The position numbers were made by a program, and so were the translations under genes. A stretch of 64,000 nt of DNA from Adineta vaga. Its lineage: Eukaryota > Animalia > Rotifera. The stretch is from positions 434,001-498,000 of the forward strand of contig CP075494.1 in NCBI GenBank assembly GCA_021613535.1, in the 5' to 3' direction. This document shows positions 1 through 64,000 of this stretch, piece by piece (positions within the stretch are counted from its first letter, which is position 1; every line of letters begins with the position of its first letter). The notes below the pieces were generated by a model that saw nothing but the letters and a program-made list of their open reading frames with translations, did not search any database and had not been told where the DNA came from.

Positions 1-935
1 TGAGTTGGATTTAGTTCGATGTTAGTGCTTGAGCCGAGTGGTATAAGTCGCAAGTTCGAACCGGCTAAAAATTCGAATAAAGCCTTAATTTCATTTTTTT
101 CATAACCTGGATAGTTGAACAACTCATCAAATACCAAAATTGATCCTGAAACTAAACGACTTCCAAGAAGGAATAAAACATCTCGTGCACCATCGTAAAT
201 ATCACAATCAATGTGAACGAATGACACCGGAGTATGACATTGATATTCACGATCAATTAAACGAAGTTGAGTAGGTAATGTGTCGATAAATAAACCTTTC
301 ACTAAAACAACATTTGATGGAACTGAAACAACGGATCCATTAGGTATACTAAACGATCCAGCGCCATAACCAGGTCTCCAGTTCGTCGGTAATCCACTAA
401 AAGTATCAAACCCATAAACTGGCTGACTGTTATCCCCACAAAACACTCTCCTCCAATTAGCGATACTAGTTAAAGTAGCACCACGAAATACTCCAAATTC
501 CATCCAAAGACCATTACAAGAGGGTCTCACTATATCTTTAAGTGGAGGATTGTGAAAAAGGATTTGAATAGAATGTGTCCCTGGAGTAAGTCGACGTGAC
601 ATTAAAGCTGTACGAGTATTTGTAATAAATTCACCTAAGGTTGAGTGGTTTTGCGATATGTATATGATTCTTGAAGCATCACGTTCACTTACATATGCAC
701 TTCTATTATTCATTGTTGATAGAATTATTTCTTTGAATTGATCACGTTTGAATGAACCACTATTAGATGGATGGCATAGAACTTCAGACGATGATATTTG
801 AATCATAGAATAACCCATTGTTGTGTTCAGTATAGTATTGCTTTGTATACAGATACTACGCCGTATTATGAGATATATAATGATGGCGAGTAAAAAATAT
901 AATAGAAGCTGTATGTTTCTTTTAGTTGTGATCAT
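1..935 (-). CDS. TylF/MycF-like class I SAM-dependent O-methyltransferase with N-terminal membrane anchor; runs off the window edge
   Basis: Hand translation from ATG at 935, absent from the ORF track because there is no stop in the window. Motifs GLWMEFGVFRG, YGFDTFSGLP, LVKGLFIDTLP, FVHIDCDIY, ILVFDELFNYPG. No intron seen. Confidence 0.85.
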   Translation of the reverse strand, partial: MITTKRNIQLLLYFLLAIIIYLIIRRSICIQSNTILNTTMGYSMIQISSSEVLCHPSNSGSFKRDQFKEIILSTMNNRSAYVSERDASRIIYISQNHSTLGEFITNTRTALMSRRLTPGTHSIQILFHNPPLKDIVRPSCNGLWMEFGVFRGATLTSIANWRRVFCGDNSQPVYGFDTFSGLPTNWRPGYGAGSFSIPNGSVVSVPSNVVLVKGLFIDTLPTQLRLIDREYQCHTPVSFVHIDCDIYDGARDVLFLLGSRLVSGSILVFDELFNYPGYEKNEIKALFEFLAGSNLRLIPLGSSTNIELNPT

Positions 936-963
936 CTAAACAGTATTCTAATCGGTATTTTAC

Positions 964-1057
964 AAGGGAGTGGGCGTGTGTGTGTGTGTGTGTGAACAAG
1001 ATTATAAGATAAGTAGACGGATAAAAGGAATATTATCACCCACTGACATCCACCGAG
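964..1057. repeat. Degenerate telomere-repeat palindrome (includes a (TG)n tract)
   Basis: aagggagtgggcgtgtg... paired with ...atcacccactgacatccaccgag. Confidence 0.45.
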
Positions 1058-1503
1058 GTATTATATCTGTAGATGGAATTGAAAATAGTTACTGACGTTA
1101 CTCATCTGATACGACAAAGAATAGATTGTCGTGCTTGATATACTCGCGTTATGTGCGTTTTGTTTCAGCTAACAAAGAGTAGAACTCAGATAAAATAGGA
1201 AAAGGAAAAAGATAAACTCAAGCAAGAGAGAAACAAGATACTAGACACTTTTTAACTCTAACCAGATTTCTCATGAATTTGTCGCGAATGTTGATGGAAT
1301 GAACGTTATACTCATACTCCTCAGTTGTTGACAAAGTGATAATATTCTACATCGTTCTTTTTCGTTCTGTTCTAAACAATATTTGTGATGACTCCTTCGG
1401 AATGCGTTTGTTCGTTATCCAAGATAAAACAGAAAAGAAAAACAACGTTGAATAGGTAGGCATATTTGTTTCATCTGCTGTGTTAACGAGATCTTACAGT
1501 ACT

Positions 1504-2400
1504 ATGCCAAAAAAGTGCAACGTTACAGTCGAATCGAAGCCATGCGACAAGTCTTCGTTTGCCACCTGCAATGGACGTAGACATATTACTTTTTTTATCT
1601 TCACTAAATATCATTTTTGCTTTTTGCAGGTCAGCACTCATTTTGCTTATCGCATCTTAACGTTCACCAACAACAGCTCAACACGCAAATGGAGGGAATA
1701 GTTCATATTCACGATCTGTTACTCGAAGAGCTGAATGAACATTGCAGTCCCTTGGTACATGAACTACTTACTTTTGCCCGTGAACTTAGTCTTATCGATG
1801 CATGGCAGATACGTACTTTGGCACAAGCCACAAATCAAATTACACAAGAAGCAAATCGAGCTCGAAACATCGTTCGTCAAGCTATCGAAGAGAATCAGCA
1901 CTGAGCGAACGGCAATGATGTTGCCATTTCGGAGAGTTTCATGCAGCTAAAGAAACGTCTGACGATACTTAGTGAACAGTTGCAGATAAGAATGAAGACA
2001 AGTGATTATCTAGAGCCCGATTTACGTCAGTGGGATACTGAGCTGAGCGATATCAAAAACGTTAGCTTGATCTCGTTCATGTTGAAGCGCATGATGATAA
2101 ACAAGCTAGTTGTGGGAGAAATGCGACAGAATCAAATGTACGCCTCGAACATACTTAGTATTGAATACGAAGACGATGAGAGAACTGAAGAGACAAACTG
2201 TAAATACCAGACGAAAGAACCAATAAAAGCAACAGTTTCAGCAGCGAATGCTTATGTGGCCGAGAAGGTAACAGGTGAGTACTAAACGTCTTGTAACGTC
2301 TATAATGTAATAGCTTGTTATTGTTTCGTTCTTATAGACCGGAGAATCCTTGACGATTATGACACCGATCGAAACCGGCATCAGGCTAAGAAATAACTGA
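1504..2400 (+). pseudogene. B-box-like zinc finger plus coiled-coil gene with an in-frame premature TGA
   Basis: MPKKC..C....TCNG, GT-AG intron, then QHSFCLSHLNVHQQQL. ORFs 1617-1904 and 1941-2285 share one frame and are separated by a single TGA at 1902-1904. Confidence 0.6.
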
Positions 2401-5400
2401 TATTACCCACGCTTGCAATACTCTGATGACGCTATTTTTTTACATATGAATAGAAATGTGATTCTCTAATAAAGAGCTGAAGATGTAATCTATTATTTAC
2501 TTTGACTATCTTGACGGTGTGAGTATTATATTCAAATAGCACGCACATCCTTTCTTTTTTGACAGCAATATATTTCTTCACATATCATCCTAATATTTAT
2601 TAAAAGAACAGCTCTGGAAAAGTTATGATGATCTTGGATTTTCAGAAATTTATTTTATATTTTGTGGGAGAGCGGTGCCATCCCTGCCCTCTCGCTGGAT
2701 AAAATACTCCTGACAAATTCCGATCCGTCCATTCTTTATATCTTTCTTTCTGTTCTCTCCTTCCGCGGTCACGTATAAATAGCTCTGTTCGTGCTTTGTT
2801 CGTTCGTCAGGGTTCTAGGAAGTAAACTAAACACGCTAGCCAAAGAACTGTGGTTCACTTCATATAGAAAAAAAATGAACCAATCAAATTTGAGTCCATA
2901 TTACACTATAATGTATCATTTTTCTCTTTTCCTACGTAGACCATTACACGAAATGAATTAGGGTGAAACCTAGGGGTGTCGTGTCGGATTAGTACTAGTA
3001 TTAAAATTAACATCAATGCTTTGGCGTTAGCATTATTTTCAATGTTGATACATATGCTTCCTGTAACTTTTTAAGGGCTGCTTGGCGCACGCTTAGTTAC
3101 TTTTTAAGAGCTATTCGGGGGTACAAGGCCTATCTTGAGAGAGTATGTGTAACGTCCCAAGCACTAACTGTGGATAGCATCTGAAAATTTACAAGCGTTG
3201 CTTTCGAATAGCAACTGTTACTTTAGGAGAGCTAGCTTCTGGCAGTAGCTGCAGTTTTACCAAAATAACTTGCGAAAGTAGTCGTTACACTACAAACTGT
3301 GAATTATTTTGGCACACGTAAATTTCTGAAGTCACTAGAATATCGTATCTAGCACCGTCGATAGTGGGTATAGCAATGGTCTGGCAAACTTTACTCTGAA
3401 TTCGCTGCGACAAAAATGCATTGCCAGACAGTTATGGAAAACGGCTACGTAGTAAATTGTTTCGCCTAAGTTAGTATCTCTCCGCGTAAAGCCAGTATGC
3501 AAGCACTCCTTGGGTGAAAATAAATCCTTGAGAAGAAAGGAAAATCTCTATGGTCGAAAGAATTGAACCTAAAAAACCCATTGCCTTTATCGCTCTGGAT
3601 AGCAAACCGTTTCGAATATTTAACATACAAACTATAAACACTCATAACGTTGCATAATCTCCTAGCTAATACTATTTCAATATCGTTTTCACGTAACTAA
3701 ACTTGCGATCTTGAGTTAGATACTTCGGAAAAGGTTATTATGCATACTCCACCGTAACTAAGACATGTACCAGTCAAGCCACAGTGAAACTCCTCAACAT
3801 CATGTATACACGGATCGTTGACCGTTATAAGGTCCACTACAATGTATCCCATAAGAAAATGTGTCTTCTGATATGAGATAGGCCTTAAAAAGTTATTAAA
3901 GAAATCCCGGATAGTCCTTAAGAGAGGGTTTGTGGGACCACCAGGCAAACCGGTTGCTAAAAAATGTTAATATTTCAAATGAGTTTCCTAGTTTGAAAAA
4001 ACATAAAACGTTACTCAAAAATCCAAATCTTTACAGTTTTTAGGGGAAATCTTTGAATACTTCGAAGATCTGATTGTTTTGTTCGAAAATATTGCTATGT
4101 CGAAAACTATGGCTTTTAGATCGTTTCTCTTTATGAAGTTTTGATCACAAAAAATTGATTAAAATCGTTATTAAATTATACCAATCGATAGAGCATACGT
4201 TATTCTACAAAACCCTATATTTTCTATGTTATTCTGTGTCTACAAAATTCAAAAAAAAATCATTATAATAGGTGAAATCGACCATTTTTTGATCTATTTT
4301 ATTTACATGCTGTCGTTTACCATTCTTGCATCTTTTATGTAGTTACTTTTCAATAGCTTAAGATAAATTGTACATAGTTTTGTCGAGTGTTAAAAGATGC
4401 ATCTTTTCATAAAAAAATTCAATATAAAGTACTCGCAAGGATCCATAAAGTCCATAATAATGATGTCCACTATATATATATCATTTTTATGAAAATATGT
4501 ATCTTTAGCAGAAGGAGCTTCAAATTATGGTGTAAAACGAAGTAATCTACTAGAAGATCTCACCGTGTACTCACTTGTGTTGCTTTTTCCGCAAACAATC
4601 AGATAATCTCTTTAGTAATAGAATGAATAGTTTGAATTTGATAAGAACAAAAGGAGAAATAGATTGAAAAAGAAATAATATTGGTGAAGATTTTTTTTAT
4701 TAAAAAAAATTCTCATTTACAAGAATGAGACGCTAACAAAAATAAGTCTTCACTAAAACCAATAGAAAAAGCAATAAACATAATTTCGATGAAAGTGAGC
4801 AGTATAATATATGTAACAAAATTTTGATTTGAATGCAGTGAAAAAGACTGAAATAAAAATGCACTACGCGAACAATCAAGCCCATGATGACAAGGAAATG
4901 AATAAAAAAAGAATTGAATTACGATCAAATGCAAATATTGCGTCGATTACCATAGTGCTCATGGCGTATTCTAAATATTGAAAAAATCCATTCTATTACC
5001 TCTGACTATCAGCGATCGATATTCTAATCTGTTCGAAAGATAATAGGAATATATATGTTATTAACTATTTGTTTCTTTCGATTTTCGATAAATAAATATT
5101 ATTTCTTACGGATAATCGTTGATTTCAATTAACAGTAACTATCAGAAATGATGAAAGAAGAAGGATCGTTAAGTGATGTGGACGATTTTCTGAAAAGTTT
5201 AAATCTAACTTTTCAGTGACATTATTTTAAACGTCTATAATCTATTTCTCGTTATATCAGGATGTGAGTATTCTAAATGTGATTACAGATTATTTCTCAT
5301 ATTCATATCCTCGAGTATTTCTTTATTAAATATTAGAAGTTCGTAAATTTAAGTAATTCCCATGTTATTTGGCGAGTGTTCATCGTGATGATAAATGTAT

Positions 5401-5428
5401 TCTCTTAAAGAAGACACCAAAATTAGAA

Positions 5429-5484
5429 CATGTGGGTGTGGGTATTCCATCTACTCCCACACCCACACCCTCACCCACATCGAG
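5429..5484. repeat. Telomere-repeat palindrome at the truncation point of a ricin-B gene
   Basis: catgtgggtgtgggtattccatctactcccacacccacaccctcacccacatcgag. Confidence 0.9.
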
Positions 5485-6530
5485 TGTTTTACCAGATTCG
5501 ACATTAATCAATTCATATAAATTATCTCCAACTGATTTCAAAAACCATCGTTGTGCAACTGAACGATTGTTTGTACAAAGTTGAACATTAGTACCATCTG
5601 AATGTCCATCATACCAGTAATATCTGATGCTTTATCACTATGTGGATTAAATAATTGAATTGAATCATCATCATATCCATAGATAACCCAAATTTGATTG
5701 AGACCTTTGTGATTTTTAAAAATTTCAACATTGGCACCATCATGTATACCACTATCATGTACATCAAGAACCTTGTTTGAACCGGTATGAATGAATTGAT
5801 GGGTATTACCAAAAATAATATTGACTTCGTCTACATAAAGAAAAAAACGTACATTTTAAAAGTATAGAGAATGAATTTTATTCTCAAGATACTCGTTGCC
5901 AAAAAAAATAGAACTGTAAAACTAGCACTGTATTTACACTCACTTTCTTCTGTTTTACCAGGAGCTGGAAATGTATCGAGATATTCTCCAAACCATACAT
6001 TTGCAATTCCTTTATAAACACCAACACCCATGGTTTTCATCGGTCCCCAACCACCTCTTTGTATCATGATATTATTATGACCAGGACTATTTATCCAACT
6101 TTGAACAGCTTCGTATGGATCAATATTCATTCTTTTTCTCGCATCATGAACATATCCATGTGAATTTTCATAACCAGTATAGTTATAATTACTTATTTCC
6201 GGTGGTTTACTCCACATTAAGTGTCCTTGTGCATGATCACTTGATATATCAGGATTATTTTCAACAAGATCAATAGCATGAGTACGAGCAACAAAAGCAA
6301 GATTAGCAGATGGTTGAAGTGCAGGTAAACCATGATTTTCACGATGATTATTGATAAATTTAAATATTTTCTGTTCTACATCATTCATACCATAAAATGA
6401 TGATCTTCGAATTCGATGAACTATTAATGAAAAGAAAGAAATGATGAATAAGATTTATATTATTCATTTATTTTAGTCAGTTAAATGATAAATAATAATA
6501 TTTACCTTTTTCATTGTTGATTTTCGTCTC
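5478..6530 (-). pseudogene. CAP/SCP domain plus ricin-B lectin repeats; frameshifted and 3'-truncated
   Basis: CAP motifs INNHRENHGLP, ARTHAID, WINSPGHN. Next exon has NKVLDV..DGANV..NQIW and AQRW..LYELINVESGKTLDV. A frameshift lies near 5612 and the reading frame runs into the palindrome. Confidence 0.75.
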
Positions 6531-7027
6531 ATTTTGATATTCAATAGACTTTTCATTTGTTATCTCACTTCACAAAATGGAATGAAAACATCGTAGGTCA
6601 TGGGAATTTCTCATCTCACATAATATCTGAGTCCATGTCAATGTCATTTCTTGATTACAAATCTACATTCAAAACAGCACAAACTTTCGTGAATATCTAA
6701 AGACTCTATGAGAAAATTCAGATCATCTCGCATCAATGATCGTAATATTAAACAAATATGATCATAAACATATAGTTGTAAAAGAATTACGACTCCAACA
6801 GATTCTACTAGTTTTTATCAAAAATACAAAATAATGTATAAGTTTTATTATGTAATTAGTTTTAGAAATTTCCATATACGAATTGTCTTGAATAGAAATA
6901 CATCATAAACTATTTTCTCAACTCATTGAAGTTTTCTTCACTTAATCATTGCTACATATTTTTTTCCACTAGGCTGTTTCAATTCTCGTATAATAATTAC
7001 TTGTGTTTCATATATTTAATATATTGT

Positions 7028-7092
7028 GCGACGAATTGTCTATGTGACGAATAGTCCATGACAAATAGTCCGCGACGAATTGTCCAGTCACC
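7028..7092. repeat. Four tandem copies of an approximately 14-15 bp unit (GACGAATWGTC); probable DNA-transposon subterminal relic
   Basis: gcgacgaattgtctatgtgacgaatagtccatgacaaatagtccgcgacgaattgtcc. Confidence 0.55.
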
Positions 7093-7147
7093 ACTATATA
7101 AGGGAGTCTTTTCTATTCAAAAATGAATAGTCGAAATCAATAAAAAA

Positions 7148-8606
7148 ATGATATTTATTGGTATTTTAATCATTATCAGTTTATCTTTCGATTTGATCAA
7201 ATGCGATATTAATTGGAATGGAAACAATTGGGCATTTGCTTGTGATTTCAAAGGAAATAATCTTTCAAATGTACGAATTCCTGGAGAACAATGTGGTGGG
7301 AAATGTACAAGGACTCCTCAATGCACTCACTTTGTGTGGACAACTTCTAATGGTGGAACTTGTTGGATGAAAAAAGGTGCGGTTTCAAAAAAAGATGCTA
7401 TTGCAACTAATGATAGAAATATGGTCTGTGGTGTAATGAAAAGGTAAGATGGAAAACAAAATCGATGTTATTGATGATATATGAAGTTTCAAAACAGGAT
7501 AGAGGTTTCAGTGAGGATGAGCGTGGGTGTGGGTATTCATGCTTATACCTTATTTTTCACGTATTCTTCATCATTCTATTAATTTAGAAAACCTGTTTTT
7601 AGAATGAGAACTTGAAAACAAATTTATATGATAGATAACTATATGGGATACAGAAAATGAAAGAAAAGAAAGTCAATATTATTTATTAGCAATATCTTAA
7701 AACTTTCGATATCTTTTTTTTTCGATCTTTTTGTTCCACATTTTTGCTTATAACATTTATTTTTTCGACGTTCGTGTAGTAAATCAACGGAAAAACCCTT
7801 CTACATTATTGCACATATGGCTAACAGCAAGTTTGCTGTTGACTGGGCTGTGAAACAGGGTGCAAATGCCATCGAATGTGACTTACGTTTTGATACCAAT
7901 GGAAATCCCTCTGCTATTGACCATGGTCCTGGTTGTGATTGTGAATGTGCGAAAGGAAACGATCATATTTGCATTGCTCTTCAGAATCAATGTTCAGGAC
8001 CCGCATCTCGTGAAAATCCAGCAGTTTATATGCAAAATGTTGCACGTCATAATAGTATTGGTCTTTACTTCGTGGATTCCAAAGTGGGTGGTTTTTCAGA
8101 AGAAAGATTGGTTAAAGCAGGCAAAGCTCTTATTCCTTTCATGGACAAGAATTTATTTGGTTACGGTTATAAAGGAGCTGTTGTTATCTCATCAGCATCA
8201 TTTAGTACGTTTGCTTACGTTCGATCAGCAGCAATAGCAGCAAAATCTTCACGAAATGCAAATCATTATTTCTTCACGATTGATCAAGAAGAAAATAACT
8301 ATGCTGGTGTCATGAATAAGCTTTATCCATATACAAACAATCGAGTCTATGGTACTGGTCGTGGTTCATGTGGTGAGGGTGAAACGTATTATACTGCCAT
8401 CGAAACTGCTGTTGCTGGCAAAAAGCAAGGTGAAAATGGCATGAATTACATCTACACCGTGGACCAAGAAGAAATCATGCGACAATATATCAAACATGGT
8501 GTCGACGGAATTATGACAAACCAGATTGCCTTAGCAAAGAAAGTTGCAATATCGATGGGCCTAAGACTTGCACATCTCAGTGATAGGATTTCAATTTCAA
8601 AAAAAC
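7148..8606 (+). CDS. Secreted PAN/apple domain plus sphingomyelinase D / GDPD-like phospholipase D (SicTox-like)
   Basis: Signal peptide and PAN cysteine pattern in 7148-7443. Phase-2 donor AG|gtaag at 7444 joins the acceptor at 7779 in frame. Catalytic motifs FYIIAHMAN, GANAIECDL, DHG..CDC, YTVD, GVDGIMTN. Confidence 0.8.
7511..7552. repeat. Degenerate telomere-repeat element inside the predicted PAN-SMaseD intron
   Basis: gtgaggatgagcgtgggtgtgggtattcatgcttatacc. Confidence 0.65.
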
Positions 8607-8764
8607 GTGAGTATGAAAGCTTTTATTATAATAATACAGCAAAAACAAGCGATGAATTTGATCTAGTGACAAACACTTATTTACCCTGGATTGATATTTT
8701 ATCACTGTTATCGAAAATGAATTGCTATTGAAGTTATGTTCTAATTTTTCTAGCATATATATGA

Positions 8765-9295
8765 CACGATGTGGTTAAAACGATTACACCGGATTCAGGC
8801 CCATGGGGGGAATTTACTCGTATGGTTTATTGTGATGCAAATACATGGGCAATTGGTTTTCGACAGCGTGTAGAAAGATCATGTGGTGAACATTGTGATG
8901 ATACGGCTTTAAATGCGATAGAATTATTGTGTGGAAATAAAGATGGAACTTATGTTAAATCGATTAAACCGCACGATGGCTTCTGGGGAGAATGTGGTGA
9001 TTCCGATCGTTGTCCTGGAAAAAATAATTTTTTGAAAGGTGTTTCATTTAAAACCGAACAATCTCAAGGACAAAGTAAAATTGATACAGCTGCAAATGAT
9101 TGTAAGTTTACTTGTTCTCAATCACCTAATAATCTTATTACATCGAATGGTGAACTATGGGATGATTGGAAAGATATGAAATATTGTCCTCCATCGACAG
9201 CTATCTGTGGATTTTCATTAAAAATAGAAGATAGCCAAGATAAGAGAGATCATACAATTGTAAATGGAGCAAAATTTGACTGCTGTGCTTTATAA
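8765..9295 (+). CDS. Vitelline membrane outer layer protein I (VMO-I/VOMI) beta-prism domain, probably the C-terminal exon of the SMase D gene
   Basis: GPWGEF, DDTALNAIELLC, GFWGEC, DTAANDCKFTC, AICGFSLKIE. The simplest splice (8607 to 8753) meets a TGA at 8762, so the linkage is uncertain. Confidence 0.8.
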   Translation, partial: HDVVKTITPDSGPWGEFTRMVYCDANTWAIGFRQRVERSCGEHCDDTALNAIELLCGNKDGTYVKSIKPHDGFWGECGDSDRCPGKNNFLKGVSFKTEQSQGQSKIDTAANDCKFTCSQSPNNLITSNGELWDDWKDMKYCPPSTAICGFSLKIEDSQDKRDHTIVNGAKFDCCAL

Positions 9296-9679
9296 ACTGA
9301 CTCATGTCTACGATGTTAAACTGTAATACTTTTTTTCTGAAAATCTAAAATAAATATGAATAAATCTATGAAGATTAAATCATGTTTTTAATGTATATCG
9401 TCAATTTAAGATATAATGAAATAGATTCGTTAGAAATGATTAAAACTCCTGTTCAATATTTTCTAAGTCTCTATTTAATTATCTAAATAATTAGAAGCTT
9501 AAGGTCTATTTTTTATATAAATTTCCTTTCATAAAATAATTATGAAATTTATAATCAACATTAAAATCTATATTTGATGACCTTTTAAAATAGTTGAAAT
9601 ACAAAGAACAAGGTTCAAAAATATGAATTGATAATCATTTTAAATTCAAATTTCATATCTTTACAATATATGAAGTCTA

Positions 9680-9747
9680 TTGAGGGTGGGTGTGGGTGTG
9701 GGTGGGTGTGTGAGTCAAGCTATACTCTTAACACACCCACACCCAAG
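9680..9747. repeat. Telomere-repeat palindrome (spacer type B)
   Basis: ttgagggtgggtgtgggtgtggg...gtcaagctatactcttaa...cacacccacacccaag. Confidence 0.9.
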
Positions 9748-11276
9748 AAAAGAATCATACAGAGAAGTGAAATGAAGCGTAAAGGTCATTTATCGTTACA
9801 ATACTATGACTTTGTGATATATAATATCCTATATTAATTTCCAAGGATGTTCTCTTCATTTCATGTAGTTAACATATTTTTCCTAATATTGTTTAATCTT
9901 TTCTAACTGATTCATATATAAAAATAGAACAGTTTGAAACAACGATGACAATTCATCCTGATAATGTGTTTACTATTGAGTGACATTAGTCTAATATTTT
10001 ATTTGTATAGTATCGAAGATTTTAGTAAGAAGGAAATAGTGAACTTCAAGATTTCAAATACCATAAAGTCTGTCGATTCTGCGACCATAGAGATTGAAAG
10101 TGCACGTTCTCTTTCAATCATGAGACTCTTAGCACAGCACCAGCTATTTAATGTTTTGAAATGAGAAGCACAGTTGAACTATTAACGTATTTTAACTGAG
10201 AACTTGTTAATTACGAAAGTAATTCGTATTATTATTTTTCCAATTAAAATAAAAGACAATCAAATTTAAATTAATTAGTTTAGTGATTGAAAAAGAATAT
10301 AAATTATATGGGAAGGAAAAGTTTTAGAAAGAATTGAAAATAATGTTAAGCGAGTAGATATTTGAAAAACGAAAACTAAAATAATAAGAGACTGTTTCAA
10401 AAAACTTAATGCTGTTGTATATGTAATGTTGATACACATATCCATGTGTTTAGCCGCTAAAATCAGAGAGAATATACATTGATAATCTTCAGAATTTTAT
10501 TGATATTATGTGCTTATGTGAAAAAAAACAAAAAAACGAAGCAGGTAGATAGTAATTATATAGGAAGAGTGGTGAATGCAATGAGTCACATGCTCGATAC
10601 TCAAATTGCCTCTCCCAAGGTGAGATGAAAAGAGATACACATATTTTTTTTCTCCATCATTATTTGTGCGCGCATCTCACTTCATTGTATTTACATATAT
10701 CTCAAGACTATTAGTTGAAGAGAACGAAATAGATAACCATCATCTGATATTGATTCGAAAGTATCGTTCTTTTTATTAAGTAATACAACTCATAAAACGA
10801 TAGACTAGTTACCAATAGAAGAAAAAAAAGAAGATAATCAAAATAATAACTTCAGCTTTTTCTTCTAATTGACGTCTTCGTATATAAAGTAGAATATATA
10901 AAGATGATTGTAACTTGAATAATACAAAATTTTCGACTATCAGTACTACTTGTGAGATTCGAAATTAACAAAAAGAACTTCTGACCACCAAAATATAAAG
11001 GATAAAAATTACTGCTGAAAGTGTTACTTTGTTTTATTTCAAAAAAAATAAAGAATACAGAATAATTTTTGTTCGTCAAAAAAAATAGATAAATGACTAA
11101 AATAATAACACATATGACGGGAAAATTCAGTTTCTTTAAAAACAAATCAATTTGCGACAAAATCGTTCTGGATGATGAATTCTAAGAGTTTATGAAAAAT
11201 TGTTTTTTTTTATCAAAAATTAATAAGAAATAATCAATTCTTTAATACAATGGGCATAGCACTGAGTGAGAGTTCT

Positions 11277-11352
11277 ATCTTGAGAGTGATTGTAGGTGAG
11301 CGTAAGGATAAACAGGGACACTTATATCCACATCCACACTCACCCTCAAGAT
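11277..11352. repeat. Telomere-repeat palindrome with perfect ATCTTGAG...CTCAAGAT termini
   Basis: atcttgagagtgattgtaggtgag...ccacatccacactcaccctcaagat. Confidence 0.8.
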
Positions 11353-11774
11353 GTGCTGATGGGACTACGCGTTGATTTATTTCTTCCTCTCATAAATCGC
11401 ATCGATATGATATAAAACACATGCTTATATACTCATCCATCAATAGAAAGAAAGGAAAGGTTATACCAAAGTACAGCAAAATGTATTGAAATGAGGACAA
11501 ACAGCATGCGTACAGCGCATGTAAGCGAGAGAGTCACACCTATAGCCTGACAATTTCTGGAGCAGTTACAGGTTTATTTTTATTCAAAATTTAATTTTAA
11601 ATAGAAAAGACCATACACTCAACGTGATGGGGGGCAAAGGTAAATCATATGTAAAGGTCTTTGAGAAAATGTTATAGATAAGAGAACATTGAGAAAAAAG
11701 AAATTGATATCATCATAAAACATATATTTCTATTTCTTTATTCTTTCATTCGACTACTACAACACAAGAATACA

Positions 11775-12848
11775 ATGTCTCCGAATCCATCCGATGAAAA
11801 TATTGTACCAACTGTTACAGATTTATCTTATATAAATATAATTAAATCACCTATTTCAATTCCAAATAGTTCATATACTTCTAATATATTAGATATTCTA
11901 TTCGCTAAAATAATTTCTTTTATCAAATCTTTTTTTCATGTTTTTTTTCAACGTAAATTCATTGTTCATCGTTTAATGGGTCTATTATATTTAATTGAAT
12001 ATGCATTATCATTTTATTTATATTTCAAAAATTATAATTCATTTAAATCATCAATACTTATTTGGTCATTACCATTAACTGGTTTAATTCAATCAATAAT
12101 AGCCATGTATACATTTACATTTTTGTCACGTACTAAAGTTGATGGTGGCTATTTTTCTGATCGTGGTACATTATCATATCCATTTATTGTTGAAAATTCA
12201 TATTTTGCTCTTATTTTATTATTTCAATGGTTATATTATTCAAATCAATTTTATTCATTTTTTGATTCATCAATTATAATTGATAATATATTTGTATTTT
12301 TACCGTATATACTAAGACAATTATGGCCAAAAACACATTTTCGAGATTCCTTATATAATTCAGATAAAACCAGAACAAAAGAAAATAAAAAATTTTTTTT
12401 TATTGTTACTCATATAACAAAATTATTTTATTTATGGGCAAAACATTATATTGGTTTCTTTTTAAATTATATTCGATTTTTGAATCGTACAAATGACGAA
12501 GAAATTTATCATATTTATTTATTACTTCTATTTAGTGCATTTGCAACTACAATATCTATGTTTCTTCATACATTAAAATTTAAAGGTTATATGGGACCAA
12601 AATTATCATTTATGATTTATATGTCTTCATATGTAGCGACATTTTATTCATTTATACAAATACGAAATATATTTTTAATTAATATAGATTTAACAATATT
12701 TGTATTCATTGGATTATTATTTAATTTTACAAAATATCAACATATTTATCAAATATTCATAATGATTTTATTTAATATACATAAATATGATATATTATCA
12801 AATAATATTACAAAATATCTTTTCTTATCAACATCAAATCATTCTTAA
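11775..12848 (+). CDS. Uncharacterised multi-pass membrane protein, intronless
   Basis: 357-aa ORF with many hydrophobic segments and conserved-looking motifs (YFSDRGTLSYPFIVENSYF, WAKHYIGFFLNY, FLHTLKFK). Confidence 0.75.
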   Translation: MSPNPSDENIVPTVTDLSYINIIKSPISIPNSSYTSNILDILFAKIISFIKSFFHVFFQRKFIVHRLMGLLYLIEYALSFYLYFKNYNSFKSSILIWSLPLTGLIQSIIAMYTFTFLSRTKVDGGYFSDRGTLSYPFIVENSYFALILLFQWLYYSNQFYSFFDSSIIIDNIFVFLPYILRQLWPKTHFRDSLYNSDKTRTKENKKFFFIVTHITKLFYLWAKHYIGFFLNYIRFLNRTNDEEIYHIYLLLLFSAFATTISMFLHTLKFKGYMGPKLSFMIYMSSYVATFYSFIQIRNIFLINIDLTIFVFIGLLFNFTKYQHIYQIFIMILFNIHKYDILSNNITKYLFLSTSNHS

Positions 12849-13369
12849 TGATAAAACAACTAATTTCACTATATCTAAACTAAAAAACAAAAAATCCTTC
12901 AAAATTTATCTTGTTTTAAATAATTTAAGAAATAAAAATATTCTTTTTCTTTTGAATAGATTATCATCAGAGTTATATAGATTATTCTTTATTACGTTCA
13001 AACAATCAATATATCAACAAATGAACAATATTCACTTGTCATATACGATTGGATATAAAATATTAACATTCCATTTTCTTGATTTATTTAGTCTCTACGT
13101 CATCTTTTCTTTATTATATATATATATATAAACATAAATATTTCATATTGCTTAGATTTTTATCACAGAAAATAAAATGTCAAATATTCCTGCGTTATAG
13201 TTGATTATAAGGAAAAGAAAGTTTTCTGCTGATATGCAGATATTTTATCGATATTTCCTTATGATTCTCATATTTTGGTCAAATCTTTTATATTTAAATG
13301 GTAAATTTTATCTATATGATAATTGAATTGTCTGGATTATCCACGAAATGTTGATGTAAAAATTGGAGA

Positions 13370-13496
13370 TGAGGGTGTGGGTGGGTGTGGGTAGGTGTGG
13401 GTGAGGGTATGGGTGTGGTGTAGATGAGAGTGAAGAAGATATACCCACGCCCTCAAATTATTGAGTATAGTCTTGAGGGTGTGGGTGTGGGTGTGA
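13370..13496. repeat. Telomere-repeat palindrome (spacer type A) plus an adjacent half element
   Basis: gagggtgtgggtgggtgtggg...gatgagagtgaagaagatatacccacgccctcaa, followed by cttgagggtgtgggtgtgggtgtg at 13472. Confidence 0.9.
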
Positions 13497-14099
13497 AAGT
13501 AAGAATAAAAATATTCTATTTTGATTTGAAAATTACACGTTTCTACACTGTAAAAAAGCGGAGAATAACCAACAATAAAAGCGTTTATGATGGTCTCGTA
13601 AACGTAGAAAAAGATTTATGAGTTTTCAACGTCTAAAGAACTTCGTTTTTATTGTACTTGACGAAGATATAAATCCTTTCTGGATTTATGAAGCACTTCA
13701 AGAAATAGAAAAAGGTTTAATATACGTTACAAATCGTCTAATCTTTATTTTTTCCTACCTATACTATGTTGTTGGATGATGGTAAATTTAGTTTTAATCA
13801 ATGAGAAAATATTTTTATATCATACTGTAACTTTTAAGTAGTAAGTTTTAGTGATATAACCTTATTAGAAATATAGCGTTAGATTAATTCAGTCATACTT
13901 CGAAAGTAAATTGATTCAAACAATGATACTTTTCAAGATAATATATAGACCGCGCGGTTCCTAATAGGGATTTCGCAAATAAAAATACCGTAAAAGATGT
14001 AGATTCTATGATATCATAACTGTAATTGGTATCATATCGTGTTTTTTCGAAATGATGTTGCGAAGTACTGTTATCATTCTTTGTAGAATTAATATTTCA

Positions 14100-17000
14100 A
14101 TGACCGACATATCTTTATCAACATTACCCAATGAATTGTTGTATCATATTTTGAATTATCTTGATGCTCGTTTTATTATTTTAAAGTTACGCCGTGTATC
14201 AAAACAGTTCTACAATATTACCGACAAATATGTTCGATATATGCTCGATGTTAATTCAATGTCACCATCGAATTTGAAAATAATTTCACGGATTATCCCA
14301 GCAGAAAACATAACTTCACTCAAATTTCATGACAGAGAGAGTCAGCGAAGTCAAATTGAATTATTTTTCTCAATTTTCAACATCGATCAATTCGTTCGTT
14401 TACAATCGATTACATTGGGTAAATTTTTTTATTCAAAAGATTATCAACATTTGGATAAATTACCCGTTACCAATATCATCTCACTTCATATCAATTCCGG
14501 TGCCAGATATGATACCCAAGCATTACCTTTTATTTCAAAAGTTTTGACTCAATCAACTCTTAGTCAAGTGGATTTAATCAAATCTGATTATACTATTAAA
14601 AGAATATCCTGGCCAAAATCAAACAGTATCCAACATCTCACTATTCAATCGTGTTCATTCTGTGAATACAATCTTATTCTACAATGTTTACCTTTCTTAC
14701 AAACAATGGTAATGGCAGAATTCAGGCTGGATCAATCTGCAGCTTCAATACAATATCGACAGTTAATATCATTGACAATTGGTGAGAGTGCTTTATCAAT
14801 GGTGGATTTTGAATCACTTCTTTCGTTAACGCCATCGTTGATCAGACTCAAACTAAGATCTTATCGAACGGCTTTGGATTCAATTGTAAATGGATCTGAT
14901 TGGATAGATTTAATTCAAAGAAAATTATCCAATCTTAAAATATTTCAATTTTTCTTTTCTTATTCTTTAAAACAAAGAAACGAGACAAAAGATCTCGATT
15001 TGTTGATAGAACAATTTCGAACTCCATTCTGGTTGCATGAAAAACAATGGATTATTACATGTGACTATTTTCTAAAGGAAAATCTCGTCAATTTCTATAC
15101 AACACCTAAATGTACTATGAATTTCGAAGAGAAAGTACAATCCATTAGAACATGGCAAGTTCCTTCGACTGTACTAAGATTCCATTCAATCATTGATCTG
15201 CTATTGATTGCGAACGACGGTACAGAATTACAAACATCGACGAAATTGAATCTAAACGATGCAAATATTCAAGTGCACGATACAAAGTATCTGGCTGATG
15301 CATTACAAAAGAATACAGTATTTAACAAATCTCTTTATGATAAATAAAAAACTCAGTTCCTTATGTAGATAATCAAATATATTCAATTAGAAAACAATGT
15401 CATCGGAGAAGAAGGGGCACGATACATTGCTGAACTCTTACGAAATAATACAGTAATAAGAATATTTTGATATTTTTCATTTTAAATTCATTTTGAAGAC
15501 ATTGATATCGATTCATTTGGAAGGAAATCGAATTGGAAGCAAAGGAGCTCAGTACTTGGCCGATGGATTACAAAACAATACAGTAAAATTTAGAAAAGAA
15601 ACATTTGACGCTTTTTTGTTTTTCATTAAACAGGTTATTCAGAGTATTTATCTCGGAAAGAATAATATTGGTGATGTTGGCGCATTGCATATAGCTGAAG
15701 GGATCAAGTATATGAAGACACTAGATTTAAGTTACAATCAAATTGGAACTCACGAAGTAAAATATCTGAGTGATGCTTTACAAAACAATCAAGTAAATGG
15801 AATTCGTCATCTTTTTCTACGGGAAAATAAACTTGGTGATCAGGGTGTACGAAGTTTAGTTGAAGGATTAAGAAATAATATGGTAATTTCCTATTCGAAA
15901 TCAAAATATTTCATTTTTTTTCTCTACAAGAAGACACTCATAACACTTCAACTTAGCGACAATCAAATTGGAGTGAAAGGAGCTCAATATCTAAGTGATT
16001 TCTTACGAACTAATATAGAAAGTTTCCATCATTTGTGGTATAGAAATGAATTCAATAACAGAGTTCTTTTCTAGACGATTTCTCATCTTCATCTTGATAA
16101 TAACGATGTTCGAGAAGAAGGAATGCGGTACCTATCGGAAGGTCTAATGAAAAATACAGTATGTTCTCTGATTGACACTACTTCATCAATTTCATTTTGG
16201 AAAATTATAAACACTCACTTCATACTTACTTTAAGTGGAAACAAGATTGGAATTACAGGTGCACAATATTTAATTGATTTGCTGGGAAATAAAAAGGTAA
16301 TGATTCAAGAATTTTTCTTTCGCAAAAATTTGATCGAATGTTTGATGAAATAGAAGCTAATCAAACTTGATCTTAGAGATAATAATCTCGGAGATCTAGG
16401 TGCATTACATGTCAGTGAAGTTCTTCAAGATAATCAGGTAATACAACATTTTGATTGATCTCTCTTCGATTTATCTAATTTCTATAGATATTAAAATCAC
16501 TCAATTTAAGTTCAAATGGAATCAGTGCGACAATTGCTGAACAAATCTATGCATTATTCGAAAAGAATCATGTAATTCTAATATTTATACGATATATCTT
16601 TACATTTTATGTCTACATAGAAACTTACCTGTCTCGATCTAACAGATAATGATGAATGTGATGCTGCTGCTATGAATGCAAATTTTCAAATAGGAAACAA
16701 CAAGGTACTTTACATAGAATTTCTCGAGAAATGTAACTAAATTTTTAAACGTAGAAAATCGTCAATTTAAATCTTCAATCAAAAAATATCGGAGATAAAG
16801 GAGCCAAGTATATTGCTGATGCTTTGAGAAACAATATTGTTCGTGCCATTGATGAGTTTTGTTTTGTATCTATAATGTTAGTTTTAATATAGACACTTCA
16901 AGATCTCGATTTCAAATCAAACAAGATTGGAGAAAAGGGAGCACAAGAACTCTCTTTTGTATTGCGCAACAATAGAGTTTGTTTTTGAATCTATCTTATA

Positions 17001-19546
17001 GTATATCATTTAGCTTTTTCACATAGACTTTGACCAAATTGTATCTGAGTGGTAATGGAAATGTATACTGTAATGTTCTTGAGATGATTTTTCTTCGAGT
17101 CAAAGAACTGAAGGTTAATAAAATTGTTCTTTTTGTATCTGACATATTTTAAAAATGATATCATTGGATAGACTCAAAAATTTATATCATCCAAACAAGA
17201 AAACATTCGTGATTTTGGAGTTCAATATTTGGTCAATGTACTAAATAATAGTCAAGTAATGTTTTAGTCATTTGATCTCATAATTTATTTGAATATTATT
17301 GTAGATTATTAAAGAAATTTCTCTTATCAATGATGGAATAACAGATCAAGGTTTGCAATTGATCACTGATTGGTTAAAAACTAATAAAGTAAATATCAAT
17401 CGATACTTTTACATTTATTTATCTTAATTTTATTTAGTCTCTTCAAAAAATAAATTTAAATGGAAATTACATAAGTGACATAGGAGCAGAATATATAGCT
17501 GATATCCTAAAGAAGAACACAGTAAACATTCTTTTTCATTTCTGTTTTATCGATTAATTTACTTATCATTGATAGACTTTGAAGGTGATAGATTTAGGAC
17601 GGAATAAAATTGAAGATAAGTGTATCGAAAGTCTTGCTGATGCAATGGAAACAAATACAGTATAATTACTTCTTTCTCGTTTTAGTGACTGTCATTTTTA
17701 TTTTCAAGACACTCACAAATCTCAGTCTAGATGGTAATCCAAGTGTTCTATGTGAAGCATTAGAGAAGACTGTGTCTATTCGACATGATAAAGTATAATG
17801 ATAGTCTTTTGTGATCATCTTTTTGTATTTTATTTTATAGAGTTTGGAAATATTCAAGACAGTATCGAAAAATATGGGATATAAAGGAGTCAAATTTATT
17901 AGCTATGGACTACGAGATCATAAGGTAGATCTAACATTTTATTCACTTTTTAATCTATACTCATATGATTATACAGAATCTAACTGAATTATATTTCAAT
18001 GATTGGAAAATTGGAAAACAAGGAATAGAATATATTTCTTCTATTCTAAAAAATAATAAGGTTAAGATTCATCACTTATATTTTAATGAATCTCTTTTGT
18101 TTTTTGTAATATTGAAAACTAGATATTAACTAAACTTAGTCTCGGTAACAATCAGATAGGATGCCAAGGTGCACAATACTTAGCTGAAGTTTTACAACAT
18201 CATCCGGTATGTTTCAGCAACGAATCTACTGTTATTATTTTTTTCGCACGGATATAGACCCTGATTACCCTCGAGCTTCGAAATAATCAAATCAAGGATG
18301 AAGGCACTAAATATTTGGCTGACGCACTGGAATTTAATAGAGTAAGTATTTGTGCTTAATGTTTCTACATATTCATTTGTTTCCTATAGGTGCTTACTCA
18401 ATTAGATTTACAGGAGAATCAAATAAAGAACCAAGGAGCTCAATACTTGGCTCATATCTTAAAAATGAATCGAGTAATTATGAATTATTAGATTTCACTT
18501 TGTTACATTTCAGAATCTTATAGACACTTACTGTAGTATATCTCCAGAAGAATGAGATTGGAGATCAAGGAGCACAGTATTTCCTTGATGCATTGGAAAT
18601 GAATACGGTTTAGTTTGACTTATTATTTGTTTTGTATAATGATGAATTAACATGTCATTTAGACTCTTGAATATCTTGAGCTGCGAAATAATAAGAGTCC
18701 TGTTTGCAACGCTATACCGATTATCCATGAAAGTCTGTTTTGGAAAGTAATTCGTTGATATTATCTGTTATCTTTAGTTATTAATGATTCGTTTCTAGTT
18801 GCAACCCTACTTATCTCTTGATCAGTATAGAATCGGAGACCGTTTAATTAAATATATATAATTTCTTATACCAACATCGAACGTAATCATATATGTCTGT
18901 TGTCTGATATGAAATATATTTGTCGTAACTTTCTTCAGAAAATACAACATGTCAATCTCACTTCAAATAATATAAGCGACATTGGTGCTCAGTACTTAGC
19001 TACAACAATAAAAGAATCAACGGTCATTATTTTGTTTATTTGAATTTCTACAGCTGCGACCATCATTCTAGACAATTATCAGCATGGATCTTCGATCGAA
19101 TGATATTGGAGACGAAGGAGCTTCTTATCTTGTTGATGCATTAAAATATAATCAAGTAACATCAAGTCTAGCCAAATCTCAGAAATATGTTAAAAATTAG
19201 AGTGGTAAATTATAGTCATTGGTTTTTCTTAATGATATTCAACAATTTCATTTAGACACCAATACAGTTCGATTTTAATAGTAAGGGAATTGAAAGAAAG
19301 ATAGCGCGGACTAGAGAATATATATTTTGTTTTTTTACAGATACAATTAAACTTCTATGTCCACGAGGACATCGTCTCAAATTGTGTGATTCTAAACAAC
19401 GTAAAGGGGATAATATTTATCCGTATCCAACAGATGAATTTGGATGTAATAAATGCTTTAAAGGGTCTTGGAGCTCCTCATGGCATTGCTCTTGTACTTC
19501 AGAAGGATTTGACATATGTGAAACATGTGCGAATCGACAGAACTAA
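14100..19546 (+). CDS. F-box plus RNI/NLRC3-like LRR protein with about 25-30 short exons and a C-terminal ZZ-like zinc finger
   Basis: F-box LSTLPNELLYHILNYL. Repeated exons of about 84 nt (TLxxLxLxxNxIGxxGAQYLADAL) between 50-60 nt GT-AG introns. Last exon reads CPRGH..CNKC..WHCSC..FDICETC then stop at 19544-19546. Not every exon was checked for frame. Confidence 0.85.
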
Positions 19547-19620
19547 ATATCTTAACCATTGAAATATTGAAAACAAACGAACTAATAAATCACTAAACAA
19601 TTATTTTCAATGTTATATTT

Positions 19621-19680
19621 TCTTGAGAGTGTGGGTTCGAGAGTGGGTGTATCTTATTCACTCATACCCATACACCCGTA
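19621..19680. repeat. Telomere-repeat palindrome (spacer type A-like)
   Basis: tcttgagagtgtgggt...gtgggtgtatcttattcactcatacccatacacccg. Confidence 0.8.
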
Positions 19681-19862
19681 TCCTTTTATTGTTTCAGAAT
19701 AATTCTCAAGAAATTTCCAAGAAAAAGTCATACTGTTGACAATCTTGAATTACTTTCAAGCACTTATACTTTTTAAAATATCTTTATTATTGTTTTATCG
19801 TTATAATAGTAACGTGTAGAGACGAAACACGACCACGAACAGTTCGTATTTAGTTACTCAAA

Positions 19863-19934
19863 ATGAATGTTGAATCGTTATCTAATGAATTATTAATCGA
19901 ATGTTTCGAATACTTAACAACTAGCGCACTCGAG
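19863..19934 (+). pseudogene. 5' fragment of an F-box gene truncated at a palindrome
   Basis: ATG at 19863 gives MNVESLSNELLIECFEYLTTSALE, then the repeat element begins. Confidence 0.65.
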
Positions 19935-19983
19935 GATGTGGGTGTTGAAAGAGAAGACACACTCACCCACACCCTCAAGATGG
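19929..19983. repeat. Telomere-repeat palindrome
   Basis: ctcgaggatgtgggtgttgaaagagaagacacactcacccacaccctcaagatgg. Confidence 0.85.
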
Positions 19984-20211
19984 TATATAGATTATGCGAA
20001 GAGATGATGCACCACAAATGATCAATTTTTTGATACAGTAATTTATTTTCTATATTCTTTCGTTTATCAATAAATATAAATCATTGCTTCAAAGTAACAG
20101 AACACTTATTATCTACTTCTATGTATAAGTGAAGCATTGAGAAAAGGTAAAAAAATATTATAAGTACACGTGTTTCGTCATTTTTGTCTTTGTTTTCTTT
20201 CAGAAATATCG

Positions 20212-21117
20212 ATGTTGGATGTGTCTAATAGTATTACTCTATTGACAAACTTTTTCATTCATCTACGTCTGAAATTTAGTTTATTTCTCGCACCTATTTA
20301 TCTCTATGGTATTATCATAGGAAATGGAAATATTTTTACATGGGAATTCTGGATTGAATTTAATATTCTTCATATTTTTTTATATGGTGGTGTGTATGCA
20401 TTAAATGATTATTACGATCGAAATGAACAAGGACCGATTGGTGGTCTGAAAAATCCTCCTCCGGTTAAAGGTGATTCACTTTTCTATTTAGCTTGGTTAT
20501 GGAAATTGATTGGATTATCTTTAGCAATCATTTATTCAACGTCTGTACAATTTATTATCGTTTGTTTTCTTGATATTCTTATGTCAGTTGCTTATTCACA
20601 TCCGAAAATTCGTCTGAAAGGTAGTCCACTTGGAAGTATTCTATTAGTCATCTTCTTTCAAGGTTTTCTTACTTATTATTTGGGAATAATTCTCAACAAT
20701 AGTCAACTTAACGGAATATCATTCATTAAATTCTGGTTAGGAGCATTTGTTATCATTTTTCTGATACTTGGCACTTATCCTTTAACTCAAATCTATCAAA
20801 TTGAACAAGATAAATGTCAAGGCGATTCTACAATCGCCATTGTCTTAGGTATTGAAAAGACTTTTCAATTTTCATCTTTATGTCTATTGATCAGTGGTAC
20901 GTTGAATAGTTTATTAATTGGATATTATTATCATTGGTGGGAAAGTGTCATTATTCTCATTGGTTCTTTTTTATTTCAATATAATCTTCGAAAATGGAGA
21001 AATATTTTCTCACAACAAACAGTTTATGAAAATTTCCAGATTTTACATCGATTATTTTCTATTCAAACTATTTTCCCATTTGTCTTTTGTCTTGGGCATT
21101 TATTACATATTCTATAA
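20212..21117 (+). CDS. UbiA-family prenyltransferase, bacterial-like and intronless
   Basis: NDYYDRNE Asp-rich motif, YSHPKIRLK, YPLTQIYQIEQD..GDSTIA; multiple TM helices. Confidence 0.85.
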   Translation: MLDVSNSITLLTNFFIHLRLKFSLFLAPIYLYGIIIGNGNIFTWEFWIEFNILHIFLYGGVYALNDYYDRNEQGPIGGLKNPPPVKGDSLFYLAWLWKLIGLSLAIIYSTSVQFIIVCFLDILMSVAYSHPKIRLKGSPLGSILLVIFFQGFLTYYLGIILNNSQLNGISFIKFWLGAFVIIFLILGTYPLTQIYQIEQDKCQGDSTIAIVLGIEKTFQFSSLCLLISGTLNSLLIGYYYHWWESVIILIGSFLFQYNLRKWRNIFSQQTVYENFQILHRLFSIQTIFPFVFCLGHLLHIL

Positions 21118-21131
21118 GATACCTTTTAATA

Positions 21132-21206
21132 AGAGGGCTAGGGGAGGGTGGGTGTGGGTGTAATTTAAACTGAAGAAGAACGTCCACCCTCATCCACACC
21201 CTTCGA
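21132..21206. repeat. Telomere-repeat palindrome between two convergent genes
   Basis: agagggctaggggagggtgggtgtgggtg...ccaccctcatccacacccttcga. Confidence 0.85.
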
Positions 21207-21296
21207 ATTTTTATTGATAAAAAGACAAATTTCAAATATTAAAAAAAAATCATTAAATTAGTTCAAAATATCGAAGGAATTTTCTTGTTAAATGAT

Positions 21297-24200
21297 TTAA
21301 GTCGGATGAGAATACTTTGCCGTATGTTCTGGATTTTTTGTTGATCGACATTCAGCTCCATATCTACATGGAATTAGACGACGTTTTGCTACACCTGTAC
21401 TACTTGATGTTTTATTTTCTAAAATCAAATTGAAATAGAAATATTTGAATTATAGAAAATCTTTTTGTTTTACTTTTAAATGGAGAAATTTCTTCATTAT
21501 GAAAATATTTTATTCGATGTTCGGTAGTATTATTTCTACAGATCTCTTGATCACGACATGGATAGAGATAATCAGGTTTTCCTGTATGTCGATATTGAGC
21601 ACGATGAACTGGATCAGTAAGTTTCGAACAATGATTATCATTTGAACATTTAGGAACATTATGTTGTTCATGAATAAGATTAGGTTCATTATCCTGATTT
21701 CGACATAATTCATTAAAACGACATGGATGGGAATACTTGTTAGTATGATCTCGTTGATTTAATTGTAAACAATAGATAGAATCTTGACAAGGAGGTAATT
21801 TAACAGAAGCGGCCGATGTTGGATTTGGTTTTTTCGTAATAGATGATGATGGATTATATGCCCTGTTTTCAGGATGTGAATCGTATGTTGTGCGTTTTGG
21901 AGCCGATGTGTGAGCATCATCGGAAACTTGTCTTGGTGAAATATTTCTTTTCGGCGGACCAAATAGTGCAATTCTAATGCGTTGAAAAAAAGATGGCTTC
22001 GGTACATATGATGGATGTTCAACAGGAGCTCTTGGTGGCGGTTTAGAATGTTCAGAAGTTTCTTTACTTGTTCCAGATGCTCCAGCATGATAGCCAATAA
22101 TGGTAGGCATATAATCAAACGGTTCTCGAGTCTGTTTTATTAATTTAGATGTATCAACTGTATAATCTCTATCGAATGTTGGATGTAATTCAGGTATTTC
22201 TTCGTGACGAATAATTAAATTACGTATTGGAACATCTTCAAGTCCACCACTAACGTGAATATAATCTAATCTTGATAAATCTAATTCTGATTTATCAAAT
22301 TGATAAGAAATCTGCTCATGATTATAAATACCATTTGGACCAGCATGTGATAAAGTGACTTGATTATCTTTATAAGTAATTTTCAAACAAAAAGTAAAGA
22401 AATCATCTGTATTACAACCACGATAGAAAACATTTGATTTGGCTTTAAATTGAGCTTTATGCGTATTATTGTAATGTTGAGCAGGATGATCATCATTTAA
22501 ATATGAATATGTTTCATGATAATCGTCAGTCGCTTGAGATGGTTTTTCTGCAACATAACAATTGAGATATCGTAATTTATTTTGATCTTTATCATTTGTT
22601 TGAATTTTTTCATTGGCTAATGTTAACATCATATCACCATTCATTGCTTGCCAATATATATAAGTATATTCAAGATGATTGCCTTTATGAGACTTATCAA
22701 GAGAATATAATTTGTATGATTGAGAAATTGTAATTGGTATAACGATTTGATCATCAAATTTTGTTCCGGCAATAGTTATAACAATACCACGAGAGATTTG
22801 CGGTGCTGCCATTCTTTGTTTAATTTTTGCGAGGTTTTGTTCAAGTATATATTGTCGGTATGGTATACGAGATGCATCTAATTTAACAAGTGAACCTGGT
22901 ACGATTAAACTAAGATCAATTGTATGGTCAGTTAATATCAATGAATCACGAAAAACTGCTCGAGCAGATTTTCGAGCTTCATCACTCAATGATTGATATA
23001 AATTTTTTGGCATATAAACATTCTCAATGTAATCTAAAGGAATTAATTGAGGTAAATGACTTTCGAATACATCATGCGAATCTCGATCGAGACTGGTCCA
23101 TTGTTGAATAATAGTATTTAGATTGATGTCCATCGATTTCTGATTTTTACCATAAAAAGCAATAAGTTCCGTAGCTGCAGCGTATTCATAACGAGGAACG
23201 GAACAATGTAATTTAGCATTATGAAAATCTTCAATGCGTTTATCCTCGCTACCTGGATCTGTCCACCATGAACGTAGTTTATAAACTCTTGCACTAGGAA
23301 AACCAGTGCCAGCTTGAAAAGTAAAATTTGCATCTGGATGAAACATAATTTCTTGCTTGAACGTAATAACAATATCACCATAATAAGTACCAGTATGTGG
23401 TCCTAATATACTAAAAATATGTTGATCTGTTCCTAATTTTGTATCAACATCATATCCTATTCCCATTGGTTTAGATGTTAATTTAATCGATGCTTCAGCT
23501 ATTTTAACTGTCCATTCATGTATCACTTGAATACTTCTGTCATCAAGTGGTGGTTTTAGTTTTCTTTCGATAGTATTAATATTATCGTTATGATCAGCAT
23601 CCGTAGAAGTTATTCCATAAGTTCCTGCTTTTGCAAATTCTGCGTGAACTAACAGTTTAATCAATTCATGAACATTATGTTTTACTTCAGAACTGTTATG
23701 TTCGAGAAGTATTCGACGTATTCGACTATGTTGCAATACAGCTTTAGCAACATGTTTGGGATTTTTTAGTAATTCCATAAATCGACGACTCATGACATGT
23801 CCAAGTACAAGAATTGATTCAAAAATAAGTGGACTACAACGATGTACGGGTTGTAATGCTCGTATCCAATCGAGTATTTCTCGAGGAATCGAAGCTTTTT
23901 TCCATCCGTTTGCGTCCGTATATGCTTTAAGATTTCGTATTATTTCTCCTTGATTATGTGTAAAATTGATCGATGCATTGAAATTTCTCGATGGTGCAAA
24001 GCTTAAATGATCATAATTTTGTCCATGTCGAAACTTTCGTAGATGTTCATCTTTAAGTCGATCATGACATTTGAAACCTGGATGTTTACAAAACAGACGA
24101 ACATCTCGAATTTTGGAATGACTGAAAGATTCCAAATGTTCTTCATCAGTAAGCTTCGTACATTTATCTTCTTGAGAGCAAAGATGACGAGCAATATGAA

Positions 24201-27105
24201 TCGATGTTAAAAAGTGTGAAAGATCTTTTGTTTTGCATTGACGGCCAAATAAACACACGTGTGAATGTTGAAGGCAATGATTTTCGACTTCGGGATCAAG
24301 TTTTTCTCCTGAACGTAGTTGCGTGTATGTCACATATTTTGGACAATTATAAGGTGTAAATGGGCAAGGTATTCGGAACGAATGAATTGTATCTTTTATA
24401 TGTTCTTTATCATGAAATCTAACACAACAATTATCTTGAGGACAGATTGATCTAAAATGACGATTAGTAGTACAATGTTCTTGATCTCCTTTTAAATAGT
24501 GTGGACATTTAAGTCTCAGTGGACAAATTGGAAAGTGACGATGATTGAATAAATGATCTGAATCTGTAATGTGACAATCAATTCCATCTTTACATAGTTG
24601 CGGATGATCATATTCACTTATATGGTTGGGATCATTATTTTGACATTCCCCGCCATGCTTACATTTGATATTATGACGAAATGTAAACATATGTATCTCA
24701 TCATCTATTTGTTTACATGGTGATTCTGTACTTTGATGAGAACATACTGGTGGATGTGAAAATTCGTTACAATGTTGAACATCTTTTATTTCACGACACT
24801 TTATGCTGTGATGACATGGCGATTTGTATAAGATACGTGCTTCACTAAGAGTTAATTGTCCATCTGACGATTTATTAAGTATAGAATATGGTCCAGTAAC
24901 TCCATTAAGTCGTAATACTTTCGGTGGATAAAATGTCTGATTATCTAATATTCTTTGAAATGGAGCAAAATTTCCATTTGGATTCATTTTATTCCCAATA
25001 TTATGATCATCAATTATAGCAAAATAAATTTTATCAAAATATCCAGCATATTGAGTAATAACAGATTTAAAAAGTAGCGCAATATGTTCCGGTGGATTTT
25101 TAAAAGCACCACAACCAAGAGCCGATAAGACCAAACAATCATGATTTTGATGATATCCAATTGCAAAAATGTTTTCAATCTTTTTATGTGTATTTACAGC
25201 AACTTTATCTTCTAACATATTATCTTTAGTCAATTGAGGATCTCGAAATGCAGCTATAGCTAAAGAACAAACATTCGAAAGTGGTTTAGCCATATATGCA
25301 TAACCTTCTTCTTCTTCTCGTTGTCGAAAGACAGTTATACCAGATGTATAAATAGCACCAAACAGTTCCATTGGATAGAAACCTTTATATCCAGTTGGTT
25401 TTCTAATTTGACCTTTCTTATTACAATACAATGGTTCTGATTGATCTTTATCAGCTATTTCTATATCTAAACTTTGATAATAATCAGATCGACGAAAAAG
25501 ATTTTCTTCTTGAGCTCCATCACCTTTTCGATAACCACCACCGGGACTTGTTGCATTGGCCATATTTAATAATAATGGTCGACATCCGCTAACCGCTAAT
25601 TTTTCATAAAGTACCAGACAATCTTCATTAACAACATGAACTGTTGTTGATTCATAAGGAGTTTTAAATTCAGATTCTTTTATAGTTTTTCCATCGAATA
25701 ACTTCGATTGATGATCATAACCGATTGTTTTCAAACGTTGTAAATCTAATTTCACTTCTTTTCCATTAACAACATATTTTTTCTTTCGAAGAACAGCAAT
25801 TGTATTTAACATGACTGTTACTCGTAATAAATGTAAAATACGATCGTATTTAGAATCTCGTTTTCTTTGTCTTTTAGCTTTCTCATATTGTTCCAACCAA
25901 TTTTGAGCATTCCATTTATAATGAAGAATCGGATGCTGATGATTATTGATAATTGTTGTTATATCTGGTGTAGCTTCAAGCATTAATGTTTCGTACCAAT
26001 TTTCGGCATTTATTTCACATTGATCTGGATTAATATCAATAGTATGTGGATTAATACGCATAAGAGCATTATCAACACGAAGCGCGCCAACTGCCAGACA
26101 CCTAGTAAAACTATCTAAACCATCTAGTTCGATAACAAGATGATCATCGTTAAGAGAATGATTAAGAACTTGACCTTCAAATATTTGGTTTTCAATGATA
26201 CGATTGATATCAAACCCACGTGGAAGATCAGATACAATAACTCGATAAGCAAGTTTTGTTTTTTTCGATAAATTTCGTCCATTGAGTACGATAAAACCTT
26301 GACTTTTCCATTTTTTCCATGATTTTGATGCGATTACAACTGCATTACTGGTTATTCTGTCATATTGTACGTGAAAAGCAGTCGATGGAAGTGTATTTTC
26401 ATCAATTTGTGCAGCAACAGCATTCATAAGTTTATCATTATTTGTATTTGAAGGTAATTCTTCAAAAAAATCACAATCAGCACGCGGGTAAACTTGGGCA
26501 ATACTATTTCCTATTTTAAAATCTGGCATATCAGCAGCAGCAACAAGTTCATCAAAATTTGTTAAGAAAATTCGATAAATGTTCGGAAACTGAACAGAAA
26601 CAGGTTCGCAATTATATTCATCAGATGTATTATATGCTTGCATATAATAACGAGATACTTTAGTTCCCGAAGGAAATTTCGTCTTAGTTTGATCTAGTAC
26701 AATATATGAATCAAATTCTAATATATCGACAAATGAAATTGTAATATTCAAATCTTTATCAAAAATCATAGTTTGAACATCATTAAGAAGATATGTTCGA
26801 TCGTCTTCCTTATGTAATTCAACTACAGCAATACCAAGTTTTAAATAACATTCGACATTTTTTATTGTCATACGTCCAATTTTTTCAATACAACATCGAA
26901 GTTTTTCTTGAAGATTATCGTTTGGATAATTCATCGGTAAATCTGGTATATACACTAATATGTCTTGATTAACATTAGTCTTTGGAGGTAGTCCTAGTTT
27001 CTTAGTTGATTTCGTGGATGATTTATGACTCGTTGAAGGTTTCGAAGCATCTGCTCCTTTCGAAGGAGAACTTATTTGAGAGTCACTATTATTATCATTT
27101 GACAT
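21297..27105 (-). CDS. Large multidomain protein: TIGR02452/DUF2263 microbial-type PARG, PBZ-type zinc-finger arrays and a candidate ART-fold domain
   Basis: LNMANATSPGGGYRKGDGAQEENLFRRS and LSALGCGAFKNPP; many C-x5-C-x5/6-H-x5-H units. A terminal exon at 21297-21418 splices in frame and encodes CRYGAECRSTKNPEHTAKYSHPT*. Confidence 0.9.
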
Positions 27106-27587
27106 TGTTATATTCGATGTTTATTAAAATAACTAGAAGAAAATAATAAAATTAGATATATGATCATATGGAAATTTAAATATCACAATTCAATGCGAGA
27201 AGTAAATTACATTTTAGCAACTGCTGATACTACTTAAAACGCAACGTGAAAATCTTCAACAAACAGCGTTTCATACATACCCTCGTAATAAAGTATCTCT
27301 CGTAGAAAAAGTCAGTAATCTGAAATTAAAATTTCAATTCAACAGCTTCTATATGAGCAAACAGAGTTATAGTTGGTTTTTACCAAGTTCTTGTTCGAAA
27401 ACTTCGGTAGTAGAGAAAAGAAATATTCTTGGATAAGAGATAAGTATACGAAAAGAATAATAAAATCTTATCAAACTTGACAACAGAAAAAATAATAAAA
27501 GTATTCGCCCGTATATTCAAGATTGGATGGTTATTCTAGAACAGATCAGACTTCCACGATTTGAAACTCAGACGAATTTGGTTTTCG

Positions 27588-27661
27588 TCGAAAGGGTGTG
27601 GGTGTGGGTGTGGGTGTAGGTGTTTTCTTCGTCTGTACTGACACCCAAACCCTCAAGATGG
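27588..27661. repeat. Telomere-repeat palindrome
   Basis: tcgaaagggtgtgggtgtgggtgtgggtgtagg...gacacccaaaccctcaagatgg. Confidence 0.9.
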
Positions 27662-28252
27662 TGATTTCCTCGCTTTGCCAAAACAAGAATTTCTGATTAA
27701 TTTCTTGTTTCAATGCAAATTCAGATTTACTTCGATTTTATGATTTACGAGAATGATTTGTGAAATATGTTTTGCTTCCTATTTGAAAATATATTATTTT
27801 GAATCAACGTGAGAGTGTAGAGAAGGTTGAGATCTCTTCTTTCATCTAAATCATATCTTCAATATGAAGCAAAGAAAAGAATATTGATTCATTGTTCTTT
27901 TGTTTACTAAAATGCATCGTTCATTGGGGATTTCTGCGATCAATTCCGTTCATATTCACACAAAAACATATAAACAAGATCAATGATATTGTCCTTGAGG
28001 ATTCTTCACCATTACATACCTATTTAAAGCGCTTGACTTTTGTTATTCCATATTGATTTTTTTCAGAATTCATACTAATCAATTTCGACCACATTTGTAT
28101 AAAATTGCAAATTGTACCATATCAACAACAACAAATAAAACGATTTGTCAAATGTTATCGTGATCAATGAAACTAATGTAAGTTTTACTAAATGAGATTC
28201 TATTCAATGTAATAATGTTGACATTGGCACACATATTTTATTGAAACTGTTC

Positions 28253-29256
28253 TTATTTAATGTAATAAAAAACAATCCAATAAAATAAAAATAAAACTTT
28301 AAATTTCATAGTAGAATTTAATGACACTGTATGAGATGGTAATGTTGTTACTAAATTCTCACTGTTGTTTATGTTTATATGATTAATTGAGAATATTATA
28401 TTAAATTGTGTTGATTTTTTTGTATAGATAATAGTTGAATTAGTCAATGATGAAGTCATTTTCATATCTGTTATTGATGATGTGAACATATTTGTTGTTT
28501 GTTTATCTCTTTCTTTTTTTCCATAGATAATATTGACGACGTTATGTAATTTATGTATAACATAAAGTACATTATAACCTAAAGTAATATTATTACAACC
28601 ATTAAACATACATGTGTAAAAGACTTGATGTTGTAAACCATAATATTCGTGTTTAGAAGGAATAGAAGTGATTTTCACAGTAGTTTTTGTTTTTTCTTTA
28701 CTACCACATCCACCACCATAGTTTGGTGTTAAATTTTTGATTATATCTGTGTTAAGAACACATGTTCCACTAGAGCATTTTTCATAGTTCGTATCAGATG
28801 ATTTTTTAATGCAATAGACGGGTGAATTTTGTTTTTGAATAAGTAAATCACTTAATTGGACTCTAATGGAGTATTGTTATGATTTATCAAGAAAAAAACA
28901 TGTTCAAGAGCAAAATAAAGATCACAATTATTTGTTGAACAACCGTAAATAAGCAAATGAGTAATTGTTGATAAATTTGAATTTAAAGAAAATGTTGTTG
29001 TCAATTTTGGATGATCAGATATAACAAGATTGTCTGAGAAATATTTTGCGGAGAATAATATACGTAAATTATTTGCCGTATAATTCAACGTTAATTGACA
29101 TTGGTAATACTTTTCATCAGTTGGTTTTATACTTTTTAGAATATTGTCAAAATGAGTTTTATTAAAAGAAATTGTTGAAAAAGTAAATTTTTCACGATTA
29201 ATACATGATAATTGATTAGTAATTGTAAATAGAAGAAAAAAGAGAAGCAACTTCAT
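28253..29256 (-). pseudogene. Secreted or membrane cysteine-rich protein, apparently frameshifted near 28850
   Basis: Signal peptide MKLLLFFLL, motifs YGCSTNNCD and YTCMFNGCN, Ser/Thr-rich stalk and hydrophobic tail, split over two ORFs. Confidence 0.55.
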
Positions 29257-29711
29257 CAGAACTAATTTGATTAGTTCTGCAATGTATATGACTCGTTTTT
29301 ATTAAAAATATTCGAGAGTGTCAATCAAAATCAAACTGATAGATTATCAACATTTCATATCAATATTAATAAACATTATAAAAACATATATTGACTATTT
29401 ATTTAGTAAATTTCAACATAGGAAAATGAATTATTTTCAAGATAAATTCGATTGATTATTTTATTTTGATATATTCGACAATTCGACATATCAAATACAA
29501 GTTAAAATAATCAATTCTATCTGATATATTCGTACAATCTGTTATCAAAAAAAATCATTCCATATTTTATATTCTGATCATGGATATATTCAAATTAGTG
29601 TTGATAGAATATGAAAACGTGTTTGAAATAGGAAAATATCGACCAGATTTAAAATCTGTTTCTAAGTACAACATATCAATTGTTTTCAATCAATATTATC
29701 AAACAAGTTTT

Positions 29712-29844
29712 TCTTGAGGGAGTGTGAATGACATAAAGATACAGACATACAACCACTGCGCGTTTTTTAAGTAGCACTCAGGTAGGAACGAAGGGTGAGT
29801 ATAAGTTAAGATTATAGCATGATCCACACCCACATCCTATCGAG
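29712..29844. repeat. Two degenerate telomere-repeat palindromes (the second is spacer type B)
   Basis: tcttgagggagtgtg...; cgaagggtgagtataagttaagattatagcatgatccacacccacatcctatcgag. Confidence 0.7.
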
Positions 29845-29899
29845 ACCGATATTAAATAACGAAAAGATTATTTATTATATTTATTCGCTTAAAACGATT

Positions 29900-30960
29900 A
29901 ATCTAATTTTATATTAATCGAAATTCTACCATTGTTATCTTCATCAGTAACTAACATTTTCCCATTTGTTAAAGATCATGTATACGATTTAAGCGTTTTA
30001 TCAGTAATTATTCAAGTTTCTGTTGATGGATCATACAACTCAACATTATTGAGAACATGATTAATATATTTTCCACCAGCAACTAACACATTTCCATTTG
30101 GTAATAAAGATACTGTAGGTCCTATTCGTGCATAATTCTATTACTAATACTTGTCCAAATTTCTGTTGATGGATCATACAATTCAGCACTATTTAAAAAA
30201 TCATTATCATTCGATCCACCAACGACTAATACTTTTCCATTTGTTAATAAGCATGCTGTGTGCTCATCTCGTACACTATTCATATAACCAGAAGTCGTCC
30301 AAGTTCCTGTTGACGGATCATACAATTCAGTACTATTTAGACAATTATTACCAGCTCCACCAGCAACTAATACTTTTCCATTTGGTAATAAAGATGCACT
30401 GTGCCTAATTCGCTTATGATACATGTTTCCAGTAGTTGTCCAAGTTCCTGTTGATGGATCATACAATTCAGCACTATTAAAGGTAAAAGTACCATTCGAT
30501 CCACCAGTGATTAACACTTTTCCATTTGTTAATAAGGATGCTGTATGTCCCCTTCGTGCATAACTCATGTTAGCAGTAGTTGTCCAAATTTCTGTGAATG
30601 GATCATAGAGTTCAGCAGAATTATATGTATAATCAAATTGATTAAATCCATTCCATCCATTCCATCCACCAGTAACTAAGACTTTTCCAGTTGGTAATAA
30701 AGATGCTGTGTGCATAAATCGTGCAGCAGTCATATTTCCAGTAATTGTCCATCCTAAACAAAACAAAAAAACATTTCAATCTATTCATCCTTAGTTGTGT
30801 CCTTGAAACAGTGTGAACACATTGAAATGAAAATAGTTTCTAAAGTAGATTTTATACTTTCTACTGTTACTCAGCATGTTTAAGGAAGATTAACGTCAAA
30901 CTTACTTGATTGTTGAGTTGTAATTGTCGTTCTTATGGTAGTTGTAGTATTTGTTACTAT
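29900..30960 (-). pseudogene. Kelch-repeat gene with a Thr-rich upstream exon; 3' repeats degraded
   Basis: HTASLLxNGKVLVxGG...SAELYDP repeats; upstream exon ends TTQQS|gtaag; broken repeats continue past the stop at 30122. Confidence 0.75.
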
Positions 30961-31870
30961 TAATTGAAATATAATTAGTAATGTGTAAAAAAAAACAACT
31001 AAACTAGATGACAAATCGTCCGTTTATCAAATCATATGAGAAGATGCAGAAGTATTTCCAAGGAAGATTAGAGTTCGACCTGAGGCGTCTTAGATCATTA
31101 TTTATTTCCTTACTTGGTAAGGATGCACACATTCGTTGATCAATCATCGATATTGAATAACAAACAGGATGTACAGAACATCGAGGATATGACGAACACA
31201 GATGTGATAAGGTTCAGAACAAGAATTGTTTGTAAGTTCGCATGAAATCAATTCATTACAAGATTTATTGAGAAAAGCACAAATACCGCTAGTATTATCA
31301 GCATTTTCTACATGAAGACAGCCGCAGGCATCATTTTTTGAGCATTTATCATATGGTGAAAAGTTACGACATATACGAGAGTTTACGCGAATTACCGATA
31401 CACTAAATAAAATACAAAAGATGTCAATTGAGACAAAAACTAACGCTATAAATACAATCTGTTGAATTCATTCGATCAAAAGTTAGAAAGTCAGTTTTAG
31501 AGTTATTACAACAGTAAATCTTTTATATTTTCGAAGTCTTAAAGTTTCAATAAAAATTACCTAACTTCAGATGAAAAGAGGAAAAATTAGAATTACCTGA
31601 ACAGAACGAATACGAAAGAAAGAATTGCCTTTTTAATCATAGTTTAGGTTGAAATGAAAAAAAAAAAGAATCATAATAGCATCGTCTTCGTATAATCAAT
31701 AAACGGATGGCGTTTTTCACATAATTCGACAGTGAAGAGACCCACGATATTAGCTTTCAATAGATGAATGAAAATTCAATGTTACGAGGTGAATAATGTG
31801 AGAAAAAGAAACGGAATTATAAAGTCATTTTGTTCTTTGAAGAACGATTATTACATAGAAGTACCATTAG

Positions 31871-31921
31871 AGGGTGTGGGAGTCGCCTCTCTATACCGAC
31901 CTGCACTCACGCCCAGCTCAG
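31871..31921. repeat. Telomere-repeat palindrome next to the mariner insertion
   Basis: agggtgtgggagtcgcc...ctgcactcacgcccagctcag. Confidence 0.65.
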
Positions 31922-31936
31922 ACTAATACAGAACTA

Positions 31937-33179
31937 TTAGGTTGTCAACAAAGTTTTGGCGTTTTTTTCAAAAATTTTATTTTTGTTTTTTCACTTCAAA
32001 AGTACAACTAGTTTTCAGATATATATTTACCATTACTATCTACCACTTGTTGCCAACGCTCTGGCAGAGACATGATCCCGCGCTCGTAGAAGTCCTGGGA
32101 TTTTTCATCAAAGAACTTGACAAGCTCCGTTTTGACATCGCTTTCGTCGTCGAACTTTTTATCACGTAAATCATTCGAAAGAGATCGAAACAAATGGTAG
32201 TCTGTTGGAGCCAAGTCAGGGGAATAAGGTGGATGAGGAATGGTAATCCAGCCGAGCTTCAATAATTTTTCACGGGTCGACTTTGCTACATGTGGTCTAG
32301 CGTTGTCATGTAAAAAATAAACTCGATCCTGCTTTCCCTTGAGCTTTTCTGCAACCCGATCCAATTGTTGACAGTACAGATCAGCAGTGATGGTGTAACC
32401 ATTTGGTAGAACTTCCCAGTGGATAACTCCTTTGATACCCCACCAGACGCTCAGCATCAATTTCTTGGGATGGAGATCAGCCTTCGGTGTTGCTACGCCG
32501 GTTTGACCAGCGCTCAGCCACTGACGTCGACGCGGGTAGTTAACATACAACACCCACTTCTCATCACCAGTAATCAGATTGGATAACCATTGGTAGTTGC
32601 GGTGAGATGTGATTAAATCCATACATGCATCAACTCTCTGTTGCAGCTGATGTGCCGATAATTCATGAGGTATCCATACCCCATATTTCCAGGTCTTGCC
32701 TAATTCGTTCAGATGTTTTTCCACCGTAGTATGAGAGCACCCGAGCTGCTCTGCTAAACACCGTAAAGTCAGTCGAGGATCTTCTTCGATAAGCTGCTTT
32801 AAAAAGTCCACATCCACTTCCATTGGTCTACCAGATCGAGGTAAGTCGTCGAGTTCTAAATCGCCATTCTTGAAATGATTGAACCAACGTTGCGCGGTAC
32901 GAGTGGAGACTAGACCCTGACCCATCGTGCCGCATATGTTGCTGGCTGCTTCCGTTGCTTTGTGCCCCAAACGAAATTCATGAAGTAAAAGCACTCGAAC
33001 CTCTCTATGAGAAAGATTTATCTTTGACTCGACATCAACGTCCATATCAACGATTTTTTTTATCATTCAAAAGACATTCATGTCCTATATATATACCCTT
33101 AGTATGGAAACTTCTAGAACTTTCTTGGTTGTTCTACAAGATTTTAGAAAAAAACGACAGAACTTTGTTGACAACCTAA
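31937..33179 (-). mobile_element. Full-length mariner (DD34D) DNA transposon
   Basis: TIRs TTAGGTTGTCAACAAAGTT.. and ..AACTTTGTTGACAACCTAA; TA on both flanks; about 1.24 kb. Confidence 0.97.
32008..33066 (-). CDS. Mariner transposase, intact
   Basis: WIPHEL, ITGDEKW, HDNARPH, YSPDLAPTDYHLF. Confidence 0.97.
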   Translation of the reverse strand: MIKKIVDMDVDVESKINLSHREVRVLLLHEFRLGHKATEAASNICGTMGQGLVSTRTAQRWFNHFKNGDLELDDLPRSGRPMEVDVDFLKQLIEEDPRLTLRCLAEQLGCSHTTVEKHLNELGKTWKYGVWIPHELSAHQLQQRVDACMDLITSHRNYQWLSNLITGDEKWVLYVNYPRRRQWLSAGQTGVATPKADLHPKKLMLSVWWGIKGVIHWEVLPNGYTITADLYCQQLDRVAEKLKGKQDRVYFLHDNARPHVAKSTREKLLKLGWITIPHPPYSPDLAPTDYHLFRSLSNDLRDKKFDDESDVKTELVKFFDEKSQDFYERGIMSLPERWQQVVDSNGKYISEN

Positions 33180-33350
33180 TATGTGTGTAAAAAGCAAACG
33201 ATGATTCTTTTTCTTCTCAATTCAAATCTGTTTGTTGAATAGATTTTATTTTCAGAAATAAAAACTGCAATAATAATGAAACACAATATAAAGAACGAGT
33301 CGTGCCATGATGATCTTCTTCAATTTCAATAAATATTTAAACCATTTTTT

Positions 33351-35906
33351 TTACATTACGACATTCAATGTTTTATTATCATCATATTGTTGTCGAAGAA
33401 TTTGCTTTGCTTCCTTAGTAATACGATTAAATAAGATATCGAGATGCTTGAGCGTCTGTATAAATACATAAAACTTAGTATCAGAAAAAATTCCAGAAGA
33501 GTTTATCTTACTGAATTATTCAAGAGAGTATTTGTGAAATATGTTATGCCTTCATCTTCGATTTCATTTCCTCTAAGAAGTAATATTTTCAATGTCTATA
33601 TTGAATGATTAAAATAATACAAATGAAATAAATCGATAAACAACTTATTTTACTGAATTGTGTTGAAGTGCATGTGCCAAGTATTTAACACCTGTATCAC
33701 TAATTGCGTTCCAGCCAATATCCAACTCTGTAAGAGACTGACATAATAGATAAATCATAATATTAGTGAAATAGAAAGAAATGTTGTTGTACCGAATTAT
33801 TCTGAAGTACATTTGCTATATGTTGTGCACCTACAGGGCCAAGTGTATTTTCCATAAGGTTTATCGTGGTTAGTGTCTATGGAGAGGAAGAGAAAAATAT
33901 TAAATTAAGAAAAATATATGAAGAACTGTTTTTCACTGAGTTTTTTTCAAATGCGCGAATCAGATATTGTGCACCTTCATCGCCAATATTGTTCCAGCCA
34001 AGATCCAAAGATTTAAGTGTCTTTATTGAAAGAAATTAAAAAGTATAGAATATATGAATAGAAAATTAATATTACAGTAATTTTTTCTAATGCATTTACT
34101 AGATATTTTACACCTGCGTCACCGATATCATTAAAACCAATGTTGAGTGTTGTTAGTGTCTAGACGAATAAATAAAAACAAATACAATATAAATGAGTAA
34201 AATATTTCTTATACAGAGTTGTTCTGTAGTGCATCTGCTATATGTTCTGCACCGACATCACTAATTTCATTGTCCCAAAGATCTAGCATTTTCAGTCCCT
34301 AATTTGAATGATAAAAATCTATATGAGAAATAATCGAAGAAGAATGTATCTTATTACTGTATTGTTTGATAATGTATTTGCTATATATCGTATACCTATA
34401 GCACCTATTTTGTTTTTTGATAGATTCAATGTAGTGAGTGTCTATGAGAATATTATCCAGTTAAATATGATATCGATGATAGACAACTATCTCACTGAAT
34501 TGTGTACCAATGCATTTGCCAAATATTGTGCTCCTGTATCGTCAATATCATTCATTTGAAGATTTAGTGTTGTGAGTATCTGTATAGAAGAATTCAATTT
34601 AATATAAATTGAATGAATAAAAAATTGTTTTACCGTATTCTTTTCTAATGCATCTGCTAGATGCTGAATGCCTGTATTGGTGATTTTGTTCCAATCAATA
34701 GATAATATTTTCAGTGCCTATAAACAAATATAATAAGGACTAATATGAAAATGAATTGATTATAAAAGATTTCTATTACGATATTATTTTGTAATGTATT
34801 CGCAATATTTTTGATTCCATCAACATCAATTTCGTTGTGCGAAAGATTTAATGTTGTGAGTGTCTAATAAAGATAGATAGATAGAAAAAAAAGTTAGATA
34901 AAACAAGAAATTGTTTCACTGAATTGCTTTGTAATGCATCCATTAATACTTTAACATCTATTTTAGATATGCAGTTACAACTAAGATCCAATGTTACAAG
35001 TGTCTATATTAAACAAGAACAATAAATATAATGTAGGGAGAAAAAAAAAGAATATTGTATCTAACTGAATTATTTTTCAATGCATCTGCCAGATAACGAG
35101 CGCTTCTATTCTTCAAAGTTCTCATAATGACAACCCGTGGCTCAACAAATAATTCTGTACGAAAAGAATGAAATGCAAAATGGAAAAATTGTGAACATCC
35201 ACAACCAATTTCATTCTTTCGAAAATGTAGTGCTTTTAGTGTCTATATTAGATGGTAAAATTCAATGAATATGAAATAGGTAAATATAAAGTTTATCTCA
35301 CTGTATTCTTTTGTAATGCATTTGTTAGATGATGTATGTCTTTGTCGCTTAACTCATTCTCCGAAAGATCCAAACTTGTGATCGTCTACAATGATATGTT
35401 AAACTAAATGTAGAATACCTTTATGAAATGAATTGAAACTCACGGAATTGTATTGTAAGGCGTTAGCTAGATGTTGTAATTTGTCATTATTTACTCCTTT
35501 GTTTTGAAGATCCAGAATGGTAAATGTCTGAATAAATAGAAGAAAAAACTATTATAAAATCTCTCACTGAAAAGAAAATAATCAAACGATATCCGAATCC
35601 CTAGTGCTGCAAGGCCTTGTATTAGAGTAAAATTCAACTTTGAATTCAATAATAGATACGAGAGGATTTATACAATCAAACTGGAACTTTAGTACCATCT
35701 TTGGCAAAAATACTTATATTTCACACTTAATAAATAATTAAATCGAGATTTAACTTATATCGATGGTATGTGTCTATGATGGTATTAAGTCTTTTACAAA
35801 CGTTATAAGCTGAACATAGAATTGTAAATTCATCAAGATTGTCAAGAATACGATACATATATTCGACAGGTAACTTGAGAAGAGGCGAAGTAATATCAAC
35901 AGACAT
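33351..35906 (-). CDS. F-box plus NLRC3-like LRR protein, about 15 one-repeat exons
   Basis: First exon MSVDITSPLLKLPVEYVYRILDNLD; exons of the form TLTTLNL..N.I...GA.YLA.AL; last exon ends TAA at 33351-33353. Missed by the ORF track. Confidence 0.85.
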
Positions 35907-36591
35907 ATTGTATAATCTTATGTCTCGTTTTATAGTCTCTGAAATGAATATACGTTAAACTATTGTGCAAAGTTGTAAATTGTGATATTAATCTTAACGT
36001 TATGTTCTCATTCACATAGAGAACATCAAACACGTTATACTAGTAATAGCAAATACTAAAATTCATATTATACGAGTCATGAATAGAAAATATTGATTGA
36101 CAAACAAATATTTAACAACACGTTTGCTTGGTGATTTTTGCTTAATTGCGTTTTGAAAGTGCGTAGAAGGGAAAGAATAATATGAAGATTGTTAACTTAT
36201 TCTGAAAATCGATGTTTTACGACTTTTACACATTTAAAAAATTTAGATGAAAAAATTATCATGAGATTCACTATTCTTCATCTACCATCCCAATACCGAT
36301 ATGTAAAGTACACTACTATATTTCTAACTAACGGAGATACCCAATGGTTGTTTATAGCAAAGAAAAACTTTGTCTCTTGTGTTCTGTAATAATTTCTTCA
36401 TATTAGTATTTATCGTCATTAGATAAAAACTTTATCTTTGCAAATAACACACAAACTTGGAAACTACCGTGTGCTAATAGAAACAAAAAGTAATCACTCG
36501 TTATATGTAATATTATAGTTTAAAGTAATAACAAAATACAAAGTAAAAAATCATCTTTTTTATTCACTAATTTCTATGTGTTTTAGAGAAT

Positions 36592-36993
36592 ATGAGTAGA
36601 ATAAAAGTGGAATCTGGAGAATATAAAATATGTGATACAAAAATGGATCAATCATTATATACAGTTAATCTTGATCGAGACATTGCATTTACATTGTATT
36701 CTATAACATTACAAAAAGTTGCATTAGCAAGAAATCTTACTGATCAACAATGTATTCAATTATTTAAAGAAATAAACAAAAACAATCTTCCAGATACTGG
36801 TCGTATTGATTGTATGATGATTGGCGGAGATAACTCTGCGAAAGCTCGCAAATATTTCGCTCATATTGTTAATGTTCTCAATAGAATTGACAATACCGAT
36901 AATATTGTTTTGGTCTTAGTTTCTGTACTACATTCACGACATCCGAATTCCTTCGAAATACATTGCTTCGATGGTAGAATCTATGAAATCTAA
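36592..36993 (+). CDS. Small uncharacterised protein with weak CheD-like deamidase resemblance
   Basis: 133-aa ORF; IKVESGEYKI..LYT.NL..IAFTLY..MIGG pattern; no Cys at the expected catalytic position. Confidence 0.5.
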   Translation: MSRIKVESGEYKICDTKMDQSLYTVNLDRDIAFTLYSITLQKVALARNLTDQQCIQLFKEINKNNLPDTGRIDCMMIGGDNSAKARKYFAHIVNVLNRIDNTDNIVLVLVSVLHSRHPNSFEIHCFDGRIYEI

Positions 36994-37277
36994 GAAAATA
37001 CATTATTCAATACAAACTTTGCTTCTTCTCCTCTTTCTTTTATTGTGTCATTTCGGCTTTCTAGTTCTGTTTTTATTATTTAAATAATTAATTGCACTTT
37101 TTTTAAGCCGTTTGAAATCATAAAGATAAAAATATTTTAACATTATCTTATTGTATATGATAACATAGATGAAATATTTAAAGAAAGAAAAAACAAAGTA
37201 AAACTGTCTTGTTGATTTATGAGATTTTGAAAGAAAAATGAGTATTAATGTTTTATGTTTATTTTAGAGTGTTTTCA

Positions 37278-38399
37278 ATGAATTTAATAATATGCCATTG
37301 GTTTATTATTTCTTTAATATTTATGAAATGTTTGGGAATTATCGAAAAAAATAATCATTTAACTAAAAGAACAGATTGTCGTAATGCAAGAACATGGCCT
37401 TTCTTATCCAGCTCAATTTGGAATACACCCATTGGTAGTAATGCAATATTTCATGATCCAGGAATCTTTCGTACACCATTTCCATTACCAAATAATTTCT
37501 TTTCTGATGATGATTATTTTATTATTACTAATAGTAATGATCCACTAACACCATGGTTTAATCAAGGTTGGTGGGGCAATCCAGGAGGTAAAGCACATTG
37601 TAATGTTACGGGCAAACTTGTTGGTAATATCTCATTTCCAGCTAATTTAATAGTAACTGAATTTGGTAATAATAATGCTGTTGCACTATTACAACCAGAC
37701 AATCATAGTATTATTAATACACAACCATTATATCGATGTACACCTGGTTCACCAGTATTATCATTACTAAAAAATGATCTATTAGGAAAAGATGATATCA
37801 TATCGAGTAATGGCACATGGGGTGCACATGGTGGTAGTGGACTTTCTTCAATAGGTGGAACTATTCGATTAGGTGAATTGTTACCAAATTCTCCACCAAT
37901 TCGACATGCACTCAAATTACAATTATTTGCAAAACAATATTACTATAATCAACGACCTGGATTTGTTTGGCCTGCATTGAACTGTGATGGTTATGCTTTC
38001 AATCCAACAGATCCAAATCGTTACGGTGGTAATGATATTTATTTATCACCTGGTTCTCTTCTTGCCATTCCTTTCAATATTTCCGTCAATGTTACAACTT
38101 TACCAGGTCGAAAATTATTATTTGCATTAAAAAACTATGGTGGATATTTATGTGATGATACCTATGCTAATCGTGGTACAATAAATACAGAACATGGTGT
38201 TACTGATGAATTCCAAAATACATATGGTTATTCTTTTAATTCTGGCTCAACAGGTCCTGGTGCTGCATGGTACAACGATATGTTAGCATTATTTCAGTCA
38301 TTACAAATTGTTATCAACAATAGCAATACAACAATAGGTGGTGGAGGAATACCATCACAACCATCACCACCACCCATTTGTTCTGTCAACACATTATGA
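37278..38399 (+). CDS. Secreted uncharacterised protein of bacterial-like type, intronless
   Basis: Signal peptide; WPFLSSSIWNTPIG, GAHGGSGLSSIGGTIRLGEL, PIRHAL, WPA..DGYA, ALKNYGGY..DDT. Confidence 0.8.
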   Translation: MNLIICHWFIISLIFMKCLGIIEKNNHLTKRTDCRNARTWPFLSSSIWNTPIGSNAIFHDPGIFRTPFPLPNNFFSDDDYFIITNSNDPLTPWFNQGWWGNPGGKAHCNVTGKLVGNISFPANLIVTEFGNNNAVALLQPDNHSIINTQPLYRCTPGSPVLSLLKNDLLGKDDIISSNGTWGAHGGSGLSSIGGTIRLGELLPNSPPIRHALKLQLFAKQYYYNQRPGFVWPALNCDGYAFNPTDPNRYGGNDIYLSPGSLLAIPFNISVNVTTLPGRKLLFALKNYGGYLCDDTYANRGTINTEHGVTDEFQNTYGYSFNSGSTGPGAAWYNDMLALFQSLQIVINNSNTTIGGGGIPSQPSPPPICSVNTL

Positions 38400-38412
38400 C
38401 ATCAATCAAATA

Positions 38413-38460
38413 GAGGGTGTGGCTGTGGGTGTGGTTTTAATCTTTAACCCATACCCTCAA
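38413..38460. repeat. Telomere-repeat palindrome about 14 bp after a stop codon
   Basis: gagggtgtggctgtgggtgtgg...aacccataccctcaa. Confidence 0.85.
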
Positions 38461-38529
38461 ATTATTTAAGACTATTACACATTACAATATGTCATTCTTT
38501 TTTTCCACATAGGAATAAGTTCAGTTATT

Positions 38530-39260
38530 CATGTTTATTGTTTCAAATCACATCTTTCTGTATACTTATCGACACGAAATATTTGTTTAACTTCCATTCG
38601 AAATGTTTTTGATATAAATAAATTTCCCACAAAATTTACACATAATGGAATATATGCAACAAAAAAGAACCAACTATTTGAATAAAATAATTAAACGTTT
38701 CTTGTGATTTATTCTTTCCAAATTGTTTATATACACCGACAATTGCTAACATTGAATAGAATATTATGTGAATAAGTGTTTCCATTACTAACATTAAAGC
38801 AAATTGACGATTTTTTAAACCAATTCCCCTAATTTCTTGATGATTAAGTATATACTTCCATTTATATGCGTAAATGGACTTATTCTACGAATACGAATAT
38901 CTTGAAGATTTTTACATGTCCATATTCCAAAAATAATCAATAACAAAGACATGAGAATACCTCTGATAAAAGTTGAATAATACCCAATAAGTTCTGTATA
39001 TATACCTAATTGAAAATAGTAAATATAATAACCAGGAGCTAATTCTTGATAACCAATAAGAATTAATGTATGACTATGAAAAAACATCCAAAATATTGTT
39101 CCTATGAAAAGAGATTTATAAGTAAGATTAAGACTACTTCGTTGTCGTGTAAGTGCATTTGGTGATGTAACTATAACACGATCAATTGAAGCTAAAATGA
39201 AATAAAATGAAATAAGACAATCAAATAATAATGAACAATAATAAATATAGGTAATAATCA
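38530..39260 (-). pseudogene. Degenerate class A-like GPCR
   Basis: LASIDRVIVTSPNALTRQRS upstream, TM segments in ORF 38815-39087, frameshifts, YLFISKTFR-like TM7 end. Confidence 0.65.
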
Positions 39261-39767
39261 GTTATATGACATGAGACATGTCTGGATAAGGATAAGTGGC
39301 TATGTTATAACAAAAAATATGAATATAGGAGACCTAGGTCGAATAAATAAGATTAGATCACGATATTTTTATAGTTTTTTTTTTATCTGGCTAAAAGTAA
39401 GTTTGAATAGGAATTTCTAGTTATGTCGTAGGATATTTATATTTCTATGTGAAACTTTTTGTATCAAAACGATTACACGTGTTCTATAGAATGAGTATGG
39501 GTGATTCAGTAATGTTAAATTTAAAATTTGAATTTCAGCTATGTATTCACATCGTCTATTTTTAACAACTTAGACAGAATTGTGTTTCACAGTTGCATCA
39601 CAATTTCATCATAATAGAAAAACATGGGCAAGTTTTTAATTATTCAACTATTCATCTACTCAAGTTACAAAATGTATATGACTTTTTTGCTCCATATAGT
39701 CGATGAGTTTTATTCAAATGTTATACAGAAAAATACAACGATTTCGCATCATTATTCGATCGAATCT

Positions 39768-40976
39768 TCAGTATTGTTGTTTCAAATAAATCGTTGTTCT
39801 TTCTTCTTCTTCTTGTTCGATCTCTGTAATAAGAAAACACGAATACGGCAAGATTAATATTTCTGCTTCATATTTGAATTCTGATATATTTGATATATCA
39901 ATAGCAGTTGATTTGTCATTCGTTATTTCATAAATACAAAAGTAAGAATGTTTATCTAAATCAGATATTTCTTCACCATAAGAAAACATTTTAGCAACAT
40001 TAGGATCTGTTGATGTTGAGAGAAATGTAGTTGTCATAATACAAGAATCAACTTTGTAATGATCAAGTAAATGTCTTGAAAGAACAATACCACGATAAGT
40101 TTTACCAATAAAACTAAGTTTTCGATATTTATCATAACGAAAAAGAATACTCATGATTGCTTTTGTACCATCTTCTGTTGAATATAGACAATCACATGAA
40201 AATTGACTACAACCATTATTTAGATCATGTATAATATTACGTGCCATATCTTTATTTAATAATCTGGAAAAATTTTGACAAATCGTATATGCAGTAATAA
40301 TATAATCAGGTTCTTCTTCATGTAATGCACTTTCTAGATTATTAAGTACTTTTGTATTGATTTCCAAAGAAGAATCTCGCAGACGTGTATTGATATAACC
40401 TTTTTTTATTGTATGAAGTTTTCGTTTCAAGTCATTTCTACTCATTGGTGTGAATAACTCTAATTCATGACGAAATCTCAATGATTTTTCTGTTGCATTT
40501 TGATCAATTAACTCCCATTCATAGAAATTGATATCATTTACTAATGAACAAATTTTACATTTAATTCTCGGTTGATCCGCGACAATTGTATCATTGGATT
40601 TAAGTATGAATATAAAACGATTCGATTGTGGACGTTGAAATAAATCTTCAATTTCTTTTGTTTCAGCGAATTCATAAGGTTGATGACCATCTGCATTAAT
40701 TAGCGATCGTCTTGCACCATACGCTAAGAGCATTTGAATAATTTCTTTATGTTGATTTCTTGTAGCAACATGCAAAGCCGTTTCATTCATTGGTGGATAT
40801 TGATAATTAATTTCTTCGAAGTTCATTGTTTCCAAGCATGATTTTACACGTACAAAATCGTTCGTTTGACAAAAAATGTAGAGTGATGAAGGAGAAGAGT
40901 TAAGATCTCTCCAAAACTGAAAGTATTTAGACAATCGAAAACGTCTCTGTGTATTCATTTCATCAGAATGCGTCAT
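39768..40976 (-). CDS. Ankyrin repeat plus R-S-E type ADP-ribosyltransferase
   Basis: ETALHVA ankyrin motif; TYRG, FLSTS and EAEILILP catalytic motifs. Confidence 0.9.
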   Translation of the reverse strand: MTHSDEMNTQRRFRLSKYFQFWRDLNSSPSSLYIFCQTNDFVRVKSCLETMNFEEINYQYPPMNETALHVATRNQHKEIIQMLLAYGARRSLINADGHQPYEFAETKEIEDLFQRPQSNRFIFILKSNDTIVADQPRIKCKICSLVNDINFYEWELIDQNATEKSLRFRHELELFTPMSRNDLKRKLHTIKKGYINTRLRDSSLEINTKVLNNLESALHEEEPDYIITAYTICQNFSRLLNKDMARNIIHDLNNGCSQFSCDCLYSTEDGTKAIMSILFRYDKYRKLSFIGKTYRGIVLSRHLLDHYKVDSCIMTTTFLSTSTDPNVAKMFSYGEEISDLDKHSYFCIYEITNDKSTAIDISNISEFKYEAEILILPYSCFLITEIEQEEEERTTIYLKQQY

Positions 40977-41170
40977 GTTTTGTACAAAAAATACGTGCAA
41001 TAATGACTCTGTTCTGTCATGTTCGTTTTACTTCCTTTATCAGTAAATCATTCAAGTGTAATAACTAAAAAAGCAATTAATTATTATATCATACAGGTAA
41101 ACGAGTTTGTAATGAGTAATGAAAACATTGGAAAAAAGAAGAGAAATAGTTTCTTCCCGTGCATTAAACA

Positions 41171-42376
41171 ATGAATGAATTGCAATGTGGACGAAATATT
41201 GATGATTGTTTAAATTTTTATAATTTAACTTTATGTTCTTTGGAGAATAATACTTGTGTAGAAAATCATGGATTTTGCGTTTTTAATGATAAAATTCAAC
41301 CTAAATGTGTATGTTTACCCTGTTTTATTGGTGAACATTGTGAAGAAGATAGAATATCGAGAAATTTGTGGCAATCTGTTCTTCCTCACAACGAAATAGC
41401 TACAAATGGAGCTTACATTCCAGCTATTATTGTGTTAGTATGGGGTGCATTTCTTTTATTAAATGGAATATTCTGTTTGCAGACGTATTTATGTAGAAAA
41501 ATACGTGAAACAAACTTAGGAATTTATTTAATAATGCTCTCAATTGTATCGATATTTATTGGTTTGATAGTACTTATATTTGCTTCACTCGCGTTACACA
41601 TCAAAGAATTACCACAACCATTACTATTTGCCGATCTTTATTGTCTTATTTATGGAAAATTTCTTTACATTCCTCTTGTTTCTATGTACAATTGGTTTAT
41701 TGCTTGTGTAGCCATAGAACGAGCGTTAGTTACCTGTTCGAAAAACTATGAATTACACGATTCGAGACGTCGTTCAATTCTAGTTTCTATTGTTATTATA
41801 ATCATTTGTCCATTGAGTATGCTTCCTGGAACTTTTACAGTTCGTCAAAATCAATCTGCAGAATTGCGACCTGTACAGTGCATGAACTTCACACCATTCG
41901 GATATATTTTACATACAACTATTACATGCATTCATTTACTTGCATTTTATCTTCTTTATATTATAATGAATATTTTGGTATTAGGATATCTTTTAAAACA
42001 TCGTCGACGTTTTGTAGTAGCTGATTCATTATCTGCACAAATTTATCTTATCTTACGTAAACATAAAGATTTTTTTATACCGTACTTAGTTCAAGCTCTT
42101 ACTCAATTACCTCATATTATAATGGGTTTTATTACGACCTGTTCAATGGCTTCGACATCACTTGCTACATATTTATTTATAATATTTCTTATTCTACAAA
42201 TTCTTCCATTTCTAATAACATTTTATTTATATATTTATTTATCACCAATATACTGGATAGAGTTCTTGTATTCATCTCCCATTGGCAAATGTCTAATGAA
42301 ATCGAAAGAAAAAATGCGCAATGCCTTCCATCATAATACTGTCAATAATATTGAACTGTCTCAAATGCGTTACTAA
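41171..42376 (+). CDS. EGF-like domain plus class A-like 7TM receptor
   Basis: CVENHGFC..CVCLPCFIGEHCE; CVAIERA; seven hydrophobic segments. Confidence 0.85.
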   Translation: MNELQCGRNIDDCLNFYNLTLCSLENNTCVENHGFCVFNDKIQPKCVCLPCFIGEHCEEDRISRNLWQSVLPHNEIATNGAYIPAIIVLVWGAFLLLNGIFCLQTYLCRKIRETNLGIYLIMLSIVSIFIGLIVLIFASLALHIKELPQPLLFADLYCLIYGKFLYIPLVSMYNWFIACVAIERALVTCSKNYELHDSRRRSILVSIVIIIICPLSMLPGTFTVRQNQSAELRPVQCMNFTPFGYILHTTITCIHLLAFYLLYIIMNILVLGYLLKHRRRFVVADSLSAQIYLILRKHKDFFIPYLVQALTQLPHIIMGFITTCSMASTSLATYLFIIFLILQILPFLITFYLYIYLSPIYWIEFLYSSPIGKCLMKSKEKMRNAFHHNTVNNIELSQMRY

Positions 42377-42447
42377 TATTAATATATTTATATACAAAAT
42401 AAAAAAAGAAATAAAAAAAAACTAATTATTGTCTAAGTGAAAAATCA

Positions 42448-42461
42448 GGGTGTGGGTGTGT
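42448..42461. repeat. Half telomere-repeat element
   Basis: gggtgtgggtgtgt about 70 bp after the GPCR stop. Confidence 0.55.
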
Positions 42462-42588
42462 ATAAAAATCTAAAAAAAGACGACGTGTTGTATATTTAAA
42501 TAAGAGAAACACGCATAATTATGTTTGTCGTTCTTCTGTGTTTTTTCCAAGTATAATATATAACAAATGAGTCATGACTACCTTTACT

Positions 42589-43620
42589 TCATCGAAAGAT
42601 TGAATCAATTGGTATAGTGGAAAATTCCAAACTCTTAAGGGTAAGGGTGTAGGTGTTAATAGAAGAGACTCTCATTAATAAAATAAAATCTTTTTCAAAT
42701 AAATTAATCGTAAGATCTTCTATTTGAAGAAAAACATTTATAATAATTTGAATCTTTGCTAATATTAATTTTTGAAAAGAAAAATGAAAACATTTAATAG
42801 ATAATTTCATAAGTTGTTTTAATGGATAAAAATGATTTAAATCATTTACAATTGAATTTATATGGTACTTCAAATACTTTACAAAGTGTAAGTTCCGTTG
42901 CTTGTGGAAATTTATCGACAGATTCTTTTATCGTTTTTGTCTTATGAATATAAATATGATGAATTGGATCTTCATTTATCTCATGACGACTTGATCAAAT
43001 ATTTTCTTCTAAAAAACCATTGATGATCTATAAAAAATTTAGAATTAAATTTATCGGTAAGATTTTCAAATATTTGATGTTTATCATTAGAATGAATTCC
43101 TCGAAATGAACATTGAAAATAAAAAAATACGTAAATTAAACATATGATTAGAAATTATTCGTTGATAATTATCAGAATCGATATATTCTCTATCACTATC
43201 AATTGAAATATCATGATTTATGATCAAATATTGAACAGATGTTATTTTATCGATAGTATCATTAATTGATACAATAATTAATGAAGATAAAATGAGTAAA
43301 GAAAATAAATAATCAAGAATTGGTTCGATAGGATTTAAATAAAGTGTTGAAAGTAGCGTCAAGTTTTTCATTATTGGAATAAATAATGAACATAGATTAA
43401 TACAAAGATTTGTTAATCGAAATAATTTAATTCGAGATACATAAGATTTAATAATATATTTGAAATAATGTTCAATGTTTATTTTGGATATGGAGGAAAT
43501 ATTGATTGAAATGGGATAATTTGAATTAAGAAAAAGATTGATATACATGATGATTAAGAAGATAATCAAATATTTCATAGAATAGTTCATTTGAAAGATC
43601 TTCAAATAACGAGATTTTTT
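42589..43620 (-). pseudogene. Degraded F-box/LRR-type gene
   Basis: SLFEDLSNELFYEIFDYL F-box motif followed by frameshifted fragments. Confidence 0.65.
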
Positions 43621-43658
43621 TATAAAATAGAAAAAAAGAAAAAAAGAATAGTATTATA

Positions 43659-44200
43659 TTAACCCTCTGAATACCATGCGAAAAAAATCCCGTGGAACAC
43701 CATGCATGGACATTTTTGTCCATATATGTAAATCATAGAAAAAAGACTTTAGTTAATTTTACTATTAATATATTTAGTTAATCGTATATATTAGGACTCT
43801 CACCATATATTTCACACATAATATTCACAGAACTATGAATTTTACACACATATTCCGCATTTGCAGCATCTGGTGCCAATTCTGCTAGTTTTTTGTTTAC
43901 TTGCATAGTCGAAAGCTTTATCGCAACAAATTTTGCACCGACGACGATTCACTGCCATCGATTGAGTTGCTGCTGTTGTTTCTACTGTTGCTTTTGCTCT
44001 TGTTGTTGTTTTTGTTGCTAATGATGATGGTGAAGACGAATCTTCTGGCGTCTTTTCATGCAAGATGCTGTGTATTCCCAAAATAACATCTTTGTGTGAA
44101 TTCGATGTGTTTCTTTGTAAGACATAAGGTTTCACCAAACAAAGAGCTAGTTCTCTTAGAAAAAGTTCTTTTCTTTTTCATAAAACATACGATGCAACAT
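43659..44200 (-). mobile_element. piggyBac relic (3' end)
   Basis: TTAA-CCCT terminus near 43659; C-terminal Cys-rich RRRCKIC..TRCCKCGICV in ORF 43842-44138. Confidence 0.55.
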
Positions 44201-44552
44201 TCGTTGCTTTTTAGTTATTTTTCTCTTCTTATTATTAACATTATTCAATATTCAATCGACAAATTTAAGATTTATTCCAAATACTAATAAAACTAGTCGA
44301 TCAAGTAAAGTCGAAGAGTTTCTTTTTTTTCTGTTAAACTTCTAAATAACATATAGAATTGTTTGAAATTATGGTCATTTAAATTATTTACGACTTTATC
44401 AAGTAGCAAGTTTACTATTTGATGGAAAAATTTTAATTACTGATGGAGAAGATGATGATAGTTGTGTTATACAACAGAATTTTATGATTCATCGACAAAA
44501 AATTGGACAAATATTTATGATGTGAGTGATTGTCGATGGTTTCATTCAGCGG

Positions 44553-44620
44553 GATGAGGAGTGTGGGTGAGGGTCTGAATGGGTGCAAGTCAGTGTCCCT
44601 ATTCACTCACACCCTCACTA
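44553..44620. repeat. Telomere-repeat palindrome (spacer type C)
   Basis: gatgaggagtgtgggtgaggg...gtgcaagtcagtgtccctattcactcacaccctcac. Confidence 0.8.
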
Positions 44621-44803
44621 AGGAATCAATTACATTTATTATGAATCAGAGGCAGATAATATCACATCATGTTTTTTCTTCCTAAAATTGCATATTGAAT
44701 GGAATAAGAGAGAATAACTGAAGTGACGAACAAATCGCTTCATATATTAACGTGTGAAATTAATATTAACGACAAGAAGAAAGAAATGATAACATTAAGA
44801 ATG

Positions 44804-45200
44804 ATGGTGTGGGTCAGAGATGTCCATCGCGGTTAAAAATCTACCGCTGCCACGCCGCTGCCGCGATGGTTTCAGAAGAAAAACTTTGAAACTTGAGTCT
44901 TGCGACTGTGTTGGACCGGAAATACTGCTAATAATCTATCATATTCATTTAGTCTCAAATTGTTACATTTGTAAACACTAAAATTCTGATAAAACTATGC
45001 TGTTTTCCAATGTTTCTCTAAAAATTGCTGCCGCTGCCGCGTCGATGCCGCGGTGATGTTTCCGAAAATCTGCCGTTGCCGCTGCCGCCGTCGCGTCGCG
45101 GCAGTGGTAGCGCCGCGATGGACATCTCTGATGTGGGTGTGGATTAAGATTATAGCCTGACCCACACGCACACTCTCACCCACATCCACATCCTCACATG
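44804..45200. repeat. Telomere-repeat palindrome (spacer type B) interrupted by a MITE
   Basis: Removing 44815-45130 and one TSD restores ggtgtgggtgtggattaagattatagcctgacccacacgcacactctcaccc. Confidence 0.8.
44815..45130. mobile_element. hAT-type MITE, 316 bp
   Basis: Perfect 18-bp TIR CAGAGATGTCCATCGCGG; 8-bp TSD gtgtgggt/atgtgggt; GCCGCT subterminal repeats. Confidence 0.88.
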
Positions 45201-45424
45201 CACACACGTTAAGAGTAAATGACACTCATCAAAAGAGAGAAAAAAACAAATTTTTCTCTTTTTCGATCGATACGAAGAAAACTATTAAATAAAATCATTA
45301 GTAGGCCTTTTTCGTCTGATTTTACATCTAACTATACTCTTTTTCTATAGAACGAAAGAAAATTAGTTTTTATTCAGCAGAAAATAGACATTTTTTCTAT
45401 TCTCCATGATTAATAAAGTGAACG

Positions 45425-47971
45425 TTAAAATTGTTTACGAACATCTTCGAGTAATTTGTTGAGTTTGGTTATATCATTACCAAGAAGATTGAGTAGATAT
45501 TTACGTGCTTTTTGTACAATACCATACCACATTGATGAAAGAGAAGCAAAACGTGTTTCAAGTATTGCAATAATGATAGAAGAAAGAAGTATTTCTTTAT
45601 TTGCCATGTGTGCAAATGTCGTTAATGGTTTTTTAGTTAGTTTTTCAATATCATTTTCATCTATTTGCCAAGAACCATCAAATTTTTGTTTATTAATTAA
45701 ATAACGAACGATATCTTCGTCATTCATGATTGATAGATCAGTTGTTTGCGTTGAAAAACTATTATTATTGCGAGACTGAAAAGGATCGTCATCATCTTCA
45801 TCTTCTGATAATTCTTCATCGTCATCTTCATCTGGTAATGGTACACTCTGTACATATTAAAAATAGACACACTTAAAATTCAAATAAAATTTTTCAAAAT
45901 TATATAATACCTTTTGAATAGATCGACGACACAGCTCACGAAATGACATATCGCAATCAAATGAATCGTCATCATCCTCGCTTGAACAATCATCATCTGT
46001 CATGGGTGACGTTGTCGAATATGAACTATAGTAGTTTTGATGATAACTATGTAAATGTTGATCATCAGCTGATATTTGTATTGGTACTTCACGTAACACC
46101 ATATCACTATTATTTCCATTCAATCGTTTTTCAACACCAATAAATGCTGTATGAGGACTAAGAATATGATATTTTAATGATAATTCAATTATTCGTTTCT
46201 TTATTATTTCTTTTGCACTTTCATCATCATTGTTAACAGCTTTTTGATGTTCTTGAAAACGAGTTTGCAATGAACCTGGACTCATCTTTTGAGTTGATGA
46301 TGGTAGTTTTTCATGTTGTAATTCAACAATAAGTGCTTTAGCAGCTAATCGACCAATTGTTTCATTATTATTACTAACATTTGGTATTATATTCACTTTT
46401 GCTTCACCTAATCGATGTTGTCCACATGTTAATTCGACTCGTAAATTATGATCAAATCGAATGGATGAATTTTTAGCCAATGCATAAACAATTAAACGAT
46501 CATTTACATAAACAGGTGGCATTTTATTTGGAACACTTGTGATCATATCTAAGTTCCATTTGATTTCTACATTAGTTATACATGATTGTAAAGCTTTTTG
46601 TAATTGTTCACCAACATGAATATCAACACTTGTATGAGGAGGAATAAAAACAAATCGACCATTTGTTGATCGAGCTAAACCTTTTACAAGTGATCGACTA
46701 GGAGATGAACCTAATCCAAATGAAAATATTCGAGTTGATGTTGCCATTGTTCGACAAAGATCAATCACTTCATTCACATTCGAAACTTCACCATCAGTCA
46801 AAAGAAAGATTTGACGAGCACGTCCTTCAATCGTTGGATTTTTCTCAAGCCATTGTAATGGAGATAACTATGAATAGAATAATAATTGACAAACATTATT
46901 CTAAAGACAAATCTAAACAACACTCACTAATTCAGTACCACCTAAATCTGCTCTCATTGCCTTTGTAAGTTGTTCAGCTTCTTGTGAATTTATTTCATTG
47001 TATAGAACAGTCATTTCTGGAAATAAACTTTGATGATTACTACCAAATCGAATTATGTTGAAGTAACAATTCACAGGTAAACTCTTAAGAAAAAGTAACA
47101 TGGCTTGTCGAGCTAATTCAATCTTATTTTCTTCATCCATTGAACCACTACAATCAACAAGAAAAATAAATTCGTTTGTCATTTCTTTATTATTCATAAC
47201 TCGTTGACAATCTTCTTCATTTGGTGTAAATGAAACCATCATTGCACCATTTTCAACAGCTAAGATTGTATTCGAACGATGTTCAATCAATTGCATATCC
47301 AAAAGAATATCACGATCCAAACAAGTATTTTCTTGTGCAAATGTAATAACATAATAATCTTGTTTACTTAAATCCATTTGAATTGGATGTGATGAAGAAC
47401 TAATTCTAGCAATATTATATTTCTCTACTTGACAATGAAAACTAATTGTATATGGAACAGATTGAACATATTTTGATGTTGTACCAGCTGGTGAACTCAA
47501 ACTACCTTTATCAGGATTATAACGAGGTGCAATAGTTGTTGGTACAACAAATCGAATCTTTTCACCATTTTCAACAAGATTTAATTCAGTTACATAACAT
47601 ATTTCAATTTGACATTCTTTTCCAGATGGAAGTGCACCAACATTAATAATAAAATTATCTTGTGATTTTTCATCTTGTTCTAATAAATAAGCACCATGAC
47701 CTGATTGGAGAGCTTCACTATATTCTTTTTGTGCTGTTTTCTTTTCTTTTAATTCACCAATAATTTCTCGATCATCAATTCGTGCAATAAAACTATAGAT
47801 TGCTGCTTGTTCTTCAATTGGAAAACAATATACAGCTTCAATTGATGTTGATTCTTCATTGCGAAACAGTTGTGTAATACTCACATCAGCAGCAAAAGAT
47901 CGAATAGTTGCTGCAATATTCACTTGTTTAAGAGGAACATATTGTTGTGGATTTTGTTTGTTTCGAAGCAT
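45425..47971 (-). CDS. VWA5A-like VIT plus vWA domain protein, with short introns
   Basis: VIT (IEAVYCFP, NVGALP), vWA MIDAS DCSGSM, TDGEV, FSFGLG; C-terminal QKFDGSW; introns near 46870-46930 and 45850-45910. Confidence 0.9.
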
Positions 47972-48148
47972 GTTGTAAAAAAAAGTATATGTATCTCGAT
48001 CTTTTGTAAAAGAAAACCTTTAGCTTATATACTTGTCGTGACATGAAGAGGTAACAATAATAAACACAAGATTGTGCAATAATTGACTAGGAACAAACAA
48101 AAAGTGAGGAAGACATATTTTAGTGAGTCATATATTATTATAATACGG

Positions 48149-48602
48149 TGTTAGAGGACGATACACGTCATCCTCTTTAGTTAGTTACATGACTTTTCTT
48201 TCGTTCTTCACATATGTTATATATGCTTTTTTTCTGTTCTGCACATATCGTATGTTCTATGTTGTCTGTTCTCTTCACCTATGTTTATACATTTCATCAT
48301 CTTTCGTTACCTCGATATATTCAATCATGTTTCATCATCTCGTTACCTCGATGTATTCAGATGATTTCATCATTTAGTTGATTGTTCACTGATATCTTCT
48401 CGTGATTTCATCATCCACTTCATTGTTCTAGTCTTTCCCTCTTTGTGTTATCATCGATCCCTCGATCTCTCGCTCATTGTGTCCACTTGCTATAAGTACT
48501 GCGTGATTTTTAGCAATAAACATTCATTCATTCACTCGTTCATCTATCAGTCTCATTTGCTCTTCGAGCGACCCGCTCACACACGTTTTTATAATCTTGT
48601 CA
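48149..48602 (+). mobile_element. Possible solo LTR
   Basis: TG...CA ends, TATA-like ctataag followed by aataaa, near-matching flanks tacgg/tacag. Confidence 0.4.
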
Positions 48603-48703
48603 TACAGCGACATCTATTTCTCTCAAATACAGCTTCAATCGTTAGCATTTATTAATGTAAAGATTTCAGAAATTGTTAGCTCTCTTGAGCATCAAAAAAT
48701 TCA

Positions 48704-48760
48704 CCATCTTTAGGGTGTGGGTGTGGTTATCTTGACCCATATACCCACACCCACCCTTCG
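48704..48760. repeat. Telomere-repeat palindrome, opposite orientation to the 27588 copy
   Basis: ccatctttagggtgtgggtgtgg...atacccacacccacccttcg. Confidence 0.9.
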
Positions 48761-50382
48761 TTTTATACCGACTCGATTTTCTATATACACGTATATATCT
48801 AGAACTGATGCGACTGCTTTCTTAGAAATCATTTTATTTTGTAACGATTTGCTTTTATTCTTATCGATTTAATATCACTATATGTACATACACAATTTGT
48901 TAAAACAGACGTCAAATTATTTTATTTCTTTAGTATAGAATAAAGCCTATGTGTTTGTTTCGTTCTAATTTGTATTTCAAATAATGATCCATCTTCTTAC
49001 CACCTCAAAAATAATACTAAATCAGTTAAATTAAAGTGAAAAAAAAACACTCAAACAATTTATTATATCATTTGAAATTTTCATTGAGAAAAGATTGACG
49101 AGTGATAATTGTATTTCGTAGAATTGTCTTTAATAAATGTGAATAAGAGGAGATGTTTGAAAAATAAAATCATTTTCAAAGAAAAAATTTCTCCATTACA
49201 TAAATAAATGTATCAAACCTTAAAAGAGACCAAAAATATCGTTCAATATATATTGAAAAATGTTTGATAAAAATTTCAAAAACTTTTATTCTTTCCTATG
49301 AGACTCGATAGTAAAACAACAATAAATACTCCTTCGACTCTATTTGCTCGACTTTTAATTCGAACAGCAATAGTATTACATTGACAACCAACAGAATTGA
49401 TAATAGAAATGGTTTGACTATCGTAATTCAACGATAAATTTACAGAATAGTCGGAGAGACGAATTGGTAGTACAAAATCTTTTGGGATATTATAATGCTA
49501 TCAAATAGAACTATCTTGTACACACATACACATGTCGTCTCTTTATTATAAAACTTAAAATATTTGAAAAACAAAATACAAAACAATTCTTTTGCTTCTC
49601 TGTGTAGAAGACATGATATTGTGATGAATTATTCATTTTCTTTTCTGTAAAAACCTTCAAACAGAATGAAGAACGGAGAATGAACTTATTTAGTCAGATA
49701 AAGTTCTGCTCTCATTTTACCTATATGTTGATTTTCTTTTTTTCTCAACATACACATGTTTATATGGAATCAATAAATCCATATTGAAAAGAGAAAGATT
49801 AATATACTGCATTCGCTATTATATTATTTACGGTATAAACAAGAGATTATTAATCATTACTTTAGTACTGCCCTAAGTAATACAAAACTTCTAAAGTTTG
49901 ATAAAATACCTTTTTTATAGTGTAAGTTTACTAAATGATAATCCTGACAAAAAAATGATTTAATCAATACAACTAAACATAAAACTAATAAAGAATTTTG
50001 TTACCAAAGACAGTTGTTATTTAAAACACATTCCATAAACTTGCTATTTCTATTCTATCACGTATACTTATCTAAAAGACTTAAATTCCTAATGTATAGA
50101 ATAATTCTCTATATCATATTTATAAAAATAATGAAGAGAAAAAAAGAATTAATAACATTCATTTGATGTTAATATATTGCATAAAAATATGTTTAATACA
50201 AGAAATCAATTCACTATTTTTACCATTAGTTTTATTCTTACAATCAACAATATATTAGGTATTCTAAAAGATGTCTTTTAGCATAAATGAATGATTTGAG
50301 AGAGCGTGAGGGTGAGATGCATCTCCAATATCCTCCAATTCTACTGGGTATGTAAGCGCCACTAATTTTTTCTTCTTTTATA

Positions 50383-50593
50383 GCTATTTCATATAATCAA
50401 CCAAAATTTTGTCTAACAAGCAGTCTGGAATCAAAATGGAATGACAATAGCCAATAGAACAACAGTTGGTTATTATCCTGTTGATATTTTTATTAACACA
50501 AAGAACACAATTTATGTTTCGAATCAAGAGAAGGATGAGATTTTAGTATGGTTCAACAATAGTATCAATCCAACAAAAATCAAGTCTGATTGT
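50383..50593 (+). pseudogene. 5' fragment of an NHL-repeat gene truncated at a half element
   Basis: ISYNQPKFC..WNQNGMTIAN..DIFINTKNTIYVS..ILVWFNNSINPTKI, then ttgagggtgtgggt. Confidence 0.65.
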
Positions 50594-50607
50594 TGAGGGT
50601 GTGGGTA
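50592..50607. repeat. Half telomere-repeat element at the NHL/piggyBac junction
   Basis: ttgagggtgtgggt. Confidence 0.65.
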
Positions 50608-50609
50608 GT

Positions 50610-51209
50610 ATATTGACAGTTGAATCTGTCCGACAGACACGTCCACAGTTTGAAGTTAGGGACGAGATTGTGAAGGAAAAAAATATTTCTGTCTTTTACA
50701 GTCGGAGGGTCAAGTGAGTCGAAGCGATAAACGTTACTTGTGTTTTATTGCAGGTGAAAAGAGCTAGAAAGCGGTCACCGCTTTGTATTTTTTATGATAT
50801 GATCGACATTGCTGCTGTCAATGCACTTACCGTCTGGAAGACGAAAATGTATCAGCGTCGACTAGTCTTCATCTGTTGAATTTTCGTTTAAAAATCTCGA
50901 CATTTTTGAACAAACATATCCACGATGTATTAGCTATTTGTCGATTATTCTGTGGCGAAGAAGAATCTAATCAGAAAGAAATGAAAACAGTGTTCGATTT
51001 GTGAATTTTCTATAGACAAGAAAACTTCAACTCAATGCAGCAGTAAACTGTTCCGTATTTGTTTGTGCTGCGCATTCTGTTAAGCGTATTTTTTGTATTA
51101 CTTGTTTTAAATAAAAATATCTTACTTTAATGATTTCTTTATAAAGTCTGAGATGAAAACAAATGTTGCTGGTGTAGTGTATAAAAAAGATCGATACTAA
51201 TAGGGTTAA
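50610..51209 (+). mobile_element. piggyBac relic, 3' part only
   Basis: VKRARKRSPLCIFYDMIDIAAVNALTVW; Cys-rich CSIC..KKTSTQCS..FVC..HS; terminus AGGG-TTAA at 51202-51209. Confidence 0.7.
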
Positions 51210-51259
51210 ATAAAGTGTGTGTTTCCATGTAACTGGCTGAATCAAATAGCATGAACAAT

Positions 51260-52213
51260 CTATTTTGACTGTAAAAATAAAGAATCAACTTCATCTTCGT
51301 TCTTGAGGACTAATTTTGTTAACACAGATGAATGATATTCGTTGTCTCCATCGCTTGAAATTCCATGTTTTGGTACTCCGATGTTTTGTGCTGGAACACT
51401 ATCGTCCTTAATGACTAATTCCGCTAGCACAGGTAGATGATCTGACGGATAGTATTCGTTGTTCGAATCGATTAGAATTGCATGTTTCAGTACTCTGATG
51501 TATTGTGAAGTAACAAAGATGTAGTCTATTCGATCGCCTATATTTTCTTCTACCGAGAATGTGGCCCATGTACCATTTGGGCCATCATGAGGAGTTTCTG
51601 TCAGATTTATGGCATCTTGTAGTGAACTGTTCGTAGTGATAGTGTGGTAAGGATCTGTGTCTGGAGCTGTGTTCAAATCACCGGTCAGTATTACCGGAGT
51701 CGAAGAATCAGCTATTTTTTGTATACGAGCCAGCAAAAGACGAGCACTCTCAAGTCGAGCAGTCACTCCAATATGATCAAAATGTGTATTGAAGTAATAT
51801 AGTGATTGGTGGGTTTGCCGATCGCGAAGTTTCACCCAACTGCATATACGCGTTTTGTTTGCATCCCATCCCTTACTACCAGGAATTTCTGGAGTTTCGG
51901 AAAACCAAAATGTTCCTTTGTCGAGTAATTCAAAACGAGTGAAACGATAGAATATAGTATTGAATTCGCCTTGATTATCTCCATCATCACAACCAACACC
52001 GTATTCATCAAATTCAGGTAATGCTTCTTTCAAGTCAGACACTTGTTCAGATAAAGATTCCTGAATTCCTAATAGATCGGATTCATGATCTTGGATGAGA
52101 CTAATTAGACGACTCTTACGAAACTTCCACTGATTTTGATCATCTTCATCCAGATTGAGTCGAATGTTATAGGTCATTACTCGAAAAGACGAATCACAGT
52201 TGTCGATCGACAT
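51260..52213 (-). CDS. Endonuclease/exonuclease/phosphatase (EEP) family protein, bacterial-like
   Basis: MTYNIR, GIQE, GTFWFSETP, NTHFDH, GDLN, RIDYIF, SDHLPV; likely start MSIDNCD at 52213. Confidence 0.9.
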   Translation of the reverse strand: MSIDNCDSSFRVMTYNIRLNLDEDDQNQWKFRKSRLISLIQDHESDLLGIQESLSEQVSDLKEALPEFDEYGVGCDDGDNQGEFNTIFYRFTRFELLDKGTFWFSETPEIPGSKGWDANKTRICSWVKLRDRQTHQSLYYFNTHFDHIGVTARLESARLLLARIQKIADSSTPVILTGDLNTAPDTDPYHTITTNSSLQDAINLTETPHDGPNGTWATFSVEENIGDRIDYIFVTSQYIRVLKHAILIDSNNEYYPSDHLPVLAELVIKDDSVPAQNIGVPKHGISSDGDNEYHSSVLTKLVLKNEDEVDSLFLQSK

Positions 52214-52771
52214 TTTATCCAAACACGATGCACGTAAGTATGAAACAAAATGTGACTTGATATAGTAACCAAAGGATATAATAAAACGATAAGATAAGAA
52301 AAATGCTTCTACAAAAAAAGGTATACTGATGATATATGAATAGATAGATAACATGGTGAAATGAATTGACATTTAGACTGATATGTTTAATTTAATAGTA
52401 GATTTACATTTCATTTATAATTTTATTAAATTTTCTGAGATATTCATATTGATGATGTACTATATGCAATATATAAAATCTTATTTATCACTCAGAGTCA
52501 TGATTATTAGACTATCAACACAATCTACTCGAATAAAATCATTTTTGGAGGAAAATATCCAATTATTACGATCTTTAGTTGATGAACTGCGGTATCGTGT
52601 GTTACGACAAAGTCTAACTATGTGAAATATTATTACAGTTCTGCCTATATGTAGGTTTGTACGTCAGAACGCATGAGAATACTATTCGGTAGACTTATCT
52701 TGATTCCGTCAGTCGAAAAAACAGATTTGTGTATATTATTATAAATGATCATCTCAACAAAATCTGACTAA

Positions 52772-52985
52772 TACTCAGAGAGACAAAATCGATAAAAAAA
52801 CGACGTTCTTATGTTAGTTTTTGCCAACAAAATATACTTTTGTATGCGTATAAACGACGTTTGCACGTGTACAAAAATGTATTTTTTCACGTGGTAAATA
52901 TATGTTCTGTTGAAAAAATAAAAAAAGAACGTCGTTTTTTCTCACGAAACGCGTTTTTTTTCTATTGATTCTGTCTGCCTGAGTA
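52772..52985. mobile_element. Palindromic MITE flanked by TA
   Basis: tactcagagagacaaaatcgata matches the reverse complement of tattgattctgtctgcctgagta; internal aaaaaacgacgttctt / aagaacgtcgtttttt. Confidence 0.65.
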
Positions 52986-54071
52986 TCTTTAAGATGTATT
53001 CATGTCTATTTTAAGTCAATATAATATTAGATTAATCTAACGTCTATTTGAATTTAGTTTAATCATTTGTCAATAGAAAAAAGAAATTGAATTTCACTTC
53101 AATCAGAAATCTCTTTTTTTAAATTTAACTATTATTATATGGATAGAAATTGTTGTGCTATATCATTATAACAAAATCACATAAAAAATCTGACAATATT
53201 ACTAACACAAAATTATTTCGAACAATTATATCTTCGTACATAACATAATGAAAAGCTCGCGGTTTGTAATAGAAATTTCGCGAAATATAATACCGTAATC
53301 TATGTCTTATCAAGCTTTTTTTTGAAACCGCGATATTTAACGGTGTGAACATCGTGTTTCGTTCGAGTGTACCGCGCTAAATCGATGTTGCGGTACAAAA
53401 CACCGCTGTCAACTGCGGTTTATTTTGTACACCGTGATCTTTCAAGACATAACCGCAACCATTATGAAAAAACTACGTCTGTCAGCGGTATCGCATTAAA
53501 TATTTTTCCGTGGGTAAGAAAAGTATTAGCACGTTTATCAGATTCTTATTGTGCAGATATTAACTTTTCCTTTTGGTATACGATCTCTGAAGTGCGCTGA
53601 TATGAACTCTTTAATTATGAGTAAGGATCAAATCTAACAACGCTAGCTGGGCTTTGAAAATTTTCTTATTTCTTTTCGACATAAAATAGGAAAAACAGGA
53701 AAAGCGAGCGCTATATGGGACAAATTATAGGATCTTTTAAAAATATAGGATTTATAGGAAATATAGGTCAAATCCCATCACTACTAATGATGGGAGTCTT
53801 TTATTTTCTTACAAAAAAATAAAAAAATGGGACACTAGTTTTTTTTTGAAAATGTTATTTTATGTGTGTTGTTCGTGAGAATAAAGGTGAATGCGTCATT
53901 ATATTTGTATGTAAAATCTAGCATCAAGAAATAAGAGTGTGACAGTTTCTTGAGTGTTAGAAATAATATTACTTATCTCTTCTTATTTATTTTAGAGAAT
54001 AGATAAATATAAAATAGTATCAAGCCGGAGTTCGATAATTTTTTCAGTTTATATCTCTTGTGAAATATCAT

Positions 54072-55150
54072 ATGGATAACAATCAGAATGAAAGTGAGCT
54101 TCTCGTTAAAAACAACTATTTACAAAAATTGTGGCGCCATCGGCGAGTTAAAATCATTTGTATAGCTTGTATTATTATAGCAGTTTTTGTAGTAATGATT
54201 TCTCTGTTATTAAAATTCGTTGTTTTTGCACCGATCAAGCCAGTAAGCTCTACCACAATCACAACAACAACGACAATAATATCGACTTCAACAACATCGA
54301 GTTCAATATCAACAATGACGACGACAACAACAACTACTACGACCACCACTCAACAATCACGTAAGATTTAAAGAAAACCTATGTTTAACCAAGTATATTT
54401 AATTATGATTAGTTATATCTCACGGTAATCTCTATACCTAGATAAATGTTATATTTTAAACTGAAAAGATGTTTGTCTTACAGAATCTAAAAAAATTTCG
54501 TTGATTATTATATACGCTTGAGGATCATATAATATTCATAAGATTAACAAAATCAATATATTTTCAAGCACTTTTTTCTAGAATGGTCTAATACTGGTAA
54601 TATGAACAGTCCACGAAGTGAACATACAGCATCGGTTTTAGCAAATGGAAAAGTATTAGTGACGGGTGGATATAATTATAATCGTTCTTTAAATAGTGCT
54701 GAAGTGTATGATCCATTGACAGAAACATGGACAATTACTGGTAATATGCATACCGCACGATACGGACACACATCATCCATCTTAACAGATGGAAAAGTAC
54801 TAGTTACTGGTGGAGCTAGAAATGATATGTCACCGAAAAGTACTGAATTGTATGATCCAGTAACAGGAACATGGTCTATTGTTGGTAACATGAATAAGGA
54901 ACGAGTTGGTCATGCAGCTGTTGTATTATTAAATGGAAAAGTGCTAGTTACTGGTGGATCAGGTGAACGTGATTCTGAACGTAGTGCTGAGTTATTTGAT
55001 CCATTAACAGGTAATTGGACATTTACTAGTGAGATGCATTTTGAACGAGTCAGTCATACAGCATCTGTTTTAACAAATGGAAAAGTATTAGTTACTGGTG
55101 GAGAGTATAATGATATGTATATAAATGATGCTGAATTGTATGCTCTATAG
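54072..55150 (+). CDS. Type II membrane Kelch-repeat protein with Thr-rich stalk, two exons
   Basis: TM segment and poly-Thr exon ending TTQQS|gtaag at 54361; Kelch exon of about 54583-55150. Confidence 0.85.
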
Positions 55151-56034
55151 TAACGGAAATTTGAGAGGTTATGAACGTGAATTCCATTTAATTTTAAAGA
55201 TTATTATTTAACGTAAATATGTGCATTTGATTACATATTGCAATAAATATTTGATTATAATAGAAATATCGTCAGATCAATGTATAATTAATATTACCTA
55301 GACTGTAAGGAGAGGGCCTAGAAATCAAAATTATCGGTCACATCGCAAAAATAAACACTTTTTTGATACAAATTCATAATGTAACTAAGGTAAACGTGAC
55401 GCTCATCCTTTATGATCAATTATTTGATGTAAACAAATAATAATGTTGTTAAAAGAGCAATGATTATTCTGATGTTGCTTAAATATTTGAGAATAATACA
55501 TAAATAGTAGCAATTCGACTACCCTTAAACTGATTATTTGTACGAAAAAACGTATTCTACAATGAATGGATTATTAATTTGTGTCATATTTGTCGTAGAT
55601 TTGTTAGTCAATACAGAATTTCGTGGTAGCATGATTTTATTAAACGATCAAAGATAAACTGACCGATAAAACCAAATAATTTATTTGTACAAACAAAATC
55701 TTTATCCGTTATTCACTATTCTTATTAGTCAGAGATTACAGTCTATAAGATTGGGTATTGATTTCAATAGCAATTTTATCATGAAAAGAATATGATTTCT
55801 CATCATGATTCAGTGAAATGTATCAAGTAGAATTCAATTTGAAAGATTAGTTGATGTAGAAGAGATATGTGTTAATTTGTGAGGAAAATGTCAGTTTTTT
55901 GTTAAAGATTTTATTCCCAACACTTCAGGCGAGTATAGAATGTTTCTTTGGCATCATGTATTGATGGAAATTTTAATGTTAAAGATTGTAAATGAATTAC
56001 AAAATAATTCTATTTAGATATTTTATTTATTTGC

Positions 56035-56103
56035 CGAGGTCTATCAGGGTCTACTAGACTCTTAACCATTCACCCACTTTGCACTCTCACCCACACCCTG
56101 AAG
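56035..56103. repeat. Degenerate telomere-repeat palindrome
   Basis: cgagg...agggt...cttaaccattcacccactttgcactctcacccacaccctgaag. Confidence 0.65.
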
Positions 56104-56352
56104 AACCTAATAAACCCTGCTAAACAAATAGTATATAAATGGAATTATATATAATTATACATATACGATACATATACTATATGAAATATAGAAATTTTGA
56201 ATTATTGTGTAACTCATTTACGGCCTTCAGTGGCTAAAATGCATCTAAACGCGCTTTCATTGCTGAAGTATAGACGAATTTTTGATACAAGAAATATTTA
56301 CATGAGTTAGATTCGTTTCGCTTGAATAAATCATTGAATAACATAAACACAT

Positions 56353-56814
56353 GTGTCATACTTAGCTAATAACATTACTTCGTTTTTTCTACTAACAAGA
56401 GTAAAAAAAACGATATTTATTTTTCATCAATTAATACCATTTATTGTATATGTTTATACTTTTATTATGACTATTCGATCATTACCTAAAAGTAAATCAG
56501 TTGTTCGAGAACAATTATTTCTCATTGTATTTTGGATACCAATTAAAAAATGTAAAAAACAAATTCTTTGTCCTTTTCTAATGATTATTACAACATTACC
56601 TCAATTAATTATTGTCTGTGTTGTTGATTGTGATCAATGCTATAACATGTGGCTTCGTTATCTTATAAATTCCATATATCTTATTGCTCATACTCCTGAA
56701 TTATTGACATTTTCTCTATTTATTTATCCATCAACTGTTTATAAAAATGCGTTTTATAAGACATTCATTGGACAATTATTATTGATTTTATTGAAAAGAT
56801 GTTGTTGTCGATGA
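56353..56814 (+). pseudogene. C-terminal (TM5-7) fragment of a GPCR
   Basis: HQLIPFIV, LPQLII, FSLFIYPSTVYK; no N-terminal half seen. Confidence 0.6.
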
Positions 56815-56844
56815 AAGGATAACTTTAATGGTTATCTAAGTAAC

Positions 56845-56900
56845 TCGAGGGTGTGGGTGTGGGCGTATGATCGATGCAGTACCCACACGCACACCCATCG
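56845..56900. repeat. Telomere-repeat palindrome between convergent GPCR sequences
   Basis: ctcgagggtgtgggtgtgggcgta...tacccacacgcacacccatcg. Confidence 0.92.
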
Positions 56901-56911
56901 TCTGTGGATGT

Positions 56912-57962
56912 TTAAAATAAAGGAACACTACCAGTTCCTCGAACGAAGGGCATCACTTGATTTATTTGCCTATGATGAACGATCCTTTGAATAGCAACAA
57001 CCAATTGAGTTCGGAATCGTTTTGATAAACAGTAACAATAAAAAGAACTCTAAATAAAGAGAAGAACAATCATGATTTTAACCAATGAGAAAAAGATCTT
57101 TTACTGCATATGGACCATAGCCATAAATCGCAAAAAAAGAATTAACCAGTTGTTCTTGTGCTCGTTGATAAGCACTTTTCACTGAATTAGCTGTACTAAT
57201 AAAGTATATTTGTCCAGCTGTATAAGGACCATTGAATATTAATACAGCGAATATTTGAAATAAGGCCATCATAATCATTTGTTGAATAAGAGCTGTGAGT
57301 GAACGTTTAACAGCGGTTATTCTCATATGTTTGACAGTGAGAAATCCAAAAATTGAGATTATAACAATAGGAATAGATGTATAAACACCAAGATAAATAA
57401 AATAACTACGATATTGTGCAAATATTGTATTTGTTGTTACACATGCAGGTGTACCGCCTGTGATAACAAGATCTTGTAAGAAGTAATAAGGTAACTCATG
57501 AATAAACCAAAAGCAGATAGTACCGATTACTAAGTATCTTGCAATTCGAATATTACTCCTCTGTCGTAAAACAACAGATGGTGAGGAACAAATAAAGGCA
57601 TCAATTGATTGTAAACAAAGTAAAGTGTATGTACTTTGAGTATTAATATCGAGAAAACCTGAACGTACTTTGCACCAACCTCGATTCATCACTGCAAGAT
57701 CAAGTGAAAACCCTGTACTAAGAATTCGAGTGACAAGTCCAACAAGTAATACATTGAGATCAAGAAAGCATCGAACAAGCATATAGAATGAACTTGCATT
57801 ATTATTATAATATCCATTCATGAAAAAGATAATCATATTGAAAATATTGCCAATAACACCACTAAGCAATAGAATAAAACCAAAGATAAGACATACATAT
57901 CGAGAACTTTGTTGTAATTGAAAAATTTCGAAACCAACTTTAGTATTGTTATTCGATGACAT
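56912..57962 (-). CDS. Class A-like GPCR, two exons
   Basis: GVIGNIFN, WCKVR, LQSIDAF; intron after GPYA; last exon SSFYCYCLSKRFRTQL ending TAA at 56912-56914. Confidence 0.85.
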
Positions 57963-58400
57963 ATGAACGTAATTTTTCTTAGCTGCTTTTTATTAATAAT
58001 GAAGATCCGTGGAATAAAAAAAGCTCTGTTCTTTTATTAAAATACATTTTCTAATTGAATTTATGACAAGAAAAGAATAGTTCAGAAGCTCTAAATATTC
58101 AGTAGCAAGAATAGTAGCATCCATATTTTCAATGCATGCATAAAAAAATGATAAGACTAGAGAGATGCTTTATTAACCCAATTTTACCACATATGGAACA
58201 AAATGCAATAAAATAAAAAGATAGAAAATAGTTTTTAAATAGAAGATAATGTGTTTGATTATCACCTTTAAGCAAAAGTTATATGATTTCAAAAGCTCCT
58301 ATTTATTATGCATATTTCAATAAAGAATAAAAACTTTTTTTTTCTGTCCCTATAGTTTTTAAGGTACTAATTCGATTTATCTCTTATCTTTATCATGCAT

Positions 58401-58455
58401 TTTGAGGGTGTGGGTATATCTTCTTCACTCTTATCTACGCCACACTCACATCCTG
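58401..58455. repeat. Telomere-repeat palindrome (spacer type A)
   Basis: tttgagggtgtgggtatatcttcttcactcttatctacgccacactcacatcc. Confidence 0.88.
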
Positions 58456-59007
58456 CCATTTAATTAGTAAGAGTATTAATTCGTTTTTTTATTCACATAC
58501 TTTCTCACAATGATAAATATGATTCAAACGTACTCTAACGATATTCCACGATCAAAACGACATTTTCAAGGTTAAAAAAACTTCTGAACTCAGTCGGAAA
58601 TGAAATAGTGATAAGATGCATTGACTTGTTCATAAAATAAAATATTTCATGATTTGTTTTTCAACATCGAGATGAGAAATAAGAAGGGAAAGTCTCTTGC
58701 TTTGTTATGTTCGAACATTTCCGTTTAGTAAAAGTAATTCATCTGTTTCGAACGTTCATTGATAATCAATCTAACAAAGATTTATTTATTCTTCTTATTT
58801 TTTGCCTTTCTTTCCGTTTTTTATGTTTCATTATGCATTCAGAATGCTAGATGTATTTTTCCCTTTTCAGATCGTCATTGTCTGGAGGAATAGAATTTTG
58901 TCAATGTCTATCAATACAATTCAACGCCATTGAAAGTCACACAAGCAAACCGTCCACCAATAACTAATATCTTTCCATTTAATAATCTAGATGCTGTATG
59001 ATAACCT

Positions 59008-59072
59008 CTGTGGGTGTGGGTGAGGGTGTAAATCAAACATACGAGAATACTAACTGATACATACACCCTCAA
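59008..59072. repeat. Telomere-repeat palindrome
   Basis: tgtgggtgtgggtgagggtgta...tacatacaccctcaa. Confidence 0.85.
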
Positions 59073-59366
59073 TATGCTCCTTTAGTAACCATTTCAGAAG
59101 CAAAAGAAGAACATCTATGGCATCCGGGCGCGCCTCTCTTAAAAATTCACAATTATTTCTCCCTTCTTTCGAGCTACTGGGTTTTATCCCACTATGGGTA
59201 TGAGGACGTAGTGAATATGAAGGAAGAAGTCCACGGTGCAAATGAAAACGAGAGTTGGTAAGAAGAAGAAGAAGGAAACACCTAATGTGCGTCTCTAAGC
59301 AAATATAATTTTCTTTTCATGTGTAGTTTTCCTTACTGGGTGAGGAAACTATAGAGTTACAAGAGT

Positions 59367-59376
59367 TATATAAAAG
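59367..59376 (+). promoter_or_regulatory. Probable TATA box
   Basis: tatataaaag about 70 bp upstream of ATG 59445. Confidence 0.5.
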
Positions 59377-59444
59377 CCGCCATCAATGACGAACACATTC
59401 ACTTACGTTTCATTCCAACATCGTGATCATCAAATAACAAAATC

Positions 59445-59885
59445 ATGCAGGTAATGGTACTTTTTCTTTTTGTAGCAATTGTTATCGGTTCAACTCAATC
59501 TCAAACATGGGCTGGCACTTACACGCCTGATTCATCATGTGACACATCAACTTGCTGTTGCTTGAGTGGACAAGCAATAGTAACAAGTTCATCGGCAAAT
59601 AGTTACACTGTTCAGTCTGGTGCGAGTGGTGTATGTGGTGGTGCTGTGACATTCACAGGCAATCTCTATACAAGTGGCTATACGGGTTGGATGATGGTAG
59701 CCACTGATAATGATACAGTAACACTTAGCTCTGATAGCCACATAGTCACAGTCACCAATCCAAGTAGATCGGCATGTAATGGCCAAGGAATCAAAAATGG
59801 AAGCCCGACACAACATGTTAACATCATCACGTACGTTATTGGCTATGTTTTGGTGGGTATGGTGATCAATACCTTAATCGCCTGA
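59445..59885 (+). CDS. Small secreted cysteine-rich protein with hydrophobic C-terminus (membrane or GPI anchor)
   Basis: Signal peptide, WAGTY..CDTSTCCCLSG, hydrophobic tail; AATAAA near 59946. Confidence 0.8.
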   Translation: MQVMVLFLFVAIVIGSTQSQTWAGTYTPDSSCDTSTCCCLSGQAIVTSSSANSYTVQSGASGVCGGAVTFTGNLYTSGYTGWMMVATDNDTVTLSSDSHIVTVTNPSRSACNGQGIKNGSPTQHVNIITYVIGYVLVGMVINTLIA

Positions 59886-60052
59886 AACATTTCGATTCTC
59901 TAAACTATTTCACACATTGATCATTTACTAGTTTGCTTAATCAAGAATAAATTATTTATATCATTGATCAAAATGCATTTTAAAACGAGCTTCAATACCA
60001 AAGTAAAATCTGTTTAAAACTGTTCTAAGAGAGATGCTCGCTTTTTATGAAA

Positions 60053-60110
60053 TCTTGAGGGTGTGGGTGTGGGTATATCTTCTTCACTCTCATCCACACC
60101 CACACCCAAG
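60053..60110. repeat. Telomere-repeat palindrome (spacer type A)
   Basis: tcttgagggtgtgggtgtgggtatatcttcttcactctcatccacacccacacccaag. Confidence 0.92.
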
Positions 60111-60574
60111 CCTAAATATCTTTTTTCCCAGTCAAAAGAACATAAGCTAAAAACTAAGTTCAATCATCGGCCATTTTCTGTGAACAATAGAATGACAAGG
60201 ATGGCTACGTTTTCAACTGATTTTTCTCATAGACTCACAAGTCATGAAGAAAGCAGAAAGGAGTTTTGAAAGAGGGTCATACCTCAACGTCTACCATTGA
60301 TTCACCAGAGCCATCTAATGACTTGTAGTCGTTGGAAGACATTTGAGTTCGATCAATTTTGCATTAATACAAATCCTAACCCTTTTCATTTCTACCTTCA
60401 ATTGTTTGAAACATGCATATCATATTTGTAATGATGTTGCTATAAGTATGGAAAGGGAAACGATCCTTTACTTATTGTTTATTTCTTTGTTTTTCACAAA
60501 AAGATCTTTACTATTCTTCTAATAAAAAACATAACTCGTAATACAAAAATGAATTTAACTAATTTTGTCGATAT

Positions 60575-61390
60575 TTATCCAATCATTGATTCTGTAGCTA
60601 CAATACGAATCCGATCAAATCTTTCATGTAGTCTAGAATGAATTGTCGCAAAGAGTGAGGAAATTTGTCGTATGTGATTAACTTCAGGAATCATTTCATT
60701 TTTTCTGACCAAAATATTTAATCGACATTGAAAGCATTTGAGATGAGGTGTACGTTCAGTTAACATATGAAATAATCGAAAAAAATCAATTGGTGATAAA
60801 GAATGTGTACATCGAACGGCTAGATCAGTTAAGACAGGTGTAAAACATAAGACTTTTTCCAGATCATTAATAACATCATAATATTCATCGAATACGATAT
60901 TAAAATAACGTAATGTCATATGTTGGAACGAAAATAGGTGGAGTTAGGTGAAATATAGTTGTAGTAAATCGACGTAGAGTTGGAAGTACTTTGAATAAAT
61001 CAGGCCAATGTTATAATTCACCTAAAATATATTCAAAAACAATAACTTACATAATCCAATAAAAAGTGAATAGAGATATTTATTTTCCACAACGTAATGT
61101 TTGAGACGATGAAGATCAGCACCATTTTGACGAACAGAACGAAGTTATGTAAAACGATTTGATAAGAGTAAACGATAGAAATCATCGATATGATCATATT
61201 TTAATGGAGTAACATATTTGATTGAAAGCATTCTTAGATCAGGTAAATAATCTGGATGAATAGCCCTAGAGTACATTAACAAACAAATATATTCTACTCT
61301 TTTAACATATCATTTTCTATTAAATCTGATTCAATTCAGTAATTTATAAAAATAATATTGCATATAAATCGAATACTTACATCAATTGAA
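60575..61390 (-). pseudogene. Degraded F-box/LRR-type gene, 3' part
   Basis: LEKVLCFTPVLTDL..PHLKCFQC leucine-repeat pattern, with frameshifted upstream fragments. Confidence 0.45.
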
Positions 61391-61699
61391 GGAAGACTGG
61401 TCGAAAAAAAATGCGGAAACTTCGGATTTTATCCGAGAGTTATGTGTACTGGAAAAAGTGTATGGGAGAGATGGGTCATTCTAGAATGTCTACGCATCAA
61501 AATTACCACGAGAAATTTTTCGATGAGCAAGATTTTTCATGTTGAGTTATGAATGCATTTTTATATTGGAATCTATCGGAATAACGGTCATATGCAACCT
61601 CATGAATCTATAAAAGATCTATGACAGATACACATATCAGCATTTTCATAATAGATCATCAATATCAATAGGTTTGGAGATCAGGTTTTTCTCTTTTGA

Positions 61700-62192
61700 T
61701 AGTCGTTCCGACTAGCTACAAAACCAAGCATTTGGGAAACTCCCAAACTACAGATCATATGAAACATATTTAGGCAATTCGGTGTTAAAATACAGTTTTT
61801 GCGCATTTTGAGACCTTTTTTAAGCATTTTTCATTAGTAAACTACGATTTGACTGAAGCCCAATATCAGATTCGAAATCAGCGTTACAAACTAAGTCGAT
61901 TCATACATGTTTTAAATAATTTTGAGAGAAAATGTTTTTTCAAAAAAACCCTGTATCCACCCTCAGGGATGGTCTGGTCAAAAATGACAATTTTTTCGAT
62001 AACTCAGCCATTTGTTGAGAGATCATTCTCATCTTCGAACTCGACCGAGATATTAATGAGACAATTCTGTGCACAAAGTTTCAGCTCAATCGAATGTAGT
62101 TGTGAAGAGTTATCGTGTAAACGGCCGGACGGACGGACATACAGATCGATTATAGTAGTGTACTCACTTTTTGAGTACACAACAAGTATATT
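61700..62192 (+). mobile_element. Helentron/HINE (DINE-1-like) element end; 5' limit uncertain
   Basis: (GGAC)n microsatellite followed by the 9-bp stem hairpin GTGTACTCA-ctttt-TGAGTACAC at 62158-62180. Confidence 0.5.
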
Positions 62193-62203
62193 GATTGAAT
62201 ATA

Positions 62204-62340
62204 TCGAAAGGGTGTGGGTGAGGGTGTGGGTGTGGGTGGTTGTGGTTGAGGCTGTGGAAGGATGCAAGCCAGTATCTCTATTCACCCAAACCCTCACCCA
62301 CGCCTGCACCTTCATCCACACCCACACCCACACTCTAAAC
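62204..62340. repeat. Longest telomere-repeat palindrome (spacer type C)
   Basis: tcgaaagggtgtgggtgagggtgtgggtgtggg...gatgcaagccagtatctctattcacc...ccacacccacacccacactc. Confidence 0.92.
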
Positions 62341-62509
62341 GCGTAGTCCCATCAGCGCATGCATCTCCTCCATCAAAAATCGTCACACTAACGAAAATAA
62401 CTCCAAAATAAAATCACACAAACAGATAAAAATGAAAATGATTCATACTGTATGTTTCGGTTCTGCGTCACTCTCAATCACACATTGTGAGAATGAATGA
62501 AAGTAGACG

Positions 62510-62642
62510 CAAGGGTGAGCGAAATAAAAATATCCGAAACCCTCACCCTCACCCAAATTTCCTTAATATTTATCTCGGCGCTATGGGTGAAAGTTTAGAA
62601 AACTGAAGGATACTGCCATTCACAGCCTCACCCACACCCAAC
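62510..62642. repeat. Two further degenerate telomere-repeat palindromes
   Basis: aagggtgag...ccctcaccctcaccc; atgggtg...cctcacccacacccaa. Confidence 0.65.
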
Positions 62643-64000
62643 AAACTTTTCCTCTATAAAAAAAAACTTTCTCAATATCTGTTCTGCAAAACAAAATATA
62701 GGAACGTGATATAAAGAGAAATCGTGACAAAAAATGATATTTAACAAATTCTAGTAAATATTTCAAATTAATATATATTTTATTATTGATCTTAATCATT
62801 CATTGACAAAGAAAATTCATACTTTGTTTTGACATAAAACATGTTCTATGATTCATCAAAGTTCTTACGAATTATGATTTTCATAAACGAAAAATATGAA
62901 TTATTTTTACGAACTTAATTAAATTCTATTCAGTTAAACTAATTAAGTTTCTAGACTATTTAAATTCAAAAGGAAAAGCTCTTCGAAAAATATGTTTTCT
63001 TTTTTTCCTATATGATGCCTAGAATAAATAGAGAGAAGAAAGAAAAAGAAAACTATAAATTAAGAGGAAATCAACGATCAATGTCACTTTTTTTTACCAA
63101 ACAAGAATATTATAATCAATTATTAGTATATTCTAACATTAATACAAAACATTTGGATTATAAAACAATATCGTCTCAAACATGTGCAACTTCTACATAT
63201 TCGTCAGTATTTTTCTGATTCTTATTAATCCAACATCAGGTAAATAGTCTTATTTAGATAGATTTTGTATTTGGTATTTGTCCCACGAACGAGTCCTATT
63301 AATTATTAACCATCTATTCTATAATCCTTTATTATACAATATATTCACGCCATGATACATCTCAATACGAATATTGATTTCTAAAAATGTGTGATATTTG
63401 CGTCTATGTTTAACATTCATAAAAATGAACAGCATTCTATAAAATGAAGGTCAATACTTATACTAGAGAAAACGTCTTCAAATTTTATTCTAAGGTTCTA
63501 TAGAGAATGCAATTCATTTTCAGTAAAATTTTTCTCCTATTAGTCTAAATATTCTATCTATTTTTATATGTTAAAATTGAGATTCAGTTGAAAACTTTCT
63601 TCAATTCAATACAAGATAAGAAAAGCTACAGAATGTTGAACTCTTTTCTAATAGTAGAGAAAAACAAGTTCTGAAAATCGAAAATTATATGTTAGCCATT
63701 TAAATTCAATCCTTTATTTTTCGTTTTAAAATATTTATCTTTATATCAGTTTTAATCTTAATCGGTTATGTATTTATCAATACTACTATAAGACCATATT
63801 AATCATTATCTTATTCTGAATCAGCCAATGTTTTTTTTATAACATAATAAACAAAGTAACAAAAACATTAGTATAACGGATACGACTATGTCGGAAGATA
63901 TGTTTTACAATACTAAAAAGAACTGTACAAAAATAAAAAGCATAGTTCTAGTTTTTCCGAGATTATCATCTACGTTTGTTTATTTTCTCCTAGCTATTTC

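Follow-up and report, generated by a model that had tools for sequence, protein, structure and literature searches.

The telomere-repeat hairpin units dispersed through the window (the whole 64-kb stretch analysed here, contig 5, 434-498 kb, from a bdelloid-type genome of 100.8 Mb in 6 contigs) look like small copied patches at rejoined breaks, and not like sites of a gene-cassette recombination system. They may be template-copied patches that a polymerase priming on free 3' ends (an Athena-type reverse transcriptase or telomerase) probably added where chromosomes had broken, a reading to which a probability of about 0.5 is assigned. An earlier interpretation made from the letters alone (the sequence-only reading), in which such hairpins partition the region into gene-sized cassettes as recombination sites, break-repair scars or insulators, is partly supported.

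Hairpin units in the window and in the genome

The presence of telomere-repeat hairpins in the window was confirmed. About 22 units of 50-130 bp were found (Table 1; coordinates checked, units with one degraded arm included), as well as about 8 weak solo arms, which fits the 25-29 palindromes of the sequence-only reading. The edges of its gene-bearing intervals (11352-13370, 13496-19621, 19983-21132, 21206-27588, 45200-48704, 56900-58401 and 59072-60053) agree with unit edges. A unit consists of a G-arm, (GGGTGT/GGGTGA)n, a spacer of 12-25 nt and a C-arm, (ACACCC)n. Arms are 12-60 nt long, and every unit closes with (ACACCC/TCACCC)n whichever strand is read. The predicted folding energies of the hairpins are -7 to -35 kcal/mol (DNA parameters). 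The window contains 28 occurrences of the telomere-type word GGGTGWGGGTG, and 100 shuffles contain none. A G-arm followed by a C-arm within 70 nt was found in 16 clean pairs, against 2 pairs in reverse order, one of which is merely two neighbouring units (window scan, mismatches allowed). The units are not assembly artefacts, because an independent contig covers 7600-11521 with zero differences and unit 11277-11352 is also present in a second haplotype, diverged by about 2%.

Table 1. Hairpin units and neighbouring features in the window (strand in brackets; a dot where none is assigned)
5429..5483 (.) hairpin unit; paralogous block of the adjoining CAP-domain gene begins at 5477, within the C-arm
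9677..9749 (.) hairpin unit; perfect 14-nt arms, CAAGCTATACTCTTAAC-type spacer; DNA immediately to the left structurally variable in other read sets
11277..11352 (.) old unit; G-arm decayed, outer ends ATCTTGA...TCAAGAT intact; adjoins a MITE copy lacking its first ~27 bp
11351..11539 (+) ~215-bp MITE copy truncated at its 5' end, used as a ruler
13365..13455 (.) hairpin unit; long G-arm (~52 nt), short C-arm, GAGTGAAGAAGATAT-type spacer
13471..13497 (.) half unit (TCTTGA, G-arm and partial spacer); stops 6-9 bp short of a repeat of at least 20 copies starting at 13504
19620..19677 (.) hairpin unit; paralogous block terminates at 19608
19929..19984 (.) hairpin unit; full right end TCAAGATGGT; ~190 bp upstream of a UbiA-family ORF
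21140..21202 (.) hairpin unit; separates the UbiA-family ORF from a PARG-like ORF; a different unit lies near paralog L004, none near paralog L003
27592..27662 (.) hairpin unit; full right end TCAAGATGGT
29793..29845 (.) hairpin unit; weak G-arm, TAAGATTATAGC-type spacer shared with 45129
31869..31915 (.) degenerate hairpin unit; 12-19 bp off the end of a mariner element
38413..38465 (.) hairpin unit
44558..44619 (.) hairpin unit; GGTGCAAGYCAGT-type spacer shared with 62208
45129..45197 (.) hairpin unit; TAAGATTATAGC-type spacer as in 29793..29845
48710..48757 (.) hairpin unit
56040..56105 (.) ancient decayed unit; shared with the 79%-identical paralog L011, divergence about equal to that of the flanks
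56846..56898 (.) hairpin unit; two more hexamers in the G-arm of the 98%-identical duplicate L014
58402..58453 (.) hairpin unit; ATATCTTCTTCACTC-type spacer
59007..59072 (.) hairpin unit; long spacer, short C-arm
60052..60112 (.) hairpin unit; perfect arms; an 8-kb segmental duplication (98% identity) terminates in the C-arm at 60103
62208..62336 (.) largest unit, 129 bp; GGTGCAAGYCAGT-type spacer; between a repeat-block end (62182) and a 55-bp MITE stump
62338..62392 (-) MITE stump cut to its first ~55 bp, ~215-bp family of 11351..11539; adjoins the C-arm of 62208-62336
62513..62560 (.) degenerate hairpin unit, TCACCC-repeat type
62580..62642 (.) degenerate hairpin unit

The units belong to a single family spread through the genome; copies with near-perfect arms number on the order of a thousand, and there are more decayed ones besides. 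The G-then-C arm order was found 233 times in the genome, against 2 for a reversed control of exactly opposite topology; a scan of 255 kb gave 47 G-then-C units and nothing but composites in the opposite order. Arm pairs in the same orientation were rare (5 loci, vs 47 for inverted pairs). Unit density is about 40-fold higher toward the chromosome ends and correspondingly about 40-fold lower in gene-rich central regions. The same units are present in rotifer-like metagenome contigs from the wild, where their end, TCAAGATAGT, is specific to the lineage; at 79 such loci TCAAGAT-A(GT) replaces the TCAAGAT-G(GT) of this genome, the unit template thus evolving between lineages.

Ends, spacers and junctions of the units

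The CTTGA/TCAAG ends described in the sequence-only reading are real and longer than was claimed; the maximal form of a unit is AAAACCATCTTGA-(GGGTGT)n-spacer-(ACACCC)n-TCAAGATGGTTTT. In the genome CACCCACACCCTCAA was matched 748 times, against 2 in the control, and the bases following it, G-A-T-G-G-T, survive in 64, 51, 40, 25, 14 and 8 per 100, respectively. Copies without the first of these bases retain no residual motif, and the loss is therefore truncation, not mutation. Beyond the T-run conservation of the end ceases (135 matches vs 0). From 0 to 10 nt of the outer motif are kept per end, the two ends being uncorrelated (r -0.18, 37 independent units), and trimming of the termini amounts to 0-13 nt, independently on each side. 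Direct repeats in the flanks of 37 units had the lengths found in a shuffled control, i.e., no TSD above chance was detected.

These ends bear on whether the units are an ordinary DNA transposon, a very short MITE or foldback element whose terminal inverted repeats resemble telomeres and which is mobilized by a transposase encoded elsewhere. Their short inverted-repeat arms, their many copies, their grouping into sequence families and their intergenic location all agree with this. The units lack TSDs, a target site and constant termini, however, the stepwise trimming is not due to substitutions, and neighbouring repeats are truncated rather than split, which makes a transposon of this kind distinctly improbable. 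The A...T that seems to adjoin some copies belongs to the outer motif itself, ATCTTGA...TCAAGAT.

In 25 of its 25 genomic occurrences the spacer 16-mer TAGATAGATGTAGTAC is flanked by a G-arm and a C-arm at fixed junctions, and other spacer families recur in the genome too. Since the recurrent spacer is confined to units, whole units, spacer included, are copied from a template with defined ends. The sources of the recurrent units were thus other units or a master template, and these units were not each made afresh. Copies of unit 60052-60112 align within the unit only, none extending into its flanks; this absence of flank co-copying and the defined maximal ends are consistent with an RNA intermediate with defined ends, as in a SINE-like non-autonomous retroposon. 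Assembled contigs of public runs yielded no RNA of a unit, those of the RNA-like run not extending over the hairpins.

Two observations count against the template-copied patch reading. In an unbiased sample the majority of spacers were singletons, and a de novo origin of some units is therefore possible. Perfectly mirror-symmetric outer ends are also not what an asymmetric RNA copied in a single pass would be predicted to give; when 10 oriented copies of family A were tested for polarity, the outer motif was present on both sides (4.4 vs 3.0 nt).

The singletons would suit an origin of each hairpin as a pure scar, two telomerase-healed ends having fused head to head, independently each time, around random filler that forms the spacer. 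Head-to-head telomere fusion scars are known, e.g., human 2q13, and like the units they pass from a G-rich into a C-rich array along one strand; DNA loss at the junctions and the often unequal arms would fit as well. The units differ from such scars in arms of only 12-60 nt, about a thousand sites, recurrent spacers and a conserved outer motif. Independent random filler cannot be the source of a spacer that recurs 25 times with fixed arm junctions and nowhere else in the genome, nor of the other recurrent families, and the unequal arm lengths are explained by later whole-hexamer slippage. Independent fusion is accordingly regarded as improbable.

The DNA next to the units was compared with other copies of the same sequences. 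The ~215-bp MITE has full ends, TGTGACG...CGTCACA, in 19 other copies; at 11351 about 27 bp are missing and at 62338-62392 only about 55 bp are retained. At both places the missing part, intact in the 19 other copies, is absent from the far side of the hairpin. The recent 8-kb segmental duplication stops within a C-arm at 60103, and further ends of paralogous blocks lie at 5477, 13504, 19608 and 60121, the last being the start of an older block. Of 169 block ends, 12 lie no more than 20 bp from an arm, with 5.7 expected, an enrichment of about 2-fold that is modest and partly non-independent. No clean filled/empty pair was present among the paralogs, segmental duplicates, haplotype contigs and metagenome alleles, which were limited data, and the case for a break with loss therefore draws on the two MITE rulers, one duplication boundary and the block-end enrichment. 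The units occupy places at which flanking DNA is discontinuous or was lost. The sequence-only reading had named MITE-like TSDs, equal density in housekeeping regions and unenriched breakpoints as evidence against itself; found instead were 0 TSDs, the ~40-fold bias toward the ends and the 12 block ends vs 5.7. Its suggestion of telomerase-assisted break-repair scars is broadly borne out by absent TSDs, truncated repeats at junctions, a duplication boundary in an arm and head-to-head topology, with the correction that recurrent units are not each made afresh.

Much of this could also result from splinting at the DNA level. Telomerase would add G-tails to both break ends; one tail would invade the C-arm of an existing unit and copy its spacer and second arm, and the new C-rich end would anneal to the other G-tail, existing units thus bridging healed ends with no RNA copy of a unit. 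Splinting would account for the fixed head-to-head topology, the dispersal of spacer families in either orientation, the absent TSDs with lost flanking DNA and the subtelomeric bias. It would explain the mirror-symmetric outer motif too, provided that telomerase deposits the motif at the start of each new array; in that case the difference in the motif between lineages would go back to telomerase RNA, and UCAAGAUGGUUU would be expected beside the template in the telomerase RNA of this species. Repair synthesis on a chromosomal donor should, however, sometimes reach the donor flanks, and copies of unit 60052-60112 share none outside segmental duplications. The conserved end also halts sharply at the T-run, and telomerase would first have to add about 13 non-telomeric bases, for which we know of no precedent. 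Splinting is rated as unlikely.

Genes between the units

None of the units falls within any of 25 hand-drawn gene units in the window (P about 1.6e-6 under uniform placement), which bears out the remark that none was seen inside an intact exon. Three units overlap mechanical open frames, which are produced by the arms themselves. Whether one gene per interval is commoner than under random placement depended on how the genes were delimited: it was with hand-drawn gene units (12 of 21 intervals vs 5.6 expected, P 0.001), whereas the count for mechanical ORF units was compatible with chance (8 vs 5.3, P 0.13; P 0.5 under a gap-uniform null).

Selection for a function, as telomere-protein boundary or insulator sites, transcription terminators, hairpin-RNA genes or attC-like recombination sites, would agree with the intergenic position, the hairpin shape, the conserved outer motif and the presence of the family across lineages. 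With hand-drawn gene units 17 of 26 intergenic gaps hold units, against 12.7 expected, but this excess disappears with mechanical units. The arms decay and slip in the manner of neutral DNA; old copies diverge at about the rate of their flanks and lose arm complementarity, and the insulator reading is disfavoured because of this neutral decay. The ragged ends and the ~40-fold lower density in gene-rich regions count against selected function as well, making it very improbable.

The attC-like variant, sites that assemble cassettes, finds no support. Integron attC sites are likewise imperfect palindromes with variable centres between genes, whereas the units have no fixed crossover point, their ends being trimmed independently on each side, no nearby integrase, neutrally decaying arms and a eukaryotic host; the genes between them occur on both strands, each with its own flanks. 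A Pfam scan of the 20 largest ORFs of the window gave a mariner transposase as the sole recombinase-type match, in line with the earlier statement that no recombinase for the elements is visible there.

Proposed mechanism and related systems

In the template-copied patch reading, the 3' tail or the C-arm of a transcribed unit, or of another copy with defined ends, would offer a few complementary bases to which a free 3' DNA end pairs. The unit would be copied by an endonuclease-independent polymerase, possibly an Athena-type Penelope-like reverse transcriptase or telomerase, and the far end of the copy would be joined to the other broken end. Patches within genes would be purged by selection; the survivors being intergenic, the region appears split into gene-sized 'cassettes'.

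Endonuclease-deficient Athena elements attach to G-rich ends via a 3' (ACACCC)n stretch (PMC6431247, PMC8557442). The hairpin units share with Athena/Terminon, which are endonuclease-deficient Penelope-like retroelements, the host group (bdelloid rotifers), the subtelomeric habitat, a short (ACACCC)n or (TCACCC)n stretch able to pair with G-rich 3' ends, integration without endonuclease or TSD, and variable truncation (PMC6431247, PMC8557442). They differ in size (50-130 bp vs 4-40 kb) and in having neither a reverse-transcriptase ORF nor a hammerhead ribozyme: no such ORF or domain was found in the units or in the 20 largest ORFs of the window (Pfam), and there was no Rfam match at the gathering score in the window and none at E<=1 in 11200-14200. 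The two telomeric stretches of a unit are mutually inverted, whereas in Athena copies cut short by the addition of telomeres the repeats have the same orientation. The units would at most be non-autonomous dependents of Athena-type elements.

Short interstitial telomeric repeats, inserted by telomerase at double-strand breaks, are described in primates and rodents. Like the units they are telomere hexamers in unique DNA with no TSD and an association with break repair. They are single-orientation arrays made afresh each time, whereas the units have two inverted arms with a spacer and carry an extra non-telomeric lead-in, ATCTTGA, copied whole in families. The telomere-bearing elements TBE1/Tec of ciliates, likewise inverted-repeat elements, have telomere repeats at their ends, facing outward from the element; the counterpart of this arrangement here would be an interval between two units rather than a unit.

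Hairpin units in the window and in the genome

The telomere-repeat hairpins described in the sequence-only reading were recovered. Each unit consists of a G-rich arm of GGGTGT or GGGTGA hexamers (G-arm), a spacer and a C-rich arm of ACACCC hexamers (C-arm). The motif GGGTGWGGGTG occurs 28 times in the window and not at all in shuffled sequence. A mismatch-tolerant scan of the window found 16 loci where a C-arm comes no more than 70 nt after a G-arm, and two with the reverse order, one of which is a pair of neighbouring units. With degraded copies counted in, about 22 units are present, and the interval boundaries proposed earlier agree with their edges. The units are predicted to fold as hairpins. 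Genome-wide (100.8 Mb, six contigs) the G-then-C pattern occurs 233 times, against 2 in a backwards-read control that represents the opposite topology. The 255 kb examined hold 47 G-then-C loci, and C-then-G is found there solely within three composite loci. At 13441-13497, one of only two C-then-G arrangements in the window, a 15-bp piece, ATTATTGAGTATAGT, separates the C-arm of one unit from the G-arm of the next; this piece is the smallest interval capped at both sides.

Unit density in this subtelomere is about 1 per 5 kb. On contig 1, the frequency of matches to the unit end is about 1 per Mb in the stretch from 2 to 10 Mb and reaches 30-40 per Mb close to the right end. No chromosome-end junctions were seen among 81 long perfect arrays, none of which sits at a contig extremity. 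Current annotations probably score the units as 'interstitial telomeric repeats', and a repeat model of their own is warranted.

The units are real and some of them are old, as three comparisons show. An independent contig, from the study behind the assembly, covers 7600-11521 with zero differences. A haplotype about 2% diverged carries unit 11277-11352 (named by its window start and end), one hexamer shorter. One unit is common to paralogs of only 79% identity, its divergence being about that of the flanks.

Genes between the units

The window (contig 5, 434,001-498,000) is AT-rich, with a G+C content of about 30%. The genes between the units encode proteins of types that include F-box/LRR, mariner transposase, endonuclease/exonuclease/phosphatase, VIT-VWA, UbiA, GDPD, VOMI, CAP and kelch, a content that is ordinary for bdelloid subtelomeres. 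Individual features are as follows.

Table. Selected features of the window (window positions)
13504-14053: recurrent 550-bp sequence directly upstream of an F-box/LRR ORF; at least 20 loci, 75-84% identity
21412-27105, minus strand: uninterrupted PARG ORF of 1,897 aa with a microbial-type PARG catalytic domain
31927-33189: mariner element; intact transposase ORF of 352 aa, inverted ends of about 50 bp
39768-41000, minus strand: ORF with ankyrin repeats and an ADP-ribosyltransferase (exoenzyme/ART type), weak Pfam scores

The PARG ORF has paralogs on contigs 3, 5 and 1 (DNA identity 69-81%), and the family is a candidate for horizontal acquisition. An 806-bp stretch of the mariner element matches a contig 3 copy at 100% identity, which suggests recent activity. 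Most copies of the 550-bp sequence share the start base and a few begin further in; it is either a 5' region that a large gene family has conserved or a mobile module that carries a promoter. The stretch 33468-34868 is internally repetitive, with about 64% self-similarity at offsets of about 425-570 bp. The window contains neither a reverse transcriptase ORF nor a hammerhead ribozyme, so that a Terminon or Athena array (endonuclease-deficient Penelope-like retroelements of bdelloids) is ruled out as the identity of the region.

It had been claimed that the units partition the region into gene-sized cassettes. Avoidance of genes stood up, since none of the 22 units lies inside a hand-drawn gene unit (P about 1.6e-6), whereas the partition depends on how genes are defined. 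By the hand-drawn units, exactly one gene lies in 12 of the 21 intervals, where 5.6 are expected (P 0.001). When gene units are instead built mechanically, from open frames of at least 80 codons, the count is 8 against 5.3 expected (P 0.13), and P is 0.5 for the same units under a null treating all gaps alike; one gene per interval is thus not a robust result. Survival of intergenic copies under selection is enough to explain the cassette appearance. Of the two functions suggested for the units, that of attC-like recombination sites is at odds with at least one direct test, and that of insulators is disfavoured. The arms of near-identical copies differ by whole hexamers (12 nt at unit 56846, 6 nt at 11326), and apparent solo arms are mostly hairpins with a decayed partner arm. 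Such slippage and decay speak against most copies being kept by selection for binding or recombination.

Unit ends and whole-unit copying

The CTTGA/TCAAG ends reported earlier exist and belong to a longer outer motif, ATCTTGA...TCAAGAT. After CACCCACACCCTCAA (748 matches, control 2) the bases run G, A, T, G, G, T, and these survive stepwise in 64, 51, 40, 25, 14 and 8 of 100 copies. Where the first motif base is missing, later positions are at background frequency only. With no residual motif left in such copies, the variation at the ends is truncation and not substitution, and a mutationally decayed TIR is ruled out. Chance microhomology to the telomerase template is likewise ruled out, a match of 9-10 nt being far too common. 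Copies reaching ...TCAAGATGGT number 135 (control 0); beyond this point T comes next in about half and a T-run follows in many, after which the flanks are unrelated. The left end mirrors the right end, as in AAAACCATCTTGA and AAACCATCTTGA. The unit has a defined maximal end and is trimmed inward. In 37 independent units, 0-10 nt of the motif are retained per end with no correlation between ends (r -0.18), and no target-site duplication was found, direct repeats in the flanks being exactly as in the shuffled control. The A...T that borders some copies is the last retained base of ATCTTGA...TCAAGAT. In 10 oriented copies of one family, the motif was present on both sides (4.4 against 3.0 nt). 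That the units are ordinary MITEs is contradicted by at least one direct test. Unequal arm lengths were dropped as proof of two independent healings, since near-identical copies shift by whole hexamers. Solo arms gave no clue to whether the motif is a property of single arms or of whole units, most of them being decayed hairpins.

Several spacers recur in both orientations among perfect-arm copies, namely TAGATAGATGTAGTAC, ATATCTTCTTCAC, TAAGAGTATAGYCTGA and GAGARAAGAGTTTTAAC. The first of these, a 16-mer, occurs 25 times in the genome, every time with a G-arm on one side, a C-arm on the other and fixed junctions to both; there is therefore no source of this spacer outside the units, and arm, spacer and arm move together. 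An origin by independent fusions of ends is contradicted by at least one direct test. Outside segmental duplications, copies of unit 60052-60112 share no flanking DNA, their alignment being confined to the unit; this and the abrupt end of conservation at the T-run point to a copying template with defined ends. Spacers in an unbiased sample of 87 units are mostly singletons (median 16 nt), so that some units may have formed de novo.

The 18-mer CACCCACACCCTCAAGAT is present in at least 120 metagenome contigs among the matches listed. Of 122 listed matches, 81 fall in contigs that are AT-rich and rotifer-like; the others are chance matches to bacterial genes of high GC content. Composition and repeat type indicate that the former are probably bdelloid. 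In 79 non-redundant metagenome loci, the base after TCAAGAT is A in 39 and G in 11, the commonest continuation is AGT (lineage variant TCAAGATAGT), and a G-arm lies upstream in at least 36. An outer motif that is specific to a lineage fits ongoing production from an evolving template, not old insertions shared by descent.

Junctions and proposed origin of the units

Two units adjoin truncated copies of a MITE family of about 215 bp, which has the ends TGTGACG...CGTCACA and at least 40 copies on all six contigs (72-92% identity, some with internal insertions or deletions). Nineteen other copies start TGTGACGATTTTTGATGG..., and none of these adjoins a telomeric arm. The copy at 11351-11539 is without its first 27 bp or so and adjoins unit 11277-11352, and the copy at 62338-62392, which consists of the first 55 bp or so only, adjoins unit 62208-62336. 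In both cases the missing part is not found across the hairpin, unlike in a simple insertion.

At unit 60052-60112, an 8-kb segmental duplication (98% identity; contig 5, 518-526 kb) matches the window from the left flank through the G-arm and the spacer and along most of the C-arm, and divergence is complete from the end of the C-arm. One further boundary of a recent duplication could be resolved, at a distance of 179 bp from a unit. Blocks of older paralogous sequence terminate at 5477, 13504, 19608 and 60121, each at most 16 bp from a unit edge. In all DNA examined, 12 of 169 distinct block ends are no more than 20 bp away from an arm, where 5.7 would be expected, an excess that is modest and partly non-independent. 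At unit 9677-9749, other read sets have structurally different DNA on the left, a complex junction indel, and are collinear on the right. Between the window and L029, another locus of the same genome, about 528 bp are replaced by 25 bp plus unit 62208-62336; since similarity stops right after the MITE stump, the replacement is only suggestive. No clean filled/empty pair was found among paralogs, duplicates, haplotype contigs and metagenome alleles, which is the main gap for the junction reading.

The repeat block 61401-62185 matches L029 at 363-1138 and 2680-2440, where the block makes up a large inverted repeat with a core of 1.3 kb; in the window there is one arm only, which ends 25 bp before unit 62208-62336. 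Window positions 51944-64000 belong to a three-copy recent segmental duplication within about 60 kb (loci L014, L009, L015 and L013; 96.8-99.6% identity), whose partners lie on contig 5 (518-526 kb and 537.6-548 kb). An indel of 173 bp at 55192-55364, free of telomeric repeats, distinguishes the copies.

Established features are the fixed head-to-head topology, ends that are defined but trimmed, absence of a target-site duplication, whole-unit copying without flanks, an association with flanks that are truncated or discontinuous, a bias towards subtelomeres, a motif specific to the lineage, and decay as in neutral DNA. We infer that the units are patches copied from a template and inserted where chromosomes had broken. 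In the simplest scheme, the free 3' end of a broken DNA would pair with a unit RNA, at its tail or C-arm, a polymerase that needs no endonuclease would copy the unit, and the copy would then be joined to the other broken end; the ragged ends would come from starts and stops at variable points. The unit-length RNA would start with AAAACCAUCUUGA and end with UCAAGAUGGUUUU. Athena-type reverse transcriptases would be the obvious candidates for the polymerase, as they are abundant in such regions and prime on G-rich ends via 3' (ACACCC)n (PMC6431247, PMC8557442); telomerase would be the alternative. Extremely 5'-truncated Athena copies are ruled out as the units themselves, since these would leave same-orientation repeats and such pairs are rare. 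The main rival is splinting at the DNA level, in which two telomerase-healed ends are bridged on an existing unit. It accounts better for the mirror symmetry than copying of a unit RNA does, but it predicts occasional copying of donor flanks, and none is seen.

No prior description of the arm-spacer-arm unit, the ATCTTGA lead-in or the family structure was found in the literature searched, a scope outside which the original Athena and Terminon papers lie. We group the finding with the known patches of telomere repeats or retroelements at breaks. Bdelloid rotifers can survive chromosome breakage on a massive scale. Should the units be repair patches, each one would pinpoint a past break-and-join, and the genome would hold a datable record of chromosome rebuilding and segment joining throughout its length. 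The conserved lineage-specific lead-in points to a specific template, either telomerase RNA or a small element RNA, and how telomere enzymes and Athena-type retroelements are linked to break repair becomes directly testable in lines that have been irradiated or desiccated. A far-reaching version, which we consider improbable, is a bdelloid 'DNA suture': a lineage-specific RNA template would add AAAACCATCTTGA-(GGGTGT)n to any broken end, the units would bridge shattered chromosomes after desiccation, foreign fragments included, and every interval would once have been a free telomere-capped fragment. To our knowledge, bdelloids carry the highest foreign-gene load among animals, concentrated in the subtelomeres, and the subtelomeric zones rich in foreign genes are the zones of densest units.

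What the first reader, a model, noticed from the sequence alone, without database searches (positions are those of the whole stretch)
5429..5620. Ricin-B lectin gene is cut exactly at a hairpin element
On the minus strand the frame reads LYELINVESGKTLDV and passes straight into GGTGAGGGTGTGGGTGTGGG. The rest of the lectin repeat was not found beyond the element. The junction CTCGA-TGTGGG is both coding sequence (LDV) and the element's typical end, which suggests microhomology or target-site-directed joining. A simple insertion should leave the remainder of the gene on the far side. The gene has also acquired a frameshift.
Basis: partly seen in the sequence, partly recalled or inferred. Interest (0 to 1): 0.8.

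Follow-up and report, generated by a model that had tools for sequence, protein, structure and literature searches.

The report
Telomere hairpin built inside rotifer gene
A spare copy of a rotifer lectin gene breaks off where two short inward-facing runs of telomere repeat sit, and the DNA between and just past those runs still resembles the gene's missing end, so the hairpin was likely built on the spot during repair of a DNA break rather than inserted as a ready-made element.

Summary
The break is real, but it is not a clean cut. The window is from the bdelloid rotifer Adineta vaga. The gene is a decaying CAP + ricin-B-type lectin copy at single-copy read depth. An intact paralog (P0046) and A. 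ricciae P0019 run 29 residues past LDV, and reads confirm the 2-nt frameshift. The 'element' is two perfect runs of the bdelloid telomere repeat (TGTGGG/TGAGGG) facing each other; 15 such hairpins in the window are G-then-C and none is purely C-then-G. Shared junction sequence is only TGT; CTCGA belongs to the gene. New here: with the far arm removed, the 12-nt loop plus the next ~19 nt match the missing codons in order (24.5 bits; 0 of 107 other hairpin orientations, 0 of 1000 in two nulls; pattern spotted before testing). The last ~14 codons are lost. Best reading (0.45): telomere tails were added to two broken ends around a retained gene fragment. Against it: other hairpins share loops and a fixed ATCT end, and a second truncated gene nearby shows no gene-derived loop. 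The scan's earlier notes already describe this hairpin class and a telomere-capped gene in other bdelloids.

The parts
6507..6563 (-). Upstream exon of the CAP-lectin copy (P0046 residues 18-36); residues 1-17 not detected
   Evidence: tblastn of P0046
5959..6421 (-). CAP-domain exon, open, with an in-frame 19-codon loss relative to P0046
   Evidence: Pfam PF00188 E 1.3e-12; alignments
5831..5958 (-). GT..AG intron as implied by the NCBI models P0001 and P0046
   Evidence: sequence; proteins; paralog contigs diverge behind 5839
5477..5830 (-). Ricin-B-type trefoil exon: repeats 1 and 2 and the start of repeat 3, up to LDV
   Evidence: PF14200 E 3.4e-8 and 1.4e-7; tblastn 74-87% identity to P0019
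5610..5613 (-). Frameshift: 2 nt more than the paralog contigs
   Evidence: table 4
5456..5479 (-). G-rich telomere arm, 24/24 match to (TGWGGG)n. 5479-5477 (TGT) is shared with the gene. About 5476-5461 is added sequence. 5460-5456 is possibly the gene's own.
   Evidence: last clause inferred from the loose end and P0046
5444..5455 (-). 12-nt loop resembling the gene's G-S-G / D-G-T codons with 8 nt missing
   Evidence: loop-only score reached by 3 of 107 other orientations; hand count; no relative among 54 other loops
5431..5443 (-). C-rich telomere arm, 13/13 match; pairs with the inner 12 nt of the G arm
5413..5431 (-). Likely gene remnant (N-V-Q-I-W-S codons with one extra base); beyond it the gene is no longer recognisable
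   Evidence: 0 of 107; 0 of 1500; repeat 3 fits best; p 0.004-0.034 with P0046

Best explanation
This is a broken spare copy of an Adineta vaga CAP + ricin-B-type lectin gene in which two inward-facing telomere-repeat runs interrupt the last lectin repeat, and these runs were likely added during repair of a DNA break around a retained piece of the gene. Proposed steps. (1, inferred) The duplex was broken twice about 26 nt apart, or cut with a stagger. (2, inferred) Each exposed 3' end, one ending in TGT and the other in T, both in register with TGTGGG, was extended with telomere repeats by telomerase or an Athena/Terminon-type reverse transcriptase, or by copying an existing arm. (3, inferred) The ends were rejoined to the small gene fragment through short in-register overlaps, giving G arm / gene fragment / C arm with no target duplication; 8 nt of the fragment were lost. 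(4, shown as absence; timing unknown) A further junction near 5413 removed the last ~14 codons. Shown directly: the arms, the polarity, the TGT overlap, the frameshift, the intact paralog and the single-copy depth. The hairpin is a repair scar in a copy that was probably already dispensable, not a functional part.
For: Loop plus far flank (C arm removed) against a codon-usage model of the P0046 tail scores 24.5 bits. The 107 other hairpin orientations reach at most 15.9; 0 of 1000 other-loop plus random-flank strings and 0 of 1000 shuffled tails reach it (max 24.2). The flank strictly outside the arm: 2, 7 and 17 of 500 random strings reach its score under three settings. Repeat 3 fits it best (17.1 bits vs 12.7 and 8.5). 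Hand count on real DNA (loose end): 14 of 18 bases match with one 8-nt gap, 16 of 18 if the P0046-type copy differs at the two positions its protein implies (inferred); the exon elsewhere is ~87-94% identical. The pieces are colinear. Neither end has the family ATCT terminus, the loop lacks the family TCTTCTC start (3 mismatches), and it has no relative among 54 other loops. No excess of target duplications in 53 hairpins. Precedent: in-register nucleotides at 31 of 40 horse insertion sites and frequent deletions (PMC7215372, passages); head-to-head repeats explained by a second telomerase at 3 of 41 loci (PMC8537989, passages); telomere repeats at deletion breakpoints in A. vaga (PMC13564844, passages).
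Against: The match was noticed by eye and then tested. The loop alone is weak (3 of 107). The flank alone is p 0.02-0.06 with four other homologues and ~0.16 with a fifth, and it also matches the gene's own repeat 1 at 11 of 13 nt. The family looks templated: a 19-nt loop is identical in two distant copies and differs at one base in a third, ATCT[TC] precedes 3 of 14 and 10 of 30 outer ends (0.003 expected per end), and TCTTCTC starts 4 of 15 and 10 of 41 loops (0.64 and 2.76 expected; motif chosen after looking). In a second case, a kelch fragment starting at the 59009 hairpin, neither loop nor far flank is kelch-like (97 and 251 of 400 nulls). One survey failed to find TERT in A. vaga (PMC5405514, passages); I recall bdelloid TERT being reported elsewhere but could not open that paper. 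The model does not by itself explain why C-then-G never occurs.
Confidence: 0.45

Rival explanations
1. Templated patch: a break in the gene was repaired by copying the inside of an existing family hairpin, which replaced ~29 nt. The gene resumes past it. The loop came from the donor, chosen by or coincidentally sharing short homology.
For: Shared loops and fixed ends show that copies are templated. About one hairpin per 2-4 kb gives many donors. Explains the far-side remnant and the missing ATCT ends. Many other contigs overlap the loop in reads, two with small indels, although arms alone can drive such alignments at 85%.
Against: No relative of this loop among 54 others. The loop is closer to the gene (9-10 of 12, hand count) than to the common family loop (3 mismatches in 7).
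Confidence: 0.28
2. A MITE-like element with telomere-type inverted ends transposed in with a short duplication (AT or ATGT flanks both sides); later microhomology deletions removed its ends, 29-33 nt of gene and the tail.
For: ATGT stands on both sides. The family has a symmetric ATCT...AGAT terminus in some copies, such as L242. Microhomology deletions are documented in A. vaga (PMC2861651, passages).
Against: ATGT is supplied twice by the gene itself (D-V and N-V codons). No duplication excess across 53 hairpins. Needs several extra deletions while the arms stayed perfect, and leaves the loop's resemblance to chance.
Confidence: 0.12
3. One reading: the gene ends at LDV, the hairpin joins it to unrelated DNA, and the gene-like look of the loop and far side is chance.
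For: No protein-level tail. The last 14 codons are undetected. The kelch case looks like such a joint. No paralog contig lies on 5161-5311.
Against: Combined and anchored tests.
Confidence: 0.13
4. Assembly artefact.
For: The window copy is at single-copy depth; the matching runs may include the assembly's source.
Against: One 6861-nt contig spans the junction with 0 differences in three runs from three studies.
Confidence: 0.02

Closest known systems
Short interstitial telomeric sequences inserted at double-strand breaks in vertebrates, including head-to-head TERC-ITS (PMC7215372, PMC8537989; passages read)
   Same: Short exact telomere runs, in-register nucleotides at the junction, target deletion, no duplication, occasional head-to-head pair
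   Different: There head-to-head pairs are rare (3 of 41 TERC-ITS loci) and the filler is random or telomerase-RNA-derived. Here head-to-head with a spacer is the rule, density is about one per 2-4 kb, and this spacer looks like retained target.
Neotelomeres at A. vaga deletion breakpoints, and Athena/Terminon capping (PMC13564844, PMC6431247; passages read)
   Same: Same organism and repeat; telomere repeats at breaks
   Different: Described as one-sided caps on ends; no paired inward-facing arms around a gene fragment in the passages seen. No Athena sequence or ribozyme was detected here (Rfam: 0 hits in 4500-7200; Athena itself not searched).
Fusion-type interstitial telomere (human 2q13; named in PMC7215372)
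   Same: G-rich then C-rich polarity
   Different: No chromosome-end fusion; arms of 2-4 units; the gene appears to continue across the hairpin.
MITEs (short TIR elements; general knowledge)
   Same: Family-wide fixed terminus and shared internal sequence in part of the copies
   Different: Arm lengths vary from 9 to 181 nt, no duplication excess, and this copy has neither the terminus nor the family loop.
CAP + RicinB_lectin_2 proteins of bdelloids (P0046, P0019, P0024, P0047)
   Same: Domain content; 76-87% identity of the window's pieces to P0046
   Different: This copy has a frameshift, a 19-codon loss, a disrupted third repeat and no detected first 17 residues. It is a lectin-fold domain; no toxin enzyme domain was found by Pfam.

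Membership tests
Break-associated short interstitial telomeric sequence | Exact or near-exact runs of the species' telomere repeat at an internal site | tested here: met
   24/24 and 13/13 matches to TGWGGG; TGTGGG is the A. vaga repeat (PMC8494291)
Break-associated short interstitial telomeric sequence | An empty homologous site exists | tested here: met
   Paralog contigs and P0046 lack the arms. This is a paralog, not the allele.
Break-associated short interstitial telomeric sequence | Nucleotides in register at the break end | tested here: met
   TGT shared at 5479-5477; the other three junctions are inferred only
Break-associated short interstitial telomeric sequence | Made by telomerase | not testable with these tools
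   No genome held; TERT not found in one survey (PMC5405514)
MITE (this copy) | Conserved terminal inverted-repeat ends | tested here: not met
   Neither end has ATCT-TGAGGG
MITE (this copy) | Internal sequence shared with other copies | tested here: inconclusive
   No relative among 54 loops; whole genome not available
MITE (family) | Target-site duplication | tested here: inconclusive
   No excess at 2-7 nt in 53 hairpins; a 2-nt AT duplication at full-length ends cannot be told from the terminus
MITE (family) | Uniform length and a matching autonomous transposase element | tested here: not met
   Arms 9-181 nt, loops 7-41 nt; autonomous partner not searched
Fusion-type interstitial telomere | Junction of two former chromosome ends | tested here: not met
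   Gene-like sequence continues across it
Athena/Terminon end | Hammerhead ribozyme followed by (ACACCC)n and retroelement body | tested here: inconclusive
   Rfam 0 hits at E<=1 in 4500-7200; no Athena reference was compared
Ricin-B-type lectin (PF14200), pseudogene | Trefoil repeats with disabling lesions against an intact paralog | tested here: met

The most novel reading that the evidence does not exclude
Bdelloids have a routine break-repair route that tails both broken 3' ends with telomere repeat and stitches them back onto a short captured fragment. The fragment is local, as here, or comes from a recurring template. This leaves tens of thousands of strictly G-then-C hairpins, whose conserved ATCT and TCTTCTC flanks are footprints of one RNA or DNA template. 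This locus would be a nucleotide-level snapshot of the de novo event.
Probability: 0.2. Interest if true: 0.8.

Novelty: new variant of a known kind. Interest (0 to 1): 0.5.

Why it matters
How desiccation- and radiation-tolerant bdelloids rejoin shattered DNA, and how they capture foreign fragments, is an open question. An abundant scar with fixed polarity would make it countable. The test is simple and genome-wide: at filled versus empty sites, is the loop retained target or a copied template? As a gene story alone it is ordinary, a decaying duplicate with an intact paralog.

Tried and rejected
Protein-level search for the tail downstream and window-wide: nothing. A tempting S-P-N / W-R-I look-alike at 5375-5355: not significant (68-103 of 500 nulls); rejected. 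A resemblance of 5420-5395 to family loops: 96 of 300 nulls; rejected. The junction as the most telomere-like spot in the gene: about 1% of gene 14-mers reach 10 of 14, and a better site at 6018-6030 was not hit; weak. Kelch fragment at 59008 as a second gene-derived loop: negative. Pfam scan of 76 stop-free frames beside 69 hairpin or arm sites: 1 clear hit (LicD, L155), whose hairpins appear to lie in an intron and just past the stop, so no further test case. Taxon check of L155 named no bdelloid (best named hits a chytrid fungus, ~40%); the metagenome contigs are only probably bdelloid, from low GC and repeats shared with the window. Viral-contig scan: 125 loci, not analysed, assumed mostly chance. 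RNA: no RNA holder listed and 0 contigs laid in two guessed-RNA runs; no evidence either way. Rfam: 0 hits. No structure or complex prediction was run; none would change the reading. Genome, and the 2007 and 2017 Athena/Terminon papers, not held.

Full report
Organism and gene. The CAP frame's best hit is the NCBI model of this very gene, Adineta vaga I4U23_022034 (P0001, 98% identity, on a 16.93-Mb contig), which reads through the hairpin. Pfam gives CAP for 5834-6388 and RicinB_lectin_2 for 5613-5831 and 5476-5610. An intact paralog, I4U23_011138 (P0046, on a 20.35-Mb contig), and A. ricciae P0019 continue 29 residues beyond LDV. Whether the two A. vaga copies are ohnologs was not tested; their ~12.5% divergence (38-39 of 304 nt) is close to the 13% average for homoeologs (PMC8494291, passages).

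The copy is real and decaying. One 6861-nt contig covers 3500-6013 with no differences in runs X1, X2 and X5 (three studies; one may be the assembly's source). In X2 its depth is 90, against 108 and 107 for the two paralog-type contigs; in X5 it is 12 against 17 and 13. I infer one copy against two, though contigs can be filtered out. The paralog contigs lack 2 nt at 5610-5613. The copy also lacks 19 CAP codons, and P0046 residues 1-17 were not detected. Against P0019 as outgroup, 14 amino-acid changes are window-specific and 6 are P0046-specific, among 150 positions compared (p 0.058). This suggests relaxed selection but does not show it.

The hairpin. The arms match (TGWGGG)n at 24/24 and 13/13; TGTGGG is the species' telomere repeat (PMC8494291; PMC7943196, passages). 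The stem is 12 bp (z -3.75 and -4.68). The window has 57 telomere-like segments against 1-3 in 5 shuffles. They form 32 clusters: 14 G-then-C, 1 G-C-G, 0 C-then-G, 11 G only and 6 C only. A metagenome scan gave 119 loci. I used 35 that share related contig-name prefixes and are mostly 31-39% GC, dropped one duplicate, and left out the other 83. They are probably bdelloid (repeats shared with the window; a protein check named no bdelloid), and they were selected by a G-then-C pattern, so they say nothing about polarity. Family traits: loops recur (15 of 351 window pairs at p<=0.01, 3.5 expected; in the pooled set 19 of 1485 pairs, near chance apart from a few strong ones). ATCT[TC] precedes 3 of 14 and 10 of 30 outer ends (0.003 expected per end). 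TCTTCTC starts 4 of 15 and 10 of 41 loops (0.64 and 2.76 expected; motif picked by eye). Target duplications show no excess in 53 hairpins. So part of the family descends from a common template.

The junction. The paralog contigs align down to 5477, list no differences in 5477-5510, and then go on in frame. CTCGA is therefore gene sequence and the shared in-register overlap is TGT. The tail is absent as protein. At DNA level I noticed, then tested, that the loop and the bases past the far arm look like the missing codons. A codon-usage model of the P0046 tail aligned over 5467-5413 (20.6 bits; 99th percentile of 400 random segments 20.3). With the C arm removed the score is 24.5: 0 of 107 other hairpin orientations, 0 of 1000 other-loop plus random-flank strings and 0 of 1000 shuffled tails reach it. 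Taken apart, the loop alone is reached by 3 of 107. The flank strictly outside the arm is reached by 2-17 of 500 with P0046, 12-29 of 500 with four other homologues and 77-86 of 500 with a fifth. Repeat 3 fits the flank best, but the gene's own repeat 1 also matches 11 of 13 nt. By hand against the letters, 14 of 18 bases around the loop match with one 8-nt gap; 16 of 18 if the P0046-type copy differs at the two positions its protein implies (inferred). The last ~14 codons are not detectable. This loop has no relative among 54 others, lacks the family motif, and neither end carries ATCT.

Mechanism. The simplest account of the colinear pieces is that telomere repeats were added at two nearby ends facing inward and rejoined around the retained gene fragment, with a separate loss of the tail near 5413 (0.45). 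The enzyme is unknown. One survey found no TERT in A. vaga (PMC5405514, passages); Athena/Terminon reverse transcriptases attach at telomere overhangs (PMC6431247 and PMC5537684, passages). A templated patch copied from another hairpin (0.28) fits the family traits. MITE insertion with later deletions (0.12) and a plain joint to unrelated DNA (0.13) need more coincidence. The one independent case in the window goes against generality: a kelch fragment begins at the 59009 hairpin arm, but loop and far flank are not kelch-like.

Known and new. Vertebrate short interstitial telomeres show in-register bases (31 of 40 loci), deletions and occasional head-to-head pairs (PMC7215372 and PMC8537989, passages). 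A. vaga has telomere repeats at deletion breakpoints (PMC13564844, passages) and microhomology deletions (PMC2861651, passages). Nine searches (listings only, except the papers named) showed no paper on an abundant head-to-head hairpin family in bdelloids or on gene-derived loops. The 2007 and 2017 Athena/Terminon papers were not held, and the supplement of PMC13564844 (fig. S25, breakpoint sequences) was held as 150 characters only; either could bear on this. The scan's own unchecked notes already describe the hairpin class and a telomere-capped TIR gene in other bdelloid genomes, so the class is not new to the scan; the filled-versus-empty anatomy is what this locus adds. Verdict: real, a new variant of a known kind of break scar, interest 0.5.

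Noticed in passing
window 58905-59071: A single kelch repeat fragment (RGYHTAS...ELY, minus strand) begins at the end of a hairpin arm; loop and far flank are not kelch-like. A second gene piece bounded by a hairpin.
   Followed up: yes
window 44815-45131: A 317-nt TIR element (ends CAGAG...CTCTG, 8-nt duplication matching 7 of 8, hAT-like by recall) sits inside the G arm of a hairpin; a relative occurs in L136 (68% over 154 nt).
   Followed up: partly
window 13370-13455, 58403-58454, 60056-60108: Three dispersed hairpins share a 19-nt loop (identical in two, one difference in the third) with unrelated flanks and different arm lengths.
   Followed up: partly
window hairpins and L136-L244: A common unit recurs in the window and the metagenome set: ATCT, then TGAGGG/TGTGGG units, then a TCTTCTC loop start; arms reach about 180 nt. 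It could be a MITE end or a telomere-RNA template footprint.
   Followed up: partly
window 1-6013: A 6861-nt contig at single-copy depth; over the part laid (3500-6013) no allelic contig appeared, so the region may be present on one homolog only.
   Followed up: partly
window 6670-7120: A multi-copy repeat (depth up to ~17 times single copy) with GACAATTCGTCGC-type units lies directly upstream of the gene, near where its first 17 codons are missing.
   Followed up: no
window 31927-33189: A mariner-like transposase frame (32008-33066; family recalled from motifs) between 52-nt inverted repeats, apparently intact.
   Followed up: no
window 7817-8731: GDPD-family frame resembling phospholipase D/sphingomyelinase-type proteins (recalled), beside PAN and VOMI genes; possibly foreign-derived.
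   Followed up: no
window 21412-27120: A 1902-aa open frame with a macro-domain-like part and Cys/His repeats (by eye).
   Followed up: no
L173, L178, L182, L195, L206, L223: A different, fixed-length 34-nt hairpin with similar G-rich arms and conserved flanks in very AT-rich contigs; probably another organism's repeat.
   Followed up: no
L155 244-285 and 953-997: Hairpins apparently in an intron and about 20 nt after the stop of a LicD-family gene whose best named hits are chytrid fungal.
   Followed up: partly

What the first reader, a model, noticed from the sequence alone, without database searches (positions are those of the whole stretch)
19621..19983. A 250-bp mini-cassette holds only the start of an F-box gene
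Between two hairpins lies a short upstream region and MNVESLSNELLIECFEYLTTSALE, an F-box N-terminus that stops at CTCGA-GGATGTGGG. This is the same CTCGA junction as in the ricin gene. An unrelated UbiA unit follows. It is a second independent case of an element marking a breakpoint.
Basis: partly seen in the sequence, partly recalled or inferred. Interest (0 to 1): 0.72.

Follow-up and report, generated by a model that had tools for sequence, protein, structure and literature searches.

The report
Telomere-repeat scar splitting an F-box gene
In a bdelloid rotifer, the first 23 codons of an F-box-like gene stop at a short head-to-head pair of the animal's telomere repeats, which is likely the scar of a DNA break whose two ends were capped and rejoined after most of the gene was lost, rather than the edge of a mobile mini-cassette.

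Summary
The sequence is as described: two hairpins 254 bp apart enclose an upstream region and 23 F-box-like codons, and a haplotype about 4% divergent has the same arrangement. The hairpins are not cassette sites. They are head-to-head bdelloid telomere repeats (TGTGGG), one of about 28 such sites in the window, always G-arm first (11 of 11 pairs), with no target-site duplication. F-box similarity ends 0-15 nt before the arm, so the breakpoint claim holds. The rest is weaker. A 260-bp gap is what random spacing gives. TCGA is a general arm-end class (7 of 40 arms) and is host-coded in the lectin gene. UbiA is probably not an unrelated neighbour: an Adineta ricciae model of its orthologue carries the end of a rotifer LRR-like protein just upstream, and the window shows a decayed match to that end directly after the hairpin (weak alone, p about 0.02-0.14). 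Best reading: one F-box gene lost its body, both ends received telomere repeats, and they were rejoined. The enzyme is unproven; one survey found no TERT in A. vaga, and some loops recur at unrelated sites.

The parts
19621..19677 (.). Hairpin 1: degenerate head-to-head telomere-repeat unit with TCTTGA leader, about 75 nt past the stop of the upstream LRR gene
   Evidence: Sequence; weak fold z -1.25; below the arm caller's threshold; about 138 nt longer in the X12 haplotype (table 8)
19678..19862 (+). Upstream region of the F-box-like gene (promoter and 5' UTR inferred, not tested)
   Evidence: AT-rich, no frame with a Pfam hit; shared with the other haplotype
19863..19931 (+). F-box-like start, codons 1-23, pseudogene stub
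   Evidence: Top non-training hit (E 0.013 among 1925 segments) of a profile from the window's three F-box starts; tblastn E 0.003 to the F-box-like start at 43603; distant paralogue contigs align here and go on as F-box; 2 of 2 listed allele changes alter the residue
19932..19981 (.). Hairpin 2: G-rich arm 19932-19945, 11-nt loop, C-rich arm 19957-19977, and AGAT (the ATCT leader on the other strand)
   Evidence: fold z -2.19; bottom strand reads ATCT-TGAGGG-TGTGGG-TGAGTG-TG-TCTTC, as in metagenome loci L004, L006, L008
19982..20041 (+). Likely decayed last 20 codons of an F-box/LRR-family gene (G-I-stop-I-M-R-R-D ... Q-stop), with AATAAA at 20069
   Evidence: Matches Y-V-M-R-R at the end of the N-terminal extension of A. 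ricciae model P0004; score reached by 78 of 576 222-nt tiles and 11 of 640 45-nt tiles, so weak alone
20212..21117 (+). Intact UbiA-family prenyltransferase, 301 aa, own ATG; probable 5' UTR intron 20147-20203 (inferred)
   Evidence: PF01040; 81% to A. ricciae, 65% to an A. vaga paralogue, about 40-46% to named bacterial proteins
21148..21202 (.). Hairpin 3: head-to-head telomere-repeat unit after the UbiA stop, TCGA at its right end
   Evidence: about 31 nt longer in the X12 haplotype

Best explanation
The 23 F-box-like codons end at a head-to-head pair of telomere repeats that is likely a repair scar inside one F-box gene: a break removed most of the gene, each free 3' end likely received two to four telomere repeats from an RNA-templated enzyme, and the capped ends were likely joined. 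Shown: repeat identity, polarity, position of the junction, age older than the haplotype split, no target-site duplication. Inferred: that stub and tail come from one gene, that the gene was already upstream of UbiA, and that telomerase (or an Athena-type reverse transcriptase) wrote the arms. The '250-bp cassette' is then only the space between two independent scars.
For: Telomere repeat TGTGGG in A. vaga (passages of PMC8494291 and PMC7943196). 11 G-then-C pairs and 0 C-then-G among 13 close arm pairs, the polarity of two capped ends joined. Longest direct repeat shared by the flanks is 3-6 nt, like random. Position 23 is aliphatic and 24 hydrophobic in 4 of 4 relatives seen (three window F-box starts; X15 loose end read by hand); the stub has L23 then E24, the first codon made by the arm. 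A. ricciae model P0004 has 64 residues of a rotifer-wide, LRR-like family in front of the UbiA orthologue, and the window's match to the end of it starts 9 nt after the hairpin, same strand, followed by a stop and AATAAA. In the lectin gene the repeats begin in register on the host's own TGTG. Telomeric repeats at deletion breakpoints in A. vaga lines are reported (PMC13564844 passages).
Against: The tail match is four residues: 78 of 576 222-nt tiles score as well, and the full 62-residue extension gives 268 of 3000 shuffles as good. No family member carrying both ends was retrieved, so the link of that C-terminus to this N-terminus rests on recall; Atlas names F-box/LRR only at 0.76-0.77, lead level. 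P0004 is an automatic, partial gene model. No close intact paralogue exists in the four runs laid, so the left break is bounded only to 15 nt. One survey failed to find TERT in A. vaga (PMC5405514 passage). Loops recur between units with unrelated flanks, which independent random joining does not predict. The X12 contig leaves the window at 19376, where the window has no hairpin.
Confidence: 0.58

Rival explanations
1. Same capping and joining, but of two unrelated pieces: the stub came from an F-box gene elsewhere and was fused to the UbiA block (translocation). This is nearest the first reader's picture.
For: The tail match is weak; in the lectin and Kelch junctions the far side is unrelated DNA; subtelomeric regions are reported to be rearrangement-prone (PMC8494291 passages).
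Against: It needs the start and the likely end of one gene family to meet by chance in order and on one strand.
Confidence: 0.2
2. The hairpin was copied in as a ready-made unit: a small foldback element with telomere-like arms, or a capped end that annealed to an existing unit and copied its loop.
For: Three loop families with unrelated flanks in 64 kb (13404/58403/60056; 9686/29824/45132; 44561/62209); 12 of 1690 arm-pair comparisons score 11 or more against 1.4 expected, not all independent. Hairpin 2 shares AGAGAAGAC with metagenome locus L004.
Against: No target-site duplication in 11 pairs; arms vary in length between haplotypes; hairpin 2's loop is not among the 22 best loop matches; the gene does not resume at the next codon.
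Confidence: 0.16
3. An integron-like cassette array: hairpins are recombination sites and the 250-bp piece is a mobile cassette.
For: About 28 sites space unrelated, partly bacterial-type genes; TCGA and TCTTGA are enriched at outer ends (7 and 5 of 40, expected 1.5 and 0.3).
Against: No recombinase hit in the 30 ORFs and 211 of 345 segments scanned; genes lie on both strands; three genes are cut inside coding DNA; same order in a haplotype 4.7% divergent; gap size random.
Confidence: 0.04
4. The stub is a chance ORF or an assembly error.
For: No Pfam F-box hit for the stub alone; no database hit.
Against: Profile E 0.013; paralogue contigs align to it; spanned by contigs of separate runs.
Confidence: 0.02

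Closest known systems
Short interstitial telomeric sequences and TERC-ITS of vertebrates, type C locus of Xenopus (PMC8537989, passages)
   Same: Telomere repeats at a repair site, often with deletion and added bases; head-to-head arms preceded by a piece lying next to the template in the telomerase RNA.
   Different: There head-to-head units are rare (3 of 41 loci); here every close opposite-arm pair is head-to-head and sites occur every 2 kb or so. The bdelloid RNA is not in hand, so the leader cannot be matched to it.
Neotelomeres at deletion breakpoints in A. vaga lines (PMC13564844, passages)
   Same: Same repeat, same animal group, repeats at deletion ends.
Athena/Terminon retroelements of bdelloids (PMC6431247, PMC5537684, passages)
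   Same: Carry (ACACCC)n or (TCACCC)n tails, prime at ends or breaks, are cut by short telomere runs.
   Different: Head-to-tail arrays with a hammerhead ribozyme and an RT gene; neither was found here.
Microhomology deletions in subtelomeric Hebe copies (PMC2861651, passages)
   Same: Internal deletions from break repair in the same kind of region.
   Different: No inserted telomere repeats at those junctions in the passages seen.
Integron attC cassettes (listing only)
   Same: Hairpins between single genes.
   Different: No integrase found, both strands used, genes cut internally, arms are telomere repeats.

Membership tests
F-box domain (PF00646/PF12937) | Reaches Pfam's score | tested here: not met
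   No F-box hit for the 20, 23 or 42-residue piece; only half a domain is present
F-box domain (PF00646/PF12937) | Similarity to F-box starts of this genome | tested here: met
   E 0.013 with a three-sequence profile (two Pfam-positive members, one Pfam-negative); not listed when only the two Pfam-positive members were used; paralogue contigs
Short ITS / TERC-ITS repair scar | Made of the host's telomere repeat | tested here: met
Short ITS / TERC-ITS repair scar | Head-to-head polarity of two capped ends | tested here: met
   11 G-C, 0 C-G
Short ITS / TERC-ITS repair scar | Orthologous empty site shows insertion with deletion | tested here: inconclusive
   Only a protein model of the A. ricciae locus was seen
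Short ITS / TERC-ITS repair scar | Flank matches the telomerase RNA; telomerase present | not testable with these tools
   No whole genome held; no bdelloid telomerase RNA in searches; TERT not found in one survey
MITE | Target-site duplication | tested here: not met
   11 pairs
MITE | Uniform size and conserved interior | tested here: inconclusive
   Loops 9-28 nt, mostly unlike, but three small families
Integron cassette array | Tyrosine recombinase nearby | tested here: not met
   window only, 241 frames scanned
Integron cassette array | Whole genes in one orientation between sites | tested here: not met
Athena/Terminon | Hammerhead ribozyme beside the repeats and an RT gene | tested here: not met
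   Rfam 19400-21400 gave two chance-level hits only; no RT domain in the frames scanned
Helitron gene capture | 5' TC, 3' hairpin then CTRR, A-T target | not tested
   Considered only; symmetric telomere arms do not suggest it

The most novel reading that the evidence does not exclude
Bdelloids have a routine break-repair route in which an RNA-templated enzyme caps both ends and the caps are joined, deleting and shuffling subtelomeric genes, and the scars spell out the enzyme's template: the leader ATCT and trailer TCTTC around the repeats predict an RNA containing GAAGACACCCACACCCUCAAGAU (the reverse complement of locus L008, 1184-1206). This locus would be an intragenic example with an intact orthologue in a sister species.
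Probability: 0.3. Interest if true: 0.8.

Novelty: new variant of a known kind. Interest (0 to 1): 0.5.

Why it matters
How bdelloids mend shattered chromosomes, and why their subtelomeres are mosaics of foreign and broken genes, are open questions. A scar inside a gene whose intact form likely survives in a sister species lets one measure what was lost and what was added at a single break. If the leader and trailer are RNA-copied, they give a search key for the bdelloid telomerase RNA, which my searches did not find described, in an animal where even TERT was reported missing. The stub itself is probably a dead pseudogene.

Tried and rejected
Protein searches with the stub found nothing: 4 candidates, none at E 10 or less; 0 hits in 1.84 billion representatives. 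Search with the P0004 extension returned only itself among 34 candidates. Exact look-up of 6 window frames: 0 of 6 in the collection. UbiA relatives in viral and prokaryote contigs: none. Hairpin pattern in viral contigs: 0. Single-arm patterns gave 25 viral and 6 prokaryote loci with no hairpin at the match; all 31 were dropped as chance. A stub-UbiA fusion by splicing was considered: the best-looking donor (19983) is out of phase with the acceptor at 20203, and UbiA has its own ATG like its relatives. A C-terminal pattern shaped partly by recall hit the tail but also 5 other places, so it is not evidence. TCTT/AAGA in loops: 7 of 11 in the window (P 0.001-0.004, motif chosen after looking) but 2 of 8 in metagenome loci; not replicated. 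No RNA holder listed; expression is untested. Run X12 has little cover over much of 14000-19000; not used as evidence. Two key papers were not held (PMC1890498, PMC5850863). Notebook entry 2 misquotes the X15 continuation; the hand reading is F-N-G-A-D-L-F-S-W.

Full report
Setting. The window is 30% G+C with intron-containing LRR, Kelch, F-box and lectin genes mixed with bacterial-type genes. The UbiA protein's nearest named relatives are from Adineta ricciae (81%) and Adineta vaga (65%, a paralogue), and an identical protein is recorded on a 16.9-Mb contig. I infer an Adineta-type bdelloid rotifer. No whole genome was held, so genome-wide counts could not be made.

The observation. Hairpin 1 (19621-19677), a 185-nt upstream region, ATG at 19863, 23 codons and hairpin 2 (19932-19981) are present. 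The frame reads through the hairpin to 52 residues. Run X12 has one 3705-nt contig with the same order of stub, hairpin and UbiA, 73 differences in 1547 nt, and longer versions of hairpins 1 and 3 (about 138 and 31 nt more). Over 19672-19957 it differs at 9 places, of which 6 are listed; the 2 listed in the stub both change the residue. So the junction is real, older than the haplotype split, and the stub looks unconstrained, on two changes only.

Is it an F-box start? Pfam does not call it. A profile from the window's three F-box starts ranks it first among non-training segments (E 0.013, 1925 segments); with only the two Pfam-positive members it is not listed. Two distant paralogue contigs align to it and leave at 19895 and 19915, going on, read by hand, as L-D-L-F-E-Y-I-N-S-V and F-N-G-A-D-L-F-S-W. 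No close intact paralogue appeared in the 4 runs laid. Codons 19-22 vary among relatives; codon 23 fits and codon 24, made by the arm, does not. The break is therefore within 15 nt of the arm, probably at it.

What the hairpins are. TGTGGG is the A. vaga telomere repeat (passages of PMC8494291, and PMC7943196). An arm caller found 40 arms in the window and none in 10 shuffles; of 13 close pairs 11 are G-arm then C-arm, 0 the reverse, 2 same-type. Hairpin 1 fell below that caller's threshold and was added by hand for the spacing test. Nine metagenome loci hold the same unit (the pattern itself imposes the polarity there). Flanks share no duplication above background. Outer ends carry TCTTGA (5 of 40, expected 0.3) or TCGA (7 of 40, expected 1.5); in the metagenome loci 7 and 1 of 22. 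In the lectin gene CTCGATGTG encodes the gene's own L-D-V and the repeats continue from its TGTG, so there TCGA is host DNA; at the stub it may be a variant of the TTGA leader. The shared CTCGA thus need not have one origin. A trailer TCTTC follows the arm directly in 3 of 20 metagenome arms (expected 0.04) and in 1 of 40 window arms, which is hairpin 2 (P 0.06); within 6 nt, 5 of 40, two of them copies of one family. The motif was chosen after looking. Among 27 gaps between sites, 3 are 260 nt or less, against 3.0 expected, so the small unit needs no special cause.

What follows the hairpin. The A. ricciae model P0004 has 64 extra residues before the UbiA start. They belong to rotifer-dominated clusters (scores 0.93-0.95, unnamed); the nearest named clusters are LRR and F-box proteins at 0.76-0.77, leads only. 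They end in Y-V-M-R-R. Directly after hairpin 2 the window reads G-I-stop-I-M-R-R-D and reaches a stop 12 codons later, with AATAAA 28 nt beyond. Alone this is weak: 78 of 576 222-nt tiles and 11 of 640 45-nt tiles score as well. From recall, not from a call, that C-terminus belongs to the large bdelloid F-box family whose start the stub resembles, and the distance to the stop fits. I put about 70% on the tail being real. If so, similarity does resume after the element, but at the far end of the gene, which makes hairpin 2 a deletion scar and UbiA an old neighbour.

Mechanism. Most likely a break in the F-box gene, loss of its body, addition of a few repeats to each 3' end, and joining through an 11-nt loop. 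Repeat identity, polarity, position and age are shown; loss from one gene and the enzyme are inferred. Telomere repeats at deletion breakpoints in A. vaga lines are reported (PMC13564844, passages), and vertebrate scars of this layout are ascribed to two telomerase events (PMC8537989, passages). Against telomerase as such, one survey found no TERT in A. vaga (PMC5405514, passage); Athena-type reverse transcriptases use the same repeats (PMC6431247, PMC5537684, passages). Against independent origin of every unit, three loop families recur with unrelated flanks, so some units are copied. The X12 contig also parts from the window at 19376, where no hairpin lies: not every divergence point is marked.

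Novelty. Short telomere stretches in bdelloid subtelomere-like DNA are known (PMC2861651, PMC8494291, passages). Ten full-text searches listed no paper on head-to-head units as a class in rotifers. I read passages only and no supplements; figure S10 of PMC8494291, figure S25 of PMC13564844 and two papers that were not held may bear on this. PMC3846280 (passages) and PMC12133305 (one reference-list hit) added nothing. Earlier notes of this scan reach the same general reading in other bdelloid windows; I noted the telomere idea before seeing them and do not count them as support.

Verdict. A real breakpoint at a telomere-repeat scar, not a mini-cassette; likely an internal deletion of one F-box gene. 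New variant of a known kind, interest 0.5.

Noticed in passing
window 13404-13457, 58400-58454, 60052-60108; 9686-9745, 29790-29838, 45132-45197; 44561-44618, 62209-62333: Three families of hairpins share their loop sequence although their flanks are unrelated, so some units are copied.
   Followed up: partly
window 5431-6388 (-): CAP plus ricin-B-type lectin gene cut in a lectin repeat; telomere repeats start in register on the host's TGTG; unrelated DNA beyond.
   Followed up: partly
window 58914-59075 (-): A Kelch remnant begins at the outer end of a telomere arm, another junction inside a gene.
   Followed up: partly
window 42633-43615 (-): A second decayed F-box-like gene runs into a telomere arm at about 42660.
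   Followed up: partly
window 19376: The X12 contig joins the window here after 260 unlike letters, inside the last exon region of the LRR gene and 245 nt from the nearest hairpin.
   Followed up: no
window 13500-13900: A multi-copy repeat lies beside the long telomere-repeat tract at 13370-13495; many contigs align here.
   Followed up: no
window 31927-33189: Mariner-type transposon with 52-nt inverted repeats and an open 352-aa transposase, inserted just beside a hairpin at 31870.
   Followed up: no
window 21412-27105 (-): Uninterrupted 1897-aa frame with a microbial-type PARG domain; multi-copy in the runs laid.
   Followed up: no
L008 1184-1206: Minimal arm with both leader and trailer around two and a half repeats, a candidate single pass over an RNA template.
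   Followed up: partly

Follow-up and report, generated by a model that had tools for sequence, protein, structure and literature searches.

SopF/OspC-type transferases are known as effectors that are injected by bacterial pathogens (Salmonella, Shigella). SopF, a Salmonella effector of the DUF3626 family (PMC6682159), has a strand aromatic at Y224, a second aromatic before a glycine at Y240 and a catalytic glutamate at E325. CopC carries an H-F-E triad, and E326 and H328 are essential in OspC3 (PMC9239266). Two described systems join an ADP-ribose writer to other activities: DarTG, in which a writer is coupled to an eraser (PDB 7omu, titled DarTG, has a 376-residue chain), and PARP14, in which writer, reader and eraser share one protein. 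In phages, the ARTs of polyvalent proteins have been proposed to act on host proteins, according to Iyer et al. 2017 (PMC5512222). Among erasers, microbial PARGs are defined by the motifs GGGx6-8QEE and G[AV][FY] and are described as strict PAR exohydrolases (PMC7050489).

Writer-fold, finger and eraser-family domains in one rotifer protein

The window analysed here is a 64,000-nucleotide stretch of Adineta vaga DNA (contig CP075494.1, positions 434,001 to 498,000). Its minus strand holds an open reading frame at 27105-21412 that encodes 1,897 aa before splicing; the gene spans 27105-21297, and removal of its single intron yields a protein of 1,917 aa in which no residue differs from NCBI Adineta vaga I4U23_022040. 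A preliminary description of this DNA had placed a canonical PBZ finger in a final exon absent from the open reading frame track, and this exon is indeed present at 21418-21297. It had also proposed that writer, reader and eraser of ADP-ribosylation are combined in one polypeptide, and domains of all three kinds (writer-fold, finger and eraser-family) could be mapped on the spliced protein:

21474..27105, minus strand: exon 1, codons 1-1877 plus 1 nt
21419..21473, minus strand: intron of 55 nt, GT..AG, phase 1, placed by the in-frame join and the match to the NCBI protein
21297..21418, minus strand: exon 2, which encodes the terminal PBZ finger and contains the stop codon
26011..26973, minus strand: N-terminal region, aa 45-365, possible RRM-like repeats (weak)
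25000..25815, minus strand: microbial-type PARG (TIGR02452/DUF2263), aa 431-702, with GGG522-524, Q532 E533 E534 and GAF 666-668
24025..24816, minus strand: C-C-H-H array, aa 764-1027, nine regex-matched motifs diverged from PBZ
22921..23985, minus strand: unannotated ART-fold domain, aa 1041-1395, predicted fold
22126..22812, minus strand: conserved unannotated C-terminal domain, aa 1432-1660, found in 116/120 homologues
21499..21789, minus strand: C-terminal C-C-H-H motifs, three at aa 1773-1869 plus one degenerate

No RNA joint across the intron (21473-21419) was found in 4 of 14 runs, where the pieces were short, diverged and paralogue-like and are evidence neither way.

The PARG-type domain described earlier was detected by both of its profiles, PF10021 (aa 434-594, E 8.5e-20, 72.1 bits against a cut-off of 23.5) and TIGR02452 (aa 431-702, about 25815-25000, E 7.4e-30, 104.4 bits against a cut-off of 50). 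PDB chains of bacterial PARGs were matched at E 6e-12 to 2.5e-8, with GGGYRKGDGAQEE, the intact catalytic motif GGGx7QEE, falling on their GGG..QEE; the GAF motif is also there. PDB 3SIG is the PARG of T. curvata, and the 5ZDx entries are that of D. radiodurans. The rotifer copy has the hallmarks of a microbial PARG but sits inside a eukaryotic multidomain protein of 1.9 kaa. A PARG domain occurs in 109/120 close homologues (94/120 with the strict motif) and in 15/37 selected distant ones. Since 11 of the 120 lack it, some of these being fragments, the pairing of ART and PARG is not obligatory.

Between the PARG and the central domain, and again at the C-terminus, the protein is rich in zinc-finger-like motifs. 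Using the pattern C-x5-8-C-x5-9-H-x4-5-H with non-overlapping matches, we found 13 in the whole protein (9 in the array, 4 C-terminal), whereas 1,000 shuffles averaged 0.115 and never exceeded 2; the array region alone gave 9, compared with a shuffled mean of 0.67 and maximum of 4. A tenth, interrupted array finger was spotted by eye at aa 914-949. Across 120 homologues the median finger count ahead of the ART domain is 9. When 15 finger-sized pieces were scanned one by one with Pfam PBZ (PF10283), the terminal finger of the last exon passed (E 8.7e-10, 38.8 bits against a cut-off of 22.7), whereas none of the other 14 reached the cut-off, three scoring weakly (E 0.04-0.3) and 11 having no PBZ score. 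The roughly ten PBZ-like fingers described earlier, with more at the C-terminus, are therefore real as C-C-H-H motifs, but the PBZ-like label is firm for the terminal finger only.

The N-terminal region, found in 93/120 homologues, matched PF18440 in 6/9 aligned members (best E 6e-4) and RRM_1 in 2/9 (best E 0.005), all below the cut-off or with the cut-off unchecked. For the C-terminal domain (aa 1432-1660) a Pfam search was empty and no PDB sequence matched below E 1, and PDB profile searches with both regions gave nothing significant.

The central domain has a predicted ART fold

Sequence comparison of the central domain with Pfam, NCBIfam, PADLOC, PHROGs and PDB matched no family; a Med10 match (E 0.2) was dismissed as noise. 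Its AlphaFold (AF2) model, however, reached a pLDDT of 94.9 and a pTM of 0.91, and is predicted with high confidence to adopt an ART fold. A single-sequence AlphaFold prediction gave a pLDDT of 34. In a fold search of 48,161 chains, 9/9 chains at Z>=8 were ART-fold NAD enzymes, and the best non-ART chain reached 7.4. The top match was SopF (7dn9, Z 12.2, 206 residues aligned, 4.0 A; 7dn8 gave Z 12.6 in a second fold comparison), followed by OspC3 (7wr5, Z 11.1, 198 aligned, 3.5 A), DarT (7omv, Z 10.8, 176 aligned, 3.4 A), CopC (7xn4, Z 10.7) and Tpt1 (7yw4, Z 10.5). Foldseek also ranked SopF first (E 1.5e-3), with no match at E<=0.001. PARP-family chains were absent among the fold matches listed, although similarity to them is still possible, and the PARP catalytic domain PF00644 had no match in the protein or in family members.

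The landmarks of the domain are H1088, D1221, F1231, Y1242-G1243, H1344 and E1348-x-H1350-x-P1352, with a helical insert at about aa 1107-1224. H1088, F1231 and E1348 lie in model strands E46-50, E190-194 and E308-311, and H1350 is also in a strand. The two stretches that had first suggested an ART fold, PVHRC (23850-23836) and DSHDVFESHLP (23082-23050, both minus strand), contribute H1088 and E1348, and both residues fall in strands that are conserved according to the model and the family alignment.

A large family in bdelloids, protists and phages

The domain belongs to a family of 431 clusters at 50% identity, with members in bdelloids, protists and phage polyvalent-type proteins adjoining head genes. 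In an alignment of 110 rows from rotifers, protists and phages, E1348 was kept in 107/110, H1350 in 105/110, F1231 in 106/110 and D1221 in 107/110; H1088 was kept in 99/101 rows having a residue there, and all eight key sites in 85/99 rows with residues at all eight. The E-x-H-x-P motif was present in 102/109 family rows, including 11/11 phage-type sequences, and in 40/40 OspC rows, but in 0/8 DarT rows. The residue two after the glutamate was His in 104/109 scored family rows and Leu in 8/8 DarT rows, the DarT sample being limited to eight DarT2-type sequences related to one E. coli protein.

Among homologues, the domain is fused to WWE, PARP, GBP, ROCO-LRR, RING and Arf domains, is followed by PF12248 in two distant members, and is kept in proteins without PARG. 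The association with ADP-ribose domains (PARG, WWE, PARP) is conserved, and we counted this for the ART reading. The phage homologues are mosaic proteins of 500-1,130 aa that adjoin portal and head-morphogenesis genes (one also carries InPase PF18823), and are probably carried inside the viral head. In this they resemble the phage polyvalent proteins (PMC5512222), but in the text of that paper covered here the ART is of the H-Y-D clade, and the H-F-E/E-x-H domain does not appear there.

No relative turned up in two pattern scans of GTDB genomes, at a low sensitivity that does not prove absence from bacteria, and tblastn of the phage domain against INPHARED, also of low sensitivity, found none. 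No donor is named from the FastTree phylogeny, which was built on 340 columns from 88 domains of 300 aa or longer and rooted at its midpoint. A literature search found no description of the family, with most subscription journals outside its scope and an earlier description possible.

The catalytic motif points to SopF and OspC rather than DarT

SopF is the best structural match (Z 12.2-12.6 over 206-210 residues), and its flanking sequences P-I-Y-A-A-L, S-A-Y-G-K and E-A-H-I, read off the PMC11937434 primer table by eye, resemble rotifer H-I-F1231-S-I-L, Y-Y1242-G-D and E1348-S-H-L. Identity is only 12-13%, however. SopF acts as a secreted effector of bacteria and is switched on by host ARF, whereas the rotifer domain contains a long helical insert and is one part of a protein that also carries PARG and fingers. 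With OspC3/CopC (PF06128; Z 10.3-11.1) it shares the H-F-E triad and E-x-H-x-P. In three hhalign runs E1348/H1350/P1352 fell on OspC3 E326/H328/P330, at a probability (0.1-0.9%) that is not significant; equivalences outside the E-x-H strand were assigned by the order and spacing of motifs. An Asp lies 11 residues before the strand Phe in OspC3 (D177/F188) and CopC (D172/F183), and D1221 lies 10 before F1231, a match in spacing only; for the second catalytic Asp besides D177 (D231/D230) no rotifer equivalent was established. OspC recruits its substrate through C-terminal ankyrin repeats, whereas the rotifer protein has no ankyrin Pfam match. The PF06128 and DUF3626 profiles had no Pfam match in the protein or in family members.

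The preliminary description had instead compared this segment to DarT and the whole to a fused DarTG-like module. DarT (PF14487) does share the ART fold (Z 9.4-10.8), a His strand followed by a helix and Gly, and a catalytic Glu, so that the fold part of the comparison stands. Its catalytic strand, on the other hand, reads A-E-x-L (8/8) rather than E-x-H-x-P, and its invariant Arg after the first helix (R57 in E. coli) has no counterpart found in the rotifer domain, where the helical insert occupies that region. The DarT Pfam profile gave no match at E<=1 in the protein or at E<=10 in 15 family members, and PADLOC gave no match. The hhalign alignment to DarT fell outside the central domain and was not significant. 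The eraser, in turn, is a PF10021/TIGR02452 microbial PARG, neither the TARG1-like DarG2 nor the NADAR DarG1. Because there is no DarT match, the strand is E-x-H-x-P, SopF scores above DarT and the eraser is a microbial PARG, the protein is not a DarTG module; the catalytic motif points to a place on the SopF/OspC side for the ART domain, as judged from sequence.

The substrate cannot be read from structure alone, since the scores of OspC3, CopC, DarT and Tpt1 differ by no more than about 1 Z. The strongest alternative, unlikely in our judgement but deserving weight, is that the domain modifies nucleic acid, at a base like DarT or at a terminal phosphate like Tpt1, and that PARG reverses this in cis, in the manner of a toxin-antitoxin fusion. 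PARG can take ADP-ribose off nucleic-acid phosphates, phage homologues could work on DNA or RNA, and the weakly RRM-like N-terminus would suit such a target, as would the closeness of the DarT and Tpt1 scores to those of OspC3/CopC. Against it stand the catalytic strand and the failed DarT searches, the SopF score, higher by 1.4-1.8 Z over a longer alignment, and the net neutral charge of the domain (42 K+R and 42 D+E, a crude measure).

A model for the rotifer protein

We lean, with modest confidence, towards an ART of the SopF/OspC/DarT group that is likely active and likely mono-ADP-ribosylates a protein side chain, joined to a PARG that likely removes ADP-ribose and to fingers whose likely ligand is poly(ADP-ribose) or nucleic acid. 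By analogy with SopF and CopC, F1231 and Y1242 would stack the nicotinamide and E1348 would hold the 2'-OH of the N-ribose. The fingers and N-terminal region may concentrate the protein where PAR or RNA is abundant, and there the ART domain would modify its target and the PARG domain would trim PAR and limit the signal. The PARG domain may act on what its own ART makes, or else just on PAR produced by the PARPs of the rotifer. A reversible stress or defence switch would follow from a predicted ART, a PARG and fingers in one protein. The strict PAR exohydrolase activity given for microbial PARGs (PMC7050489) would fit poorly with erasing protein-bound mono-ADP-ribose.

It is rather improbable that the domain chiefly hydrolyses NAD+, or produces a small ADP-ribose-type signal when triggered by PAR or infection, with no macromolecular target. 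The GBP, ROCO-LRR, RING and Arf fusions suggest defence signalling, CopC-calmodulin hydrolyses NAD+ in vitro (figure legend, PMC9239266), and the additional conserved H1344 and H1256-P-D have no explanation; yet the close structural neighbours are all transferases, and the 115-residue helical insert and conserved C-terminal domain may correspond to target- or cofactor-binding parts. Least probable is that the ART-fold domain lacks activity and serves as a binder or scaffold, in a protein that is only a PARG with readers. This idea is prompted by several A. vaga paralogues, some possibly degenerate, among them I4U23_011751, 022569, 020114 and 017025 (five long ones are among the 120 homologues listed), and is opposed by the near-invariance of E1348, H1350, F1231 and H1088 and by retention of the domain where PARG is missing.

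Returning to the reading as a protein-modifying transferase, a bolder and distinctly unlikely extension is that the family is the first cell-encoded eukaryotic and phage virion-borne instance of OspC/SopF-type chemistry (e.g. arginine ADP-riboxanation), acting as a PAR-gated innate-defence effector in rotifers and protists and as an injected weapon in phages.

As an assembly, the protein differs from PARP14 (and PARP9) in that its ART is non-PARP, without a PF00644 match; compared with PARP14, a microbial PARG replaces macrodomain 1 and C-C-H-H fingers replace the macro/WWE readers. It would be a second writer-reader-eraser protein besides PARP14, independently assembled. The soluble 355-residue domain, with its evident catalytic mutant, makes the question experimentally approachable. 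In A. vaga, irradiation leads to over-expression of 17 PARP genes (PMC10809525); the protein adds a candidate ADP-ribose pathway in this animal. More broadly, a large unannotated family in an animal lineage, protists and phage head-associated proteins would carry SopF/OspC-type chemistry into eukaryotic genomes.

Gene structure and genomic setting

I4U23_022040 is a single minus-strand gene, with an ORF of 1,897 codons starting at 27105 and a predicted 55-nt intron (21473-21419, GT..AG) whose removal would keep the reading frame into a short last exon (21418-21297). Translation of the spliced gene gives 1,917 aa, identical at every residue to hypothetical protein I4U23_022040 in the NCBI record for Adineta vaga, a bdelloid rotifer. 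Neighboring genes are eukaryotic and unrelated to it, the nearest being a convergent UbiA-family ORF, and short intergenic repeats, recognized by eye, flank it on both sides.

Features of the window around I4U23_022040
7754-8728 (+): GDPD-family ORF; its start presumably resembles sphingomyelinase D-like phospholipases
20164-21117 (+): UbiA prenyltransferase ORF, one reading frame, convergent, ending 180 nt from the I4U23_022040 stop
about 19635-19680, 19935-19985, 21145-21205, 27590-27660: GGGTGTGGGTG / CACCCACACCC-type repeats (by eye)
32011-33066 (-): mariner/Mos1-type transposase, open 352-aa ORF
39771-41027 (-): ankyrin repeats and arginine-type ART (PF01129, E 5e-5), a second ART gene, unrelated to I4U23_022040
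45860-48019 (-): VIT and VWA domains, the architecture of PARP4/vault-type proteins

A low-depth contig of sequencing run X1, probably DNA, skips 1,829 nt within 24011-25841, comprising the PARG domain and finger array; the junction lacks GT..AG ends and is possibly an assembly artefact.

The central domain has a predicted ART fold

The central domain (aa 1041-1395) matched nothing in the four profile libraries searched. AlphaFold2, run on a 110-sequence alignment that left out 18 rows, all long proteins, modeled it with pLDDT 94.9 and pTM 0.91. Among 48,161 solved chains, nine resembled the model at Z>=8, all of them ART-fold enzymes: SopF scored 12.2 over 206 residues at 4.0 A (12.6 in a second comparison), OspC3 11.1 and 10.6, DarT 10.8, 10.7, 9.9 and 9.4, CopC 10.7 and Tpt1 10.5, with the top unrelated chain, a designed helical protein, at 7.4. 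Foldseek returned no match to the model at E<=0.001; SopF headed its ranking (E 1.5e-3), with DarT1 in fourth place. A search of viral models was led by uncharacterised proteins of phages and giant viruses, together with one DUF3626 protein, DUF3626 being contained in SopF (PMC6682159). Because fold searches of the model return ART-fold enzymes, the absence of an ART fold, which the preliminary description had named as an outcome that would speak against its reading, did not arise.

The conserved order of the domain runs from H1088 (strand) and G1102..S1106 through a helical insert of ~115 residues to D1221..T1226..F1231 (strand), Y1242-G1243 and H1256-P-D, and closes with H1344..E1348-x-H1350-x-P1352 (strand). 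The CopC triad is reported as H-F-E, and OspC3 is described as requiring E326/H328 (PMC9239266). E-x-H-x-P occurs in 102/109 scored family rows and 40/40 OspC rows (picked for diversity from 83 matches plus the query) versus 0/8 DarT rows, a small sample of one DarT type with Leu at the E-x-H histidine in all eight. The ART inference of the preliminary description is supported, its DarT-like strand is not. None of three profile comparisons with OspC reached significance (all below 1% probability), yet each placed the E1348-x-H1350-x-P1352 strand on E326/H328/P330; the part aligned with DarT falls outside the central domain. D1221 lies 10 residues ahead of the strand Phe, and OspC3 D177 11 ahead of F188. 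D177 is described as the base for deamination and D231 as activating the arginine (PMC11598138); no candidate for a D231 counterpart was established. The domain is thus predicted to function as an ART akin to SopF, OspC and DarT, with a lean towards protein modification, and it belongs to none of the named ART families. Just ahead of the DSH motif, aa 1340-1341 (23083-23088) are two extra residues, gapped in 98% of 130 aligned homologues.

PARG domain and finger array

As the preliminary description proposed, aa 431-702 form a TIGR02452/DUF2263 PARG-type domain: the TIGR02452 and PF10021 profiles both score above cut-off, and bacterial PARGs of solved structure align at E 6e-12 to 2.5e-8. Both catalytic motifs reported for microbial PARGs, GGGx6-8QEE and G[AV][FY], are intact, and such enzymes are described as strict PAR exohydrolases (review PMC7050489); family membership suggests PARG activity here.

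We counted 13 C-C-H-H motifs where shuffled sequence predicts 0.115, nine of them preceding the ART-fold domain and the other four close to the C-terminus, a layout equal to the median of 120 homologues (9 and 4). The array of some ten fingers with more at the C-terminus, noted in the preliminary description, was thereby borne out; its PBZ-like label is firm only for the terminal finger, the canonical one correctly placed in a missed final exon, which alone passes the Pfam PBZ cut-off, with weak scores in 3/14 other pieces. The remaining fingers are plausibly diverged PBZ relatives, and motif evidence supports putative PAR binding for the terminal finger only.

Homologues in rotifers, protists and phages

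Central-domain homologues number 176 (1,043-3,320 aa), and the named ones among 120 listed are all bdelloid. A profile search gave 431 clusters (50% identity, E<=0.001); of the best 150, 30 representatives were looked up and six assigned an organism: A. steineri, Diphylleia rotans (three clusters), Symbiodinium natans and a red-alga-labelled transcriptome entry, a possible contamination. Among 120 close homologues, I4U23_022040 included, 109 carry a fused PARG and 116 the C-terminal domain; among 37 selected distant ones, 15 carry PARG, with WWE, PARP, GBP, ROCO-LRR and VWA in single cases. Individual homologues differ further: an arginine-type ART replaces PARG in P0038 and P0072 and is added C-terminally in P0040, a MULE transposase lies within the finger array of P0029, and P0085 has an N-terminal Arf GTPase, possibly a gene-model fusion, of note because SopF is ARF-activated.

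The domain also forms the end of large mosaic proteins on three distinct phage contigs from IMG/VR. On one, the order is portal, head morphogenesis, a 1,062-aa protein with InPase, and head maturation protease, a head-gene setting described for polyvalent proteins, which are proposed to be injected alongside the DNA of the phage (PMC5512222). H-x3-E-x-H-x-P is kept in 11/11 phage-type rows. Ten Lys-rich proteins of this type lacking fingers, only two placed on phage contigs, form one clade (support 1.0), and rotifer-like sequences a separate one (0.999), in a tree without a true root from which transfer direction is not derivable. The 1,128-aa protein of phage contig L028 (2460-5846) additionally has an HExxH motif and two segments, FHGT(S) and DGLHRY, that resemble an ART and ParB respectively, and may thus hold two different ART domains. 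On phage contig L032, the domain is divided between adjacent ORFs (3381-5207 and 5228-6127), the break falling inside the helical insert.

A model for the fused protein

The gene combining a predicted writer fold, fingers and PARG is a real feature. PARP14 is described as a single chain with writer, reader and eraser functions (PMC10499325), and DarTG as coupling an ART with a hydrolase (PMC5179494, PMC10789625); the parts of I4U23_022040 belong to families other than theirs. Four libraries contained no profile for its ART family and our literature search found no description of it, although earlier mention is possible because subscription journals were poorly covered; a recent ART survey (PMC12522546) mentions neither rotifers, SopF, OspC nor DUF3626.

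We give slightly better than even weight to a scheme in which the ART domain would attach a single ADP-ribose to a target protein, recruitment to PAR or nucleic acid would fall to the fingers, and trimming of PAR by the PARG domain would bound the signal. The main rival, nucleic-acid modification by the ART reversed in cis, is unlikely; NADase activity or signal production is more doubtful still, and an inactive fold highly improbable. Because microbial PARGs prefer PAR, the PARG domain may act on chains made by endogenous rotifer PARPs instead of the mark left by the ART, and a writer and eraser acting on the same mark therefore stays a candidate reading. Given the immune-type domain fusions and the phage setting, we infer that the protein would more probably serve defence than DNA repair.
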